A program made the position numbers and the translations under genes. Of a DNA stretch of 56,864 bases, positions 1 to 56,864 are shown one piece after another. Below the pieces are notes generated by a model. It was not told the DNA's origin, did no database searches, and saw nothing but the letters and a program-made list of their open reading frames with translations. How positions within the stretch are numbered: the first letter of the stretch is position 1; each line of letters opens with the position of its first letter. This stretch comes from Gammaproteobacteria bacterium (lineage in GTDB: Bacteria; Pseudomonadota; Gammaproteobacteria; Eutrophobiales; Eutrophobiaceae), in assembly GCA_051275005.1 (NCBI GenBank), contig JBNMOP010000001.1:1-56864 (forward strand). Reading direction: 5' to 3'.

Positions 1-335
1 ATCACCAGAGACAAGGCGATAAATCCCAGATATTTACCAAAATAATATGTCGTCTTTGATATCGGTAACGACAGTATCAGCTCAGTCCCTTTATCATTTA
101 ACTCCCTAATCATGCTAGTTATGACAAACAGAGCTGAAGTCATAATCAATAGCCACCTTGCAATCGAGGCCAATAATACTGCCTGAATATTGAGGGTTTC
201 TGTGATTGCCAACTCGCCCGTGAATTCTGCGATTCCGAGCAGGCAAATCATGCCAACAAAGGTTAACCTGAATAATCTATTCTGGGTCGCCTCTTTGAAG
301 GTATAGATTGCGATGGTTTTTACATTATTCGTCAT
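1..335 (-). CDS. ABC-2-type transporter permease, N-terminal fragment (gene runs off the left edge)
   Basis: Hand translation of the minus strand from ATG at 335..333 gives MTNNVKTIAIYTFKEATQNRLFRLTFVGMICLLGIAEF..., open to position 1. Hydrophobic helices and an N-terminal region resemble NosY/ABC-2 permeases. Absent from the ORF track because it is truncated. Confidence 0.4.
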   Translation of the reverse strand, partial: MTNNVKTIAIYTFKEATQNRLFRLTFVGMICLLGIAEFTGELAITETLNIQAVLLASIARWLLIMTSALFVITSMIRELNDKGTELILSLPISKTTYYFGKYLGFIALSLV

Positions 336-398
336 ACTTAACCAATTACCTGTTTAATACCCGATAATGTAATATATATCCTTTTATACTTCATTAAT

Positions 399-2102
399 AT
401 GACGACAATAATCACAAAATTCTTCCAGATTAAAGAACAACTGATCCTGGTATGTATGCTGGAATTATTACATTTCTCTATCTGGACTGATCTGTCTGGA
501 CCCGTATCCATATCGCTATTACTTGTTCACCTGGGATTTTTTCTATTGTGGCAGCCTCTATGGAAAGGTGACGAAAGACTCCGTTGGTTTGATATATTAC
601 TCCTGTTATTAATAACCTACGCTTTTTTATTCTGGATTGGTTGGTGGCTGATACTTGCCTGGACCATATTATTATTGGGTCTGTCCGGGGGGCAAATAAA
701 CATTAATAGTAGAGAAAGAAATATTTACATGCTCACTCTGATATTCCTGGTATTTGAAGTGCTAATGCGCGGTACACCTATGTTATTTATAATCCCAATC
801 CCTACTAGCATAAACGAAATATTTGAAATTCTACTTCCAACCTTACCGTTAATAATATTGGTCTTACCAATTCAAAATGAAGAAAGGCGATTTCAATCTG
901 TTGACTTCATCCATGCAATTTCTATATCAACATTAACCAGCCTGTTGGTTGCTGGTACTTTATTAAATATGTACATGACCCAGACGTATTATATCATTGC
1001 ATTAATTCAGAGCCTGTTTGTCATTGGTGTCTTTTTATTAGCAATTAGCTGGCTGTCGATTCCACGAGCCGGTTTTGCGGGTCTTCCCCAGTTATGGTTA
1101 AAATCTATGCTCAATATCGGTACACCATTTGAAGGATTTCTAAATGGTCTGTCGATATTATTCAGGCAAAAGTCATCTCCAGAGGAATTCTTATCATCAA
1201 CCATGGAAGAACTGGTCGAGTTGCCCTGGATCGAAGGTGTCGAATGGAATATAAATGGTGTTCGTAGCATCGTTGGACAAAAGGCAAAAACCGAAACCAG
1301 TTTAAATATAGATAACCTTACGATTTGTATATACAGCTACACTCCTGTCAGTGGTGCACTGTACTTTCATTGTAAACTTCTTATGCAACTCATAAATAAT
1401 TTTTATGTCGCCAAGATAAGTGAACGTGACCTGACACATCAAACCCACCTCAAGGCAGTCTACGAAACCGGGGCTAGGATTACACATGATATAAAAAATC
1501 TGCTTCAATCCCTGCAGGCACTAACCAGTATCATTGCTACCGATAATGAACAGGATAATTTTTACGTATCAGGCAAATTACTCACAAAACAACTTCCTAC
1601 TCTCACGAAACGTCTGAAGCTGGCCCTGGATAAACTACAAATGCCTGAAAACATTAATCAGGAATCTGTCTACCTAAAAGACTGGTGGGATGATCTACAA
1701 CATCGATCAAATCCGATAAATACTAGTTTTATACAGGATATTTTAGGTGATCAGATTATTCCTAGCGACCTGTTTGATAGTGTAGTAGATAATTTATTTG
1801 AAAATATCAAAACCAAGATACAGCTTGATGGAAACATAACTACCAACGTCAGTCTTTTTTCAAATGAACAAAACATCATTCTGACCATTTGCGACAACGG
1901 TAGTCCTATTCCAGATTCCAAGGAAAAAATAATTTTAAAAGAGCCGTTGCCTTCAGACAACGGATTGGGCATCGGACTATATCAGGCAGCCAGACAGGCA
2001 GAATCACTGGGGTATAAGTTCATACTTAAAAACAACATGGTCGGCAACGTCTGCTTTGAACTCAGTAAGCAGGACACCACAGGTCAAATTGATTTGATTT
2101 AG
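399..2102 (+). CDS. Multi-pass membrane sensor histidine kinase (PrsK/PilS-like architecture)
   Basis: About 230 aa of hydrophobic N-terminal helices. H-box ITHDIKNLLQSLQAL, N-box DNLFENIKTK, G1 ICDNGSPIP and G2 GLGIGLYQAARQAESLGY. Its stop codon overlaps the stop of the convergent pilin gene. Confidence 0.8.
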   Translation: MTTIITKFFQIKEQLILVCMLELLHFSIWTDLSGPVSISLLLVHLGFFLLWQPLWKGDERLRWFDILLLLLITYAFLFWIGWWLILAWTILLLGLSGGQININSRERNIYMLTLIFLVFEVLMRGTPMLFIIPIPTSINEIFEILLPTLPLIILVLPIQNEERRFQSVDFIHAISISTLTSLLVAGTLLNMYMTQTYYIIALIQSLFVIGVFLLAISWLSIPRAGFAGLPQLWLKSMLNIGTPFEGFLNGLSILFRQKSSPEEFLSSTMEELVELPWIEGVEWNINGVRSIVGQKAKTETSLNIDNLTICIYSYTPVSGALYFHCKLLMQLINNFYVAKISERDLTHQTHLKAVYETGARITHDIKNLLQSLQALTSIIATDNEQDNFYVSGKLLTKQLPTLTKRLKLALDKLQMPENINQESVYLKDWWDDLQHRSNPINTSFIQDILGDQIIPSDLFDSVVDNLFENIKTKIQLDGNITTNVSLFSNEQNIILTICDNGSPIPDSKEKIILKEPLPSDNGLGIGLYQAARQAESLGYKFILKNNMVGNVCFELSKQDTTGQIDLI

Positions 2103-2905
2103 GGCAAACGCTCCGCCTGGACCATTTTATAGATTAGAAAATTAGTCGGTATCCAGATCAACATATCGTCAAATTCAACGGCGGGAACATTACTATAATC
2201 TTTATCTATAAATAAATCAGCAGTATCAAATGGAGCAATAGTATCCTGGTTTTCCTGTTCAAAATCTGAAGAGGGGTTATCTGCATCATCCACATTTTTA
2301 CCATAGGAAATCACCAAAGCAGGAAGCTTACTGGCAAGTACCACATAACCGGTATCATTGTCGTAATCATTAATAGTAATATCACCAACAGAACATATCT
2401 GAAATGATATCCCTGCTGCTGTCGAACATCCCGCTACTGCTGTGCCATCGGTATCATCGGCAAATGTCTGATCAACTCGATATATAAAATGATTCCCCCA
2501 GGCATCGAACTCATTCACACCCAGGGTGGCCCAGGGGAGATTGCCTTCAGATGTGGCACAACTGACAAAGTTTGGTCTGGGCACAGGGCTAAAGTCATCA
2601 GCAGCTACGCCGTCCTCCGTCCCATCGTTGATGTCTGTGGCAACAGCAGCACTAACCCCGCCACAACCTACACCGGTAGCATCAGGACAATCTGGACAGG
2701 GGAGATGACCATTGACCATAGCAAAGCCAATAAGACTGTCTCGAGCCTCATTCAGGAGTACTGTTGTTTTGTTTCTTTCTCCACCTTCAATTCGGGTAGA
2801 TAACGGCCCAAGAATGCCACCCAATACCAGGCTGATGACAAAAAGCACCATCGCCAATTCCACCAGGGTAAACCCTGAGCTAACTTGATATACCTTATTT
2901 GACAT
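2099..2905 (-). CDS. Prepilin-type N-terminal cleavage/methylation domain protein (large pilin/pseudopilin, ~268 aa)
   Basis: Class III signal peptide MSNKVYQVSSG/FTLVELAMVLFVISLVLGG with Glu at +5. Cys-rich LPCPDCPD...EGNLPWATLG module and a C-terminal FDDMLIWIP...MVQAERLP tail. The track start at 2911 is GTG; ATG at 2905 is more likely. Confidence 0.8.
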   Translation of the reverse strand: MSNKVYQVSSGFTLVELAMVLFVISLVLGGILGPLSTRIEGGERNKTTVLLNEARDSLIGFAMVNGHLPCPDCPDATGVGCGGVSAAVATDINDGTEDGVAADDFSPVPRPNFVSCATSEGNLPWATLGVNEFDAWGNHFIYRVDQTFADDTDGTAVAGCSTAAGISFQICSVGDITINDYDNDTGYVVLASKLPALVISYGKNVDDADNPSSDFEQENQDTIAPFDTADLFIDKDYSNVPAVEFDDMLIWIPTNFLIYKMVQAERLP

Positions 2906-2910
2906 ATCCA

Positions 2911-4896
2911 CTATGGTGCCTCTGCCAATACCCTGCTCTGATCGTTAAAATTGCTTATGGTACCCTTCTCAAATATCTCGTCTAAGGGCGTTCCATTTTC
3001 ATTTTCGAAATACTGAGTAATATCACCAGGCGAACCGACCCTGTCCTGCCCTGTCAATTCCTGTCCCGCAACCAAGGCAACAACACGTTTGTTATTTGTT
3101 GTGCCGCCGGTTCCATTGATTGTTATGCAATCTGTGCCCGAGGTACAAACCGTGGTGCCCGGGGGTGACCCTTCTCCTGCGGCGTAGGCAATATATATTT
3201 GCTCGTGCCATTCATTATCAGTAAACCATTCGGGCAGTTCCCCATCATTTATGTCAATATCATATTGAATGCTGGCGGTAATTGTCCCGGTAGTATCACC
3301 ATCATTAGTTAGGATTGATGTGCCTGTAGCAGCATTGTAAGTATTTGTAACGGGGCCAGGCTCAGTAGTGACTACCTGCCTGTTATCTACAACAGTAATG
3401 GATATTGAAGTCATCCCCCCGGTACTCTTCATGGATTCACCATCATCTTCCAGGTTCAGACTACGGGTCCTTTGACTGATTGCCGTAGGAGAGAATATAT
3501 CAGCACCGTCAGCTGAGTTGTCGGTAAATACAATATTGATAGTGTAGGCACGTGTAATGGTTTCTGTGTAGGCATATTGTATCCGTGTGCCGAACTGCCA
3601 GCCTGTGGAAAGCGAGCTCCCCCTGACTGTATTATATGCGCACGGACAACTAGAGTCCCAAACCAAAATCCATTGATTTTCACCATTAACAAATGCATAA
3701 CCCCAATCTGCTATTACCTGCTGTGGATATGAATTGATGACCTCGTTCACGAATGTCCCGGTACAATTAAAGGTCCCTATGGTTGTCCATGTGCAGGTAG
3801 CATTAAGAAAGGTTATTGGCGCGGCAATATCTAATCCTGAAAAATTTGCATCAGTACAGGATGAATTCTGTACGCAAACCAGTGAAGGCGTCACAATACG
3901 GCCGGAATAAGCGTGATAGCCAGATATAGAACCATAAGTTGTGTTTCCTGGACCAACAATAGTTGCACCAGCAGTAGTCCAATCTAATCTGATATCCGAG
4001 GTAAAAGGATTTCTTCCTGGAATTCCAAGGATTGCACCTGCGTTTGTAATTGAATCAGGGTCGGCGCTCCAGTGAAATGGCAAACGCCCGCGCATGGTGC
4101 CAGATTGACCTCGAAATGCAGAAGTTGCCGGGTCGGCAAACGTGCTCAACCATGGATAAACACCACTGCCTGTCTGATAGTCAGACAACATCCTTTCAAC
4201 ATCACCCAGCACACGTTTTTCCACGACCTCCATCAATTCAGAACGGGTAATGTATATCACCTGATCATTAGTAGTATCTGAAATGCTTGCCACAAAACTA
4301 TTGTCATTTACCTCGTTACCCCCTTCAAGGTAATTCGAAGCAAGGAGAGGACCTGCGATCCTGTCTTGTGCACCCAAAGGGGCACCTGGGGAAAATATCA
4401 CCGCAACAATATCTGGAGAGTTATCTACAGTAATCGTTCCGGAGAGATCGCTGTTTATCTTTGTTGCGTCTAGAACCGTAGTCCTGAAATTATCTGACAC
4501 AACATACCATAAATGTTCCCCTTCATGGTCGGTGAACTCACCCATATCAACCGTCTTCCATGGAAATCTCCCATGTGTGGTATCACCAGCTAAAGAACAA
4601 TTCCCAACAGCTGAACCATTATTGTTTATATCAGGACAAGGCAGTATACCTGGGCTACCACTTGCATGATTATCAGGGTAGGTCACTGAGTACATCAATA
4701 ATGCGGTCTTGGCCTCACTCAATATACTCGCCGTTTTGGCCTGACGTGAATATAGTTTCAGGTTCGCATTTAGATTTGAGATCAGTATAAATGATGCCCC
4801 CGACACCATTATCAACATTAATGCCAGCAATGCCGCACCGGATTGTGACCTGGCGCATCTATTGCTGAACAGGTTTAACGTATTAGAAAATCTCAT
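2911..4896 (-). CDS. Large PilX_N/GspK-like minor pilin or tip protein (661 aa)
   Basis: The N-terminus RSQSGAALLALMLIMVSGASFILISN resembles the non-cleaved PilX/GspK/MshP hydrophobic segment. It shares the LPCPD...G.FPW.T module with the 270-aa prepilin. The C-terminal part is long and Thr/Gly/Asn/Cys-rich. The start overlaps the upstream stop (TAATG). Confidence 0.55.
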   Translation of the reverse strand: MRFSNTLNLFSNRCARSQSGAALLALMLIMVSGASFILISNLNANLKLYSRQAKTASILSEAKTALLMYSVTYPDNHASGSPGILPCPDINNNGSAVGNCSLAGDTTHGRFPWKTVDMGEFTDHEGEHLWYVVSDNFRTTVLDATKINSDLSGTITVDNSPDIVAVIFSPGAPLGAQDRIAGPLLASNYLEGGNEVNDNSFVASISDTTNDQVIYITRSELMEVVEKRVLGDVERMLSDYQTGSGVYPWLSTFADPATSAFRGQSGTMRGRLPFHWSADPDSITNAGAILGIPGRNPFTSDIRLDWTTAGATIVGPGNTTYGSISGYHAYSGRIVTPSLVCVQNSSCTDANFSGLDIAAPITFLNATCTWTTIGTFNCTGTFVNEVINSYPQQVIADWGYAFVNGENQWILVWDSSCPCAYNTVRGSSLSTGWQFGTRIQYAYTETITRAYTINIVFTDNSADGADIFSPTAISQRTRSLNLEDDGESMKSTGGMTSISITVVDNRQVVTTEPGPVTNTYNAATGTSILTNDGDTTGTITASIQYDIDINDGELPEWFTDNEWHEQIYIAYAAGEGSPPGTTVCTSGTDCITINGTGGTTNNKRVVALVAGQELTGQDRVGSPGDITQYFENENGTPLDEIFEKGTISNFNDQSRVLAEAP

Positions 4897-5483
4897 TAAA
4901 GGAGTTCAGGAGGTCCACCAGGCGTTAATATCGGCGGAGGTGGCAGATCTGTCGGGACCGGCATACTCTCACCAGTATCCGGTGGGGGGAGACCACTGCC
5001 AGAGGCCATATCTCGGAGGGAACTGACCGGGTCTTTTGCCAAATCATAAACCTGTTTTGAGCGGACATCATATTGCTGTCCTACCTTCAACTCTATACGA
5101 CTTTGATTATCCGGCAGGGTAATTTCCACATTATTGGAATGCACATTATTTTCGTTCACCCTTGTATATTGGTTCTCAATACTGCCTTCGTTTGTACTAT
5201 TGCTATTTAACCATGCGGTGTTTTTACCATCTGTTCGATATACCAGACCGTTCAGGGTAATTGAGTCGATTATGGTTACAGTCTCTTCTTCAGACGTTAT
5301 ATCCATTAAATTGTCAGGGACTATATCAACCACAATCTCTTCATCTGGCCTTTTAATCCTCTGTTCGTCCAGTTGCATGCGCTGTCTGGGGGAGGTATAA
5401 AATCGTCCAAAACCATTATCAGCTGCAGCGGATAGAGATATACAAACCAGTGTAAAAATAAAAATTAATATTAAATTTTTCAT
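4896..5483 (-). CDS. Secreted periplasmic protein, MshK/PilP/GspC-HR-like, Pro-rich C-terminus
   Basis: Signal peptide MKNLILIFIFTLVCISLSAAA (internal ATG at 5483, 2 nt after the upstream stop). The ITLNGLVYRTDGKNTAWLN segment resembles the secretin-binding HR/PilP fold. C-terminal tail LPPPDTG..DLPPPPILTPGGPP. Confidence 0.4.
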   Translation of the reverse strand: MKNLILIFIFTLVCISLSAAADNGFGRFYTSPRQRMQLDEQRIKRPDEEIVVDIVPDNLMDITSEEETVTIIDSITLNGLVYRTDGKNTAWLNSNSTNEGSIENQYTRVNENNVHSNNVEITLPDNQSRIELKVGQQYDVRSKQVYDLAKDPVSSLRDMASGSGLPPPDTGESMPVPTDLPPPPILTPGGPPELL

Positions 5484-5485
5484 AA

Positions 5486-6106
5486 TCAAACTTCTATAGG
5501 TTGCCCATCCGCAAGCCTGATTGTGTACCAATCAAGATCACACTGGGCATTAATATTTGCTGCATTTGTATTACCTGAATTTGATGAGGCTGATGGGGTA
5601 ATGCTACATTTAGAGATACTAAATAGGCCCTTTGCGTCCTCTTCAAGCTTGTCAAATATTCGAAATAAATCTCCCTCATGAAGTAACTGCATGGTTAGTG
5701 ACATCTTACTACTAAACAACTTGTATTTTCCCAATGTTAATGGGATTCCAGGGGTAAAAACTTGCTGTGAATCAATCTGATATGAGAGTGATGGTAGTTT
5801 AATCTCCTCACCGGTATCCCTCAATACCTCAACCCAGTTAAGTCGTTGCTCTTTTCCGATAACACCTTCATTATAAAATCCTACAAAACGTGGTAAAAAA
5901 TTTCTAATCAACTTTTCTTCTTCATCCACTGCCAGATATCGATTACTAATAGACATGAAAGCGACATTGGTACGATTAAATTCTGCTTGCATCTTTTGAG
6001 TAAAAAAATAACCTCCGTAGATAAGTGAGCTACTAACTATGATTGTTAAAATAAACACAATCAATGAGCCTCTTAGAATCTTCCAATCTATGTCATTTGT
6101 ACTCAT
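5486..6106 (-). CDS. Bitopic inner-membrane protein, PilO/GspM/MshJ-like
   Basis: Short cytoplasmic N-terminus, one TM (LIVFILTIIVSSSLIYGGYFF) and a ~170-aa periplasmic domain. Size, topology and position match MshJ/GspM. The start overlaps the upstream gene by 14 nt. Confidence 0.5.
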   Translation of the reverse strand: MSTNDIDWKILRGSLIVFILTIIVSSSLIYGGYFFTQKMQAEFNRTNVAFMSISNRYLAVDEEEKLIRNFLPRFVGFYNEGVIGKEQRLNWVEVLRDTGEEIKLPSLSYQIDSQQVFTPGIPLTLGKYKLFSSKMSLTMQLLHEGDLFRIFDKLEEDAKGLFSISKCSITPSASSNSGNTNAANINAQCDLDWYTIRLADGQPIEV

Positions 6107-7715
6107 TATTTATTCCCAGAACTATTCTAATTGAAAACTTTGCTTCCCGTTCTGTCGCAGCTGTATTGCCAGACATATTTGCTTCCGAGCTAACATCCAA
6201 CGGAAGACTTATTATGCTCACATCATATACATCTGCCTGATTGCGTAATGTTTCAACATATTCATTGATTAATGATATTGCCCGACGGAAATTACCATCA
6301 AACGGATTAATCTCGGCTTCGAGTGATGCTATTTGATAATAGTTATATTGATTTTCGGCAACGTTAACATTACTGAATCCGATTACTCCCTGATTATTGG
6401 TGCTTCTACCAGTCGCAACATTGACATTGGGATCTGCGCCTGAAGTCCATTGGAAACCAGAAATCTGGACAGTTGAATAAGCATTCATCGCAACACTTAT
6501 CAATTTTATTAATTCCAGGGGTGTGGTTTTAAAAGACTGTAGATTATCCACAAGTTCGACCGCAATTTTTAAATCAGCCGCCTCAACGGGTGTTTGTGGC
6601 AAGCCTTCCCGGGCAATCTTGTATCGTACGTCATAAAAGTTAGTCTTATTTTGTGCCGCCAGGGTATTTTGGCGAAACTCCACACCCTGCATAAATGTGT
6701 AACCACTCCACAATACGCTAGAAATAATCATAATTGCACTCAATGCCAGCATCCCAATACGCATATTACGCATAGAGTTGTATCGCCTTTCTCTGGGCAG
6801 AGCATAGGTATTCTTCGGCTTAAGTTTTAACAACTGGTGAATATAAAGCTGATCACTAAACGGTGACGAAACCTGGTGAGAGGAACCAGATTTTGACAAT
6901 AGGGCATTTATATCCAGGAAATGCATACCTTCCTCAAAGCTGTCTTTATATTCATTTTTCATATCTTCCAATAATTCACCACCAAGTAGAAAATATGTAT
7001 TTAATGAATTGTCGCCCGAGCTGTCTGATGAAATTAAACGAACACTATTTAGATATCGTTTTATTTTCTCCACTTCATCTTTGATGTGTGGACCATATGG
7101 CTCAGTACCGTACCGAGGTAATTGCACCAGTCGACTGACGCGCAGTTGATTGTTACCAATAAATGTCTGTCTTAAACCACTTATACTTTGGATGCTTACG
7201 ATTAAATTATTGTCTCCTGCATCAGGGAGTAACTTAATCATATCCACGGTCATTATTGGCACAGAATTAATTCCCACCAGGGGGATCTGATATTTCTCCA
7301 GCAATTCTATCCAGGGTGTGATTAATTTTGGGTTGGTAACAGCAGATAGTAATATCTGGTCATCCTTTCTACCCTCAGTCTCTCTACCCTGAACCGTATA
7401 ATAATAATATGGCGTATCCCTGAATAGTCGTGCCTTTTTGCGCTCAATTATCGATGCTCGGTCAGACCCATATACATGAGGAGAAGTATCACGCTTGAAC
7501 TCTTCCTCAAATATATCCAGTAGAAGATAGATTGGTATTTTAGGCGTCTCACTCAAATACCTTTCAAAATATGTTTTTCCTTCATCGTTGATATCAAACA
7601 GATAGGAACTGGCCAGATCACCTTTGTGCCAGTGATACACAGCCAGCTTATGGGCGCTGACGAAAATCGCGCGGCGTTTGGCTAAATCAAATGTCAATTT
7701 CAGTGATGAGGTCAT
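6093..7715 (-). CDS. Fused PilM-PilN / GspL / MshI-like assembly protein
   Basis: A ~320-aa cytoplasmic domain, a central TM (MRIGMLALSAIMIISSVLWSGYTF) and a ~200-aa periplasmic domain. This is the GspL/MshI architecture and the gene lies directly after the platform gene. The start is uncertain (ATG at 7727 or 7715, or TTG overlapping the gspF stop). Confidence 0.55.
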   Translation of the reverse strand: MTSSLKLTFDLAKRRAIFVSAHKLAVYHWHKGDLASSYLFDINDEGKTYFERYLSETPKIPIYLLLDIFEEEFKRDTSPHVYGSDRASIIERKKARLFRDTPYYYYTVQGRETEGRKDDQILLSAVTNPKLITPWIELLEKYQIPLVGINSVPIMTVDMIKLLPDAGDNNLIVSIQSISGLRQTFIGNNQLRVSRLVQLPRYGTEPYGPHIKDEVEKIKRYLNSVRLISSDSSGDNSLNTYFLLGGELLEDMKNEYKDSFEEGMHFLDINALLSKSGSSHQVSSPFSDQLYIHQLLKLKPKNTYALPRERRYNSMRNMRIGMLALSAIMIISSVLWSGYTFMQGVEFRQNTLAAQNKTNFYDVRYKIAREGLPQTPVEAADLKIAVELVDNLQSFKTTPLELIKLISVAMNAYSTVQISGFQWTSGADPNVNVATGRSTNNQGVIGFSNVNVAENQYNYYQIASLEAEINPFDGNFRRAISLINEYVETLRNQADVYDVSIISLPLDVSSEANMSGNTAATEREAKFSIRIVLGINNEYK

Positions 7716-8892
7716 AGATTGGACCAAGAATTGAAAACATAACCCAACCCACGAGAATGCCCAGAATCACGGTCATAGCCGGTTCTATCATAGACTGCAG
7801 TCTCTCAATGGATTCCCTAACATCTCGCGTATAAAAATAACCAATATTCTCCAAGGACTCTTCTAAAGCTCCTGTGCTTTCACCTACCCGTAACATTCTA
7901 ATTACCAGTGGTGGAAATAAATTTGTAGACTTAAAACTATCACTTAAAGTATGGCCTTCTGCAATTTTTTGTCCGACAGAATTCATAGCCATCTCTACGG
8001 ACCGATTGCCAGAGATTTCTTCTCCTGTACGGATACAGTCAATAATGGTAATACCGGATGAATACATCATTGCAAAAAAACCTGCCAGACGGGCAAGAAT
8101 AAGTTTTTCTAATATTGGTCCTATAACGGGTATTTTGAGTTTGAGCGTATCCACTTTCAGTCTGATATCATCGCTGAGATTACAACCAACTTTAATAAAT
8201 GTAAAAATTGCAATTGGCGTAAAAATAATCAGGTACCAGTAATTCACAAAAACATCCGATGTCGCAATGAGCGCACGCGTATGTACGGGGATCTCAGAAC
8301 CCATGGTACGGATAAATGATAATAGTTCAGGCACAAGATAGGTCATAAGGAAAAACAAAACCAATAATACGACAGAACCAACAAATGCCGGATACATAAT
8401 CAATTTTTTAGTTTGCGATGCCAATTCATCTTCCCACTTCAGGCTTTCCCCTAATCGTTTAAATACCTCATTGATCTCGCCGGATTGTTCGCCTGCCTTT
8501 ACAAGGCTGGAAAATACTTTTGGAAACACGCCTGGGTATTCCATCATTGATTCAGATAACGTCTTGCCGCCACCTATGGCTTCACTCATTGCTGCAATAA
8601 CTTCTGTCAATCCTGGGTTCTCCGTACTATCTCGCAGATCCTCCAGACTCTCTAACATTGGTACTCCGGCACGTGTTGTTTGCTCCAGGTGGAAACAGAA
8701 CAATATTAGATCCCTTCTTTTAACTCCACGACCTGAAACATTATGAGACTTTGATTTGATCTCTTTACTGTTGACCAGATCAAGACCCATTTTTTTCAAA
8801 CGCATCTCCAGGTCAGATACATTGGCAGCATCCACCCGACCGATAGTTACTCTGCCTATATTATCTATTGCCTTGTATTGGTAAAGTTCCAT
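7687..8892 (-). CDS. Type II secretion/type IV pilus platform protein (GspF/PilC/MshG family)
   Basis: 401 aa with the duplicated T2SSF-type domain pattern and three hydrophobic segments. Typical end ...GPIYDLITEIDI. Lies immediately downstream of the GspE-type ATPase. Confidence 0.9.
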   Translation of the reverse strand: MELYQYKAIDNIGRVTIGRVDAANVSDLEMRLKKMGLDLVNSKEIKSKSHNVSGRGVKRRDLILFCFHLEQTTRAGVPMLESLEDLRDSTENPGLTEVIAAMSEAIGGGKTLSESMMEYPGVFPKVFSSLVKAGEQSGEINEVFKRLGESLKWEDELASQTKKLIMYPAFVGSVVLLVLFFLMTYLVPELLSFIRTMGSEIPVHTRALIATSDVFVNYWYLIIFTPIAIFTFIKVGCNLSDDIRLKVDTLKLKIPVIGPILEKLILARLAGFFAMMYSSGITIIDCIRTGEEISGNRSVEMAMNSVGQKIAEGHTLSDSFKSTNLFPPLVIRMLRVGESTGALEESLENIGYFYTRDVRESIERLQSMIEPAMTVILGILVGWVMFSILGPIYDLITEIDI

Positions 8893-8894
8893 TA

Positions 8895-10616
8895 TTACTT
8901 ATGTTTAAGCCTGCTTGTTAGATCTACTACCCTTGAAATTTCTTCCAGACTGGAAGAACCATCTAGTACACGTGAACTTCCAACATCCGCTAATGGTTTA
9001 AAGCCTTTCGATACTGCCATTCTTAATAATTCTTTGGGAGTGCCATGCCTGGCAACCAGCTCATCCATATCACTGTCAAACTGCAGTATTTCTATGAGTG
9101 ACATTCTACCCTTGTACCCTTGTCCGTCACATACCTGGCATCCCTTTGCCCGATAAATTACCTGCTGCCTATCGGTAGATTTGAGATTTAATAAATTTCT
9201 CTCCAAATCCCCCATCTCAAAGGCCTCTTTGCAATGCTTGCAAAGTATTCTCACTAACCGCTGTGCGATAATGCCAATAATATTTCCGGCTAAAATATCC
9301 GGCTTTACCCCGATATCGAGCAACCTTGGAATAGCTCCCAGCGCAGAATTTGTATGCAATGTAGAGAAGACCTGGTGACCAGTCATTGCGGCCCTAAGGG
9401 CCATACTTGCAGTATCTTCATCGCGGATTTCTCCCACCAATATAATATCAGGATCCTGTCGCATTAATGATCGAATACCGCTGGCAAAGTCCAGTCGTGA
9501 TGTTTCATTTGCAGATGTCTGTCTAATCATCACTGTAGGATATTCAACAGGGTCTTCCAATGTCATTATATTGACCGATTCAGTGTTCAGATAACCCAGG
9601 ATTGAATAAAGCGTTGTCGTCTTACCACTGCCGGTAGGACCGGTAACCAGAATTATCCCTTCTGGCCGCCCTAACATTAATTTTAAGGTATTTAATTCTT
9701 CATCCTTCAGACCTAGATCATCAAGGGACACAATGCCTTTTTGACGATCCAGGATTCGTAACACAATATTTTCACCGTATACAGTAGGTAATGTCGAGAC
9801 TCTGAAATCTACCTTCCGACCAGACATCGATAAAGAGATTCGTCCATCTTGTGGCGCTCGAGTTTCAGCAATATCTAAACCTGCCATAACCTTTAGACGT
9901 ACTGCGATAGCTGACCAATAATTTTTATGCAGGCTACGTATCTGGCGTAGTACTCCATCTATCCTGTATCGAAACCGTAGAAATCCATCTTCTGGTTCGA
10001 AATGCACATCCGAGGCGCCCCGTTTTACCGCATCTGCTAATAATGCGTTTACCAACCTGACAACTGGTTGACTGTATTCATCACTTTCCGCGTCCAGACT
10101 TTGATAGTCGATCTCACCGGTTTCTATCTCCCGTAAAATGCCATCTACTGACAACTCAAATCCGTAAAATAGATCAATTGCTTTTTCTATTTCAGATTCA
10201 CCAGACAATACTGGTTGAATTTCTGCTATTCCAGCCAGATGAGCATTGAGTTGATCGATTGCCACAACATCGAAGATATCTGCCATGGCCAATGTCAGAA
10301 CCTGATCTTCCTTATTGAAATTTATTGGCAAGACCTTTAGCCTACGGGCCATGTCATTCGGTATCATGCCGACTGCGTCACTGTCCGCAATGGCAGAATT
10401 TAAATCAACACTCTCCTGACCGATGACCCCACCAATCACATCGTTTATTATTGCATCAGTTGCAAAGCCGAGGCGAACAAGAATTTTGCCAAGGTGCTCC
10501 TTGGTCTTTTTTTGTTCTGTTAGTCCAATTTCAATTTGATCTGTTGTTGTAACCCCTTTGTTTACCAGAATCTCTCCGATACGCATATGTTTGACGTGTG
10601 AGCCGGTAGGAGACAA
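8895..10616 (-). CDS. GspE/PilB/MshE-family secretion ATPase with MshEN-like N-terminal domain
   Basis: Walker A GPTGSGKTTT, Walker B ILVGEIRD, His box GHQVFSTLHTN, and tetracysteine CKHC...CQVCDGQGYKGR. N-terminal tandem RIGEILVNKGV...Q and HLGKILVRLGF...Q motifs. The track start is TTG; ATG at 10586 is an alternative. Confidence 0.92.
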   Translation of the reverse strand: MSPTGSHVKHMRIGEILVNKGVTTTDQIEIGLTEQKKTKEHLGKILVRLGFATDAIINDVIGGVIGQESVDLNSAIADSDAVGMIPNDMARRLKVLPINFNKEDQVLTLAMADIFDVVAIDQLNAHLAGIAEIQPVLSGESEIEKAIDLFYGFELSVDGILREIETGEIDYQSLDAESDEYSQPVVRLVNALLADAVKRGASDVHFEPEDGFLRFRYRIDGVLRQIRSLHKNYWSAIAVRLKVMAGLDIAETRAPQDGRISLSMSGRKVDFRVSTLPTVYGENIVLRILDRQKGIVSLDDLGLKDEELNTLKLMLGRPEGIILVTGPTGSGKTTTLYSILGYLNTESVNIMTLEDPVEYPTVMIRQTSANETSRLDFASGIRSLMRQDPDIILVGEIRDEDTASMALRAAMTGHQVFSTLHTNSALGAIPRLLDIGVKPDILAGNIIGIIAQRLVRILCKHCKEAFEMGDLERNLLNLKSTDRQQVIYRAKGCQVCDGQGYKGRMSLIEILQFDSDMDELVARHGTPKELLRMAVSKGFKPLADVGSSRVLDGSSSLEEISRVVDLTSRLKHK

Positions 10617-10617
10617 C

Positions 10618-12327
10618 TTAGTTACCCGTGCTCAGGGAGTTTATTCGATCCTGAATATTTACAGTATTAAATCCAGCAGGTGTAATTTTAGCAAGGTCGA
10701 TCGCAGTTTTATAATAATCCAATGCGGGTTGTGTTTGACCAAGCCGGTCAAGACTTATTGCCAGATTTAAGGCAAAATCAGGATTACTTGAGTCCAATCT
10801 ATATGCGTCAAAAAAAGCCTGTTGTGCCTCTGACCAGCTGGCCCTGCTAGCATTAAGTTTACCAAGTGTGAAAAAAAGCAAAGGCTGGTCCGGGGCATCG
10901 AACAACATTGTTTTTATTGCACTGATTGATTCGGTAACACTATTTCCATACTCGAACCCCAATACTGCAGCCCTGGCAATATTGTCCAGGGGGTTTTGTC
11001 TTAATATTTGAATATAAAGATTCAATGCCGTATCCATATCACCTTTTCGGGTAGAGATCGCTGCTAACCCTAATAATACATCCCTGTTATCCGGTATTAT
11101 TTCTTCTGCTTGCAGGTAAATGGCTTCAGCCCTCGAGTATTCGCCTGCCCGATAGGCAATATATGCCTCTTTTATTAGTTGGTTATCACCAGACCGCGGT
11201 TGAGATCGAGTAATCTTAACTAACGATGATGGCGGTACGATAACTTTCGGTAAAGTCGCGGTATCCTCAAGGCCTAATCCGAAGCTATCCTGTGTAGCTG
11301 CAATTGAACTTTCCAGATCATTCGTGTCTGTTATTTGATTATCCGCTTCAGGATCAGCGATATCGGTTACAGTATCAGTAACCATTGATTCATCGATAGT
11401 TTCCTCATCTGTGATGCCATCTGATCCAATATCGCCGTTTGGAGTTAACCCATCTGTCGCAGTTTGAGCACTCGGATCCTGTGAAAGAACCGTAATTGGG
11501 GCAAGTTTATTGACGCCTGCATTACTGATTATCGTTTCCACTCCTCGCGCTACTAAGGGAGAAGGCATATCACGGGATATCGGTATCACTGAGTAGTAAT
11601 AAACAATAATTGCTGAACCTACTGCAAATATCGCAAACGTTACAAGTAACCACCTCAAAACCGATGATGGTTTAGCAATTGTATTAGTTGCTGTAAATAT
11701 GGTTTGTGCAGCTACGGGTGTAGGTTGGTCAGGAGTACCAATATCCTTGGCAAGTTGCGCCGCGAGTACCCCAGGTAATGTTTCATCATATGACTTATGA
11801 TAATCTTCAGATTTAAAGGGCTCACCCTGAAGCGTGTCTTCGTAAAGTTCAGAACTGAATGTCTTATCCAGGTCCACCTCATGTAAGGTCTGTTGAGGGT
11901 TCATATCCGGAGCTTGTGGAATCTCAGCAACCTCAAGTTCTCGGGTTATCTCAAGTTTCTTATGTTCACCTGTGGTGGTTATAGGCTGTTCTATGGCCTG
12001 GGTTACATCTTCAAAACTATCCTCCATGATCTCTTCGACTTCGGGCTTTGGTAGTGTAAATTTTTCGGGATCGTCTTTTTCTGTTGAACCTTGCTCCAAA
12101 CCGGCTTCAATTGGTTCAAGTGAAAGATCCAGCGAGGATTTATCAGATGATAAGTCTGCCTGCACTGGTAAAGAATTATTTGTAGAATTTAAATCTTGAT
12201 TGGGACCAGTCGCCTCAGCAGAATTCTGTTGAACCTGAATCTCACTATCTTCTGTCAGGTTGCGCTTGTTGGCGGCATCCTTTTTATCCTGCTCCGCCTT
12301 TTTTAAGGCATCCATCAACAGGCTCAT
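10618..12327 (-). CDS. GspB/MshN-like TPR protein (bitopic, acidic disordered linkers)
   Basis: N-terminus MSLLMDALKKAEQDKK is of the GspB/ExeB/MshN type. It is followed by an acidic low-complexity region, a TM (WLLVTFAIFAVGSAIIVYYYSVI) and C-terminal TPR-like repeats (AYRAGEYSRAEAIYLQA..., ALNLYIQILRQNP..., ALDYYKTAIDL). Confidence 0.65.
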   Translation of the reverse strand: MSLLMDALKKAEQDKKDAANKRNLTEDSEIQVQQNSAEATGPNQDLNSTNNSLPVQADLSSDKSSLDLSLEPIEAGLEQGSTEKDDPEKFTLPKPEVEEIMEDSFEDVTQAIEQPITTTGEHKKLEITRELEVAEIPQAPDMNPQQTLHEVDLDKTFSSELYEDTLQGEPFKSEDYHKSYDETLPGVLAAQLAKDIGTPDQPTPVAAQTIFTATNTIAKPSSVLRWLLVTFAIFAVGSAIIVYYYSVIPISRDMPSPLVARGVETIISNAGVNKLAPITVLSQDPSAQTATDGLTPNGDIGSDGITDEETIDESMVTDTVTDIADPEADNQITDTNDLESSIAATQDSFGLGLEDTATLPKVIVPPSSLVKITRSQPRSGDNQLIKEAYIAYRAGEYSRAEAIYLQAEEIIPDNRDVLLGLAAISTRKGDMDTALNLYIQILRQNPLDNIARAAVLGFEYGNSVTESISAIKTMLFDAPDQPLLFFTLGKLNASRASWSEAQQAFFDAYRLDSSNPDFALNLAISLDRLGQTQPALDYYKTAIDLAKITPAGFNTVNIQDRINSLSTGN

Positions 12328-12329
12328 TT

Positions 12330-13955
12330 TTACTGCTCCTGACTTCCTGTGTTTCCCGGACTATAAGCCGATGATTCAAGATATTTTCGAAAATCCTTCA
12401 GGTCGCCATCGATACTTGCGTTCTTAATTACAACTGGTCTTAGAAATATTACCAGTTCAGTTTTTAGTGATTCCTGATTTTGAGATTTAAACAAATTACC
12501 TATTATGGGGAGATCCGCCGCAAAAGGCGTCTTTTTATCCTGAGTCCGCAAGGTATCCTGCATCAATCCACCAAGTACCGCCACCTGGTTGGTGTTTATT
12601 TTCAGGATAGATTCCATTTCACGGACCCTGATTACAGGGATCCTGTTAGCAATAGTTAATGTCGGGTTAGGATCGAGTTCTGTCCTGACCACAGAAGAAA
12701 TAGTGGGCCTGACATTAAACGTCACACTATCATCATCACTAATTTGAGGAGTGACCGTCAGAACCAGACCCACAGGAACTGTTTGTGCTGTCGTGGTTGT
12801 GGCCACAGTCGCCGAACCCCCAATTGCTGTACTTGGTTCAATTTCCTGGGTTACTTCAAAGTAAACAAAATTTTCGACTACCTTTAATACCGCAGTATGA
12901 TTATTCAATACCATGATTTGTGGGCTGGATAAGACACGCGTATCACCAAATTCGGATAACAGGCTAATCGCTGCAGATATTTGCTCACCACTACCGGAGG
13001 GAGCATTGTAATTTAAAACCATGGAAGAACTGGTAATCGGTGGGCCTGCCAATGCACCAGGTGCTCCACCAAGCAAGTTAGATGCGATGCTAAATCCTCG
13101 GCTATTCAGATCAAGTACTGACCAGTCAATTCCTGCCTGAAACTGATCGCTCAGATCAACCTCTACTATAGTTGCCTGTACCAATACCTGTCTTTGGACA
13201 CGTTCCAGAATCTGGTCGATGAGGCGCTGTACTTGTTGGTGCTTGAATGCAGTTGTTCGCACCGAAATAATTCCGCTTTCCGGATTTGATGTCACGGCAT
13301 CTTCCGCTGACGTGTCGGACTCAGGATCGGTAATTACAGCAATAATACTAAGTCTCAAGTTTTCCCAGAATTGATGGCTGGATTCAGAAGAGATTGATGT
13401 GGTTGAGGTATTGCTTCCGCCGCCCCCTCCGTCACCACCGGATGAACCCGAGGCAATTGCAGTTGAAACCGTCACAGTCCCGGTAGTATCGCGAGAAAGA
13501 TTTAAATAGCCGATATTATATGTGCGGACAAAATCAGTATCAGGTGAAATAATAAGATTATTATCAATAAATTCGTATCGAAGACTAACCTGCCTGGCCA
13601 CACGATTGAGGATCTGTGGTAGTGTCTGGTCCACGGCATTAATTGTTACTACCCCGACAATTTCAGGGTGAATATCTATATTTATTTCCGCATCCCTGGC
13701 AAGGGCAAATAATAGCTCTTTAACAGGTACTTCATTTACGACCACGGTATATTTAGCCTCTTCTGTCAGCTGTTCGGGCTCAGGTAAAATCGAGGTTTGC
13801 TGGATAATATCAGGAATATTAGATTGAGGAATTACAGGCGTTGCTGGGATGTGACCTGTTGATGGCTCTAGCGGTTGTGGCGTTATCTCTGCGCAACCAT
13901 ACATTGTTACTACAATCAGTAATAATGAAATTGTCTTATTCATTTTCCACATCAT
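12330..13955 (-). CDS. Secretin, MshL-like lipoprotein secretin
   Basis: Signal/lipobox-like MNKTISLLLIVVTMYGC. Gly/Ser-rich spacer after the N-domain (ASGSSGGDGGGGGSNTS..SHQFWENL). Conserved secretin C-domain (VLSSPQIMVLNN..., PIIGNLFKSQNQESLKTELVIFLRPVVI). ATG at 13943 is an alternative start. Confidence 0.9.
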   Translation of the reverse strand: MMWKMNKTISLLLIVVTMYGCAEITPQPLEPSTGHIPATPVIPQSNIPDIIQQTSILPEPEQLTEEAKYTVVVNEVPVKELLFALARDAEINIDIHPEIVGVVTINAVDQTLPQILNRVARQVSLRYEFIDNNLIISPDTDFVRTYNIGYLNLSRDTTGTVTVSTAIASGSSGGDGGGGGSNTSTTSISSESSHQFWENLRLSIIAVITDPESDTSAEDAVTSNPESGIISVRTTAFKHQQVQRLIDQILERVQRQVLVQATIVEVDLSDQFQAGIDWSVLDLNSRGFSIASNLLGGAPGALAGPPITSSSMVLNYNAPSGSGEQISAAISLLSEFGDTRVLSSPQIMVLNNHTAVLKVVENFVYFEVTQEIEPSTAIGGSATVATTTTAQTVPVGLVLTVTPQISDDDSVTFNVRPTISSVVRTELDPNPTLTIANRIPVIRVREMESILKINTNQVAVLGGLMQDTLRTQDKKTPFAADLPIIGNLFKSQNQESLKTELVIFLRPVVIKNASIDGDLKDFRKYLESSAYSPGNTGSQEQ

Positions 13956-13962
13956 CTATTTA

Positions 13963-13984
13963 TCATTGCAATAACTATACCCAA
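13963..13984 (-). promoter_or_regulatory. Candidate sigma-54 (-24/-12) promoter upstream of the secretin gene
   Basis: The minus strand reads TTGGGTATAGTTATTGCAATGA. GG and GC have the canonical spacing and the -12 element is TTGCA. It lies in the only sizeable gap (70 nt) of the operon, downstream of a sigma-54 activator gene. The -24 element is imperfect (GGGTAT versus TGGCAC), and the predicted transcription start would be very close to the start codon. Confidence 0.25.
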
Positions 13985-14025
13985 CTCACTAAGTGAAAGA
14001 TATATACATTCCATCTCTTTCAAAA

Positions 14026-15480
14026 CTATAAGTTTTCTGTGGTCCATATCGGCCGATATATAAAAGACCAACATCGGTCACAAATGTCGCTTTCTGGAGA
14101 CGTTTTTTGGAGATCTACAGATTCTGGAGGAAGGATATCGAGCTGACGCTGAAGTGCGGCTGTTTCACTGACCGTCAGACGGGAATCGCCCCTATCCTGT
14201 AATCGGAAAACCACTGTCATCCCCAGCAGTTGATCTTCCACATCATGTTCCTTAGATATCCCTATTAAATTTGGAACCTGTAGAGTCTTATGTTGCACGG
14301 AATTTGTATCAGGATTTACCGCTATTACATCCACGTCTGCTTTGTACATATCTGGATTAATGGCGGTTTCAGTAGTTGATACTGTGGTTGATGAAACTGC
14401 TTGTGTAACAACATTGGAAACCTCATTATTGATGCTATCTGGTATCTGTTGTGTTATTCGTTCCTCTATGACAGTCGAATTTTTAACAGGGACCGGTGGC
14501 AAGATATCAATCTGATGTATAGTTTCATCTGAACTATTCGCCCCACTTGTATTGATTTGTTGTACCTGTCCATTGGTGGATTGCCGAAAAATAAAATAAC
14601 TGCTGACCGCTAATACCGCTACCAAAGTCGCTGCTGTTATCACAATAGGTAATTTTACCCTACTAGTACTGGGTATGAATTCTGAATCTCGCGCTGCCAG
14701 TCGTGTGTGTTTTATATTTACCTGACGGGCATTGTCTGCATATGCTGCCAACAGAGATTTATCTGCCAGTATATTAATTCGCCTAAGCAATCCTTCTGAG
14801 TAGGACTCTATCTGCTTAATAGCGGAATCATCAAACAAATCTCCCGCACGGTATCCACAGGCACGAATTCGCGTATTTAAATACTCACGAATATCATTTG
14901 TTTTAAATGGTGTGAGATCAAAGCTATAGGTAATGCGTTCCTTCAACTGCCTAATCTCAGGTTGTGAAATCATTACATCAAGTTCTGGCTGACCAAACAA
15001 TACTATTTGCAACAATTTGCTTTGTTGCGTTTCCAGATTAGTGAGTAAGCGAATTTCTTCCAATGTTGCAATCGGCATACTCTGGGCTTCCTCAACAAAG
15101 ACAACTACCTGCCTGTTTTCACTGTGTTTTTGCAAAAGATATTGTTGCAGCACATTCATAACCTCAAACCTGGAGGTATCTGGTTTTACATCAAGCTTTA
15201 ATTCAAACGCAATTGCATGTAATGTATTTTCAGGAGATATACTGGGGTTCATCATGTATACCACTTCAATATTGTCTGGTAATTCTTTCTCTAACATGCG
15301 ACACAACATCGTTTTACCGCTGCCCACTTCACCAACGACCTTTACAATGCCTTCACCATTTTGGATTGCATACACGAGGGCATCCAGGATGGCACCTCGA
15401 TTACCGCCGGCATAAAACAGGTTTGTATCCGGTGTTATGCGGAATGGCGGTTGGTCTAATCCGAAATAATCATAGTACAT
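14026..15480 (-). CDS. ExeA/GspA/MshM-family AAA+ ATPase with TM and C-terminal extension
   Basis: Walker A GEVGSGKTMLCR and Walker B-like VVVFVEEAQ. N-terminus YYDYFGLDQPPFRITPD is typical of ExeA/MshM. TM LPIVITAATLVAVLAVSSYFIF is followed by ~185 aa of Ser/Thr-rich periplasmic tail with no obvious peptidoglycan-binding motif. Confidence 0.85.
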   Translation of the reverse strand: MYYDYFGLDQPPFRITPDTNLFYAGGNRGAILDALVYAIQNGEGIVKVVGEVGSGKTMLCRMLEKELPDNIEVVYMMNPSISPENTLHAIAFELKLDVKPDTSRFEVMNVLQQYLLQKHSENRQVVVFVEEAQSMPIATLEEIRLLTNLETQQSKLLQIVLFGQPELDVMISQPEIRQLKERITYSFDLTPFKTNDIREYLNTRIRACGYRAGDLFDDSAIKQIESYSEGLLRRINILADKSLLAAYADNARQVNIKHTRLAARDSEFIPSTSRVKLPIVITAATLVAVLAVSSYFIFRQSTNGQVQQINTSGANSSDETIHQIDILPPVPVKNSTVIEERITQQIPDSINNEVSNVVTQAVSSTTVSTTETAINPDMYKADVDVIAVNPDTNSVQHKTLQVPNLIGISKEHDVEDQLLGMTVVFRLQDRGDSRLTVSETAALQRQLDILPPESVDLQKTSPESDICDRCWSFIYRPIWTTENL

Positions 15481-15484
15481 AATG

Positions 15485-16882
15485 TTAAGGTATCTTTATT
15501 GAAAGCCTCTGAAGCCTACTATAGAGAGTAGTGCGATTAATGCCCAGATATCTTGCTGCTTTACTTAAATTTCCTCCACTCATTTCCAGTGCAGTGTTTA
15601 TATAACGCCTTTCCCATTCACTCAGGTTATTTTCCAGGCTAAATTCCTTCTCCAACATCTCTTGTTTAAGTGATTCTGTATACTCACCAACCAACTCAGA
15701 ATTAACCTCGTAGGTTTGTGATTCAAGTTCATTATTAAGCTGATCAATTTTGACTTTAACGCCAGGATATTTTGAATTAAGGCGTATACAAATATTGCGT
15801 AATTCTCTAACATTTCCTGGAAAAGAATAATTACTTATTCTCTGCTCAGCCTGATCATCCAGCTCAAATGGATTGTTATTTATCGCATAGAGTATTTTAA
15901 AATGTTCCATTAGTAACAAACTATCAGTATCACGCTCTCTTAGTGGCGGTACATTAATAGTCAATACACTTAACCTGTGATACAAGTCTTGTCTGAATCG
16001 ACCTGTTCTTACCTCCTCTCTAACGTCCCGATTGGTTACGGCTATAATCCGCGCCCTGGAAACCCTTACGGCAGTTTCACCCAATCGATAATACTCACCG
16101 TTTTCCAGAACTCTTAATAACTTAGACTGCAGCTCCACTGGCATTTCACCTATCTCATCCAGAACCAGACTGCCATCACCACTGTCTTCAAAGAAACCTG
16201 CAACTGTCTTGGTTGCCCCGGTATAGGCCCCCTTGGCATATCCGAATAGCTGAGCTTCAAGTAATTCAGATGAAAACGCAGCACAGTTTATAGTTAGAAA
16301 GGGTGCTTTTGCTCTTGCACTTTGCTCATGTATAAATTTTGAAACTAACTCCTTACCGCTGCCGGACTCCCCTTCTATAAGCACAGGAAATGGCGTATTT
16401 GCGAACTGTTTTATTATTTCGTGTAGTGTTTTTATCGCCTGACTTTCCCCAAGCAGACTTTTTCCACTTGACGCACCTGCCTCTTGTATTTGTTCTGCGT
16501 CCAGCATCATTTGCTGATGTTTTAATCGGGATCGTAATAACGGTATGTCACATGGCTTCGATACAAAATCCACAGCCCCTAATGTCAAGGCATGCTGGAT
16601 ATTAGTCGTTTCATTCTGTCCGGATAAAACCAGGATTTTAATGTCGGAATTAAAGACAAGTAGCTCTTGTATCAGTTTAAATCCTTCATCAGGATGATGT
16701 GAATGAGGCGGTAAGCCAAGGTCTATCAATGCAATTGATGGGATTTTATCCAGCTTTCTGATAAGTTTTTTGGTCTGCTCACGGCTCTCTGCCGCATATA
16801 CAATAAATTCATCTTCCAGGGCAATAGTAAGCGTCTCCACAATAAGTGGATCATCATCAACAAATAGGATTTCGGTCATCAT
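15485..16882 (-). CDS. Sigma-54-dependent response regulator (NtrC/AtoC/PrsR-like bacterial enhancer-binding protein)
   Basis: REC domain (FVDDDP..., acceptor IALIDLGLPP). AAA+ sigma-54 module (GESGSGKE, GAFTGA-type loop GAYTGA, ESELFGH-like AQLFGY, GNVRELRN). C-terminal Fis-type HTH (SKAARYLGINRTTLYSRL). The track start at 16894 is TTG; ATG at 16882 is listed here. Confidence 0.9.
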   Translation of the reverse strand: MMTEILFVDDDPLIVETLTIALEDEFIVYAAESREQTKKLIRKLDKIPSIALIDLGLPPHSHHPDEGFKLIQELLVFNSDIKILVLSGQNETTNIQHALTLGAVDFVSKPCDIPLLRSRLKHQQMMLDAEQIQEAGASSGKSLLGESQAIKTLHEIIKQFANTPFPVLIEGESGSGKELVSKFIHEQSARAKAPFLTINCAAFSSELLEAQLFGYAKGAYTGATKTVAGFFEDSGDGSLVLDEIGEMPVELQSKLLRVLENGEYYRLGETAVRVSRARIIAVTNRDVREEVRTGRFRQDLYHRLSVLTINVPPLRERDTDSLLLMEHFKILYAINNNPFELDDQAEQRISNYSFPGNVRELRNICIRLNSKYPGVKVKIDQLNNELESQTYEVNSELVGEYTESLKQEMLEKEFSLENNLSEWERRYINTALEMSGGNLSKAARYLGINRTTLYSRLQRLSIKIP

Positions 16883-17019
16883 TTTGTTTTGCAAAGATGT
16901 TTAGTCTTAGATCCAAGAGGAGTCATTGGCTCAAAATACAACCATGTTTGGAGCACTACAAGTGGCAGTATCGATTTTGTATGATAAAACGATGTTTCTT
17001 GGCTCAATTTACATCTTAC

Positions 17020-17886
17020 TTACGGCGATCTGGTTCCACTAATTCCAAGGTTTTCCCAGATTTTCTCAACAGCAAGATGACGGTTCATGGAATAAAAATG
17101 CAGACCAGGAGCACCATGGGACAGTAATTCCGAACATATCTCAGTAACAACCTCCAGACCAAACTGCCTGATTGAGTCCAGATCATCTCCATACCCTTCA
17201 AGACGTCTTAGTATCCATAACGGTATTTCAGCCCCACAAACATTGGAAAAGCGTACAAGCTGATCGCGGTTGGTAATAGGCATTATTCCTGGAACTATGG
17301 GCAAATCGATATCCAGTTTTTCACAGCTATCAAGAAAGCGAAAATAGGAGTAGGGGTTAAAAAAATATTGGGTAATTGCGCTGTTAGCACCAGCATCCAC
17401 CTTTCGTTTAAAATTTTCCAGGTCTTTATTGGCACTAATTGCTTGTGGATGAAATTCTGGATAGCACGCTACATCGATATAAAAATAATCTCCGGTCTGC
17501 TTTCGAATAAATTCCACTAATTCATTTGCATGATTAAGAGGCCCATTACCCAATCCACCTGAGGGTGAATCTCCTCGCAATACAACTAACTGATTCAACC
17601 CATGCTCTTTATACGTTAAAAGGACGTCTAGAATCGCGTCAATTGAATAACCAATACAAGAGACATGTGGTGCTACGGAAACACCTGTCATTTTCTTGAT
17701 AGAAATGGCTGTTTCTAACGTTTTATCACGAGTACTACCACCCGCCCCAAAGGTAACGGAAAAATAATCTGGCTTAAGTCTTGAGAGTTTTTCCTGTGTG
17801 GCAGACAAAACTTCCTCAGCCTCTGCAGATCGAGGTGGAAAAAACTCAAAACTGAATTTTTTCGTATATTGAGAGGGGGTAGACAT
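17020..17886 (-). CDS. metF: 5,10-methylenetetrahydrofolate reductase
   Basis: FSFEFFPPRS... and overall MetF-like sequence, 288 aa. In a methyl-cycle cluster with ahcY and metK. Confidence 0.9.
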   Translation of the reverse strand: MSTPSQYTKKFSFEFFPPRSAEAEEVLSATQEKLSRLKPDYFSVTFGAGGSTRDKTLETAISIKKMTGVSVAPHVSCIGYSIDAILDVLLTYKEHGLNQLVVLRGDSPSGGLGNGPLNHANELVEFIRKQTGDYFYIDVACYPEFHPQAISANKDLENFKRKVDAGANSAITQYFFNPYSYFRFLDSCEKLDIDLPIVPGIMPITNRDQLVRFSNVCGAEIPLWILRRLEGYGDDLDSIRQFGLEVVTEICSELLSHGAPGLHFYSMNRHLAVEKIWENLGISGTRSP

Positions 17887-17896
17887 GTTATTTCGG

Positions 17897-17940
17897 CACT
17901 CGGGTTATTAGCCCTGAGTCCCGAGCGCCGAGTCCCGAGT
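17897..17940. repeat. GC-rich intercistronic repeat/hairpin (2x GAGTCCCGAG plus inverted ACTCGGG)
   Basis: Direct copies of GAGTCCCGAG at 17916..17925 and 17930..17939. An inverted CACTCGGG at 17897..17904 can pair with either copy. Sits in the 59-nt ahcY-metF spacer. Confidence 0.5.
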
Positions 17941-17945
17941 TCCGT

Positions 17946-19361
17946 TTAGTATCGATAATAATCCGGTTTATAGGGTCCACTAATTTCTACCCCAATATAA
18001 TCCGCCTGCTGCTTTGTCAATTCAGTGAGGTTAGCGCCTACTCGATGTAGATGTAACCGTGCAACCTTTTCATCAAGGTGCTTTGGTAGCACATAGACAT
18101 TATTTTTATAGTCACCTTTATTGGAAAACAGTTCTATCTGTGCCAACACCTGATTAGTAAATGAATTTGACATGACAAAACTCGGATGCCCTGTCGCACA
18201 ACCTAGGTTAACCAATCGCCCTTTAGCCAGTAAAATTATTTTTTTACCGTCTGCAAATGTAACATGATCAACCTGAGGTTTAATCTCTTCCCAATCGCAA
18301 ACTTCAAGATCAGCAACATCAATTTCATTATCAAAATGACCAATATTACAAACTATGGCCTGATTCTTCATACGCTTCATATGATCAAAGGTAATGACAT
18401 GGGCGTTACCCGTTGCGGTAACAAAGATATCTACCTGGTCACATATATCGTTCATTTTAACCACGCGATAACCTTCCATAGCAGCTTGCAATGCACAAAT
18501 AGGGTCAACTTCAGTCACCCATACGGTGGCACCCAAGCCACGTAATGATTGCGCGCAGCCTTTACCTACATCACCGTATCCCAACACCAGGCAGGTCTTT
18601 CCAGCGATCATTACATCAGTTGCCCTTTTAATACCATCAACCAGAGACTCGCGACATCCGTATAAATTATCAAACTTTGACTTAGTAACAGAATCATTCA
18701 CATTAATAGCGGGAAAAGGCAACGATCCATCTTTTTGCATCTGATATAAACGATGAACGCCTGTAGTGGTCTCTTCCGTTACACCTTTAATCTCTGATTT
18801 GATTTTTGAATACCAGCCAGGATTTGTCTCAAGCTTTTTCTTGATAGCAGCAAATAGAACCTCTTCCTCTTCACTGCCGGGGTTATCTAATAATGTTGGA
18901 TCTGTTTCTGCATTAGAACCAAGTATGACCATTAATGTTGCATCACCACCATCATCTAATATCATGTTTGGCGTAGTACCGTCCGCCCATTCCATAATCC
19001 TGTGTGAGTAATCCCAGTATTCTTCCAGAGATTCACCTTTATAGGCAAACACAGGTATTTGCTGATCTGCAATAGCCGCAGCCGCATGATCCTGGGTTGA
19101 ATAGATATTACAAGAAGCCCATCTAACTTCTGCACCTAAGGCTACCAGAGTTTCAATTAACACTGCTGTCTGGATGGTCATGTGTAATGAACCAGCAATT
19201 TTTGCACCTTTGAGGGGTTGTTGCCCGGCATATTCTTCGCGAATTGCCATAAGACCTGGCATTTCGGTTTCAGCTATACGAATTTCTTTATGACCCCATG
19301 GTGATAAGGCCATGTCAGCAACATGGTGATCTGTAAACATAGACTGGCTGGCTACGCTCAT
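17946..19361 (-). CDS. ahcY: Adenosylhomocysteinase (SAH hydrolase)
   Basis: 471 aa; NAD-binding GYGDVGKG; conserved blocks throughout ([29 protein letters not shown]). Confidence 0.95.
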
Positions 19362-19385
19362 CTTGTTATCCTCCTAACAATTTAA

Positions 19386-19454
19386 GCGAGCGCCGTTTTA
19401 AAGATTTATCGCACATCCAAGCCTGGCGGTGGTTACCGTCGCAGCGCTCCTCAG
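19386..19454 (-). promoter_or_regulatory. SAH riboswitch in the ahcY 5' leader
   Basis: Minus-strand RNA: CUGAGGAGCGCUGCGACGGUAACCACCGCCAGGCUUGGAUGUGCGAUAAAUCUUUAAAACGGCGCUCGC. It contains the hallmark GAGGAGCGCUGCGAC, CAGGCU.GG and AACGGCGCUC elements (pseudoknot GAGCGC/GCGCUC). The SD AGGAGG and the ahcY ATG follow. Confidence 0.8.
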
Positions 19455-19550
19455 ATATGTTGATCGATTATTTATTCCCTGAAATAAAAACCAGGGCGGG
19501 GAAGTATAGACTCCAGAGATTATTTTTTCTAGTGCTAAGGTAACTGGGCT

Positions 19551-20729
19551 TCAGGTCGCATTTGTCAGTCCAGCAGCATCTCTAAGCGCATCTGACTTAT
19601 CTGTAACCTCCCAAGGAAATTGCACGTCTTCCCTGCCAAAATGACCATAGGCTGCACTTTGCTTATAAATCGGTCGCAGCAAATCCAGGGATTGGATAAT
19701 CGCCTTTGGTCGAAGATCAAAATGCTCCCTGATCAGCGCAACGATAGTATCTTCATCAATTTTACTGGTGCCAAATGTATTAACCATGAGACTAACCGGC
19801 TCTGCAACGCCGATAGCATAGGCCAATTGCACTTCACACTTGTCGGCAAGGCCTGCTGCGACGATATTTTTTGCTACATAACGCCCTGCATATGCGGCCG
19901 ATCTGTCTACCTTGGAGGGGTCTTTACCGGAGAATGCGCCGCCACCATGATGAGCAGAACCACCATAGGTATCCACAATAATCTTCCTGCCTGTTAATCC
20001 ACAATCCCCTACCGGTCCACCGATTACAAATCTACCGGTAGGATTTACCAGAAACCGTGTCTCAGCTGTAATCATGTTTTCTGGTAATACGGGTTTGATA
20101 ATTTCTTCTATGACTGCTTCTGATAATTCCTTGTGTTCCACGTCTACTGCATGCTGAGTAGACAATACAACTGTATCAACAGATGTAGGCTTTCCGTCTT
20201 CGTATACCACAGTTACCTGTGATTTTGCATCTGGCCTTAGCCAGGGCAATAAACCACTTTTACGTACTTCAGATTGTTTTTTTACCAATAGATGCGCATA
20301 GGTAATGGCGAATGGCATTAAAACATTCGTCTCGTTACACGCATAACCAAACATCAATCCCTGGTCGCCAGCCCCTTGATCCAGATCCAGACCCTGACCC
20401 TCGTTGACACCTTGAGCAATATCAGCTGATTGTTTATCAAGCGACACAAGAACCGCACAGGTATCGGCATCAAATCCCATTTCAGAAGAGGTATAGCCTA
20501 TTTCACGAATGGTATTACGGGTAAGTTCTGTATAATCCACGGTTGCATTTGAGGTTATTTCACCTGAAAGTACCACCATGCCCGTGTTAATCATCGTCTC
20601 GCATGCCACCCTCGACGCAGGATCTTGAGCGAGCAGCGCATCCAGCACTGAATCTGAAACCTGATCTGCTATTTTATCAGGATGTCCCTCTGATACTGAC
20701 TCAGAAGTAAATAGATAATTCTTCTGCAT
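19551..20729 (-). CDS. metK: S-adenosylmethionine synthetase
   Basis: [31 protein letters not shown]; 392 aa. Confidence 0.95.
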
Positions 20730-20799
20730 AATTTAAATCCTTAAAGATAATGTTAAGATGGAAAAATGGCAATACTATACGCTAAAATTATAAATTTTT

Positions 20800-20829
20800 T
20801 TAAATTCAAAACTATTATCTTGAATTTAA
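20800..20829. promoter_or_regulatory. Perfect 10-bp inverted repeat (TTAAATTCAA-N10-TTGAATTTAA), candidate operator in the divergent metK / thioredoxin-like promoter region
   Basis: Read directly from the sequence. About 70 nt upstream of the metK ATG and about 33 nt upstream of the ATG at 20862. Confidence 0.25.
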
Positions 20830-20861
20830 CCATACATTAACCACCTAAAAATGAGGTAAAA

Positions 20862-21416
20862 ATGGCATTAATGCAACCGCCAGCATGTGACTACGGGACC
20901 ATGGCAATTGATTTTAATCTATTGGGAACTGATGGCGAAATGTGGTCACTTGAAAAAGCCCAAGGTGAAAATGGTACATTAATCATGTTCATTTGTAACC
21001 ATTGTCCTTATGTTAAAGCTATCCAGTCATTACTAGTTCGCGATACCAGGGAATTACTAGAGCATGGGATAAATACGGTAGCGATTATGTCAAACGATAT
21101 AGAGTCTTTCCCTGAAGATTCATATGAAAATATGCAAAAAGCTTCTATTGAAATGAGCTATGTTTTTCCTTACTTAATCGACACGACGCAAAATGTCGCT
21201 CAATCCTACGGTGCGATTTGTACACCAGATTTTTTTGGATATAACCGCAATCTGGCGTTGCAATACCGTGGCCGGCTGGACGAAACCACGCCATCAAATT
21301 CCAATCCAGACGCATCTCGGGATTTGTTTGAGGCGATGAAACAGATTGCCAGGACTGACGCAGGTCCAAAACAACAAATTTCAAGTATGGGTTGCTCCAT
21401 TAAATGGCGGGATTAG
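20862..21416 (+). CDS. Thioredoxin-fold (AhpC/TSA-redoxin-like) protein
   Basis: 184 aa; CxxC motif in FICNHCPYV; redoxin-like length and pattern. Confidence 0.7.
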   Translation: MALMQPPACDYGTMAIDFNLLGTDGEMWSLEKAQGENGTLIMFICNHCPYVKAIQSLLVRDTRELLEHGINTVAIMSNDIESFPEDSYENMQKASIEMSYVFPYLIDTTQNVAQSYGAICTPDFFGYNRNLALQYRGRLDETTPSNSNPDASRDLFEAMKQIARTDAGPKQQISSMGCSIKWRD

Positions 21417-21744
21417 AAAAATATTGTTTAAGTCAGTGATTTGCTAAATATAAGGATGTCTGATCAATATCAATTACCACAAGTATTTGATATTGTGAGC
21501 GAAGTAAAAACCATACTTACACAACCTGTCCTCCTGGAAGTCCTGGATGGTCAAATTCATAGCTTCATTTAATTAATTCAGACTTGCTCAACGGCACTGC
21601 CTGAGCGACAATATGTAACCCTGTGATGCAGGGAACCCGCCTTTCAGAACTAGACAAATGATATGTGCCGACTGTTTCTGTTAGCAAAATAATCCCGATA
21701 ACAAATTTTTAACGACCTAATGTCGAATAACAATGGAGATACAC

Positions 21745-23739
21745 ATGCTAACCAGGCATGAAATAGCAAATGCAATACGTGTCCTAAGCATGGACGCTGT
21801 TCAAAAGGCAAATTCAGGTCACCCAGGTGCGCCCATGGGAATGGCTGACATCGCAGAAGTCCTATGGAATGATTTTTTAAAACATAATCCGACCAATCCA
21901 AATTGGGTGGACAGAGACCGATTTATCATGTCCAACGGACATGGCTCCATGTTGTTATATTCTCTCTTGCACCTCACTGGTTACGATCTGTCTATTGACG
22001 ACATTAAAAAATTCCGGCAATTACATTCTAAAACCCCCGGTCACCCTGAATATGGCTATACCCCTGGCGTGGAAACCACCACCGGTCCGTTGGGGCAAGG
22101 TATTGCCAATGCTGTAGGTATGGCCCTGGCAGAAAAAACCCTCGCTGCCCAGTTCAATCGTGATGAACTGGATATCGTCAATCATTACACTTATGTCACA
22201 GTCGGTGATGGATGTCTGATGGAAGGCATCTCCCACGAGGCATGTTCTCTTGCTGGTTCAATGGCATTGGGTAAACTTATTACAATCTATGACAGTAATG
22301 GCATATCCATTGATGGTGAGATCACTGGCTGGTTTACAGATGATGTAGCAAAGCGTTTTGAATCTTACCAATGGCATGTCATACGAGACGTGGACGGTCA
22401 TAACCCGAAGGAAATATCTGCCGCTATTAAAGAAGCCCGGGCAGTAATGGATAAACCAAGTTTGATCTGTTGTAAAACCATTATTGGATGGGGCTCACCC
22501 AACAAGCAGGGCAAAGCATCATCTCATGGGGCAGCCTTGGGTACCGATGAAGTTACTTTGGTTAGAAAAACCCTGAATTGGAAATATGATGCTTTTGTAA
22601 TCCCTGAGGAATATTACCGAGCATGGGACTGTCGCGTCAGTGGTTCAAAAAAAGAACAAGATTGGAATAATAAATTTGATGACTACCAGGATAAATATCC
22701 TGAACTGGCGGGGGAATTTCAGCGCAGGGCACAGGGCAATCTTCCTGACGACTGGAAAAAAACGGTTTTAAATTATATCAATAATACAAATGAAAAAGCC
22801 GAGACCATCCCATCACGCAAGGCATCTCAAAATTCACTCAATGCATATGGTCCTGAATTACCTGAGTTAATTGGTGGCTCTGCTGACCTCACCGGATCGA
22901 ACCTGACACTTTGGTCCGGATCAACCATAAATACTCCTGATAATCCTGAAGGTAATTACATCTATTATGGGGTGAGAGAATTCGCTATGTGTGCAATCAA
23001 TACAGGTATTGCGCTACACGGCGGTTTCATTCCCTATGGCGGCACATTCCTGATTTTTTCTGAATACGCTCGTAATGCCTTGCGCATGGCAGCATTGATG
23101 AAACAACGCAATATCTATGTCTTTACCCACGATTCTATCGGTCTAGGTGAGGACGGACCAACACATCAGGCCGTAGAGCAAGCAGCTACTCTGCGGATGA
23201 TACCAAACATGTCAACATGGCGACCCTGTGACACAGTCGAGACTGCCGTTGCCTGGGCCACCGCCATAGAGAATAAAAATGGCCCCACATCACTATTGTT
23301 ATCTAGGCAAGACCTCATTCATGTAGAGCGTAACAAAGAACAGACCGAAAATATTTCTCGTGGGGCCTACGTACTTTCAGGGGGCAATGAAATTCCTGAT
23401 GTTATTATTATTGCTACTGGTTCTGAAATTGGCATTGCATTGGAGGCTGCAAAAAGTCGTAGCCTGGAGAATAACAAGATCCGGGTTGTATCCATGCCGT
23501 CAACTGATCTGTATGACGCCCAGGATGATGACTACAAAAATAGCGTCTTACCTGATGAATGCCGCAAAAGAATTGCGGTTGAAGCGGGCATTCCGGACTA
23601 CTGGCGGAAATATGTGGGTTTGGACGGCCAGATTCTTGGTGTACCAGGCTTCGGAGAGTCTGCACCTGGAGATGATGTATATGAACATTTTAGTATTACT
23701 ACACATACCCTGATTAACATGATCAAAGGTATTCTTTGA
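21745..23739 (+). CDS. tkt: Transketolase
   Basis: [28 protein letters not shown] matches the E. coli Tkt N-terminus. GGAGA RBS 5 nt before ATG at 21745 (the track start at 21733 is probably too long). Confidence 0.95.
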
Positions 23740-23775
23740 GTTTTTATTTATTTGAAACATAACTGGAGTATATAA

Positions 23776-24789
23776 ATGGCAATTAAAATTGGTATCAACG
23801 GATATGGGAGAATCGGCAGGAATATCTTAAGAGCTTTGTATGAATCCGGGCGCACTGATGAAATTCAGATTGTTGCTATCAATGATCTGGGTAATGCAGA
23901 AACTAACGCTCATCTAACCCGGTATGATACGGCACACGGTAAATTTCCAGGGACCGTAGAGGTTGATGGTGACTACATGATCGTTAATGGCGATAAGATT
24001 AGAGTGTTGTCAGAAAGAGACCCGGCCAGTCTTCCATGGGGCGACCTTGGCGTAGAGGTGGTACACGAATCAACTGGTTTTTTTACCAGTAAAGAAAAAG
24101 CAGGCAAACATATTGAGGCAGGTGCCAGTAAAGTAATAATCTCTGCACCAGGTAGCAAAGATATCGACGCAACCGTAGTTTATGGCGTTAACCATGACGT
24201 ATTGACCTCATCACACACTGTAATCTCCAATGCATCCTGTACAACTAATTGTCTAGCTCCGTTGGCTAAAGTACTGCACGAAGGTATTGGTATCGTCAGT
24301 GGTATTATGACGACCATTCATTCCTATACAAATGATCAGGTACTGACAGATGTCTATCATCCAGACCTGCGCCGGGCCCGCTCGGCAACCATGTCCATGA
24401 TACCGGCCAGTACCGGTGCGGCGACCGCAGTGGGTCTGGTATTACCCGAGCTGAATGGCAAACTCGATGGCTTTGCAGTGAGAGTACCAACCATTAACGT
24501 ATCCATGGTCGATTTAAGTTTTATATCAAGTAAAGACACTTCAATAGAAGAGATTGATAAATTAGTAAAAGATGCCAGTAATGGACAGCTAAAAGGAATA
24601 CTTGATTATAATAATGAACCTCTGGTTTCTATTGATTTTAATCACAACCCGGCCTCATCAACCTATGATGCAGCGCTTACAAAAGTAATCGAAAAGAGAC
24701 TCGTCAAAGTTGTTGCCTGGTACGATAACGAATGGGGTTTTTCAAATCGTATGCTCGACACCACTATTGCATTAATGAACGCAAAGTAA
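23776..24789 (+). CDS. gap: Glyceraldehyde-3-phosphate dehydrogenase
   Basis: [10 protein letters not shown], active site [20 protein letters not shown]; 337 aa. Confidence 0.93.
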
Positions 24790-24798
24790 GTTGATTTA

Positions 24799-26013
24799 AT
24801 GTCTAAAAATACTCTCTTTACTACGCTAGATGATATTCAACTATCAGGCAAAAATATTCTGGTCCGAGTAGATTTCAATGTCCCTATTTTGAATGGAAAC
24901 ATTCTGGATTTCACACGTATCCAGGCAACGCTACCCACAATTAAAAAGATATTGAATTCTGGTGGTAACATCATATTAATGTCCCATATGGGAAGGCCGG
25001 TTGAAGGCAAGTTTGATGAAAATTGCAGTCTGTTGCCTGTTTCAAAAGCACTGTCTATACTCCTCGGTTTAGAGGTTAAATTTGTTACAGATTGGACGCG
25101 GATTAATAATAAATCTAAGCATAGAGTATTTCTTCTAGAAAATGTCCGTTTTCAAACTGGAGAAACTTCTAACGACGAAAATCTCTCACGAAAAATGGCA
25201 TCAATGTGTGATGTATATGTAAATGATGCGTTTGCCGCAGCTCACAGATCCCATGCATCAACCTCTGGTGTTGCAAAATATGCCCCGGTAGTTTGTGCAG
25301 GACCGTTAATGGTAAAAGAAATTGAGGCGCTTACAACTGCATTTAATAACCCGGCCCATCCTTTAATTGCAATTGTTGGAGGATCCAAGGTTTCCTCAAA
25401 ACTTAGCGTTCTTAAATCATTGCTGACCAGGGTAGATAAGTTGATAGTAGGTGGCGGAATAGCTAATACATTTATGAAGGCATCGGGAGTAAACATTGGA
25501 AAATCATTGTGTGAAAATGAACTCCTTACTACAGCTACTGAAATATTAGATATGGCAAAGCTGCAAGGTAAAGAGGTTCCTTTACCAACTGATGTCGTGT
25601 GTGGAAAATTATTAGATAAAAATTCTACAGCGGTAACCAAACCCATAGGAGAAATCCAAGAGGACGATCTGATACTGGATATTGGTCCAGAGACTACAAA
25701 AGCATATATAAATGCCATCACAGATTCAAAAACCATAATCTGGAACGGGCCTGTAGGTGTATTTGAAATTGATCAATACAGCCAAGGTACTGAGTTAATA
25801 GGTAAGGCAATTGCTAATAGTAAGGCGTTTTCAGTGGCAGGAGGGGGCGATACTTTGTCCGCCATTTCAAAATTTAATATTGGCGCTGATATCTCATATA
25901 TCACCACAGCAGGTGGGGCATTTCTCGAATTTCTTGAAGGCAAAACCCTGCCAGCTATTGCCATACTAGAAGAATGTGCGCTGGCCTGGAAAGCAACAGA
26001 AGCAGAATATTAA
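24799..26013 (+). CDS. pgk: Phosphoglycerate kinase
   Basis: RVDFNVP, conserved GGAFLEFLEGK... C-terminal block; 404 aa. Confidence 0.93.
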   Translation: MSKNTLFTTLDDIQLSGKNILVRVDFNVPILNGNILDFTRIQATLPTIKKILNSGGNIILMSHMGRPVEGKFDENCSLLPVSKALSILLGLEVKFVTDWTRINNKSKHRVFLLENVRFQTGETSNDENLSRKMASMCDVYVNDAFAAAHRSHASTSGVAKYAPVVCAGPLMVKEIEALTTAFNNPAHPLIAIVGGSKVSSKLSVLKSLLTRVDKLIVGGGIANTFMKASGVNIGKSLCENELLTTATEILDMAKLQGKEVPLPTDVVCGKLLDKNSTAVTKPIGEIQEDDLILDIGPETTKAYINAITDSKTIIWNGPVGVFEIDQYSQGTELIGKAIANSKAFSVAGGGDTLSAISKFNIGADISYITTAGGAFLEFLEGKTLPAIAILEECALAWKATEAEY

Positions 26014-26020
26014 TAACTCT

Positions 26021-27463
26021 ATGCGTAGGACTAAAATAATAGCAACACTAGGACCAGCAACGGATAAGCCTGGTATTCTTGAGAAATTGGTATTATCTGG
26101 CGTTGATCTATTCAGATTAAATTATTCCCACGATAAAAAAGCTGCCCATAAAAATCGTATCCATCAAATCCGTGAGATAACTAAAAGACTTGGCGTAGAA
26201 ACCGGCATAATTGCAGATCTACAAGGTCCCAAAATCCGCCTGGGAAATTTTCGAGAAGGAAAAATTATATTAAATGAAAATGACCTGTTTATATTGGATA
26301 CCGAGCTGGCAACAAACGCAGGGACTAAATCGCGTGTCGGTGTTACCTATAAAAATCTTGCAAAGGATGTTAAAAAAGGAAATTTATTACTTATAGATGA
26401 TGGCAGGATAGAACTGATAGTTGAAAGTATTTCAGGCAGCAAGATACATTGTAAAACAATTGTAGGCGGAACCTTATCAAACAGCAAGGGCATAAACCTT
26501 CTGGGTGGTGGCTTGTCTGCCAAGGCACTAACGGAAAAAGACAAAACTGACCTGATCCATGCCGTAAACCTGGGCGTTGATTACATCGCCGTATCGTTTG
26601 TTAGAACCGCCAAGGATATTCAGTCTACTCGAACCCAACTTAAGAAGCTTAAAAGTAAAACACGCATAATAGCAAAGTTTGAACGTACAGAGGCAATAGA
26701 AAATGCAGAGGAAATTATTAATGCTGCCGATGCGATCATGATTGCCAGAGGTGATATGGGTGTTGAAATTGGTGATGCAGCACTCCCTCCTGTTCAAAAA
26801 CGATTAATTAACCTTGCGCGGGAAATGGACACTGCAGTGATTACTGCTACCCAGATGATGGAATCAATGATTGGTAATCAAACACCACTACGTGCAGAGG
26901 TATTTGATGTTGCAAATGCCGTTCTCGATGGTACAGATGCAGTAATGCTTTCAGGAGAGACCAGTATCGGCCGATACCCTGTAAAGGTAGTTCAGACCAT
27001 GGCTAAGATTTGTGAAGAAACTGAAAAGCAACGTGCGATCCGCACTTCTGATCACAGAATTAATAATAGATTCGAGAAAGTTGATGAGGCTATTGCGATG
27101 GCAACTATGTATGCTGCAAACCATATCGGCGCCAAAGCCATTGCAGCGCTAACAGAAACAGGATCTACTTGCTTATGGATGTCACGCATCAGTTCTGGTA
27201 TTCCAATTTTTGCCTTTACCCGACACCTAAGTACAATGCGCAGGGTCAAGTTATATCGTGGTATTTATCCAGTATTATTTGATGTAACTACAACAGATAC
27301 GACTGAAGTTAATCATGAAATAATCGATGATTTGCTACAACAAAATCATTTGTCAGAAGGCGATCTGGTTATTATCACAAAAGGTGATCTGAAAGGTCTT
27401 CGTGGAGGGACCAACACAATGAAGATCATTAAAGTTGGCGATCCTACAGGAAGAATTAACTAA
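26021..27463 (+). CDS. pyk: Pyruvate kinase
   Basis: MRRTKIIATLGPA, MIARGDMGVEI, MLSGETS. The track start (GTG at 25976) overlaps pgk; ATG at 26021 is preferred. Confidence 0.93.
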   Translation: MRRTKIIATLGPATDKPGILEKLVLSGVDLFRLNYSHDKKAAHKNRIHQIREITKRLGVETGIIADLQGPKIRLGNFREGKIILNENDLFILDTELATNAGTKSRVGVTYKNLAKDVKKGNLLLIDDGRIELIVESISGSKIHCKTIVGGTLSNSKGINLLGGGLSAKALTEKDKTDLIHAVNLGVDYIAVSFVRTAKDIQSTRTQLKKLKSKTRIIAKFERTEAIENAEEIINAADAIMIARGDMGVEIGDAALPPVQKRLINLAREMDTAVITATQMMESMIGNQTPLRAEVFDVANAVLDGTDAVMLSGETSIGRYPVKVVQTMAKICEETEKQRAIRTSDHRINNRFEKVDEAIAMATMYAANHIGAKAIAALTETGSTCLWMSRISSGIPIFAFTRHLSTMRRVKLYRGIYPVLFDVTTTDTTEVNHEIIDDLLQQNHLSEGDLVIITKGDLKGLRGGTNTMKIIKVGDPTGRIN

Positions 27464-27551
27464 TCGTACATATTCACTACTGTTAACATCTTCATCAAGA
27501 TAAATAGTAAACTATAAATATTAATATAACGTCTTTAAAGGGAGTCTATAT

Positions 27552-28574
27552 ATGGGTGATTTTTCACAAGAATTAGAAAAAACTGCTAACGCGATGGTAG
27601 CATCTGGTAAAGGTATCCTCGCTATAGATGAAAGCTTTCCTACGATTGAAAAACGATTTAAAGCGATTAATACCGAGTCCACGGAAGAAAACCGTCGGGC
27701 ATACCGTGACCTTTTGATTACGGCAGCTGATTGTTCAAAATATATAAGCGGGATGATTCTGTTCGATGAAACAATTCGTCAATCAGACAGTAATGGAACG
27801 CCATTTACAAAAGCCATGATTAATCAAGGCATAATGCCAGGCATCAAGGTTGATACAGGCGCAAAAGACCTGGCAGGTCATGCAAATGAAAAAGTTACAG
27901 AAGGCCTTGATGGATTAAGAGGTCGGTTGACTGAATATCGGAATCTAGGCGCAAAATTTGCTAAATGGCGGGCTGTAATCACCATTGGTAATGGTATTCC
28001 AAGTAACGCTTGTATTGAGGCAAATACTCATGCACTAGCACGCTATGCTGCCCTCTGCCAGGAGGCGGGAATTGTTCCTATGGTGGAGCCTGAAGTATTA
28101 ATGGATGCCGACAATACGATTGATACCTGTTATGAGGTAACTGAAAAGACCCTAATCTCTTTATTTAGCGCCCTAAAGAAACAAAATGTAACGATAGAAC
28201 ACACTATATTAAAAGTGAATATGGTGATATCAGGAAAACAATGTTCTGACCAGGCAGGAATAGGTGAAGTGGCTGACAAAACGGTTAAATGTTTAAAGGC
28301 TACGGTACCTTCGGAATTACCCGGAATCGTTTTTCTCTCAGGTGGACAAAGCTCCGAGTTAGCTACTGCTCATTTAAACGCCATGAATGCTGGAAATACT
28401 GATCTACCCTGGCCGTTAAGTTTTTCCTATGGACGTGCGTTACAAGAAGCCTGCTTATCGGCCTGGGAAGGTAAAAAGGAAAATGTAGCAAATGCTCAAT
28501 CAGCACTTCTGAATCGGGAAAAACTTAATAGCCTGGCATGTTTAGGTAAATATACTGAAGATATGGAAGGCTAG
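27552..28574 (+). CDS. fba: Fructose-bisphosphate aldolase, class I
   Basis: GKGILAIDES, FAKWRAV, LSGGQS class I aldolase blocks; 340 aa. Confidence 0.9.
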   Translation: MGDFSQELEKTANAMVASGKGILAIDESFPTIEKRFKAINTESTEENRRAYRDLLITAADCSKYISGMILFDETIRQSDSNGTPFTKAMINQGIMPGIKVDTGAKDLAGHANEKVTEGLDGLRGRLTEYRNLGAKFAKWRAVITIGNGIPSNACIEANTHALARYAALCQEAGIVPMVEPEVLMDADNTIDTCYEVTEKTLISLFSALKKQNVTIEHTILKVNMVISGKQCSDQAGIGEVADKTVKCLKATVPSELPGIVFLSGGQSSELATAHLNAMNAGNTDLPWPLSFSYGRALQEACLSAWEGKKENVANAQSALLNREKLNSLACLGKYTEDMEG

Positions 28575-28596
28575 ATATTAGTGACCTTCAACAAAT

Positions 28597-28625
28597 AAAC
28601 CCGCACTAGTGCGGGTTTATTGATT
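28597..28625. terminator. Bidirectional rho-independent terminator between fba and the convergent lipoprotein gene
   Basis: AAACCCGCAC-TAGT-GCGGGTTT stem-loop, flanked by a T-run on the plus strand (TTTATTGATTT) and by TTTATTTGTTG on the minus strand. Confidence 0.8.
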
Positions 28626-28691
28626 TAGAAGTCTGTATTACGCAGTTACATCTGATTATTTAATTTACAAACCTTAGTAGCTACTCTTGGT

Positions 28692-28913
28692 TTATTTATC
28701 TGCCTTTGCCAATAATTCCTGAACACGTTTTGCCTTTTCAGCTGGTTCCAGTGCAGAAGCCCAAATATCTTCCATCGTCTCCGCCTGGGATACCTCTGCT
28801 GTAACTTCAACCGATTGTTGAGCAGAATCATTTGCGTTTGTTGCTTCGTCACTGGAGCATCCATAAATCGACAATGCAGAAATGAGTAGAAGGCTGACAA
28901 AAATGTTTTTCAT
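28692..28913 (-). CDS. Small predicted lipoprotein (73 aa)
   Basis: MKNIFVSLLLISALSIYGCSSDE has a lipobox. AGGAG RBS 6 nt upstream of ATG at 28913. Acidic/helical mature part; no family recognised. Confidence 0.6.
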   Translation of the reverse strand: MKNIFVSLLLISALSIYGCSSDEATNANDSAQQSVEVTAEVSQAETMEDIWASALEPAEKAKRVQELLAKADK

Positions 28914-28933
28914 ATCATACTCCTGGAGATTAT

Positions 28934-29479
28934 TTACCGTGTGATCTCTGGACAATTATTTATTGTATACCTAACTTCCCTAGTATAGGTAAAAATCCCC
29001 AAATTGGGTAGTTGATTATTATCTACGATGATTGATTCATCGTAAGGAATGGATTTATTTTCTCCAATAAGCTTTTGCCTGACAATTTTTGCATCAATTA
29101 CCTTTTTCCCCATCATATCAACCGTGCAAACAAGGTTAGCTGTCTCTTCTGAAGCCCTGTGTAGCTCAATATTGACCTCGTTGTATAACACAAAACTTCC
29201 GGAAACTAAGCGTCTAACAACTTTTTTTGTGCGCATATTACTTACCTCTTGCTTAACCTGAACCGCACCATATTGATATCCACCTATCAATTGTATATCC
29301 ATAACTTCACACGCAGCCGATATTCTGTAGGACATTACAGGTTGGCTAATTTTTTCTATATCTCCGCAGTACTCACCTACAGGAGGCGGTAATGGGAGTA
29401 TAAAGGGCGGTTCCTCATAGATTTGTGATATTACCAATGATGGCCAAATCAGAAAAAAGAGTAAGCAGAAACATTTCAT
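28934..29479 (-). CDS. Hypothetical secreted protein (181 aa)
   Basis: Signal peptide [19 protein letters not shown]. The start overlaps the purC stop, so it is probably co-transcribed. No recognisable family. Confidence 0.55.
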   Translation of the reverse strand: MKCFCLLFFLIWPSLVISQIYEEPPFILPLPPPVGEYCGDIEKISQPVMSYRISAACEVMDIQLIGGYQYGAVQVKQEVSNMRTKKVVRRLVSGSFVLYNEVNIELHRASEETANLVCTVDMMGKKVIDAKIVRQKLIGENKSIPYDESIIVDNNQLPNLGIFTYTREVRYTINNCPEITR

Positions 29480-30372
29480 TATTTTGTTAAAATTTCCTGA
29501 GCCTCATGATACTTGGCAGATGTATTAAGAATTACTTCCTCTGGTAACCGGGGGCCGGGATCTTTTTTATCCCAGTCCAGAGTTTCCAGATAATCACGTA
29601 CATATTGCTTATCAAAGCTGGGAGGGCTAATTCCAATCCTATAGTCCTCAACCGGCCAGAATCTTGAAGAATCTGGTGTAAGTACTTCATCTATTAGAAA
29701 GAGGTTATTGTCATCATCCAGCCCAAACTCCATTTTTGTATCAGCGACTATAATACCTCGAGTTAAGGCAAATTCTGCACCTAGTTGGTAGATTGATAAA
29801 CTTATATCTCTTACTTTTTCTGCCAATTCCTGGCCCACAAGATCAACCATAGTTTTAAAATCAATATTTTCATCGTGATCACCAACATCCGCCTTGGTTG
29901 ATGGTGTAAAAATAGGATCAGATAATTTCTCCGCCTGCTGTAATCCTTGAGGTAGAGTAATCCCACTGACACTTGCGGTATCCTGATATTCTTTCCAGCC
30001 AGATCCAATAATATATCCACGAACAATTGCTTCAACCGGTAATGGTTTTAATTTTTTTACAACTATCCCCCGACCTTCAATTGGAGCCCTTTCATTCTGA
30101 TCTGTTAATACATCACTTAATGAGATTTCACTTAAATGGTTAGGAATAATGTCCTTAAATTTTTCAAACCAGAAATTTGATACAGCCGTGAGCACCTTTC
30201 CTTTTCCCGGAATAGGATCGGGCAAAACAACATCAAAAGCAGATAGGCGATCTGAGGTAACAATAAGCATATGCATATTATCAATATGATAAATATCCCT
30301 AACCTTGCCGCTATTTATCAGCGATAAGGTATTGATATCCGACCGATATAAAGTGTCAATTTTTTCTTTCAT
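29479..30372 (-). CDS. purC: Phosphoribosylaminoimidazole-succinocarboxamide (SAICAR) synthase
   Basis: Long-form PurC, 297 aa: [23 protein letters not shown]. Confidence 0.92.
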
Positions 30373-30524
30373 ACTAAATAACCTTAAATTAAATTTTTAT
30401 GTATTTTCTCATACCTTTCTTAATTCGACCAGATACTAGATTTATTTCTTTTATATCTAAAGACTCTGGTGTAATGTCTCTTTCCTCAACCACATAATCC
30501 GATTTTCAACAACTGGACTATTGA

Positions 30525-31310
30525 ATGGATAAAATTCGCCTCCACGGCTTTAATAACCTTACAAAAACTCTCAGCTTTAATATCTATGATGTTTGTTATG
30601 CATGTACGGATGTTCAAAACCGTGAATACATGGATTACATAGACGAAGTCTACAATGCAGAAAGACTGACACAGATATTACAAGACGTTGCAAATATTAT
30701 AGGCGCCAAAATTCTGAATATTGCAAAAGCGGACTATGACCCTCTGGGTGCCAGTGTCACAGTACTGATTTCTGAAGAACCTTCAACCATGCCAGATATC
30801 AATAATAAAGAGGAACCGGGCCCTCTACCTGAGGCAGTCGTTGCACATCTTGATAAAAGTCACCTAACCGTACATACATACCCGGAAAGCCATCCAGATT
30901 TTGGCATCAGTACATTTCGTGCAGATATAGAAGTAAGCACCTGCGGCACGATCTCTCCATTAAAGGTTTTGAACTTCCTGATTCATAGTTTTGAATCTGA
31001 CATTGTGATGGCAGATTACCGAGTACGTGGATTTACCCGTGACGTCAGCGGCAACAAACTCTATATCGACCATGTAATCAATTCAATTCAGAACTACATC
31101 GATCAGGAAACCCAGGACAGGTATCAAATGATCGACGTAAACATCTATCAGGAAAACATCTTTCATACAAAAATGTTATTAAAGGACTTTAATCTGGATA
31201 ACTATCTATTTAATGTCAAAGCAGATGACCTGGAACCCGAACACCGTAAATTGATTGAGAAAAGTGTAAGCCAGGAAATGTATGAAATATTTTACGGCAG
31301 AGATATTTAG
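30525..31310 (+). CDS. speD: S-adenosylmethionine decarboxylase proenzyme (E. coli type)
   Basis: [21 protein letters not shown] and the self-processing site [15 protein letters not shown] match E. coli SpeD. Confidence 0.9.
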
Positions 31311-31345
31311 ACCGGACCTGTTACTATCCAGAGATTCCTACCTAC

Positions 31346-33028
31346 CTAGTTCTGTTTACTGATTTTTAACCAAGTATCTCTAAGTGTTACTATCCTGTTA
31401 AATACTGGCGAACCAGCTGAATGATCAACCATATCGACACAGAAATAACCTAATCTTTCAAACTGAAACCGATCTCCAGGACTAGCTTTTGCTAATGAGG
31501 GTTCAAGTAAACATTCAGTCATTGTTACTAGCGAATCTTTATTTATAGCATTTTTCCAGTTTTCTTCCTTTTCTGGAATTGGAACTGTAAATAATCGATC
31601 AAATAAGCGAACTTCTGCCTTGACTGCCCCATCTTCAGGCACCCAGTGCAGGGTGCCTTTGACCTTTCTACCATCAGGCGCATTACCCCCTCTGGTTTGT
31701 GGGTCGTAACTACACCTGACTTCAATGATATCCCCCTCATTATTTTTTATAATTTCAGTACATGTAATGAAATAGGCATATTTCAATCTCACCTCGCGTC
31801 CAGGTGCAAGTCTGAAGAATTTTTTTGGCGCGTCCTCCATAAAATCTTCTCGCTCAATAAATATGACCTTTCCAAATGGTATCTTGCGGGTACCCATGTC
31901 TGGTTTTTGCGGATGATTCAATGCATCTACTTCCTCTACAGTATCAGGGTAGTTTTCGATTACCACACGTAATGGATCTAATACCGCCATAGCGCGCATG
32001 GTCGACTCCCCCAACTCATCTCTGAGTGCGGTATCTAAAACAACCGGATCAATCTGTGTATTGTTCTTGGTTACCCCGACCACCTCACAAAGCTTGCGAA
32101 TTGATGCCGGTGTATAACCACGCCGACGCAATCCTGATATAGATGGCATTCTTGGATCATCCCAACCCGAAACGAATCCTTCCTCAACCAGGTCTATAAG
32201 CTTTCGCTTACTGAGTACTGTGTAATCAAGTTTAAGGCGTGCAAATTCATATTGATATGGCCGAGAGGGAGTATCCAGATTATCGATGACCCAGTCATAC
32301 AAGGGTCTGTGGTCTTCAAACTCTAGTGTGCACAGCGAATGGGTAATATGTTCGATCGCATCTGATAAGCAATGGGTATAATCATACATCGGATATATAT
32401 TCCACTTGTTACCTGTTCGATGGTGATGCACTTTGCGTATTCTGTAAAGAACCGGATCACGCATATTTATATTTGGCGAACCCATATCAATCTTTGCCCT
32501 GAGTACATATTTACCTTCATCAAATTCACCCGTTTTCATTCGCTCAAAGAGATCCAGACTTTCGTTTATGTCACGGTTACGCCATGGGCTATTTTTACCT
32601 GGCTCTGTGAGAGTGCCTCGATATTCATGGATCTGCTCTCCACTGAGTTCATCAATAAAGGCCTTGTCTTGTTTAATGAGATCCCTGGCATAAGCATATA
32701 ACTCATCAAAATAGTCGGAGGCAAAATACAATCTATCCTCCCAATCAAATCCTAGCCATTTAACATCTGTCTTGATGGATTCCACAAATTCTGTGTTTTC
32801 TTTTTCTGGATTAGTGTCATCAAAACGCAAATTACACTGCCCGTTAAATTCTCTGGCAATGCCAAAATCTATGCAAATGGCTTTCGCATGGCCGATATGC
32901 AGACAGCCATTTGGTTCGGGCGGAAATCTGGTATGAACCTTCCCGTCGTTCTTATTATGTGACAGGTCTTCCTCAATTATCTTTCTGATAAAATTCGATG
33001 ATGTAATTTTTTTTTCTTCTGTCATCAA
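31346..33028 (-). CDS. glnS: Glutaminyl-tRNA synthetase
   Basis: [16 protein letters not shown] region [19 protein letters not shown]-like VLSKRK; 560 aa. Confidence 0.95.
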
Positions 33029-34260
33029 CTGTATCCTTGTGTTTTTGATGCACGGACTAGCGATGGCGTATCCCCAGCCAGACCCATTGCATATTGCATG
33101 ATCTGGCCCTTAATAATTGGCATGGAGTTTAGTACAGTCAAACCTGTATTCCTTAAATTATTGATAACATTAGTGTTTTGTTCAAAAAGATATTTGACCA
33201 TATCCATTGCCCACATCATCTGACTATTTTCACATTTACGCCATCGCTCATATCTGCGCAATACTGTTCGTGATCCGATATTACGGTTTGCTTTTTTTGC
33301 AGTAACTATCAGCTCCGCCAATGTTGTAATATCAAGTATACCCATGTTTGCTCCTTGACCAGCAAATGGGTGTACGTTATGGGCAGCATCACCCACTAGA
33401 ACACATCTTCCCTTAATATAATTTTTTGCGTTTGCCCGAAACAGGTCGAAACAATGTCGTGGTTGAATAGTAATAACTTCACCTAAACGAAATTCGAAAG
33501 CAAGTTGAAGATGTTGTTTAAATTCCTCAATATTCATCTTCAATAATTCAGAGGCATGTTCGGCTGCAGTAGACCAGACAATTCCACAACAGTGTGGATC
33601 CGCCATAGGGAGAAATGCAATCGGTCCGCTGCTTAGAAAGCGTTGCCTAGCAATATTCTCATGAGCTAAGGAGGTTTTTACGATACATGCAATAGCCTTC
33701 TGTTTATAGTCATGTTTTGAATAATCAAATCCAGCTAAGGATCTTACACTTGAGTTATTTCCATCCGCTGCAACCACCATATTGGCCTTAATTGCCGCTC
33801 CACCATGTGTCTCAGCAAGAATATAATTTTCATGGTTGGTAACCTTACTAACCTTATCTTCTGTAACTAAGGTAATATTTGGATTGTACAAAATTGCCTG
33901 ACTCAAAACTTCTTCTAGTAATGACTGCTCAACTATATATCCAAGTACAGGTTCACAAATTTCTTCACAATCAAAATTTATCTCGCCACTTGAATTTTCA
34001 TCCCAAACATGAATTTTATTGTATCTTCCAATTTTATCATTTGCTAACTGCTGCCAGACATTAATTGATGAGAGAATACGAACACTTGCTGGTGTTATTG
34101 ATATTGTCCTGGGGTCATATACTGTTGTCGCTTTGACCTCACCAGGCAGGCCTTGAGCCACAATCAGGCATTTTATTCCATTGCATGAGAGTAAATGCGC
34201 CAGGGTAAGTCCGGTAATGCCGCCACCTGCAATCACAACTTCAGTATCATTTTGAATCAT
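33025..34260 (-). CDS. ubiI: UbiH/UbiF/VisC/COQ6-family FAD-dependent ubiquinone hydroxylase
   Basis: FAD fingerprint [11 protein letters not shown] and [14 protein letters not shown]. Its position after ubiH matches E. coli visC(ubiI). The symbol is assigned by synteny only. Confidence 0.75.
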
Positions 34261-35486
34261 AGTTGGTCCAGCCTCAATCCTCTCACTAATCCAGGTTGCT
34301 GTCCCTTCAGCCCCATAGCGTGCTTAACAAAATTATTTTTAAGTATAGGGAACATATCTAATACACACATGCCAAAATTCCTGACTATCATTCTAAAATA
34401 ATCGTCAGTATAAAAAAGACTGGCCAACGCATCTGTAAAATCAATCACCTTATCCTGGTTATGTTTTCTAAGGTTGACATAGTCTTTTAGTAATTGGGTA
34501 TTTCCAGGATCCTGACAGTCAGGCGGTAGCTTTAGTATAAGTTCTGCTAATGCAGCAACATCCCTAAGTCCAAGATTAAATCCTTGAGCCCCATTAGGAT
34601 GGATGGTATGTGCTGCATTCCCCAGTAGCAGCACTCTCTCTTTATATTGATGTTCGGCACGGATTAATTTCAGTTCATATGACTGTTTAGTGCCTAGTTT
34701 TATAATTTTACCTGCACGTTTGCCTGATATTTCTTGTAAAACTTTAATATAGTCATCTTCGTCCATTGTCATGTATTCAGATAGTTGGTCTCGTTTTACA
34801 CAAAATATAGAAACAAACCTGGATTGTGACATCGGTAACAAGGCTAGCGGGCCCGTACTAGTAAAACGTTCATACGCGGTATCATTATGATCCCGGTCCA
34901 TACTGATATTGGATACAATTGCTACTTGTCCATAGTCCTTGGTTTGCGTATTGATTGATAAATTCTCTCTAATGCATGAATTAGACCCATCTGCTGCAAC
35001 CAATAATTTACAACTTATTGATTCTAATTTGATAGTGTCATCAAGTTTTATATTGACGTGATCACTAGATATCTTTATTTCTGATATTTTTTGAGGGCAC
35101 AGATAATCAACATTCTCAATTTTCGATAATTTTTCCAGAATGACCTCACCAATCTCTCTGGCTTTCACCACATACCCCATTGCATTGATCTGTAGATCCG
35201 CAGCATGCAAACGTACAGAACCAAACTTACCACGGTCGCTAATGTGTATATGGCGAATAGGTATCGCCTTATTGGCTAGAAAAGACCATACATGGATAGC
35301 ATCCAGAATACGGCAAGAAGATAACGACAATGCAAGTCCTCGCTCATCGTAACTAGGCTGTCGTTCTGCACCTAATGAATATTGCTCCAACACTGCTACA
35401 CGAAAATCACTATGCGCAAGACTGCAAGCAAGACTTGCTCCGACCAGGCCACCTCCAACAATTGCGATGTCATATTCTTTTTGCAT
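34257..35486 (-). CDS. ubiH: 2-octaprenyl-6-methoxyphenol hydroxylase
   Basis: DIAIVGGGLVGASLA and GNAAHTIHPNGAQG. Conserved pepP-ubiH-ubiI synteny. Confidence 0.8.
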   Translation of the reverse strand: MQKEYDIAIVGGGLVGASLACSLAHSDFRVAVLEQYSLGAERQPSYDERGLALSLSSCRILDAIHVWSFLANKAIPIRHIHISDRGKFGSVRLHAADLQINAMGYVVKAREIGEVILEKLSKIENVDYLCPQKISEIKISSDHVNIKLDDTIKLESISCKLLVAADGSNSCIRENLSINTQTKDYGQVAIVSNISMDRDHNDTAYERFTSTGPLALLPMSQSRFVSIFCVKRDQLSEYMTMDEDDYIKVLQEISGKRAGKIIKLGTKQSYELKLIRAEHQYKERVLLLGNAAHTIHPNGAQGFNLGLRDVAALAELILKLPPDCQDPGNTQLLKDYVNLRKHNQDKVIDFTDALASLFYTDDYFRMIVRNFGMCVLDMFPILKNNFVKHAMGLKGQQPGLVRGLRLDQL

Positions 35487-35816
35487 TTCTTTTATATATT
35501 GGATTAGACAGGATAAAGATTACTCAATAACACTGGTCGGGATAAGGAACGTCTGGTTTAGTATTTTGACACTCATTCGTGTAAAAATCAGCATCAAGCA
35601 AGCGATTATTTTAACTGGATTCTGGCCTGCGCCAGAATGACGAATCAAAGAATATTGAGATTTAATCAGAAGTTCCTTAATTCTAAAATTGGATAGCAAT
35701 TATATTCAATCATTATCTATTAGAAGTTTTCCCCATTCCGTATTTATGATTATCTAAATATACTATGCATAATTATTTTTAAACATCCTGTAAATCTTGT
35801 TATTCCTGTCTAGTCT

Positions 35817-37136
35817 TTATACTTCTCCGGCACTTGCCATCAATGACTCGATTTCATCTACAGTTTTTGGTACACCATTGCTAAAGACTTCGTTCCCTGC
35901 TTTGGTGACCAAAACATCATCTTCAACACGGATTCCAATATTCCACCATTTTTCATGCAACCCCTCATGAGGTTGAAAATATAAGCCAGGTTCGATTGTT
36001 GTTACCATTCCAGGTTCAAGTACACGCCATTCCCCATCGAGTTTGTAGTCCCCTACATCATGGACGTCCATACCTAACCAGTGGCCAGTTCGATGCATAA
36101 AATATTTTTTATATGACTCTTGTTTAATTTGTGTCTTAAATTTTCCTTTAAGAATTCCCAGTGACAGCAATCCTTCAGTAATTATATTTACGGCTGCGTT
36201 ATGAGGATCATTCCAGTGATTGCCAGGTTTAACCTGCTTAATTGCCTCTTCGTTTGCTGTTACTACCAGTTCGTATAGCTGTCTTTGTTCCATTGTAAAA
36301 TGCCCATTAACAGGAAATGTCCTGGTAATATCACTGGCATAACTATCATACTCAGCCCCAGCATCGATCAATAGAAGGTCACCATCACGCAGTTCACCAG
36401 TATTTTCTGTGTAGTGCAAAATACATCCATTCTCACCAGACCCAACAATTGACGGATAGGCGGAAGATCTTGAGCCGTTATGCATAAATTCGTGTAATAG
36501 TGTTGCTTCAATTTGATATTCCATCATCCCAGGGCGACATATTTGCATCGCTCGCTTATGTGCGTTACATGAAATATTTGCTGCTTTTCTCATCGCAGTT
36601 ATTTCCGGGCGACTTTTAAACAATCGCATTTCATGCAACAAATGGTTGAGAGAGATGAACTCATCTGGTGCATTTACGCCAGTACGAACTTGTTTCCTGA
36701 CTTGATTTACCCAACTGAGCACTCGTTGATCAAAAGTTGCATCATTACCCATGGTGTAATACATGCGCTCTCGATCTTCGAGCATACCGGGAAGTATGTC
36801 GTCCATATCCTCTATTGGAAACGCATCATTTGCGCCATATATTTCACAAGCCCCCTCCAGTCCTGCCCGACGACCATTCCAGGTTTCCATTTTCTCATCC
36901 TTCTCCCTGCAAAACAGCACGAACTCTCCGTGATGTCGATCCGGAATCAGGACCACAACAGCCTCTGGCTCAGAATAACCAGTAAGGTAATAAAAATCAC
37001 TGTCCGGCCGAAAAGGAAATTCTACATCTCTGTTCCTGATATAAACCGGTGCGGTAGGAATAATTGCGACAGTTTCATCCCCCATCAAATCCATTAGCCT
37101 TTTTCGTCTACGAGAAAATTCACGCTTATCCATCAA
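35817..37136 (-). CDS. pepP: Xaa-Pro aminopeptidase
   Basis: M24B motifs DAGAEYDSYASDITRTFP and HRTGHWLGMDVHD; 439 aa. Confidence 0.92.
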   Translation of the reverse strand: MMDKREFSRRRKRLMDLMGDETVAIIPTAPVYIRNRDVEFPFRPDSDFYYLTGYSEPEAVVVLIPDRHHGEFVLFCREKDEKMETWNGRRAGLEGACEIYGANDAFPIEDMDDILPGMLEDRERMYYTMGNDATFDQRVLSWVNQVRKQVRTGVNAPDEFISLNHLLHEMRLFKSRPEITAMRKAANISCNAHKRAMQICRPGMMEYQIEATLLHEFMHNGSRSSAYPSIVGSGENGCILHYTENTGELRDGDLLLIDAGAEYDSYASDITRTFPVNGHFTMEQRQLYELVVTANEEAIKQVKPGNHWNDPHNAAVNIITEGLLSLGILKGKFKTQIKQESYKKYFMHRTGHWLGMDVHDVGDYKLDGEWRVLEPGMVTTIEPGLYFQPHEGLHEKWWNIGIRVEDDVLVTKAGNEVFSNGVPKTVDEIESLMASAGEV

Positions 37137-37687
37137 TGAAAAGCTCCTGATTCTGAATGACCCGACAAAGATGGATGAAATTGTAAGTTAATAAAAATTG
37201 CTCCCATACGGACATATTCAACCAATTCAAATAATGCCTTTTCATCACTTTCATCTGGGTGTTCACTAACTTCTAATTGACATATTCTGGTAAAATTCTC
37301 TATGAGCTCTCTGCTGTCTTCATCTTCCAGGGTTTGTTCTACATCTTGTCCCTGGGCAAAGCCATTTAAAAATCCATGACACCATTCACTAAGCGCCGAG
37401 ACGCGTTCAGAAATTGAAGTATTATCATCGGGCAATAACAGGGAAAAATCATATTCCGGCGATTCTAACAGTCTTATAATTTCACCCACCAATGCTTCAA
37501 CATCTTCAAGAAATTCGCTTGTCAGCTTTTCATCAGTTGATTTAATGCCCAGGTACTCTTCCCAGATTTTACTCACTGGAGATTCATTGACACAAATATG
37601 ACCGCATAAAAAGCCGTGACAGTCCGATGCACAGGCATCTGACCCTAACATATTCAATAGTTTATTTAACTCGCCGTATTCCAGCAT
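37133..37687 (-). CDS. ygfB: UPF0149 (YgfB) family protein
   Basis: 184 aa, acidic, CHGFLCG and WCHGFLNGF motifs. Position upstream of pepP as in E. coli and Pseudomonas. Confidence 0.8.
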   Translation of the reverse strand: MLEYGELNKLLNMLGSDACASDCHGFLCGHICVNESPVSKIWEEYLGIKSTDEKLTSEFLEDVEALVGEIIRLLESPEYDFSLLLPDDNTSISERVSALSEWCHGFLNGFAQGQDVEQTLEDEDSRELIENFTRICQLEVSEHPDESDEKALFELVEYVRMGAIFINLQFHPSLSGHSESGAFH

Positions 37688-37863
37688 TTTTTATAATCAC
37701 TATTCATTAAGGTGGTATTTTGCAGGGCAACATCATACATGTTCAAGTCTTTAATGGAATTATTAACAAAGTGTATTGACCGTATTCGATGACAGCCCTA
37801 TATTGGACGTATGGCTAGATAACAAGCCTTGACATAATTACTCAAGAATAAGATTGTATTATT

Positions 37864-38088
37864 ATGAACGATAATAAAGAAGAGAACATTGATCTTTCTG
37901 CCCTCGAGGCTAGGGTAGATGAATTAATACGCACGATTGACAGTCTGAAATCAGAAAATACGGCTTTACGTTCTCAACAGGATAACCTGGTTAGTGAACG
38001 ATCAATATTGATTGAGAAAACTGAACAGGCAAGATCCCGGATTGAATCCATGATTTCCCGCTTACGAGCTATGGAAACCCGTTCATGA
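37864..38088 (+). CDS. Small coiled-coil protein (ZapB-like, the family found upstream of zapA in Pseudomonas)
   Basis: 74 aa, heptad-rich (LEARVDELIRTIDSLKSENTALRSQ...). Overlaps the zapA start (ATGA). Confidence 0.7.
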   Translation: MNDNKEENIDLSALEARVDELIRTIDSLKSENTALRSQQDNLVSERSILIEKTEQARSRIESMISRLRAMETRS

Positions 38089-38402
38089 GTGACGACAAGC
38101 CTGCCTCAGTCCACATACTGGACAAGGAATATCTTATTTCCTGTGCTGATGATGAGCGTGAGCAGTTATATACCGCAGTAACCTTTCTGAATCTGAAAAT
38201 GAAAGATGTAAAAGAAAGTGGCAAGGTAATTGGAGCTGAAAGAATAGCAGTAATGACTGCGCTTAATATTGCTCACGAACTTCTTGCATACAAACGTCAA
38301 AATGACGACTATACTAATTCTATAGACAAGACAATCCAACGTTTAAGAAATAAACTGGATGAAGCATTAACTAGCGGTCAACAATTGGAGATACACCAGT
38401 AG
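38085..38402 (+). CDS. zapA: Cell division protein ZapA
   Basis: 105 aa; ILDKEYLISCADDEREQLYTAVTFLNLKM...AERIAVMTALNIAHEL matches the ZapA pattern. Followed by 6S RNA, as in other gammaproteobacteria. Confidence 0.88.
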   Translation: MSDDKPASVHILDKEYLISCADDEREQLYTAVTFLNLKMKDVKESGKVIGAERIAVMTALNIAHELLAYKRQNDDYTNSIDKTIQRLRNKLDEALTSGQQLEIHQ

Positions 38403-38454
38403 ACAGACCGAGTAATATATTCTTCCAGTAATGTGTAACAACTTAATTTTAAGC

Positions 38455-38640
38455 TTGGGTATCTTCTGTACTATTCGTAACTAGACTGATATGACTTGAG
38501 CCTAATTATATCACTCCGGGGACTGACCGTGGTATTGTGCGCATGCCCTTTTGGGGAAGCCTGATATATCACTCGCTGCCCCCACTTGAACCATCGGTTC
38601 AAGTTCAAGGTCTGCAACGATAGCATGGTTGATACCCTCT
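38455..38640 (+). ncRNA. ssrS: 6S RNA
   Basis: About 185 nt with the closing stem GGGUAUC (38457..) / GAUACCC (..38637). Conserved blocks: UGAGCCUAAUUAUAUCAC, GAAGCCUGAUAUAUCAC and ACUUGAACCAUCGGUUCAAG (compare E. coli CCUUGAACCAAGGGUUCAAG). Canonical position after zapA. Ends are +/-10 nt. Confidence 0.85.
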
Positions 38641-38807
38641 TCTTCTTTCGGGACTCGTTACCGGGGAACCGTAAAGACGTATTTACTGATCCTAAAAAAT
38701 ATCTAAACCCCGCTCACGATAATATCGCTTAACATTTTATAACAATGTTGAAATAATCGTATGAAAAAGCAACCATCTAGATACCTGAACAGCGAGTCCA
38801 CATATAT

Positions 38808-39266
38808 ATGAAATACTGGTTAATGAAATCTGAACCTGAGGAATTTGGTATTGGCGATTTAAAAAACAGACCTAATCGTACAGAACCCTGGGACGGTATT
38901 CGAAATTACCAGGCAAGAAACTTTATTCGAGATGATATGAATCTTGGCGATCTGGCATTCTTTTATCATTCTAATTGTGAGACCCCTGGGATTGCCGGGA
39001 TTATGAAACTATCCAGCAAGGCAAGGCCAGACCACACTGCATTTGACCATACCAACAAACATTATGATCCCGGAAGTAATCAAGAAAATCCACGATGGTT
39101 TCTGGTCGACGTTAAATATAAACGTCAATTTAAGCGGATCATTACATTAACCGAGTTACGCGATCATAAACCACTGAAGGACATGAAATTATTACAAAAA
39201 GGAAGTCGGCTTTCGATAATGCCTGTCACAGAAAAAGAATGGGAATACATAATCAAACTGGAATGA
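38808..39266 (+). CDS. EVE (PUA-like) domain protein
   Basis: MKYWLMKSEPEEF...WDGIRNYQARNF...GDLAFFYHSNC...IAGI is typical of the EVE/DUF55 family; 152 aa. Confidence 0.85.
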   Translation: MKYWLMKSEPEEFGIGDLKNRPNRTEPWDGIRNYQARNFIRDDMNLGDLAFFYHSNCETPGIAGIMKLSSKARPDHTAFDHTNKHYDPGSNQENPRWFLVDVKYKRQFKRIITLTELRDHKPLKDMKLLQKGSRLSIMPVTEKEWEYIIKLE

Positions 39267-39528
39267 GCGAGGAGTATTAAGCTATACATTAAACGGGATT
39301 AACAAGATTATTTTAATATAAAATCAAATCAAATATTTTTTACCAATATAGAATGTTTGTTAATTTTATTTATGGAGATTGAATATTTTTTATACTGTAA
39401 ATCCTGTCCATTTAATCTTCAAGAAATGTCTAGATATATTAGTCTTAACTCCTCACCCCTCACAGGTTTATCCTGTCAATCGCAAGTGAATTTTTATAGA
39501 ATTAACCAACCCGACCAGAGGATTACAC

Positions 39529-40188
39529 ATGACAACAGACGAGAAGAAGCAGGCCGTTGCTAAGGCGGCAATAGCATACGTTGAGGACGATAGTATCGTC
39601 GGTGTCGGCACAGGCAGTACGGTAAATTACTTTATTGATTTCCTTGCTGAGATTAAACACCGTATCGAAGGTGCTGTATCCAGCTCCCTGGCTTCAGAAG
39701 AGAGATTAAAAAAACATAATATTCAGATATTTAATCTCAACCAGGTAAATGATTTACCCATATACGTCGACGGTGCAGATGAATCAACACATAACCTCCA
39801 ATTAATCAAAGGCGGGGGCGGTGCTTTAACCCGTGAAAAAATTGTTGCTGCAGCAAGCAAAAAGTTTATTTGTATTGTAGACGATTCAAAATTAGTTGAT
39901 GTGTTAGGAAAATTTCCATTACCGGTAGAGGTGATACCTATCGCACAAAGTTATGTGGCACGAGAATTAATAAAATTAGGCGGACAACCTGTTCTAAGAG
40001 AAGGCTTTACTACCGATAACGGTAATATTATTATCGATATCCACAATTTACATATACTAGATCCCATGAAGATGGAGCTAAATCTAAATCAAATCACTGG
40101 AGTTGTCACAAACGGCCTTTTCGCAAGCCGTCCAGCTAATATATTAATCGTAGCGAGCGAGAGTGGAATTAAAACTATCAATAGATAA
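39529..40188 (+). CDS. rpiA: Ribose-5-phosphate isomerase A
   Basis: [44 protein letters not shown]; 219 aa. Confidence 0.93.
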
Positions 40189-40342
40189 ATGTTAAATTTT
40201 TGTAAAAACTATTCTTCCTGATTTTATCGGATTTTAATTATTTTTCGGCAAATCATACAGATATATCTCTAATACTTGCATCTAGAGAGTTAACAAATTA
40301 GCATTCGCTTTTCGACATTAATTCCACTTTCAAGGAGACAGC

Positions 40343-40495
40343 ATGATTTTTTACATAGTTTATATAGTGTCAATAATCATTCTTATACTGCATTTCACTG
40401 GTTTTCTGGCTAGACGTAATATGGATTGGGCTGTACTTGTGGCAGCTATTGCATTATTCGGTGTAAATATACTGGATTTCCTGAGTATCATTTAA
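40343..40495 (+). CDS. Possible 50-aa two-helix membrane peptide upstream of dtd
   Basis: AAGGAG about 7 nt before the ATG. Translation MIFYIVYIVSIIILILHFTGFLARRNMDWAVLVAAIALFGVNILDFLSII. Below the ORF-track size cutoff. My hand count of the start is uncertain by 1 nt. Confidence 0.3.
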   Translation: MIFYIVYIVSIIILILHFTGFLARRNMDWAVLVAAIALFGVNILDFLSII

Positions 40496-40506
40496 CCTTC
40501 CATTTA

Positions 40507-40944
40507 GTGATTGGCCTTATTCAAAGGGTTACTCACGCGCAAGTTTCGATTAACAAACAAATTATCACCAACATTGGGCATGGAATTATAGCCCTGATCG
40601 GGATAGAAAAGTCCGACACAAAACAGACAGCTGACAAACTCCTGCATAAAATTTTAAGGTACCGAATATTTACAGATACAACAGGTAAAATGAACCTGGG
40701 TCTTAAGAATGTTAATGGTGATCTATTACTAATCCCTCAATTCACTCTACCTGCCGACACAAAAAAAGGATTGCGCCCGAGTTTCAGTAATTCTGCACCA
40801 CCAGACCTTGGACGGGAATTATTTGACTATCTGGCATGTGAGGCAAAGGCTTGTCACAATAATGTCGAAACCGGAAGTTTTGCTGCTGATATGCAAGTAT
40901 CCCTTACAAATTACGGTCCAGCAACCTTCTGGTTGCAGGTATAA
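40507..40944 (+). CDS. dtd: D-aminoacyl-tRNA deacylase
   Basis: From GTG at 40507, VIGLIQRVTHAQV...GKMNL...PQFTL...RPSF...FAADMQVSLTNYGPATFWLQV aligns end to end with E. coli Dtd (145 aa). The track extension to 40426 is probably not translated. Confidence 0.88.
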   Translation: MIGLIQRVTHAQVSINKQIITNIGHGIIALIGIEKSDTKQTADKLLHKILRYRIFTDTTGKMNLGLKNVNGDLLLIPQFTLPADTKKGLRPSFSNSAPPDLGRELFDYLACEAKACHNNVETGSFAADMQVSLTNYGPATFWLQV

Positions 40945-41126
40945 CTCGTTTCTTGTTTCTTATCTCTTGTTAGAAAAAAACACTACATTCTATTAATCCT
41001 TACCTATCAATTTCATTAATTTATATACCCCGTCCATATCAATCTAAATTTTGGATCGGTGTAACAGTTATCATTGAGCTACAATTTTACGGGTCCCGAG
41101 TAACTAGCGACGTATTCAATTTCTCC

Positions 41127-42071
41127 TCACCCGTCTTCGCCCAACCAGTCTCTCGGTTTCAAAAATTTCTCATATAATCTGGACTCTTCTGTCCCAGGCT
41201 GAGGATGCCAGTTATATTTCCAGGCTACATTTGGAGGAAGTGACATTAGAATTGATTCAGTACGTCCACCCGTTTGTAGACCAAATAGGGTCCCCCTGTC
41301 GTAGACCAGATTAAATTCCACATAGCGGCCTCGACGATAAAGTTGAAACTCACGATGTGCTGCGCTATAGGGCAAATCCTTGCGTTTAAACACTATGGGC
41401 GTATATGCATGCAGATAGCTATCTCCGACACTTTGCATAAAAGAAAAACATCGGTCAAATTCCCACTCATTCAAATCATCAAAAAATATGCCCCCTATAC
41501 CTCTTTGCTCCTGCCTATGTCGTAAATAAAAATATTCATCACACCATTGTTTAAAGCGAGGGTAGATTGCATCACCATAAGGCATGCATACATCATATGC
41601 TGTTTGATGCCAATGCCTGGCATCTTCCGTAAAACCATAATAGGGTGTCAAATCATATCCCCCACCGAACCACCATAGCGGTGCTTCATCTTGCTTTTCT
41701 GCAATAAAAAATCGTATGTTCATATGTGAGGTTGGCACAAATGGATTTTCAGGATGGATTACCAATGATAGTCCCAGGGCCTGGAAGCTTCGACCTGCAA
41801 TTTCAGGACGTTTGGCCGTTGCTGCTGCAGGTAATGCATCTCCATGAACATGAGAAAAGGCGACTCCTCCCTGTTCAAATACCCTGCCTCCTGACAACAC
41901 TCGTGTACGCCCACCACCTCCTGCATCGCGATTCCAGGCATCTTCATGGAATGTAGATAGGCCATCCAACGACTGCAACTCATTGCATATTCTATCCTGC
42001 AACCCTAGTAGATATTGCTTGATGTCATTAATTTTTTCCATTGTATTCATATCTATGTACTTGTAATTCAT
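41127..42071 (-). CDS. hemF: Oxygen-dependent coproporphyrinogen-III oxidase
   Basis: [44 protein letters not shown]. The true start may be ATG at 42050 or 42041. Confidence 0.92.
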
Positions 42072-42151
42072 AATAATCTTATGTACGGATAATACTATTT
42101 ACTGCATCATATGATATTGTTACACATCATTAAATTGTACAGGGTCAAATC

Positions 42152-42748
42152 ATGACAAAAAGACGTAGCGCGACTGTCAAACGACAAACTAAGGAGACCA
42201 GTATATCTGTAAAACTGGACCTTGATGGTAGCGGTCAGTCTAAACTCAATATCGGTATCCCGTTTATGGAACATATGCTAGACCAGGTCGCCCGCCACGG
42301 GATGATAGATCTGACCATAGATGCTAAAGGTGACCTCGAGATAGACTCGCATCATACCGTTGAAGATATAGGTATCACTATAGGTCAGGCATTTATTCAG
42401 GCTATTGGAGATAAAAAAGGGATATTTCGCTACGGGCACGCCTATGTTCCACTTGACGAAGCCTTATCACGTGTTGTTTTGGATTGTTCCGGCAGACCAG
42501 GCCTTGAATATGATGTCAATTATCCACGGGCAAGGATCGGCGATTTTGATGTAGATCTATTATTTGAATTCTTTCAGGGATTTGTAAATCATGGTCTTGT
42601 TACTCTACATATTGACTGCATTAAGGGGCGTAACGCGCACCATATTGCTGAGACTACCTTTAAGGCCTTTGGTAAAGCACTGCGTATGGCAGTGGGCTTT
42701 GACCCTCAGATGAAGGGAATAACGCCTTCTACCAAAGGATCACTTTGA
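42152..42748 (+). CDS. hisB: Imidazoleglycerol-phosphate dehydratase
   Basis: [37 protein letters not shown]; 198 aa, monofunctional form. Confidence 0.93.
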
Positions 42749-42764
42749 ACGCTAAATAATCCCC

Positions 42765-43403
42765 ATGCAATCCGTCGCAATTATTGATTATGGTGCAAGT
42801 AATTTGCGCTCAGTCATCAAGGCCATTGAGCATGTGTCTGAAGGTAAGTTCAATATTATTGTCACTGATAACGCTGACCTGATACTTGGCGCTGATCGGA
42901 TAATATTTCCTGGTCAAGGTGCTATCAGGCAGTGTATGAACTCACTCCAGGAAAAGAGCCTGGACAAGGTATTAATTGAATGCCTTAAATCAAAACCCTA
43001 CCTTGGACTATGTCTGGGCCTCCAGGCCCTCATGGAATCTAGTGAAGAAGATGGTGGTATTGAAGGACTCGGAATCATCCAGGGAAAGGTAACTCGCTTC
43101 CCGAAAGGACAAATTGACGACAATGGCAATAATTACAAAATTCCACACATGGGTTGGAATAATGTAGAACAGTCTCATGACCACCCATTATGGAAAAATA
43201 TCAGTTCAGGCGAGATGTTTTACTTCGTGCACAGTTACTATGTACAACCCGAGTTAATTGTCGATATATCCGGTACGACAAATTATGCAGTATCTTTTAC
43301 CTCTGCAATTGCCCGCGATAATATATTTGCCGTACAGTTTCACCCAGAAAAAAGTCAACGTGCGGGCATGCAATTACTATCAAATTTTTTAATTTGGGAA
43401 TAA
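42765..43403 (+). CDS. hisH: Imidazole glycerol phosphate synthase, glutamine amidotransferase subunit
   Basis: IIDYGASNLRSV, catalytic GLCLGLQAL, VQFHPEKS; 212 aa. Confidence 0.93.
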   Translation: MQSVAIIDYGASNLRSVIKAIEHVSEGKFNIIVTDNADLILGADRIIFPGQGAIRQCMNSLQEKSLDKVLIECLKSKPYLGLCLGLQALMESSEEDGGIEGLGIIQGKVTRFPKGQIDDNGNNYKIPHMGWNNVEQSHDHPLWKNISSGEMFYFVHSYYVQPELIVDISGTTNYAVSFTSAIARDNIFAVQFHPEKSQRAGMQLLSNFLIWE

Positions 43404-43406
43404 AAA

Positions 43407-43436
43407 AAGGCCGTTTTCCCGAAGAAAAACGGCCTT
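43407..43436 (-). terminator. Rho-independent terminator of the HU-like gene (the hairpin may also stop hisH transcription)
   Basis: AAGGCCGTTTTC-CCGAA-GAAAAACGGCCTT stem-loop. On the minus strand it is followed by TTTTTTTA. There is no U-tract on the plus-strand side. Confidence 0.75.
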
Positions 43437-43457
43437 ACTATCAAAAAATTAAATAGC

Positions 43458-43778
43458 TTAGGCTACGGCATCCTTTAATGCCTTTAATGCAGTCGCCTTA
43501 ACACTAGTTGACGCTGGTTTTGCCTTTATCATAATCTCTTCACCAGTAAATGGATTTGTTCCTTTTCTAGCGTCTCTCGCAGGTTTAATAATTCTCCTCA
43601 ATTTAATGCCTAACGCAGGAACAGAAAATTCACCTGAACCACCTTTTTTCAAATGACCATGGGCAAGTCCGGCCAGGGTATCCAGAACAGTTGTTACCTC
43701 TTTTTTTGTTAATCCTGAATCTTCTGCAAGACTGCTCAGAATCTGAGATTTAGTTTGTTTCGTTGAAGTAGTAGCCAT
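43458..43778 (-). CDS. HU/IHF-family DNA-binding protein with short N-terminal extension
   Basis: LTKKEVTTVLDTLAGL..., beta-arm RKGTNPFTGEEIMIKAKP; 106 aa. Confidence 0.85.
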   Translation of the reverse strand: MATTSTKQTKSQILSSLAEDSGLTKKEVTTVLDTLAGLAHGHLKKGGSGEFSVPALGIKLRRIIKPARDARKGTNPFTGEEIMIKAKPASTSVKATALKALKDAVA

Positions 43779-44026
43779 TTTATCTCCTCATGATTTACAT
43801 AAATTAATTTTACGTTTTTTTCTTTATTCCAGTGATAATTCAAATTCAGGTCAACCGCTTGTAAAGTTCCCCAAGGTGGGCAATTATGCAATGGAAATCA
43901 GCCAAAGCCAACTCTTATAGCCTATTTCCTTAAGATAATTCACATTAATTCAAATTCTGCTCTGCATCGGAGCGAAATAATTAATTGACATTTTCCCTGA
44001 AGTATCATTGCCTAAGTTTTTTATTT

Positions 44027-45325
44027 TTAACTCTTTATTCTTGATTGTTCTCTTTGTATAGCACGATAACCGATGTCCCGGCGAAAAAATATTCCCCTAT
44101 AATGGATCCTGTCAATTGCAGAAAGAGCAGCTTGTTGTGCCACGGTAACATTATGCCCCAGTGCAGTAACACACAGCACTCGCCCGCCAGAGGTAATTAT
44201 ATTTCCGTCAGCCTGGGCAGTTCCAGCATGAAAAACTTTTACCTCATTTCCAAAATCTAAATCCAGCCCGGAGATACTATCTCCCTTACTTGGGCTATCA
44301 GGGTAGCCATCAGCAGCTGCAACGATACCAAGCGCAGCTCTTTCATCCCAAACTCCTGATGATAAGGCAAGATTCCCTGCTAACGCATCTACACATAACC
44401 CAACTAAATCACTTTTTAGTCGCATCATAATTGGCTGTGTTTCCGGATCACCAAGCCGGCAATTATATTCCAAAACCTTAATATCGCCTTGACTTGAAAT
44501 CATCAGTCCTGCGTAGAGGAATCCTGTATAGGTACGTCCATCTCGTTTCATTCCCTCAATTGTCGGTTCTATCACCTCTTTCATGATCTTTACATACATA
44601 TTCTCGTTGATCACTGGTGCAGGCGAATAGGCACCCATTCCGCCGGTATTGGGTCCTTTGTCACCTTTGTCTCTTGCCTTGTGGTCCTGGGATGTGGCCA
44701 TTGGAAGGATAGTGTTACCATCTGTCATCACGATAAAACTGGCCTCTTCACCCTCAAGAAATTCCTCAATGACAACCCTGTGCCCCGCCTCACCAAACTT
44801 ATTTTCCGACAACATATCTATCACAGTATCCAGGGCTTGATCCAGCGTGCTTGCAACGACTACACCTTTACCTGCTGCCAATCCATCTGCCTTGATAACT
44901 ATCGGGACTCCCTGTTCATGAATGTAAGACTTTGCATTTTCAAGATCTTCGAAGACCTCGTACTTAGCTGTGGGTATGTTGTGACGTTTTAAAAAATCCT
45001 TTGAATAAGACTTTGAACCCTCGAGGATGGCAGCATCTTTGTTCGGTCCAAAACATGGCAACCCTGCCTGACCAAATGCGTCTACAATGCCGGAAACCAA
45101 TGGGCCTTCAGGGCCAATTATTGTTAGGTCAACTTGATTATCCTGTGCAAACTCGATTAACGCCCGGGTATTATCAGCGGCGATATCAACATTTATAAGT
45201 TTTAACTCTAGGATCGTACCCGCATTACCTGGCGCAACATAGACCCTGTCAACATCAACAGATTGTGCACATTTCCATGCCAATGCATGTTCTCTACCAC
45301 CGCTGCCGACGATTAGTACGTTCAT
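44027..45325 (-). CDS. purD: Phosphoribosylamine-glycine ligase
   Basis: MNVLIVGSGGREHALAWK, ATP-grasp blocks; 432 aa. Confidence 0.95.
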   Translation of the reverse strand: MNVLIVGSGGREHALAWKCAQSVDVDRVYVAPGNAGTILELKLINVDIAADNTRALIEFAQDNQVDLTIIGPEGPLVSGIVDAFGQAGLPCFGPNKDAAILEGSKSYSKDFLKRHNIPTAKYEVFEDLENAKSYIHEQGVPIVIKADGLAAGKGVVVASTLDQALDTVIDMLSENKFGEAGHRVVIEEFLEGEEASFIVMTDGNTILPMATSQDHKARDKGDKGPNTGGMGAYSPAPVINENMYVKIMKEVIEPTIEGMKRDGRTYTGFLYAGLMISSQGDIKVLEYNCRLGDPETQPIMMRLKSDLVGLCVDALAGNLALSSGVWDERAALGIVAAADGYPDSPSKGDSISGLDLDFGNEVKVFHAGTAQADGNIITSGGRVLCVTALGHNVTVAQQAALSAIDRIHYRGIFFRRDIGYRAIQREQSRIKS

Positions 45326-45542
45326 TAATGTATCCCGTCAGGGACAAAGGACGAGGAAAATTCGCTAACATTTATAACCCTAGAAAGTTGCAACAAGTAA
45401 TCCGCCACACATCCTCTCGTCATGGTTTCGAACACCTGATATTTAGCTGCTGTAAATTAACGGACATATATTCCGAAATTTGTTTACTAGATAACAGCAC
45501 CCAAGTTAAAAATATATTATTCATTCAGGAGATAATCCCATG

Positions 45543-47105
45543 TTAATGCCTAAAATGTCTCATGCCTGTAAATACCATTGCCATTCCATTTTCATCTGCA
45601 GCTGCGATAATCTCCTTATCCCTGACTGACCCGCCAGGTTGTATTACAGCAGTTATTCCTACTTTTGCAGCCGAATCGATACCGTCACGAAACGGGAAAA
45701 AAGCATCCGACGCCATAACAGCGTCTTTGACCTCCAATCCCTCATCTTCAGCCTTAATCGCTGCAATTCTTGCGCTGTATACCCGACTCATTTGACCTGC
45801 CCCTATACCAACTGTCGTTTGTCCTTTTACATAGATAATTGCATTAGATTTAACATATTTGACGACATGCCACGCAAACAATAAATCTTTTAATTCTTCT
45901 ACAGTGGGTGCACGTTTCGTTACTGTTATTAGGTCAGCAGAACTTATCTTTCCCACATCACTATCCTGAACTAGCAAACCACCACTTACTCGTTTTAGTT
46001 CAAGCTGTTGCATTTCGTTTTCTCGATAGCCAACAGACAAGATCCGAATATTTGATTTGGCCGACGTAACTTCCAGTACCGCATCATCAACCTCAGGGGC
46101 AATAATTACCTCAACAAACTGCCTGTCTAAGATCGCCTTGGCAGTATCAACATCCAACTTTCGATTAAAAGCAATTATTCCACCATAAGCTGAAACCGGA
46201 TCAGTTTTATATGCACCTTCATATGCTGCATGTATAGAATCTCCAAGCGCAACTCCACATGGATTTGCATGTTTAACAATCACGCAAGCTGGATCACTAA
46301 AACCAAGGACACATTCCAGCGCCGCATCAGTGTCCGCAATATTGTTATATGACAATTCCTTGCCTTGTAATTGTATGGCATTGGCAAGTGTCCCTTTTTG
46401 TGCCAAATGTTCGCTGTAAAATGCAGCTGTTTGGTGAGGATTTTCACCATAACGAAGATTCTGCAATTTTTTAAATTGCATAGAAAAAGTTTTTGGATAA
46501 TCAATATACGTACCTGGTTGTTCCATACTACCCAGATAATTTGACACTGCAGCGTCGTAGTTAGCCGTGTGTGAAAAAACTTTTTGTGCCAAATAAAACC
46601 GTGTCGAATCTGTCAGCTTAACTTTATTTTCTCTAAGTTCATTTAGAACTTTTTCGTAATCAGCACTATCAACCACCACACCAACATAGGCATGATTTTT
46701 AGCCGCAGCACGTAACATAGTCGGGCCACCAATATCAATATTCTCTATTGCTTCATCAAAAGTACTATCTGATCTGCTTACAGTTGCCTCAAATGGATAG
46801 AGATTAACAACAACAAGATCAATAAAATTAATATCATGTTGCTGCATTACATTATCATCAATGCCTCGTCTGCCTAACAACCCTCCATGTATTTTAGGAT
46901 GTAATGTCTTAACGCGCCCATCCATAATTTCAGGAAAACCAGTGTAGTCAGACACATCTGTAACGGTCACGTTATTGTCCTGTAGTAATTTGGCTGTTCC
47001 ACCAGTTGAAAGTATGCTTATCTCCAGTTTCTCCAACTCTTTACAAAACTCGATTATCCCTGATTTATTGGAAACACTGACGAGGGCACGTTTTACAACT
47101 GACAT
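45543..47105 (-). CDS. purH: Bifunctional AICAR transformylase / IMP cyclohydrolase
   Basis: [30 protein letters not shown]-terminal [11 protein letters not shown]; 520 aa. Confidence 0.95.
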
Positions 47106-47165
47106 TATATTAGATTCCTTTAATTATTGATTTACTACGATGAAAAAGGGGTAATGCGAAGATAG

Positions 47166-47450
47166 TTAACCTATATCATATTTACTGAGTCTATTTTTTA
47201 AGGTTCCTCTATTTAATCCTAGTACATCTGCTGCTCGGGAAACATTACCATCTGTGTAATCGAGTACTGATTCAAACAGAGGAGCTTCCACTTGAGATAA
47301 AATTAATTGATATAGATCCACAGGTTCATGACCATCGAGATCTTTAAAATATTTTTCCATAGCCTGACTAACATTATCACTCAAGCAACCAGAACCATTT
47401 ACCTTAAGTTTGGTTGAATTGATCTTTTTATTCTTTTTCTTTGCAGTCAT
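47166..47450 (-). CDS. fis: DNA-binding protein Fis
   Basis: 94 aa; C-terminal HTH AADVLGLNRGTLKNRLSKY. 4-nt overlap with dusB, the classical dusB-fis operon. Confidence 0.9.
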   Translation of the reverse strand: MTAKKKNKKINSTKLKVNGSGCLSDNVSQAMEKYFKDLDGHEPVDLYQLILSQVEAPLFESVLDYTDGNVSRAADVLGLNRGTLKNRLSKYDIG

Positions 47451-48430
47451 GCGGCAATACTCAAACTTTCTGCCATATAGAGACAGTCTTTAACCTGCTG
47501 AAGTTGTAGTTCGCATTGTTCTTCATTACTAATTTTCTTACGGAACAAATCAAAACCGGGGAGTAAATTACAGTATTTTAAAATATGCTTGCGAGCGATT
47601 CTAACACCAGTGTATTCACCATAGTGTAGATAGATTGCATGCAAGTGCATTGTAATGATGTTAATCATGTCCTGATATGATGGTCGTCCAGATTTTTCGC
47701 CAGATTCAAAAAACTTTCTTACATCTGAGAATATCCAGGGATTTCCAATTGCAGCCCTACCTATCATCACGCCATCCGCGCCCGTATAGTCCAAAACACG
47801 AACTGCCTCCTCTGCCGAACCAATATCTCCATTAGCAAAAACCTCGATTGATACCTCAGTTTTGATCTGTGCAGTAGTATCGTGCTCAGCATTGCCGGTA
47901 AATCGACAGGCACGAGTGCGGCCATGAATTGTGATTCGCTGTACACCTGCTTGCTCGGCAATTTTTGCTATTTTAACTGCGTTTTTGTGGTCTTTGTCCC
48001 ACCCTGTACGAATTTTTAAAGTAATGGGTACCGCCGACACACTGACAACCTGATCCAGAATTTTACCAACCAGTTTTTCATTCTTGAGCAAAGAGGACCC
48101 GGCCATAACATTACAAACTTTTTTTGCAGGACAGCCCATATTTATATCAATAATATCTGCCCCATCATCAACATTAATCCTTACCGCTTCAGCCATCATT
48201 ATCGGATCGGCACCAGCAATTTGTACTATTCTTGGTGACATTTCATCAGAAAAATCTCTTCGAAATTTTGACTTTCTTCTGTTATATAGATTGGTATTAG
48301 AACTTATCATTTCCGAGACGCAACCATGCGCACCCATTTCGCGACAAATATCTCGATATGGTTTATCTGTGATACCAGCCATAGGGGCAAGTAAAATTTT
48401 TCTGTTCACTGGTTCGAATTTGCTGATCAT
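47447..48430 (-). CDS. dusB: tRNA-dihydrouridine synthase B
   Basis: LAPMAGITDKPYR, DINMGCPAKKV, HGRTR; 327 aa. Confidence 0.93.
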   Translation of the reverse strand: MISKFEPVNRKILLAPMAGITDKPYRDICREMGAHGCVSEMISSNTNLYNRRKSKFRRDFSDEMSPRIVQIAGADPIMMAEAVRINVDDGADIIDINMGCPAKKVCNVMAGSSLLKNEKLVGKILDQVVSVSAVPITLKIRTGWDKDHKNAVKIAKIAEQAGVQRITIHGRTRACRFTGNAEHDTTAQIKTEVSIEVFANGDIGSAEEAVRVLDYTGADGVMIGRAAIGNPWIFSDVRKFFESGEKSGRPSYQDMINIITMHLHAIYLHYGEYTGVRIARKHILKYCNLLPGFDLFRKKISNEEQCELQLQQVKDCLYMAESLSIAA

Positions 48431-48624
48431 CCTACACCGCTTATTATTAATTTAGTTATGTGGCGGTTTTTAAAGAGGCATAATAATAGCGAGGAATAGT
48501 TGGTATGAAAAGCATTGCTTCAATAAATTTTATTTTGATAATAAAATGAATTAAATAATCATCCAGATATCGGCCTTAACTTCTTCTATGCACAGGAAAT
48601 TCTCTGGTACAGAGCAGATACAAA

Positions 48625-49479
48625 TCAAATGAAATGAAATTCAAAGCTTACTGCAATATCTGTATCACCGGTAATTTCCAATACCAGATGTAAAGGGATT
48701 TTGGCTGGCATGCCCTGTTCTAAATCAACACTAACATCAAGATATTCTGGTGGCTTAAAAACTCTATAACCGGTTACACTTCCATCAGTATTATACAAAA
48801 TCAGGCGTATTCCCGGGTAGGGCTGTACACTATCAGACTGATTTTCAATTGTTGCATTCACCAACAAAGTACCATTGTAACGTGGATGATCTCTAACATC
48901 CCGGTTTAACAGTACTATTGACCTAAGGTCACGCTCTCGAATTAATTCACAACCATATTGATTACAAATTTGCCTTACAATAGGTCTGTATTCCGGGTAA
49001 CTATTTAGTAACCAATCTCGATTAAACCAGGCCAGTTGGACTATAATAAACAACAACAGAGTCAAAATGCCAACACTCCAGATTATTGATCCCCATTTTG
49101 ATTGTGCATTTTCAACATAATTGAGTAACTCCTCGCTAAGTTCTTCTTGATTAATATCTTCTATTGATTCTTTATAAGATGAAGGTAATTTATTGTTCTC
49201 ACTAAAATCTTCAGAAACAATTTGTTCAACAATCTTTCTCTCGTCGGTAACTGTATTACTAGCAGGGATTTCAAATTGCGGCTCGTCGTCTACATCATCT
49301 TCAGATGCAATAATTTTTGGCTCTGGAATTTCAGTCCTAGATAATGGTCGATCATACAAGCGATCTATGGCATTAAATTGTTCACTACAATACCCACATT
49401 GCACCAAACCCCTGGCTGCGGATAATTGCCATGCATATACACGGTACTGTCGATAACACGCGGGGCAATCAGCAATCAC
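48625..49479 (-). CDS. Zinc-ribbon plus DUF3426-type membrane protein
   Basis: N-terminal CPACYRQY...CGYCSEQF zinc ribbon, an acidic linker, a TM (IIWSVGILTLLLFIIVQLAWF) and a C-terminal beta-rich domain. Same prmA-dusB position as the Pseudomonas DUF3426 genes. Confidence 0.7.
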   Translation of the reverse strand: MIADCPACYRQYRVYAWQLSAARGLVQCGYCSEQFNAIDRLYDRPLSRTEIPEPKIIASEDDVDDEPQFEIPASNTVTDERKIVEQIVSEDFSENNKLPSSYKESIEDINQEELSEELLNYVENAQSKWGSIIWSVGILTLLLFIIVQLAWFNRDWLLNSYPEYRPIVRQICNQYGCELIRERDLRSIVLLNRDVRDHPRYNGTLLVNATIENQSDSVQPYPGIRLILYNTDGSVTGYRVFKPPEYLDVSVDLEQGMPAKIPLHLVLEITGDTDIAVSFEFHFI

Positions 49480-49483
49480 AATA

Positions 49484-50371
49484 CTATTTCACCTTATTTC
49501 TAACACCAGACAACATGGCCCATTCATTGCGATACACAGGATCCATCATATCAAACCATGAATTGTAAATTTTTAGGCATTCATCGACTTGTGAGGCCAG
49601 AATTCCAGATAATACTATTTTTCCATCTACACCCAGTAATGATTTAAATCTTTGCGCAAGATCCAGTAATGGTTTAAGCAAGATATTAGCAATCAAAATA
49701 TCTGTCATTTCTGGAATTGTGTCATCTGGCGATAGGGTGATAATTCTACTTTCAAGTCCATTTTGAATTGCATTTCTATTGGTTGCATCCAGGGCTTGCT
49801 GATCAATATCCACAGCAATAACCTGGCGAGCACCTAGCGATGCCGCAGAAATACCAAGAATGCCTGAACCACAGCCGTAATCAATTACCCTGAGCCCTTC
49901 TATCTGCTGATTGGCTAACCATTCAAGACACAATGCGGTGGTTGCATGTGTACCCGTCCCGAATGCAAGACCCGGATCTAACTCTATAACGTGGGCAATA
50001 TCTTTTGGTTTTTCAAGCCAGCTTGGACAAATACATAACTTGTTAGCAAAGACCATAGGTTGTAATCCAGACTTATAACTCTCTCCCCATTTATGGTCTG
50101 ACACTATCTCAAATGTATGACTTTCGATATTTTCATCGCCCAATCGGTTACGAATACAAGCCATCAGAATATCCAGATCAATGTCAGGGATAAATAATGC
50201 AGAAACTGAGGTTAGGTCCCAGTAAATATCTTTTGCAAGCTCGTCACCAAACAAAGGTTCATTTGAGGCTGGTGCATAACTAACAGAATCGGAGCCAAAT
50301 TTTTCAAGCAAGTCTCTCAAATCATCCAGAAAAGGAGGGCGTACAGTAATAGTCAACCTCAACCAGTTCAT
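49484..50371 (-). CDS. prmA: Ribosomal protein L11 methyltransferase
   Basis: DPGLAFGTGTHATT, SAM motif VIDYGCGSGILG; 295 aa. Confidence 0.92.
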   Translation of the reverse strand: MNWLRLTITVRPPFLDDLRDLLEKFGSDSVSYAPASNEPLFGDELAKDIYWDLTSVSALFIPDIDLDILMACIRNRLGDENIESHTFEIVSDHKWGESYKSGLQPMVFANKLCICPSWLEKPKDIAHVIELDPGLAFGTGTHATTALCLEWLANQQIEGLRVIDYGCGSGILGISAASLGARQVIAVDIDQQALDATNRNAIQNGLESRIITLSPDDTIPEMTDILIANILLKPLLDLAQRFKSLLGVDGKIVLSGILASQVDECLKIYNSWFDMMDPVYRNEWAMLSGVRNKVK

Positions 50372-50523
50372 GTTGTTAAGACCATTTATTACTTACTAGT
50401 GTGCACCATGGATACGTTTTGAAATAGAATAAAAAATCAGGCATAGCTACTATCTTCACCGTTATTGAGCTCCGTCTTTTGAATCGATACAGGTATATGT
50501 GACGAAGTTAAAATCGGCTCTAC

Positions 50524-51867
50524 TCATTTAAGACTCAGTTTATTTTCCAGATAATGAATATTTGTTCCGCCGGAAATAAAAGCAGCGTCGTTCATTAATA
50601 TTCTATGTAACGGAATATTTGTCTTAATGCCATCGATAACAATCTCAGATAAAGCCATAGACATTCGTTTGATTGCCAGCTCTCTAGTTTCTGCATGTGC
50701 AATCAATTTTCCAATTAGCGAATCATAATGCGGCGGGACGGTATATCCCTGATAAACATGAGTATCCACTCGTATACCAGGCCCTCCCGGAGGATGGTAG
50801 TGTTCAATCATTCCAGGTGATGGAGTGAAATTTTCCGGATCCTCAGCATTAATTCTACATTCAATTGCATGACCTTTAACTTGAATATCTGATTGCCGAT
50901 ATGAGAGTTTTTCTCCAGCAGCTACCCTTAATTGTTCCTTGACTATATCAACACCGGTTATACTTTCTGTAATGGGATGTTCCACCTGTATTCTGGTATT
51001 CATTTCAATAAAAAAGAACTTTCCGTCCTCGTAAAGAAACTCAAATGTTCCAGCACTAGTGTAACCGATTTTTTTACAGGCCTGTACACACTGCTCGCCA
51101 ATTTTCTTACGCACTTTGTCTGTAATACCAGGCGCAGGCGCTTCTTCAAGAATTTTCTGATGTCGTCTTTGCATAGAGCAGTCTCTTTCGCCCAAATGAA
51201 TTACATTTCCATGGGTATCTGCCAGAACCTGAATCTCGATATGACGAGGGTTCTCAAGATATTTCTCCATATAGATTGTATCGTCATTGAATGCAGCAGC
51301 AGCTTCAGATCGTGTTAATGATACTGCATTACGAAGTGCAGCTTCACTATGTACAACTCGCATTCCTCTTCCGCCTCCACCACCAGATGCCTTGATAATA
51401 ACGGGATAGCCTATTTTTTTTGCAATTATACTTGCCTCATTTATATCGTCTGTCAGTGGACCGTCCGACCCAGGAACACAAGGCACACCTGAATCCTGCA
51501 TAGCATTCCTGGCTGAAATTTTACTGCCCATCAAGCGAATCGTTTCCGACCGTGGTCCTATGAAGGTAAAGCCACTTTGCTCCACTCTCTCAGCAAAATC
51601 CGGGTTTTCGGCAAGGAACCCATATCCTGGATGGATACCAACAGCATCTGTTACTTCTGCTGCACTGATTACAGAAGGCACATTCATGTAACTATCAATC
51701 GACCTCGCTGGCCCGATACATACCGCTTCATCTGCTAGCAGCACATGTTTCTGGTTTCTATCTATCTCTGAATAGACTGCTACAGTTTTTATTCCTAGCT
51801 CATGACAGGCGCGCAATATTCTTAATGCAATTTCACCTCGATTGGCAATTACTACTTTTTCAAGCAT
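50524..51867 (-). CDS. accC: Acetyl-CoA carboxylase, biotin carboxylase subunit
   Basis: [35 protein letters not shown]; 447 aa. Confidence 0.96.
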
Positions 51868-51914
51868 ATTTGATAACCATGATTTACTTCAATTAGGGAA
51901 TATAATGACGAGAA

Positions 51915-52391
51915 TTATGCTTCACGGATAAGGAACAATGGTTGACCGAACTCTACCGGGTCTCCGTTTTCAACCATGACACGACTTACTATACCTCTAG
52001 CATCTGCTTCGATTTGATTCATAATTTTCATAGCTTCGATTATACAAACCACATCACCAATTTTTACCTCTTTACCATGTTCCAGAAATGGCGCCTTATC
52101 TGGCCCAGGCGAACTATAAAAAATACCAACCATAGGTGCTCGTATATAGTTTCCTTCAATTTCACGAGATTCATCTACTACCTCTGGTCGTGATGAGTCA
52201 ATAATTTGTGAGGCTATATTCGTTGTCTGGCGTAACTCATTAGCAGGCACATGTACAACCGTTTGCGCATGTTCAGGTACAGTACCAAATCGGCTGATTC
52301 GAACCGATTCTTCTCCCTCATGAATTTCAATTTCTGAAACCTCGGACTCTTCCAGCATTTCAATCAGTTTTTTAACTTTACGAATATCCAT
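51915..52391 (-). CDS. accB: Acetyl-CoA carboxylase, biotin carboxyl carrier protein
   Basis: MDIRKVKKLIEMLEESEVSEIEI matches the E. coli AccB N-terminus. Biotinylation motif EAMKIMN. ATG at 52391 is preferred over the track start at 52406. Confidence 0.93.
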   Translation of the reverse strand: MDIRKVKKLIEMLEESEVSEIEIHEGEESVRISRFGTVPEHAQTVVHVPANELRQTTNIASQIIDSSRPEVVDESREIEGNYIRAPMVGIFYSSPGPDKAPFLEHGKEVKIGDVVCIIEAMKIMNQIEADARGIVSRVMVENGDPVEFGQPLFLIREA

Positions 52392-52392
52392 T

Positions 52393-52839
52393 TTATCTGT
52401 TTTCACCTAGACTTTTATTTATGGCATTTAGAGCAAAGAGATATCCCTGGGCACCCAGACCACTTATCACCCCTACTGCCAAATCGGAAAGAACGGAATG
52501 CTGTCGAAATTTTTCACGCGAAAAGACATTGGACAGATGAACTTCTATAAAGGGAATATCAACACCTAACAAGGAATCTCTTAGTGCTATACTGGTATGC
52601 GTAAAGGCCCCCGGGTTAATGATAATAAAAGACACACTCTGTTCATGAGCGAGGTGAATTCGGTCAATTAATTCATGCTCAGCATTGCTTTGGAAATGAC
52701 TTAACTCATGGCCTAGTTCTTCAGCAGCTGCTATTAACATCTGGTTGATCTCAGGCAGAGTAGTCGAACCATATATTTCTGGCTCACGCTTACCCAAAAG
52801 ATTAAGATTAGGCCCATTTAAGACCAATAATGATGCCAT
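52393..52839 (-). CDS. aroQ: Type II 3-dehydroquinate dehydratase
   Basis: [36 protein letters not shown]; 148 aa. Confidence 0.93.
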
Positions 52840-52952
52840 TGTGACCCCGAAAAGATTCTAAATAAATTATTATTTTTATTGCAGTTAACCACTTATTGCA
52901 GAGATTATCAGAAAATAGACGAAATTACGAGAAACGCTTTCTGGGTTTAGAT

Positions 52953-53528
52953 TTACAACAATTCTTTTATTAAGGTCTCAACTTCATCCGCAACAATTGG
53001 CCCTGCCTTGGTATAAACAATGGTGCCCGCCCTATCTATAATTGCCGTATAAGGTAATGCTCCAATTAAATTTCCATACATTTCAGCAATAACAATAACT
53101 GGCGCCTCTCCTGCAAGAACAGGATAATTTATATTATATTCACGCATAAAATTGGCTAACCCATCTGGCTTTTGCAAGGCAATTCCAACCAGCTGTAATT
53201 CCTCGTCCTTATATTTTTCCTGCAGAGATACCAAGTCAGGAATTTCCTTTAAACACGGTAAGCACCATGTTGCCCAAAAATTTAAAAGCAAAACCTTACC
53301 ATCCCATTGGATTACATTTTGGAGATTTCCATCAACATCCAATAATGAAAATTCAGGGCGTGACTTTCCAATAATATTGGCAATTAATGGCTGCCTAACC
53401 TTTGAGGAAATATTTTCATCTGTAAGAAAATTAATTATCTCAGGCTCATCGCTTTTTTGCTGGACAAAAAAGCCGATACCAATAAAAATAATTGAAACTA
53501 TTATCAGCCCAGGCGTCTGATATCTCAT
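52953..53528 (-). CDS. TlpA/ResA-family thiol:disulfide oxidoreductase (membrane-anchored thioredoxin fold)
   Basis: N-terminal anchor, WATWCLPC active site; 191 aa. 4-nt overlap with dsbD. Confidence 0.8.
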   Translation of the reverse strand: MRYQTPGLIIVSIIFIGIGFFVQQKSDEPEIINFLTDENISSKVRQPLIANIIGKSRPEFSLLDVDGNLQNVIQWDGKVLLLNFWATWCLPCLKEIPDLVSLQEKYKDEELQLVGIALQKPDGLANFMREYNINYPVLAGEAPVIVIAEMYGNLIGALPYTAIIDRAGTIVYTKAGPIVADEVETLIKELL

Positions 53529-55417
53529 ATATTATTTTGTGTGGCTTGCCTTACGTGTTCTGAAAAAACATCCGGCGCCACAAAACCATATAGTCGATAG
53601 GCAGTACGTTCTTCTTTATCATGCCCAAAAAATAATATTGCAGGAGGTCCATAGATACCAAAAAATTTTAACAATTCTTTATCCTCTGCATCGTTTGCAG
53701 TTACATCTGCCTGAATTAATATTACATTCTCAAGCGCCTGCTGCACCTTGGTATCCGGAAAGGTATTTGATTCCATTCTGATACACTCAATACACCAGTC
53801 GGCATAAAAATCGAGCATAACCGTCTTTCTTTCAAGACTGGCCTGCTGTAATACTGCATTTAAATCAGTAACGCTTTTAATATGTTTAAATGCCAGTTTA
53901 TGGTCAGCCTCGTTATTACCCACACCTTTACTGACAACACCTTGTAAAGGCCTAAACACATTGGTACTACCTGATGATGCACCAATCACTAATAGAGCGC
54001 CATAAATTAACATTATAAAACCCAGGCCTTTCCATAATCTGGGCCAGCTATCGTTTTCCTTAAGTTGATCCAGGGCACCCATATATATTGCAGAAACGAT
54101 CAACAAAGCTCCCCATAAGTACAACTCAACCACTGGCGAGATAACGCGCGCTAAAAACCAGATTGCTAATGCCAGCAAACCTACGCCAAAAACTTTTTTT
54201 ACACTTTCCATCCAGGAACCGGCTCTGGGTAAAAGCGTACCAGCAGACCCCCCAATAATCAGTAAGGGCACACCCATACCTATGCCCATGGAAAAAAGTG
54301 CCATTCCTCCTAAAACTTTATCACCAGTCTGAGAGATATACGCTAATGCCCCCACCAATGGTGGGGCAATACAAGGGCCGACTATAATGGCAGAAACTGC
54401 GCCCATAATCGCTACGCCTGATAATGAACCGCCGGCCTGACTATTGCAGACACGGGTAAGCCTGCTTTGGATTCCTGCAGGGAGTTGTATGTCATAAAAT
54501 CCAAACATAGATAGGGCCAATGCGACAAAAATAAGAGAAAATATCGATATCACCCAAACATTTTGAGCAGCAGCCTGGATATTAATTCCCGCCAAGGCAG
54601 CAAGTACACCTACCACTGCGTAGGTTAATGCCATAGCCAAAACATACACTAATGAAAGAACAAAACCTTTGCTTGGGGTAATAGTTTCTTCTTGCCCTAC
54701 TATAATACCAGACAAGATTGGGATCATTGGAAACACACAAGGGGTCATTGAAAGCAGTAACCCTGCACCGAAAAATAACAATAGATTCAAGACTACTCCA
54801 CCGCTTATCAATCTTTGAGTGAAGCTGTCCTGTTCTGAGATCATTGGCTGTGTAGCGACCTGTGACGCTATACCGTTACTCGCCGCAGTTGAAAAATCTG
54901 ATACACCCGTGTTGGAAATAACATTCAAAACTAATGGTATTGTTTTCTTTATGGGTGGATAACATAATGAATTATCTTTACAGCCCTGATAGCCATAGCT
55001 CAAGGTAACCTGGGATTGCTCCAGATTGTTTCTGATAATTGGGACAAAAATATCAAATGTGCCAATATTTACTTCGATCTCACCAAATGCAGGGTCTTTC
55101 TTTATCTTTCCTGGAGGAATAACAATGGCATCGTTGTTGACCCGCGCATCTCCTTCAGTAATATTAAAATTGAATTTATCGTGATACAGGTAATATCCAT
55201 CTTCGATAAAAACATTAAACTTGATTAATTCTGGCGTAACAATTGTGGCTGATGTAATAAATGCTTCGTCAGGATGCAAAAATTGTTGTTCAGGTGATTT
55301 ATTTAACAGACCGCCGATATTTTGCAATCGTTCACTAATTGACTGGGCATGACTGCCTAGTGAAGCAAATATTAGCAACAGCGATAAAAGATTTTTTATA
55401 CTATTCATTTTCATCAA
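53525..55417 (-). CDS. dsbD: Thiol:disulfide interchange protein DsbD
   Basis: Signal peptide, N-terminal domain with YQGCKDNSLCYPP, a membrane core with CVFPMIPILSG and IVGPCIAPPL, and a C-terminal thioredoxin domain with ADWCIEC; 630 aa. Confidence 0.92.
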   Translation of the reverse strand: MMKMNSIKNLLSLLLIFASLGSHAQSISERLQNIGGLLNKSPEQQFLHPDEAFITSATIVTPELIKFNVFIEDGYYLYHDKFNFNITEGDARVNNDAIVIPPGKIKKDPAFGEIEVNIGTFDIFVPIIRNNLEQSQVTLSYGYQGCKDNSLCYPPIKKTIPLVLNVISNTGVSDFSTAASNGIASQVATQPMISEQDSFTQRLISGGVVLNLLLFFGAGLLLSMTPCVFPMIPILSGIIVGQEETITPSKGFVLSLVYVLAMALTYAVVGVLAALAGINIQAAAQNVWVISIFSLIFVALALSMFGFYDIQLPAGIQSRLTRVCNSQAGGSLSGVAIMGAVSAIIVGPCIAPPLVGALAYISQTGDKVLGGMALFSMGIGMGVPLLIIGGSAGTLLPRAGSWMESVKKVFGVGLLALAIWFLARVISPVVELYLWGALLIVSAIYMGALDQLKENDSWPRLWKGLGFIMLIYGALLVIGASSGSTNVFRPLQGVVSKGVGNNEADHKLAFKHIKSVTDLNAVLQQASLERKTVMLDFYADWCIECIRMESNTFPDTKVQQALENVILIQADVTANDAEDKELLKFFGIYGPPAILFFGHDKEERTAYRLYGFVAPDVFSEHVRQATQNNI

Positions 55418-55446
55418 TAGGATTGCACATTAATGAATACACTACA

Positions 55447-55779
55447 TTATTCTTTCGCAGTGTTACTATCAATCCAGGATAAATAGGCATCCAGACCCTC
55501 TGCAATTGGTATAGCAATAACTTCAGGCACCTCATAAGGATGTATTGCCTTGATACGATTTTCTAAATCAGGATAGCGTTCAGTAGTCGTTTTGATAATT
55601 AAAAGGAGCTCTTCAGATGTATCAACTCTGTTTTGCCATCGGAAAAATGATTGAACGCCAGATATAACCTGGACGCAGGCACCGAGTTTTTCAATAACCA
55701 CATCGTTAGCAATCTTTTTTGCTGTAATTGTGCCTGGACAGGTGGTCAAGACCAGAAGATGTTTAACCTGTTTTGTCAT
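55447..55779 (-). CDS. cutA: Divalent-cation tolerance protein CutA
   Basis: 110 aa; VLTTCP...ACVQV...SFFRWQN...HPYEVPE pattern; upstream of dsbD as in E. coli. Confidence 0.88.
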   Translation of the reverse strand: MTKQVKHLLVLTTCPGTITAKKIANDVVIEKLGACVQVISGVQSFFRWQNRVDTSEELLLIIKTTTERYPDLENRIKAIHPYEVPEVIAIPIAEGLDAYLSWIDSNTAKE

Positions 55780-55881
55780 AGTGATATTCTTAATGTTTTC
55801 CAGATATAGTGTTGAATTCTCTTATTTTGCCAATACATTAGTAATTAAGCCATTTTTCTTTAGTGATCCAATGAATAAATT

Positions 55882-56346
55882 ATGTTCAAATTTCTTTTTT
55901 TAAGCTTTCTGCTAGTACCACTAGCTGAACTTTATGTTCTCATCCAGGTTGGATCTGTATTTGGCGCCCTTACTACAATCGGATTATGTCTATTTACTGC
56001 TGCGCTCGGGGCAGTATTGCTCAGATTACAGGGTATTGAGACATTAAAGCGTGTTCAATCCCGAATTCAGCAAGGACAAATGCCGGCCACGGACCTCATA
56101 GAGGGATTTATTCTTCTGGTTTCCGGTCTGTTATTGCTTACGCCCGGATTATTAACCGATTTAGCAGGTTTTCTTTGCCTTGTGCCGGGATTACGTACTG
56201 CTATAGCACTCTTTTTCCTTGGCCAGGTGGTTCTCAAATATAAACCCGGATCAGATCAACGAACTGTTATCGTTGAAGGAGAGTTCTGGGATGAAGAAAA
56301 AAAACAACTCAATATCACCCCGGACAATCAAAACAAAGATTTATAG
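55882..56346 (+). CDS. fxsA: FxsA family membrane protein
   Basis: LLVPLAELYVLIQVGSVFG, LLLLTPGLLTDLAGFLCLVPGLR; 154 aa. Confidence 0.85.
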   Translation: MFKFLFLSFLLVPLAELYVLIQVGSVFGALTTIGLCLFTAALGAVLLRLQGIETLKRVQSRIQQGQMPATDLIEGFILLVSGLLLLTPGLLTDLAGFLCLVPGLRTAIALFFLGQVVLKYKPGSDQRTVIVEGEFWDEEKKQLNITPDNQNKDL

Positions 56347-56425
56347 GCTCCAATCCAGAAATTCTCATTATATAAGCAACATCCCTGTCCCGGATGAAAT
56401 TATACAAGACAAAAAGCATTACTAC

Positions 56426-56864
56426 CTACCAACCTCTGTTAGATCGAATTATTTCATAAGCCTTTCTTATTTCCTGGGTTCGATCGGTCGCTATTCTTAT
56501 CATTTCATCCGGCAAGCCTTTTGATACCAATTTATCAGGATGATGCTGACTCATTAATCTCCTGTAGGCCTTTTTTATCTCTGCATCACTAGCATCTTTA
56601 GACGCCCCCAACACTTTATAGGCATCTTTTATATTATGTTTGGTGTCCTGTTGATGAAGACCGGCATTGACTGAGGCTAGCAAGCTCTCTAGTTCATATC
56701 GATCAAATCTGATTACATCACATACATGTAATAGTAGTTGTTTTTCATTTGGATGAATTGTGCCATCGGCACCGGCCGCAAGACATTGAATTTCCAGGAA
56801 CATCCTTTTTAATGTCAGTCGGTGACCAATCTCATTTCTTAATTGAACTAAAACATCGTCTAAA
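56426..56864 (-). CDS. djlA: Co-chaperone DjlA, C-terminal part (gene runs off the right edge)
   Basis: C-terminal J domain (AYKVLGASKDASDAEIKKAYRRLMSQHHPDKL) preceded by a TerB-like segment (AAGADGTIHPNEKQLLL). The frame stays open upstream of the track ATG as far as position 56864. Confidence 0.85.
   Translation of the reverse strand, partial: LDDVLVQLRNEIGHRLTLKRMFLEIQCLAAGADGTIHPNEKQLLLHVCDVIRFDRYELESLLASVNAGLHQQDTKHNIKDAYKVLGASKDASDAEIKKAYRRLMSQHHPDKLVSKGLPDEMIRIATDRTQEIRKAYEIIRSNRGW

Follow-up and report, generated by a model that had tools for sequence, protein, structure and literature searches.

In the type IVa pili of Pseudomonas, Myxococcus and Geobacter, pilA is under PilS/PilR-RpoN control, and pilS/pilR is the classical two-component system adjoining pilin genes. 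The type IVb pili TCP and CFA/III combine a single major pilin with a single minor one that is large and modular (TcpB/CofB), and in the ExeAB/EpsAB arrangement a bitopic AAA ATPase with a periplasmic tail is paired with a bitopic partner. CpaL of the Caulobacter Tad pilus and GspK are tip pilin-like proteins that give a C-terminal beta-strand in cis (PMC13533445). In MSH loci the prepilin peptidase is always absent, and the MSH model permits the major pilin to be a 'loner' gene elsewhere (PMC6668835). The locus described here lies at one end of a 56.8-kb window (the whole stretch of DNA that was analysed), and we conclude that it is a variant, so far undescribed, of the MSH-like family of type IV filaments.

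The envelope machine and its relation to MSH and type II secretion

The genes of the locus, with the truncated gene at the contig end, are as follows.

3..335, minus strand, 5'-terminal 111 codons of an ABC-2 permease gene that the contig end truncates (translation; match to the L001 assembly's ABC2 permease at 44% identity, E 8e-28; synteny)
399..2102, plus strand, sensor histidine kinase (HATPase_c, Pfam, weak; NCBIfam PrsK-like, E 1.2e-8)
2099..2911, minus strand, P1, 270-aa prepilin (G/FTLVE; N_methyl/TIGR02532)
2911..4896, minus strand, BIG, 661-aa modular pilin-like protein (GspK-like leader QSG/AALLALML, no Glu5)
4896..5531, minus strand, K, 197-211-aa exported protein (hydrophobic N-terminus, signal or anchor; position conserved in relatives)
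5486..6106, minus strand, J, 206-aa bitopic inner-membrane protein (TM 14-34, TM scan; position conserved in relatives)
6093..7727, minus strand, I, 540-544 aa, MshI/GspL analogue (AF2 model and Foldseek)
7687..8892, minus strand, inner-membrane platform, GspF/PilC/MshG family (T2SSF 1.9e-51; TIGR02120 GspF 294 bits against a cutoff of 424)
8895..10616, minus strand, assembly ATPase, GspE/PilB/MshE family (T2SSE 1e-128; MshEN 5e-12)
10618..12327, minus strand, bitopic TPR protein in the MshN/GspB position adjoining the secretin (Pfam TPR at 380-550; TM scan)
12330..13955, minus strand, outer-membrane secretin, MshL type (Pfam Secretin 1e-36 and Secretin_N_2)
14026..15480, minus strand, ExeA/GspA/MshM-type AAA ATPase (AAA_22 1.3e-25; TIGR03015-like, 200 bits against a cutoff of 324)
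15485..16894, minus strand, NtrC-family sigma-54-dependent response regulator (REC, AAA+ and Fis HTH)

The eleven minus-strand ORFs and the convergent histidine kinase gene of the preliminary description were all found, and the 12 ORFs are intact and tightly coupled. Its tight junctions and single 70-nt gap (between the ExeA-like and secretin genes) were borne out, but the overlaps are longer than it claimed: 14 nt between the 544-aa and 206-aa genes, and ~29-41 nt between the GspF and 544-aa genes, varying with the start codon chosen. Its domain calls (RR, AAA_22, Secretin, TPR, T2SSE with MshEN, T2SSF and N_methyl) also stood, and six products were identified clearly, namely the sigma-54 response regulator, the ExeA/MshM-type AAA ATPase, the MshL-type secretin, the TPR protein, the MshE-type ATPase and the GspF platform. 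For the 544-, 206-, 211- and 661-aa products, Pfam and NCBIfam searches gave no family match.

The secretin best fits the MshL model TIGR02519 (247 bits, cutoff 250.2) versus 164 for GspD and 103 for PilQ. It has a lipobox-like N-terminus (…VVTMYGC), it is short and without the Secretin_N (N1-N3) repeats that GspD has, and in the PDB it matched GspD/PilQ at 1e-21 or weaker only. In the assembly ATPase, motif reading placed an N-terminal MshEN c-di-GMP-binding motif pair at residues 12-35 and 41-64, which exceeds the cutoff of NF053729 (47.9 bits, cutoff 38) and is kept in gamma-type relatives. The best PDB matches of this ATPase are full-length PilB/PilF, and it scores almost equally on the GspE and PilB models (516 vs 511 bits). 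A TM scan of the ExeA-like ATPase showed a TM helix at 279-297 followed by a ~185-aa periplasmic tail, and the neighbouring TPR protein has an acidic cytoplasmic N-terminus, a TM helix at 223-241 and periplasmic TPRs.

Structure prediction was informative for the 544-aa protein, which belongs to a family of 2552 clusters at 50% identity. Its model (AF2 pLDDT 80.5) has an actin-like domain of the PilM/GspL type in the cytoplasm, a TM helix and, in the periplasm, an alpha-beta domain, and Foldseek matched it to PilM (5eou, E 6e-11), cyto-EpsL (1yf5, E 5e-8) and GspL (4pht_X). The predicted structure thus shows a PilM/GspL-like protein, and the earlier label 'GspL/MshI-like' is supported by structure but not by sequence. 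J has a short cytoplasmic N-terminus, a single TM helix and a periplasmic domain, and neither J nor K gave a family or PDB match. The earlier labels 'GspM/MshJ-like' for J and 'PilP/MshK-like' for K found no support from any sequence method used; from topology, size and position a PilO/GspM/MshJ-like role is suggested for J and, likewise from position, size and membrane topology, a PilP/MshK-like role for K.

These results show that the GspF platform, the MshE-type ATPase, the PilM/GspL-like 544-aa protein and the MshL-type secretin form the core of an envelope-spanning pilus apparatus, and the claim of a complete type IV filament envelope machine was upheld, with both MSH and ExeAB affinities. 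The locus shares with MSHA of Vibrio cholerae (MSH class of the TFF superfamily) the MshL-type lipoprotein secretin, the MshEN c-di-GMP motif in the ATPase, the ExeA-like ATPase (MshM) and TPR protein (MshN) genes beside the secretin gene, the E-G and I-J-K blocks, and the single locus without a prepilin peptidase. The blocks are however permuted, as had been proposed, to M-L-N / E-G / I-J-K versus I-J-K-L-M-N-E-G-F in MSHA. Unlike MSHA, the locus has no MshF and no recognisable MshB/A/C/D/O/P/Q, its I, J and K proteins have no detectable sequence similarity to any family, its M protein has an ExeA-style TM helix and periplasmic tail, and its pilin set consists of P1 and the modular GspK-like protein, plus a third prepilin (pilin2) in relatives. 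A dedicated kinase and sigma-54 regulator, and in relatives a linked ABC transporter, set it further apart.

The ExeAB affinities could also be read as those of a divergent T2SS, in which a short pseudopilus of pilin2 and P1 in the periplasm, with the 661-aa GspK-like protein as its cap, acts as a piston pushing folded periplasmic substrates through the secretin, which the ExeA/ExeB-like proteins assemble as in Aeromonas and Vibrio T2SS. The locus indeed has E, F and L-like components and a secretin, a TM-bearing ExeA-like ATPase with a periplasmic tail and a bitopic partner adjoining the secretin as in ExeAB/EpsAB, a GspK-like leader without Glu5 in its tip protein and no retraction ATPase; NCBI names P1 'pseudopilin PulG', and the top NCBIfam matches of the ATPase and platform are GspE and GspF. 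Both scores are however far under the curated cutoffs, no GspC, GspH, GspI, GspJ or GspM homology was detectable, and hhalign against Aeromonas ExeC/L/M/N/K gave probabilities of at most 7%. The short, lipobox-bearing, MshL-like secretin does not have the GspD N1-N3 domains, a profile search recognised no peptidoglycan-binding domain in the ExeA-like protein, and the MshEN c-di-GMP domain is typical of pilus ATPases. As the candidate major subunit is moreover large and PilE-like, and its gene a pilA-like unit (see below), we consider a T2SS unlikely.

Pilin-like proteins and the contig end

Searching all six frames of the whole window gave a single canonical prepilin motif (GFTLVE); the window has just one canonical prepilin and one GspK-like protein. 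Canonical minor pilins were not found in the window, nor was an A24 peptidase, and the remainder of the window consists of housekeeping genes. The preliminary description was right that a prepilin peptidase is absent from the locus, but this is no anomaly since absence is the rule for MSH loci (PMC6668835).

P1, with 547 homologues, has the lollipop architecture of a pilin (AF2 pLDDT 90.2) with an alpha1 helix at 16-67. No solved structure matched its head domain (Foldseek PDB, best E 0.42), and the best, non-significant match was the T4b pilin CofA. P1 is probably a minor or tip-proximal pilin, although its position in the fibre is a guess because the head matches nothing in the PDB. BIG has an N-terminal pilin module with Gly-1 but without Glu5, a variable middle, and ~100 C-terminal amino acids that repeat half the pilin module (97%, E 1e-10 against its own N-module); its length among relatives varies from 330 to 1150 aa. 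The N-module is paralogous to the P1 family (hhalign 99.5%, E 9e-23), and the earlier idea that the machine is devoted to secreting this 661-aa protein is therefore unlikely. The Glu5-less N-terminal module, the long variable middle and the conserved extreme C-terminus repeating part of the pilin head match the cis beta-strand model of CpaL/GspK (PMC13533445), and we propose BIG as a tip or initiator subunit resembling these tip pilins. In contrast to them, BIG has no detectable sequence homology (hhalign vs ExeK 7%) and ends in a half-module of ~100 aa where they have a strand of 6-12 residues. The very small pilin repertoire, the large, putatively assembly-initiating minor pilin made of a pilin module with extra domains and the CofA match recall type IVb pili. 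The machine components (MshL-type secretin, MshEN ATPase and ExeA/TPR pair), in contrast, do not resemble those of T4b systems, and the short leader peptides are of the type IVa kind.

The preliminary description held that the locus lacks a major pilin. The contig, however, ends 398 bp past the kinase gene, within the ABC-2 permease gene, and in relatives the order past this point is ABC2 permease, 240-aa protein, guanylate cyclase, third prepilin and ABC ATPase. One relative that shares the metF context (66% identity) has a 239-aa gene farther on, followed by a guanylate cyclase and then by a 248-aa prepilin. Of the 52 relatives with sufficient sequence, 40 have pilin2 at most 7 kb from P1, in two arrangements: it either adjoins the P1 gene (directly after it in 11-13 of the 40) or lies 3-7 kb past the kinase. 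Pilin2 is ~250 aa long, its alpha1 helix hardly varies and it has a C-terminal Cys pair. In the PDB its profile matches PilE best, and its major-pilin signatures are stronger than those of P1. As a separate gene it is preceded by a sigma-54 promoter 47-83 nt upstream in 22 of 26 loci (2% of control windows, binomial P 8e-34) and followed by an intrinsic terminator in 21 of the 26. Pilin2 was not seen in this genome, where JGI and Logan contigs extend no further. Since the contig is cut before the pilin2 position and 40/52 relatives carry pilin2 with major-pilin hallmarks, the claim is unsupported: the missing major pilin is probably a contig-edge artefact, and the gene for the main fibre subunit most likely lies a short way beyond the contig end.

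A minimal filament without a conventional major subunit, with two large pilin-like proteins of which the 270-aa one forms the fibre or the 661-aa one is only exported or displayed, would take the gene content of the window at face value. P1 is well conserved and has a full-length alpha1 helix with Glu5, and could therefore polymerise, and in 12 of the 52 relatives, mostly a betaproteobacterial subgroup, pilin2 was not found within 7-9 kb. Against this stand the position of the contig end, the frequency and signatures of pilin2 in relatives, the 'loner' major pilin allowed by the MSH model (PMC6668835), and the nature of BIG, which is a pilin paralogue anchored in the membrane rather than a secreted substrate of the Sec type. 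This makes a filament of that kind distinctly improbable.

Regulation of the locus

The two-component system of the locus, regarded earlier as atypical, is present, but pilS/pilR of T4aP is its classical precedent. The kinase has ~6-7 N-terminal transmembrane helices without a large periplasmic domain (TM scan), an H-box THDIKN and HATPase_c. Its gene is convergent with the prepilin gene, a position conserved among relatives. The response regulator matched Sigma54_activat (1e-61), Response_reg and HTH_8 in Pfam, and the PrsR and NtrC models at ~336 bits, both under cutoff. No sigma-54 promoter was found in the window; the 70-nt gap contains a weak, non-conserved motif of this kind.

As in the PilS/PilR-RpoN-pilA system, a multi-TM kinase without a periplasmic sensor domain accompanies an NtrC-family sigma-54 activator, and relatives have a -24/-12 promoter right before a monocistronic pilin gene ending in a terminator. 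From this co-occurrence we infer that the regulator acts on that promoter. Unlike PilS/PilR, the kinase and regulator score nearest to PrsK/PrsR and NtrC among the models searched, and the candidate regulated gene lies outside the window.

Conservation and proposed function

The gene order M-D-N-E-F-I-J-K-BIG-P1 recurs in ~80 fetched loci from 115 species, as the preliminary description suggested checking, and because it recurs in other genomes the arrangement is not due to chance. A decaying or non-functional remnant of an MSH/T2SS cluster that has lost its pilin genes could account for the missing canonical minor pilins in the window and for the split genes in some public assemblies (L002). 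It is nevertheless hardly credible, as 12/12 ORFs are intact and tightly coupled, the full gene set is kept at 30-70% identity across the ~80 loci and in >1100 divergent clusters, and the genes split in L002 are intact in L001, an independent assembly of the same sequence. The suggestion of a possibly undescribed system was supported in that no description was found in the literature, four components have no family, and named database homologues of the 544- and 661-aa proteins are all 'hypothetical protein' or carry a generic label.

We favour, with a probability of about 0.6, an undescribed and conserved MSH-related type IV filament machine with pilin2 as the fibre, kinase/sigma-54 control and c-di-GMP gating, which makes an attachment pilus. 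With the 206-aa and 211-aa proteins the alignment subcomplex would be complete. The ExeA-like ATPase and TPR protein, whose genes flank that of the secretin, may help secretin assembly as ExeAB does for ExeD. The 661-aa protein, without Glu5 like GspK/PilK/PilX, would prime the fibre and be joined at the tip by its paralogue, the 270-aa prepilin; its variable middle is probably adhesive. Pilin2, encoded just past the contig end here, would form the bulk of the fibre and be driven from its -24/-12 promoter by the multi-TM kinase and sigma-54 regulator in a PilS/PilR-like logic. Extension may be gated, as it is in Vibrio MshE, by c-di-GMP bound at the N-terminus of the ATPase, and another system may provide the prepilin peptidase, as happens in MSH. 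The product is likely to be a surface pilus that serves attachment. The machine is conserved in >100 proteobacterial species, mostly uncultured, and the locus is probably that of a c-di-GMP-gated adhesive pilus with its major pilin under PilS/PilR-like control.

Gene content, conservation and distribution of the filament locus

ORF listing and Pfam/NCBIfam scans of the window showed eleven co-directional minus-strand genes spanning 16,894 to 2,099, with two further features lying between this operon and the contig end:

399-2,102, convergent to the operon: kinase gene
3-335, minus strand: ABC-2 permease, first 111 residues, cut by the contig end

Six of the operon products are unambiguous in Pfam/NCBIfam: an NtrC-family sigma-54 response regulator, an ExeA-like AAA_22 ATPase, a secretin, a TPR protein, an assembly ATPase and a GspF platform protein. 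The products of 544 aa (I), 206 aa (J), 211 aa (K) and 661 aa (the pilin-like protein BIG) had no Pfam or NCBIfam match. A six-frame motif scan of the 56.8-kb window gave exactly one canonical prepilin, the 270-aa P1, and no mshA major pilin gene; Pfam/NCBIfam scans of the same window found neither an A24 prepilin peptidase nor a PilT-like gene. By ORF listing and domain scans, the genes and arrangement given in the preliminary description were correct overall. The junctions were tight as it had described, with a single sizeable intergenic gap of 70 nt upstream of the secretin gene (13956-14025), but overlaps of 14 nt and ~29-41 nt exceed the sizes it had given.

The window is an entire MAG contig and its remaining genes are housekeeping genes (metF, ahcY, metK, tkt, gap, pgk, pyk, fba, purC, glnS, a ubiH-like gene, pepP, rpiA, hemF, purD, purH, dusB, prmA and accC). 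Between 17020 and 28574 the filament locus directly adjoins core metabolism genes, with metF-ahcY-metK on one strand and genes for an AhpC-like protein, tkt, gap, pgk, pyk and a class-I fructose-bisphosphate aldolase on the other. A relative encoding a 66%-identical I protein has the same metF junction and this, together with the core-gene neighbours, suggests that the filament locus sits at a stable chromosomal position and not on a mobile island. A tblastn search of I against plasmids gave no match, and a secretin search there returned distant GspD matches only. The PLSDB entry 'Aeromonas caviae plasmid pKAM479_3' (L086, NZ_AP026896.1 4218638-4243438) is in fact a chromosome of 4.94 Mb under a wrong plasmid label, and just 18 features are annotated in it; it carries the chromosomal exe type II secretion operon that served as T2SS reference in our comparisons.

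Conservation of the gene order had been proposed as a check on the locus, and in 80 loci fetched from other genomes the succession of ExeA-like ATPase, secretin, TPR protein, ATPase, GspF, I, J, K, BIG and P1 was essentially invariant. In the gammaproteobacterial subgroup the kinase gene follows P1 in convergent orientation, and the neighbourhood there also conserves a 156-aa protein and a Ser/Thr kinase (L001 14482-21332; L003 15916-22705). The GspF and I genes of GCA_038142205.1 are each split into two ORFs (L002 6130-8888) and are intact when the same sequence is taken from an independent Logan assembly (L001 6128-8888); the splits are probably indel errors of the deposited assembly and not pseudogenes.

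A species scan with a degenerate pattern and one genome per species, in which the alignment was restricted to the N-module of BIG (the full one being too divergent), found relatives of BIG in 115 species, nearly all of them MAGs of Gamma- and Betaproteobacteria. These include Thiotrichaceae, Gallionellaceae, Sideroxydans, Accumulibacter, Propionivibrio, Nitrosomonadales, Halieaceae and Pseudomonadales, and the single cultured strain among the BIG-carrying species scanned was Propionivibrio limicola DSM 6832. Among 1.84 billion representatives, a profile of I (locus tag ACI9XC_000007 at NCBI, under an unclassified gammaproteobacterium) matched 2,552 clusters at 50% identity with E <=1e-3, and 1,124 at 1e-30. 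Most I and BIG homologues carried no name at all, and those with a source name were called 'hypothetical protein' or had a generic label; in the literature, no description of such a locus type was found. Judged from its sequence conservation, the system is real and maintained by selection; it is fairly common among environmental metagenomes and has no annotation.

Motor, secretin and relation to known filament systems

Within the TFF superfamily, the assembly ATPase (Pfam T2SSE 1e-128; PDB matches to PilB/PilF/GspE, 1e-122 to 1e-108) is a hexameric ATPase of the GspE/PilB family, and the two-domain platform protein (Pfam T2SSF 1.9e-51) a polytopic platform of the GspF/PilC family. The secretin's best model by far was MshL TIGR02519, at 247 bits vs a cutoff of 250.2, with GspD at 164 and PilQ at 103. 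The AAA_22 protein is of the ExeA/GspA/MshM type (closest curated model TIGR03015, 200 bits, below cutoff) and has a TM helix at 279-297 followed by a 185-aa periplasmic tail, in which no peptidoglycan-binding domain was detectable. Together with the TPR protein, in which a single TM helix separates an acidic N-terminus in the cytoplasm from TPRs in the periplasm, it forms a pair of ExeA/ExeB-like topology whose genes flank the secretin gene. For the kinase (399-2102), the TPR protein (10618-12327), the ExeA-like protein (14026-15480) and the response regulator (15485-16894), the XrtA/PEP-CTERM families PrsK, PrsT, TIGR03015 and PrsR were among the best NCBIfam matches, far below cutoffs; the host taxa are rich in PEP-CTERM systems.

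Pfam scans of 30-31 relatives each of I and J were all negative, and profile searches with the I, J and K families against PDB sequences gave noise only. Alignment of the I, J, K and BIG families to Aeromonas ExeL/M/C/N/K with hhalign reached probabilities of <=7%, with single-sequence references and hence low power. In the AlphaFold2 model of I (mean pLDDT 80.5) an N-terminal actin-like domain is followed by a long TM helix and, in the periplasm, by an alpha-beta domain; the best PDB matches were PilM (5eou, E 6e-11; 2ych), FtsA and the cytoplasmic part of EpsL/GspL (1yf5, 4pht_X, 5tkw). Since the modelled actin-like domain matches PilM/EpsL/GspL and is followed by a TM helix and a periplasmic domain, the 'GspL/MshI-like' label proposed for this protein appears to hold at the level of the fold. 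J is bitopic with a periplasmic domain and K has an export signal in a TM scan; from their position we infer a GspM/PilO-like J and a PilP-like K.

In the MSH model of Denise et al. (PMC6668835), mshE, mshG, mshL and mshM are mandatory in one locus, mshA is mandatory and may be a loner, and MshI/J/K/N/B/C/D/O/P/Q/F are accessory. Homologues of mshE, mshG, mshL and mshM are all present here, the MshL model falling just short of its cutoff (247 vs 250.2 bits) and the MshEN motif being found in the ATPase. Among the accessory genes there is a TPR protein in the N position, an I-analogue by structure only, and J and K by position only; no MshB/C/D/O/P/Q/F-like genes were found in the window by Pfam/NCBIfam and prepilin motif scans. 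MSH loci are by rule without a prepilin peptidase (PMC6668835), and its absence from the window is therefore expected; what had been listed as an anomaly is largely normal MSH practice. The locus resembles MSH in its MshL-type secretin and in an ATPase with MshEN; in gene order it does so in that M and N lie next to the gene for the secretin and that E-G and I-J-K form neighbouring blocks. It differs from MSH in that the blocks are permuted, MshF and MshB/C/D/O/P/Q are lacking, the alignment proteins have no detectable homology, the M protein is ExeA-like and membrane-anchored, the pilin set is reduced and has a putative modular tip protein, and a two-component system and an ABC-transporter linkage are present.

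A T2SS-like pseudopilus is the main rival reading. The type of secretin speaks against it: GspD TIGR02517 gave 164 bits vs a cutoff of 351, with no Secretin_N repeats. GspE TIGR02533 reached 516 vs 630 and GspF TIGR02120 294 vs 424, and the locus departs from T2SS in secretin architecture, GspC and GspH-J. Nor do T4aP models fit, with PilQ TIGR02515 at 103 bits vs a cutoff of 284 and PilB TIGR02538 at 511 vs 676. Unlike the separate PilMNOP proteins of T4aP, the PilM-like domain is, in the model, fused to a TM helix and a periplasmic domain, and PilT is lacking in the window. Ranked by NCBIfam scores, the locus probably falls within the MSH-like family of type IV filaments, as a conserved variant that has not been described so far. 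The variant is marked by several unannotated protein families, a pilin head with no PDB match and a putative modular tip pilin that resembles CpaL/GspK.

The ATPase carries MshEN and the curated 'MshE-related c-di-GMP motif' NF053729 (47.9 bits vs cutoff 38). MshEN consists of two tandem 24-residue RLGxx(L/I/V)2xxG(L/I/V)2xxxxLxxxLxxQ motifs with a short spacer; here residues 12-35 (RIGEILVNKGVTTTDQIEIGLTEQ) are followed after 5 aa by residues 41-64, which makes the protein a predicted c-di-GMP receptor. The first motif is present in 43/70 family ATPases; among those in which it was missed are 5'-truncated ORFs and the betaproteobacterial subgroup without its Arg. In this subgroup the first motif starts QLGQ or PLGx, not RLGE (L034, L038, L039, L044, L046-L049, L056, L062, L068, L069 and L082), and since the Arg is lost, gating by c-di-GMP may there be different or absent. 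Most members of the subgroup also lack the kinase and a nearby gene for pilin2, a third prepilin of the relatives' loci.

Pilin-like proteins and the contig edge

P1 is a subunit with a class III signal peptide as in the TFF superfamily (SSG|FTLVE, with G-1, hydrophobic alpha1 and Glu5; TIGR02532/N_methyl matches). Its model is confident (pLDDT 90.2, pTM 0.85) and shows a 52-residue alpha1 helix (16-67) and a globular head, for which no significant match was found in the PDB, the best being the T4b pilin CofA (E 0.42) and EpsG (E 3). The N-terminus of BIG, ...ARSQSG|AALLALMLIM, keeps a conserved Gly-1 and lacks Glu5, like GspK/PilK/PilX. Over its first ~225 residues BIG is paralogous to P1 along the full length of the latter (hhalign 99.5%, E 9e-23), with the shared motifs LPCPD, LPW.TLG, DIVAVI/PAVV.S.G and FND/FDD. 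The BIG family, with homologues (P0014-P0040) of ~330 to 1150 aa, has this conserved N-module, a middle of variable length and a conserved C-terminus. In BIG itself the C-terminal ~100 residues duplicate the second half of its own pilin module (97%, E 1e-10), a duplication visible by profile comparison only; BLASTP self-comparison gave no internal repeats, and BLASTP of two short motif segments was also negative. Eight long homologues had no Pfam domain. Long homologues contain several hundred repetitive-looking residues (...GDxVxNxTDGSxGxI...) with no Pfam match and no BLAST-detectable repeat.

CpaL and GspK were recently shown to be built from a pilin-like module without Glu5, a middle that can be dispensed with, and a C-terminal strand by which the pilin sheet is completed and the tip complex is licensed to assemble (PMC13533445). 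BIG appears to have a comparable architecture of Glu5-less pilin module, variable middle and C-terminal element; hhalign finds no sequence homology to Aeromonas ExeK. By analogy with CpaL/GspK (PMC13533445) we therefore infer that BIG would be an apical initiator, probably an adhesin, with P1 as its partner; the variable middle suggests adhesion to diverse surfaces.

The lack of a major pilin in the preliminary description would largely be explained by the contig edge. The permease fragment at 3-335 (minus strand) has 44% identity (E 8e-28) with the gene that comes after the kinase in relatives. Beyond the kinase, those relatives have an ABC-2 permease and a 240-aa protein, in some cases a guanylate-cyclase-domain protein encoded on the opposite strand, and then pilin2 and an ABC ATPase. 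The relative with 66%-identical I and the same metF-flanked context has exactly this permease-240 aa-cyclase-pilin2-ATPase arrangement, and in more distant relatives pilin2 comes directly after P1. The 240-aa protein is of unknown family; the cyclase-domain protein is often present, and the pilin2 gene sits between those for the ABC-2 permease and the ABC ATPase. Within <=7 kb of P1, pilin2 was found in 40/52 loci with enough sequence; the 12 loci without it belong mainly to the betaproteobacterial subgroup. The window is cut in a permease that is syntenic with that of the relatives. JGI and Logan contigs are shorter than the window and do not extend past its edge, and the kinase sequence has no record in other assemblies, so that for this genome pilin2 is strongly predicted rather than observed.

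Pilin2 (~250 aa) has the sequence hallmarks of a major subunit. In the gammaproteobacterial subgroup its first ~60 mature residues are almost invariant (KGFTLVEIAIVLVIIGLLLGGILKGQELINSARVRNLADQNSGIQAAYYGFIDRYRQVPGD), compared with 45-50% identity for the machine proteins that these loci encode. Pilin2 also ends in a C-terminal Cys pair, and the PDB profile search matched it best to Neisseria PilE; the match to V. cholerae MshA (9lab) covers the N-terminal ~20 residues only (E 0.006). With P1 it shares the alpha1 helix only.

A -24/-12 motif, TGGCAY-N5-xTGCW, lies 47-83 nt upstream of pilin2 in 22/26 loci where the gene is separate, compared with 2% of control windows; as the loci are related, the binomial P of ~8e-34 is a measure of conservation and not of independent events. 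In 21/26 of these loci there is a strong intrinsic terminator 20-35 nt past the stop codon, and the -24/-12 motif is absent where pilin2 simply follows P1. A separate pilin gene with its own promoter and terminator is what we take to be the pilA/PilS-PilR/RpoN arrangement, which would account for a locus carrying a multi-TM kinase and a sigma-54 activator. These pilA-like genetics also count against a T2SS-like pseudopilus, which is disfavoured. On the operon strand of the window there was no good match to a sigma-54 promoter. A weak sigma-54-like -24/-12 motif, TGGGTATAGTTATTGCA, in the 70-nt gap (13956-14025, minus strand) was rejected because it is not conserved at that position in relatives (7/37 with a loose pattern) and may be chance.

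Proposed assembly and significance

For the MSH-like variant, homology and the modelled fold point to an inner-membrane motor of ATPase, platform and PilM/GspL-like I, and to the MshL-type secretin as outer-membrane channel. J and K would be the remaining parts of the alignment subcomplex, and secretin assembly would be helped by the ExeA-like protein and the TPR protein. The Glu5-less BIG and P1 would form a priming tip beneath which pilin2 polymerises, with a prepilin peptidase supplied in trans. In Vibrio, c-di-GMP binding to MshE gates pilus extension. Here, c-di-GMP on the motif pair of the ATPase (12-35 and 41-64) would gate extension likewise, and the kinase and response regulator would tune transcription of pilin2.

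A joint reading goes further, and we would give it about three chances in ten. The locus would then represent an unnamed type IV filament class, sister to or outside MSH, with alignment-complex families of its own, a new fold of the pilin head and a set of three pilins. Assembly would be primed by a modular tip pilin that complements itself, together with the paralogue of this pilin. The major pilin would be autoregulated via an intramembrane-sensing kinase and sigma-54, and linked genetically to an ABC exporter that alters the fibre or exports something along with it.

For MAG contigs in general, a "missing major pilin" calls for a check of synteny before it is read as biology. Four structural families of the system are invisible to current annotation, so that in public genomes the system is overlooked or wrongly labelled. 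Its tip complex, natural and minimal, would be a place to test the recent beta-strand-addition model of how filaments are initiated. The system would also, as proposed, be a second case, beyond the classic model organisms, of piliation that c-di-GMP gates and sigma-54 controls. Type IV filaments are a model for the diversification of molecular machines, to which this locus would add a widespread environmental clade, with at least 1100 divergent clusters of the I marker. The species that carry the system number at least 115, and among them are Accumulibacter, Gallionellaceae and Thiotrichaceae relatives that matter in wastewater and in iron or sulfur cycling.
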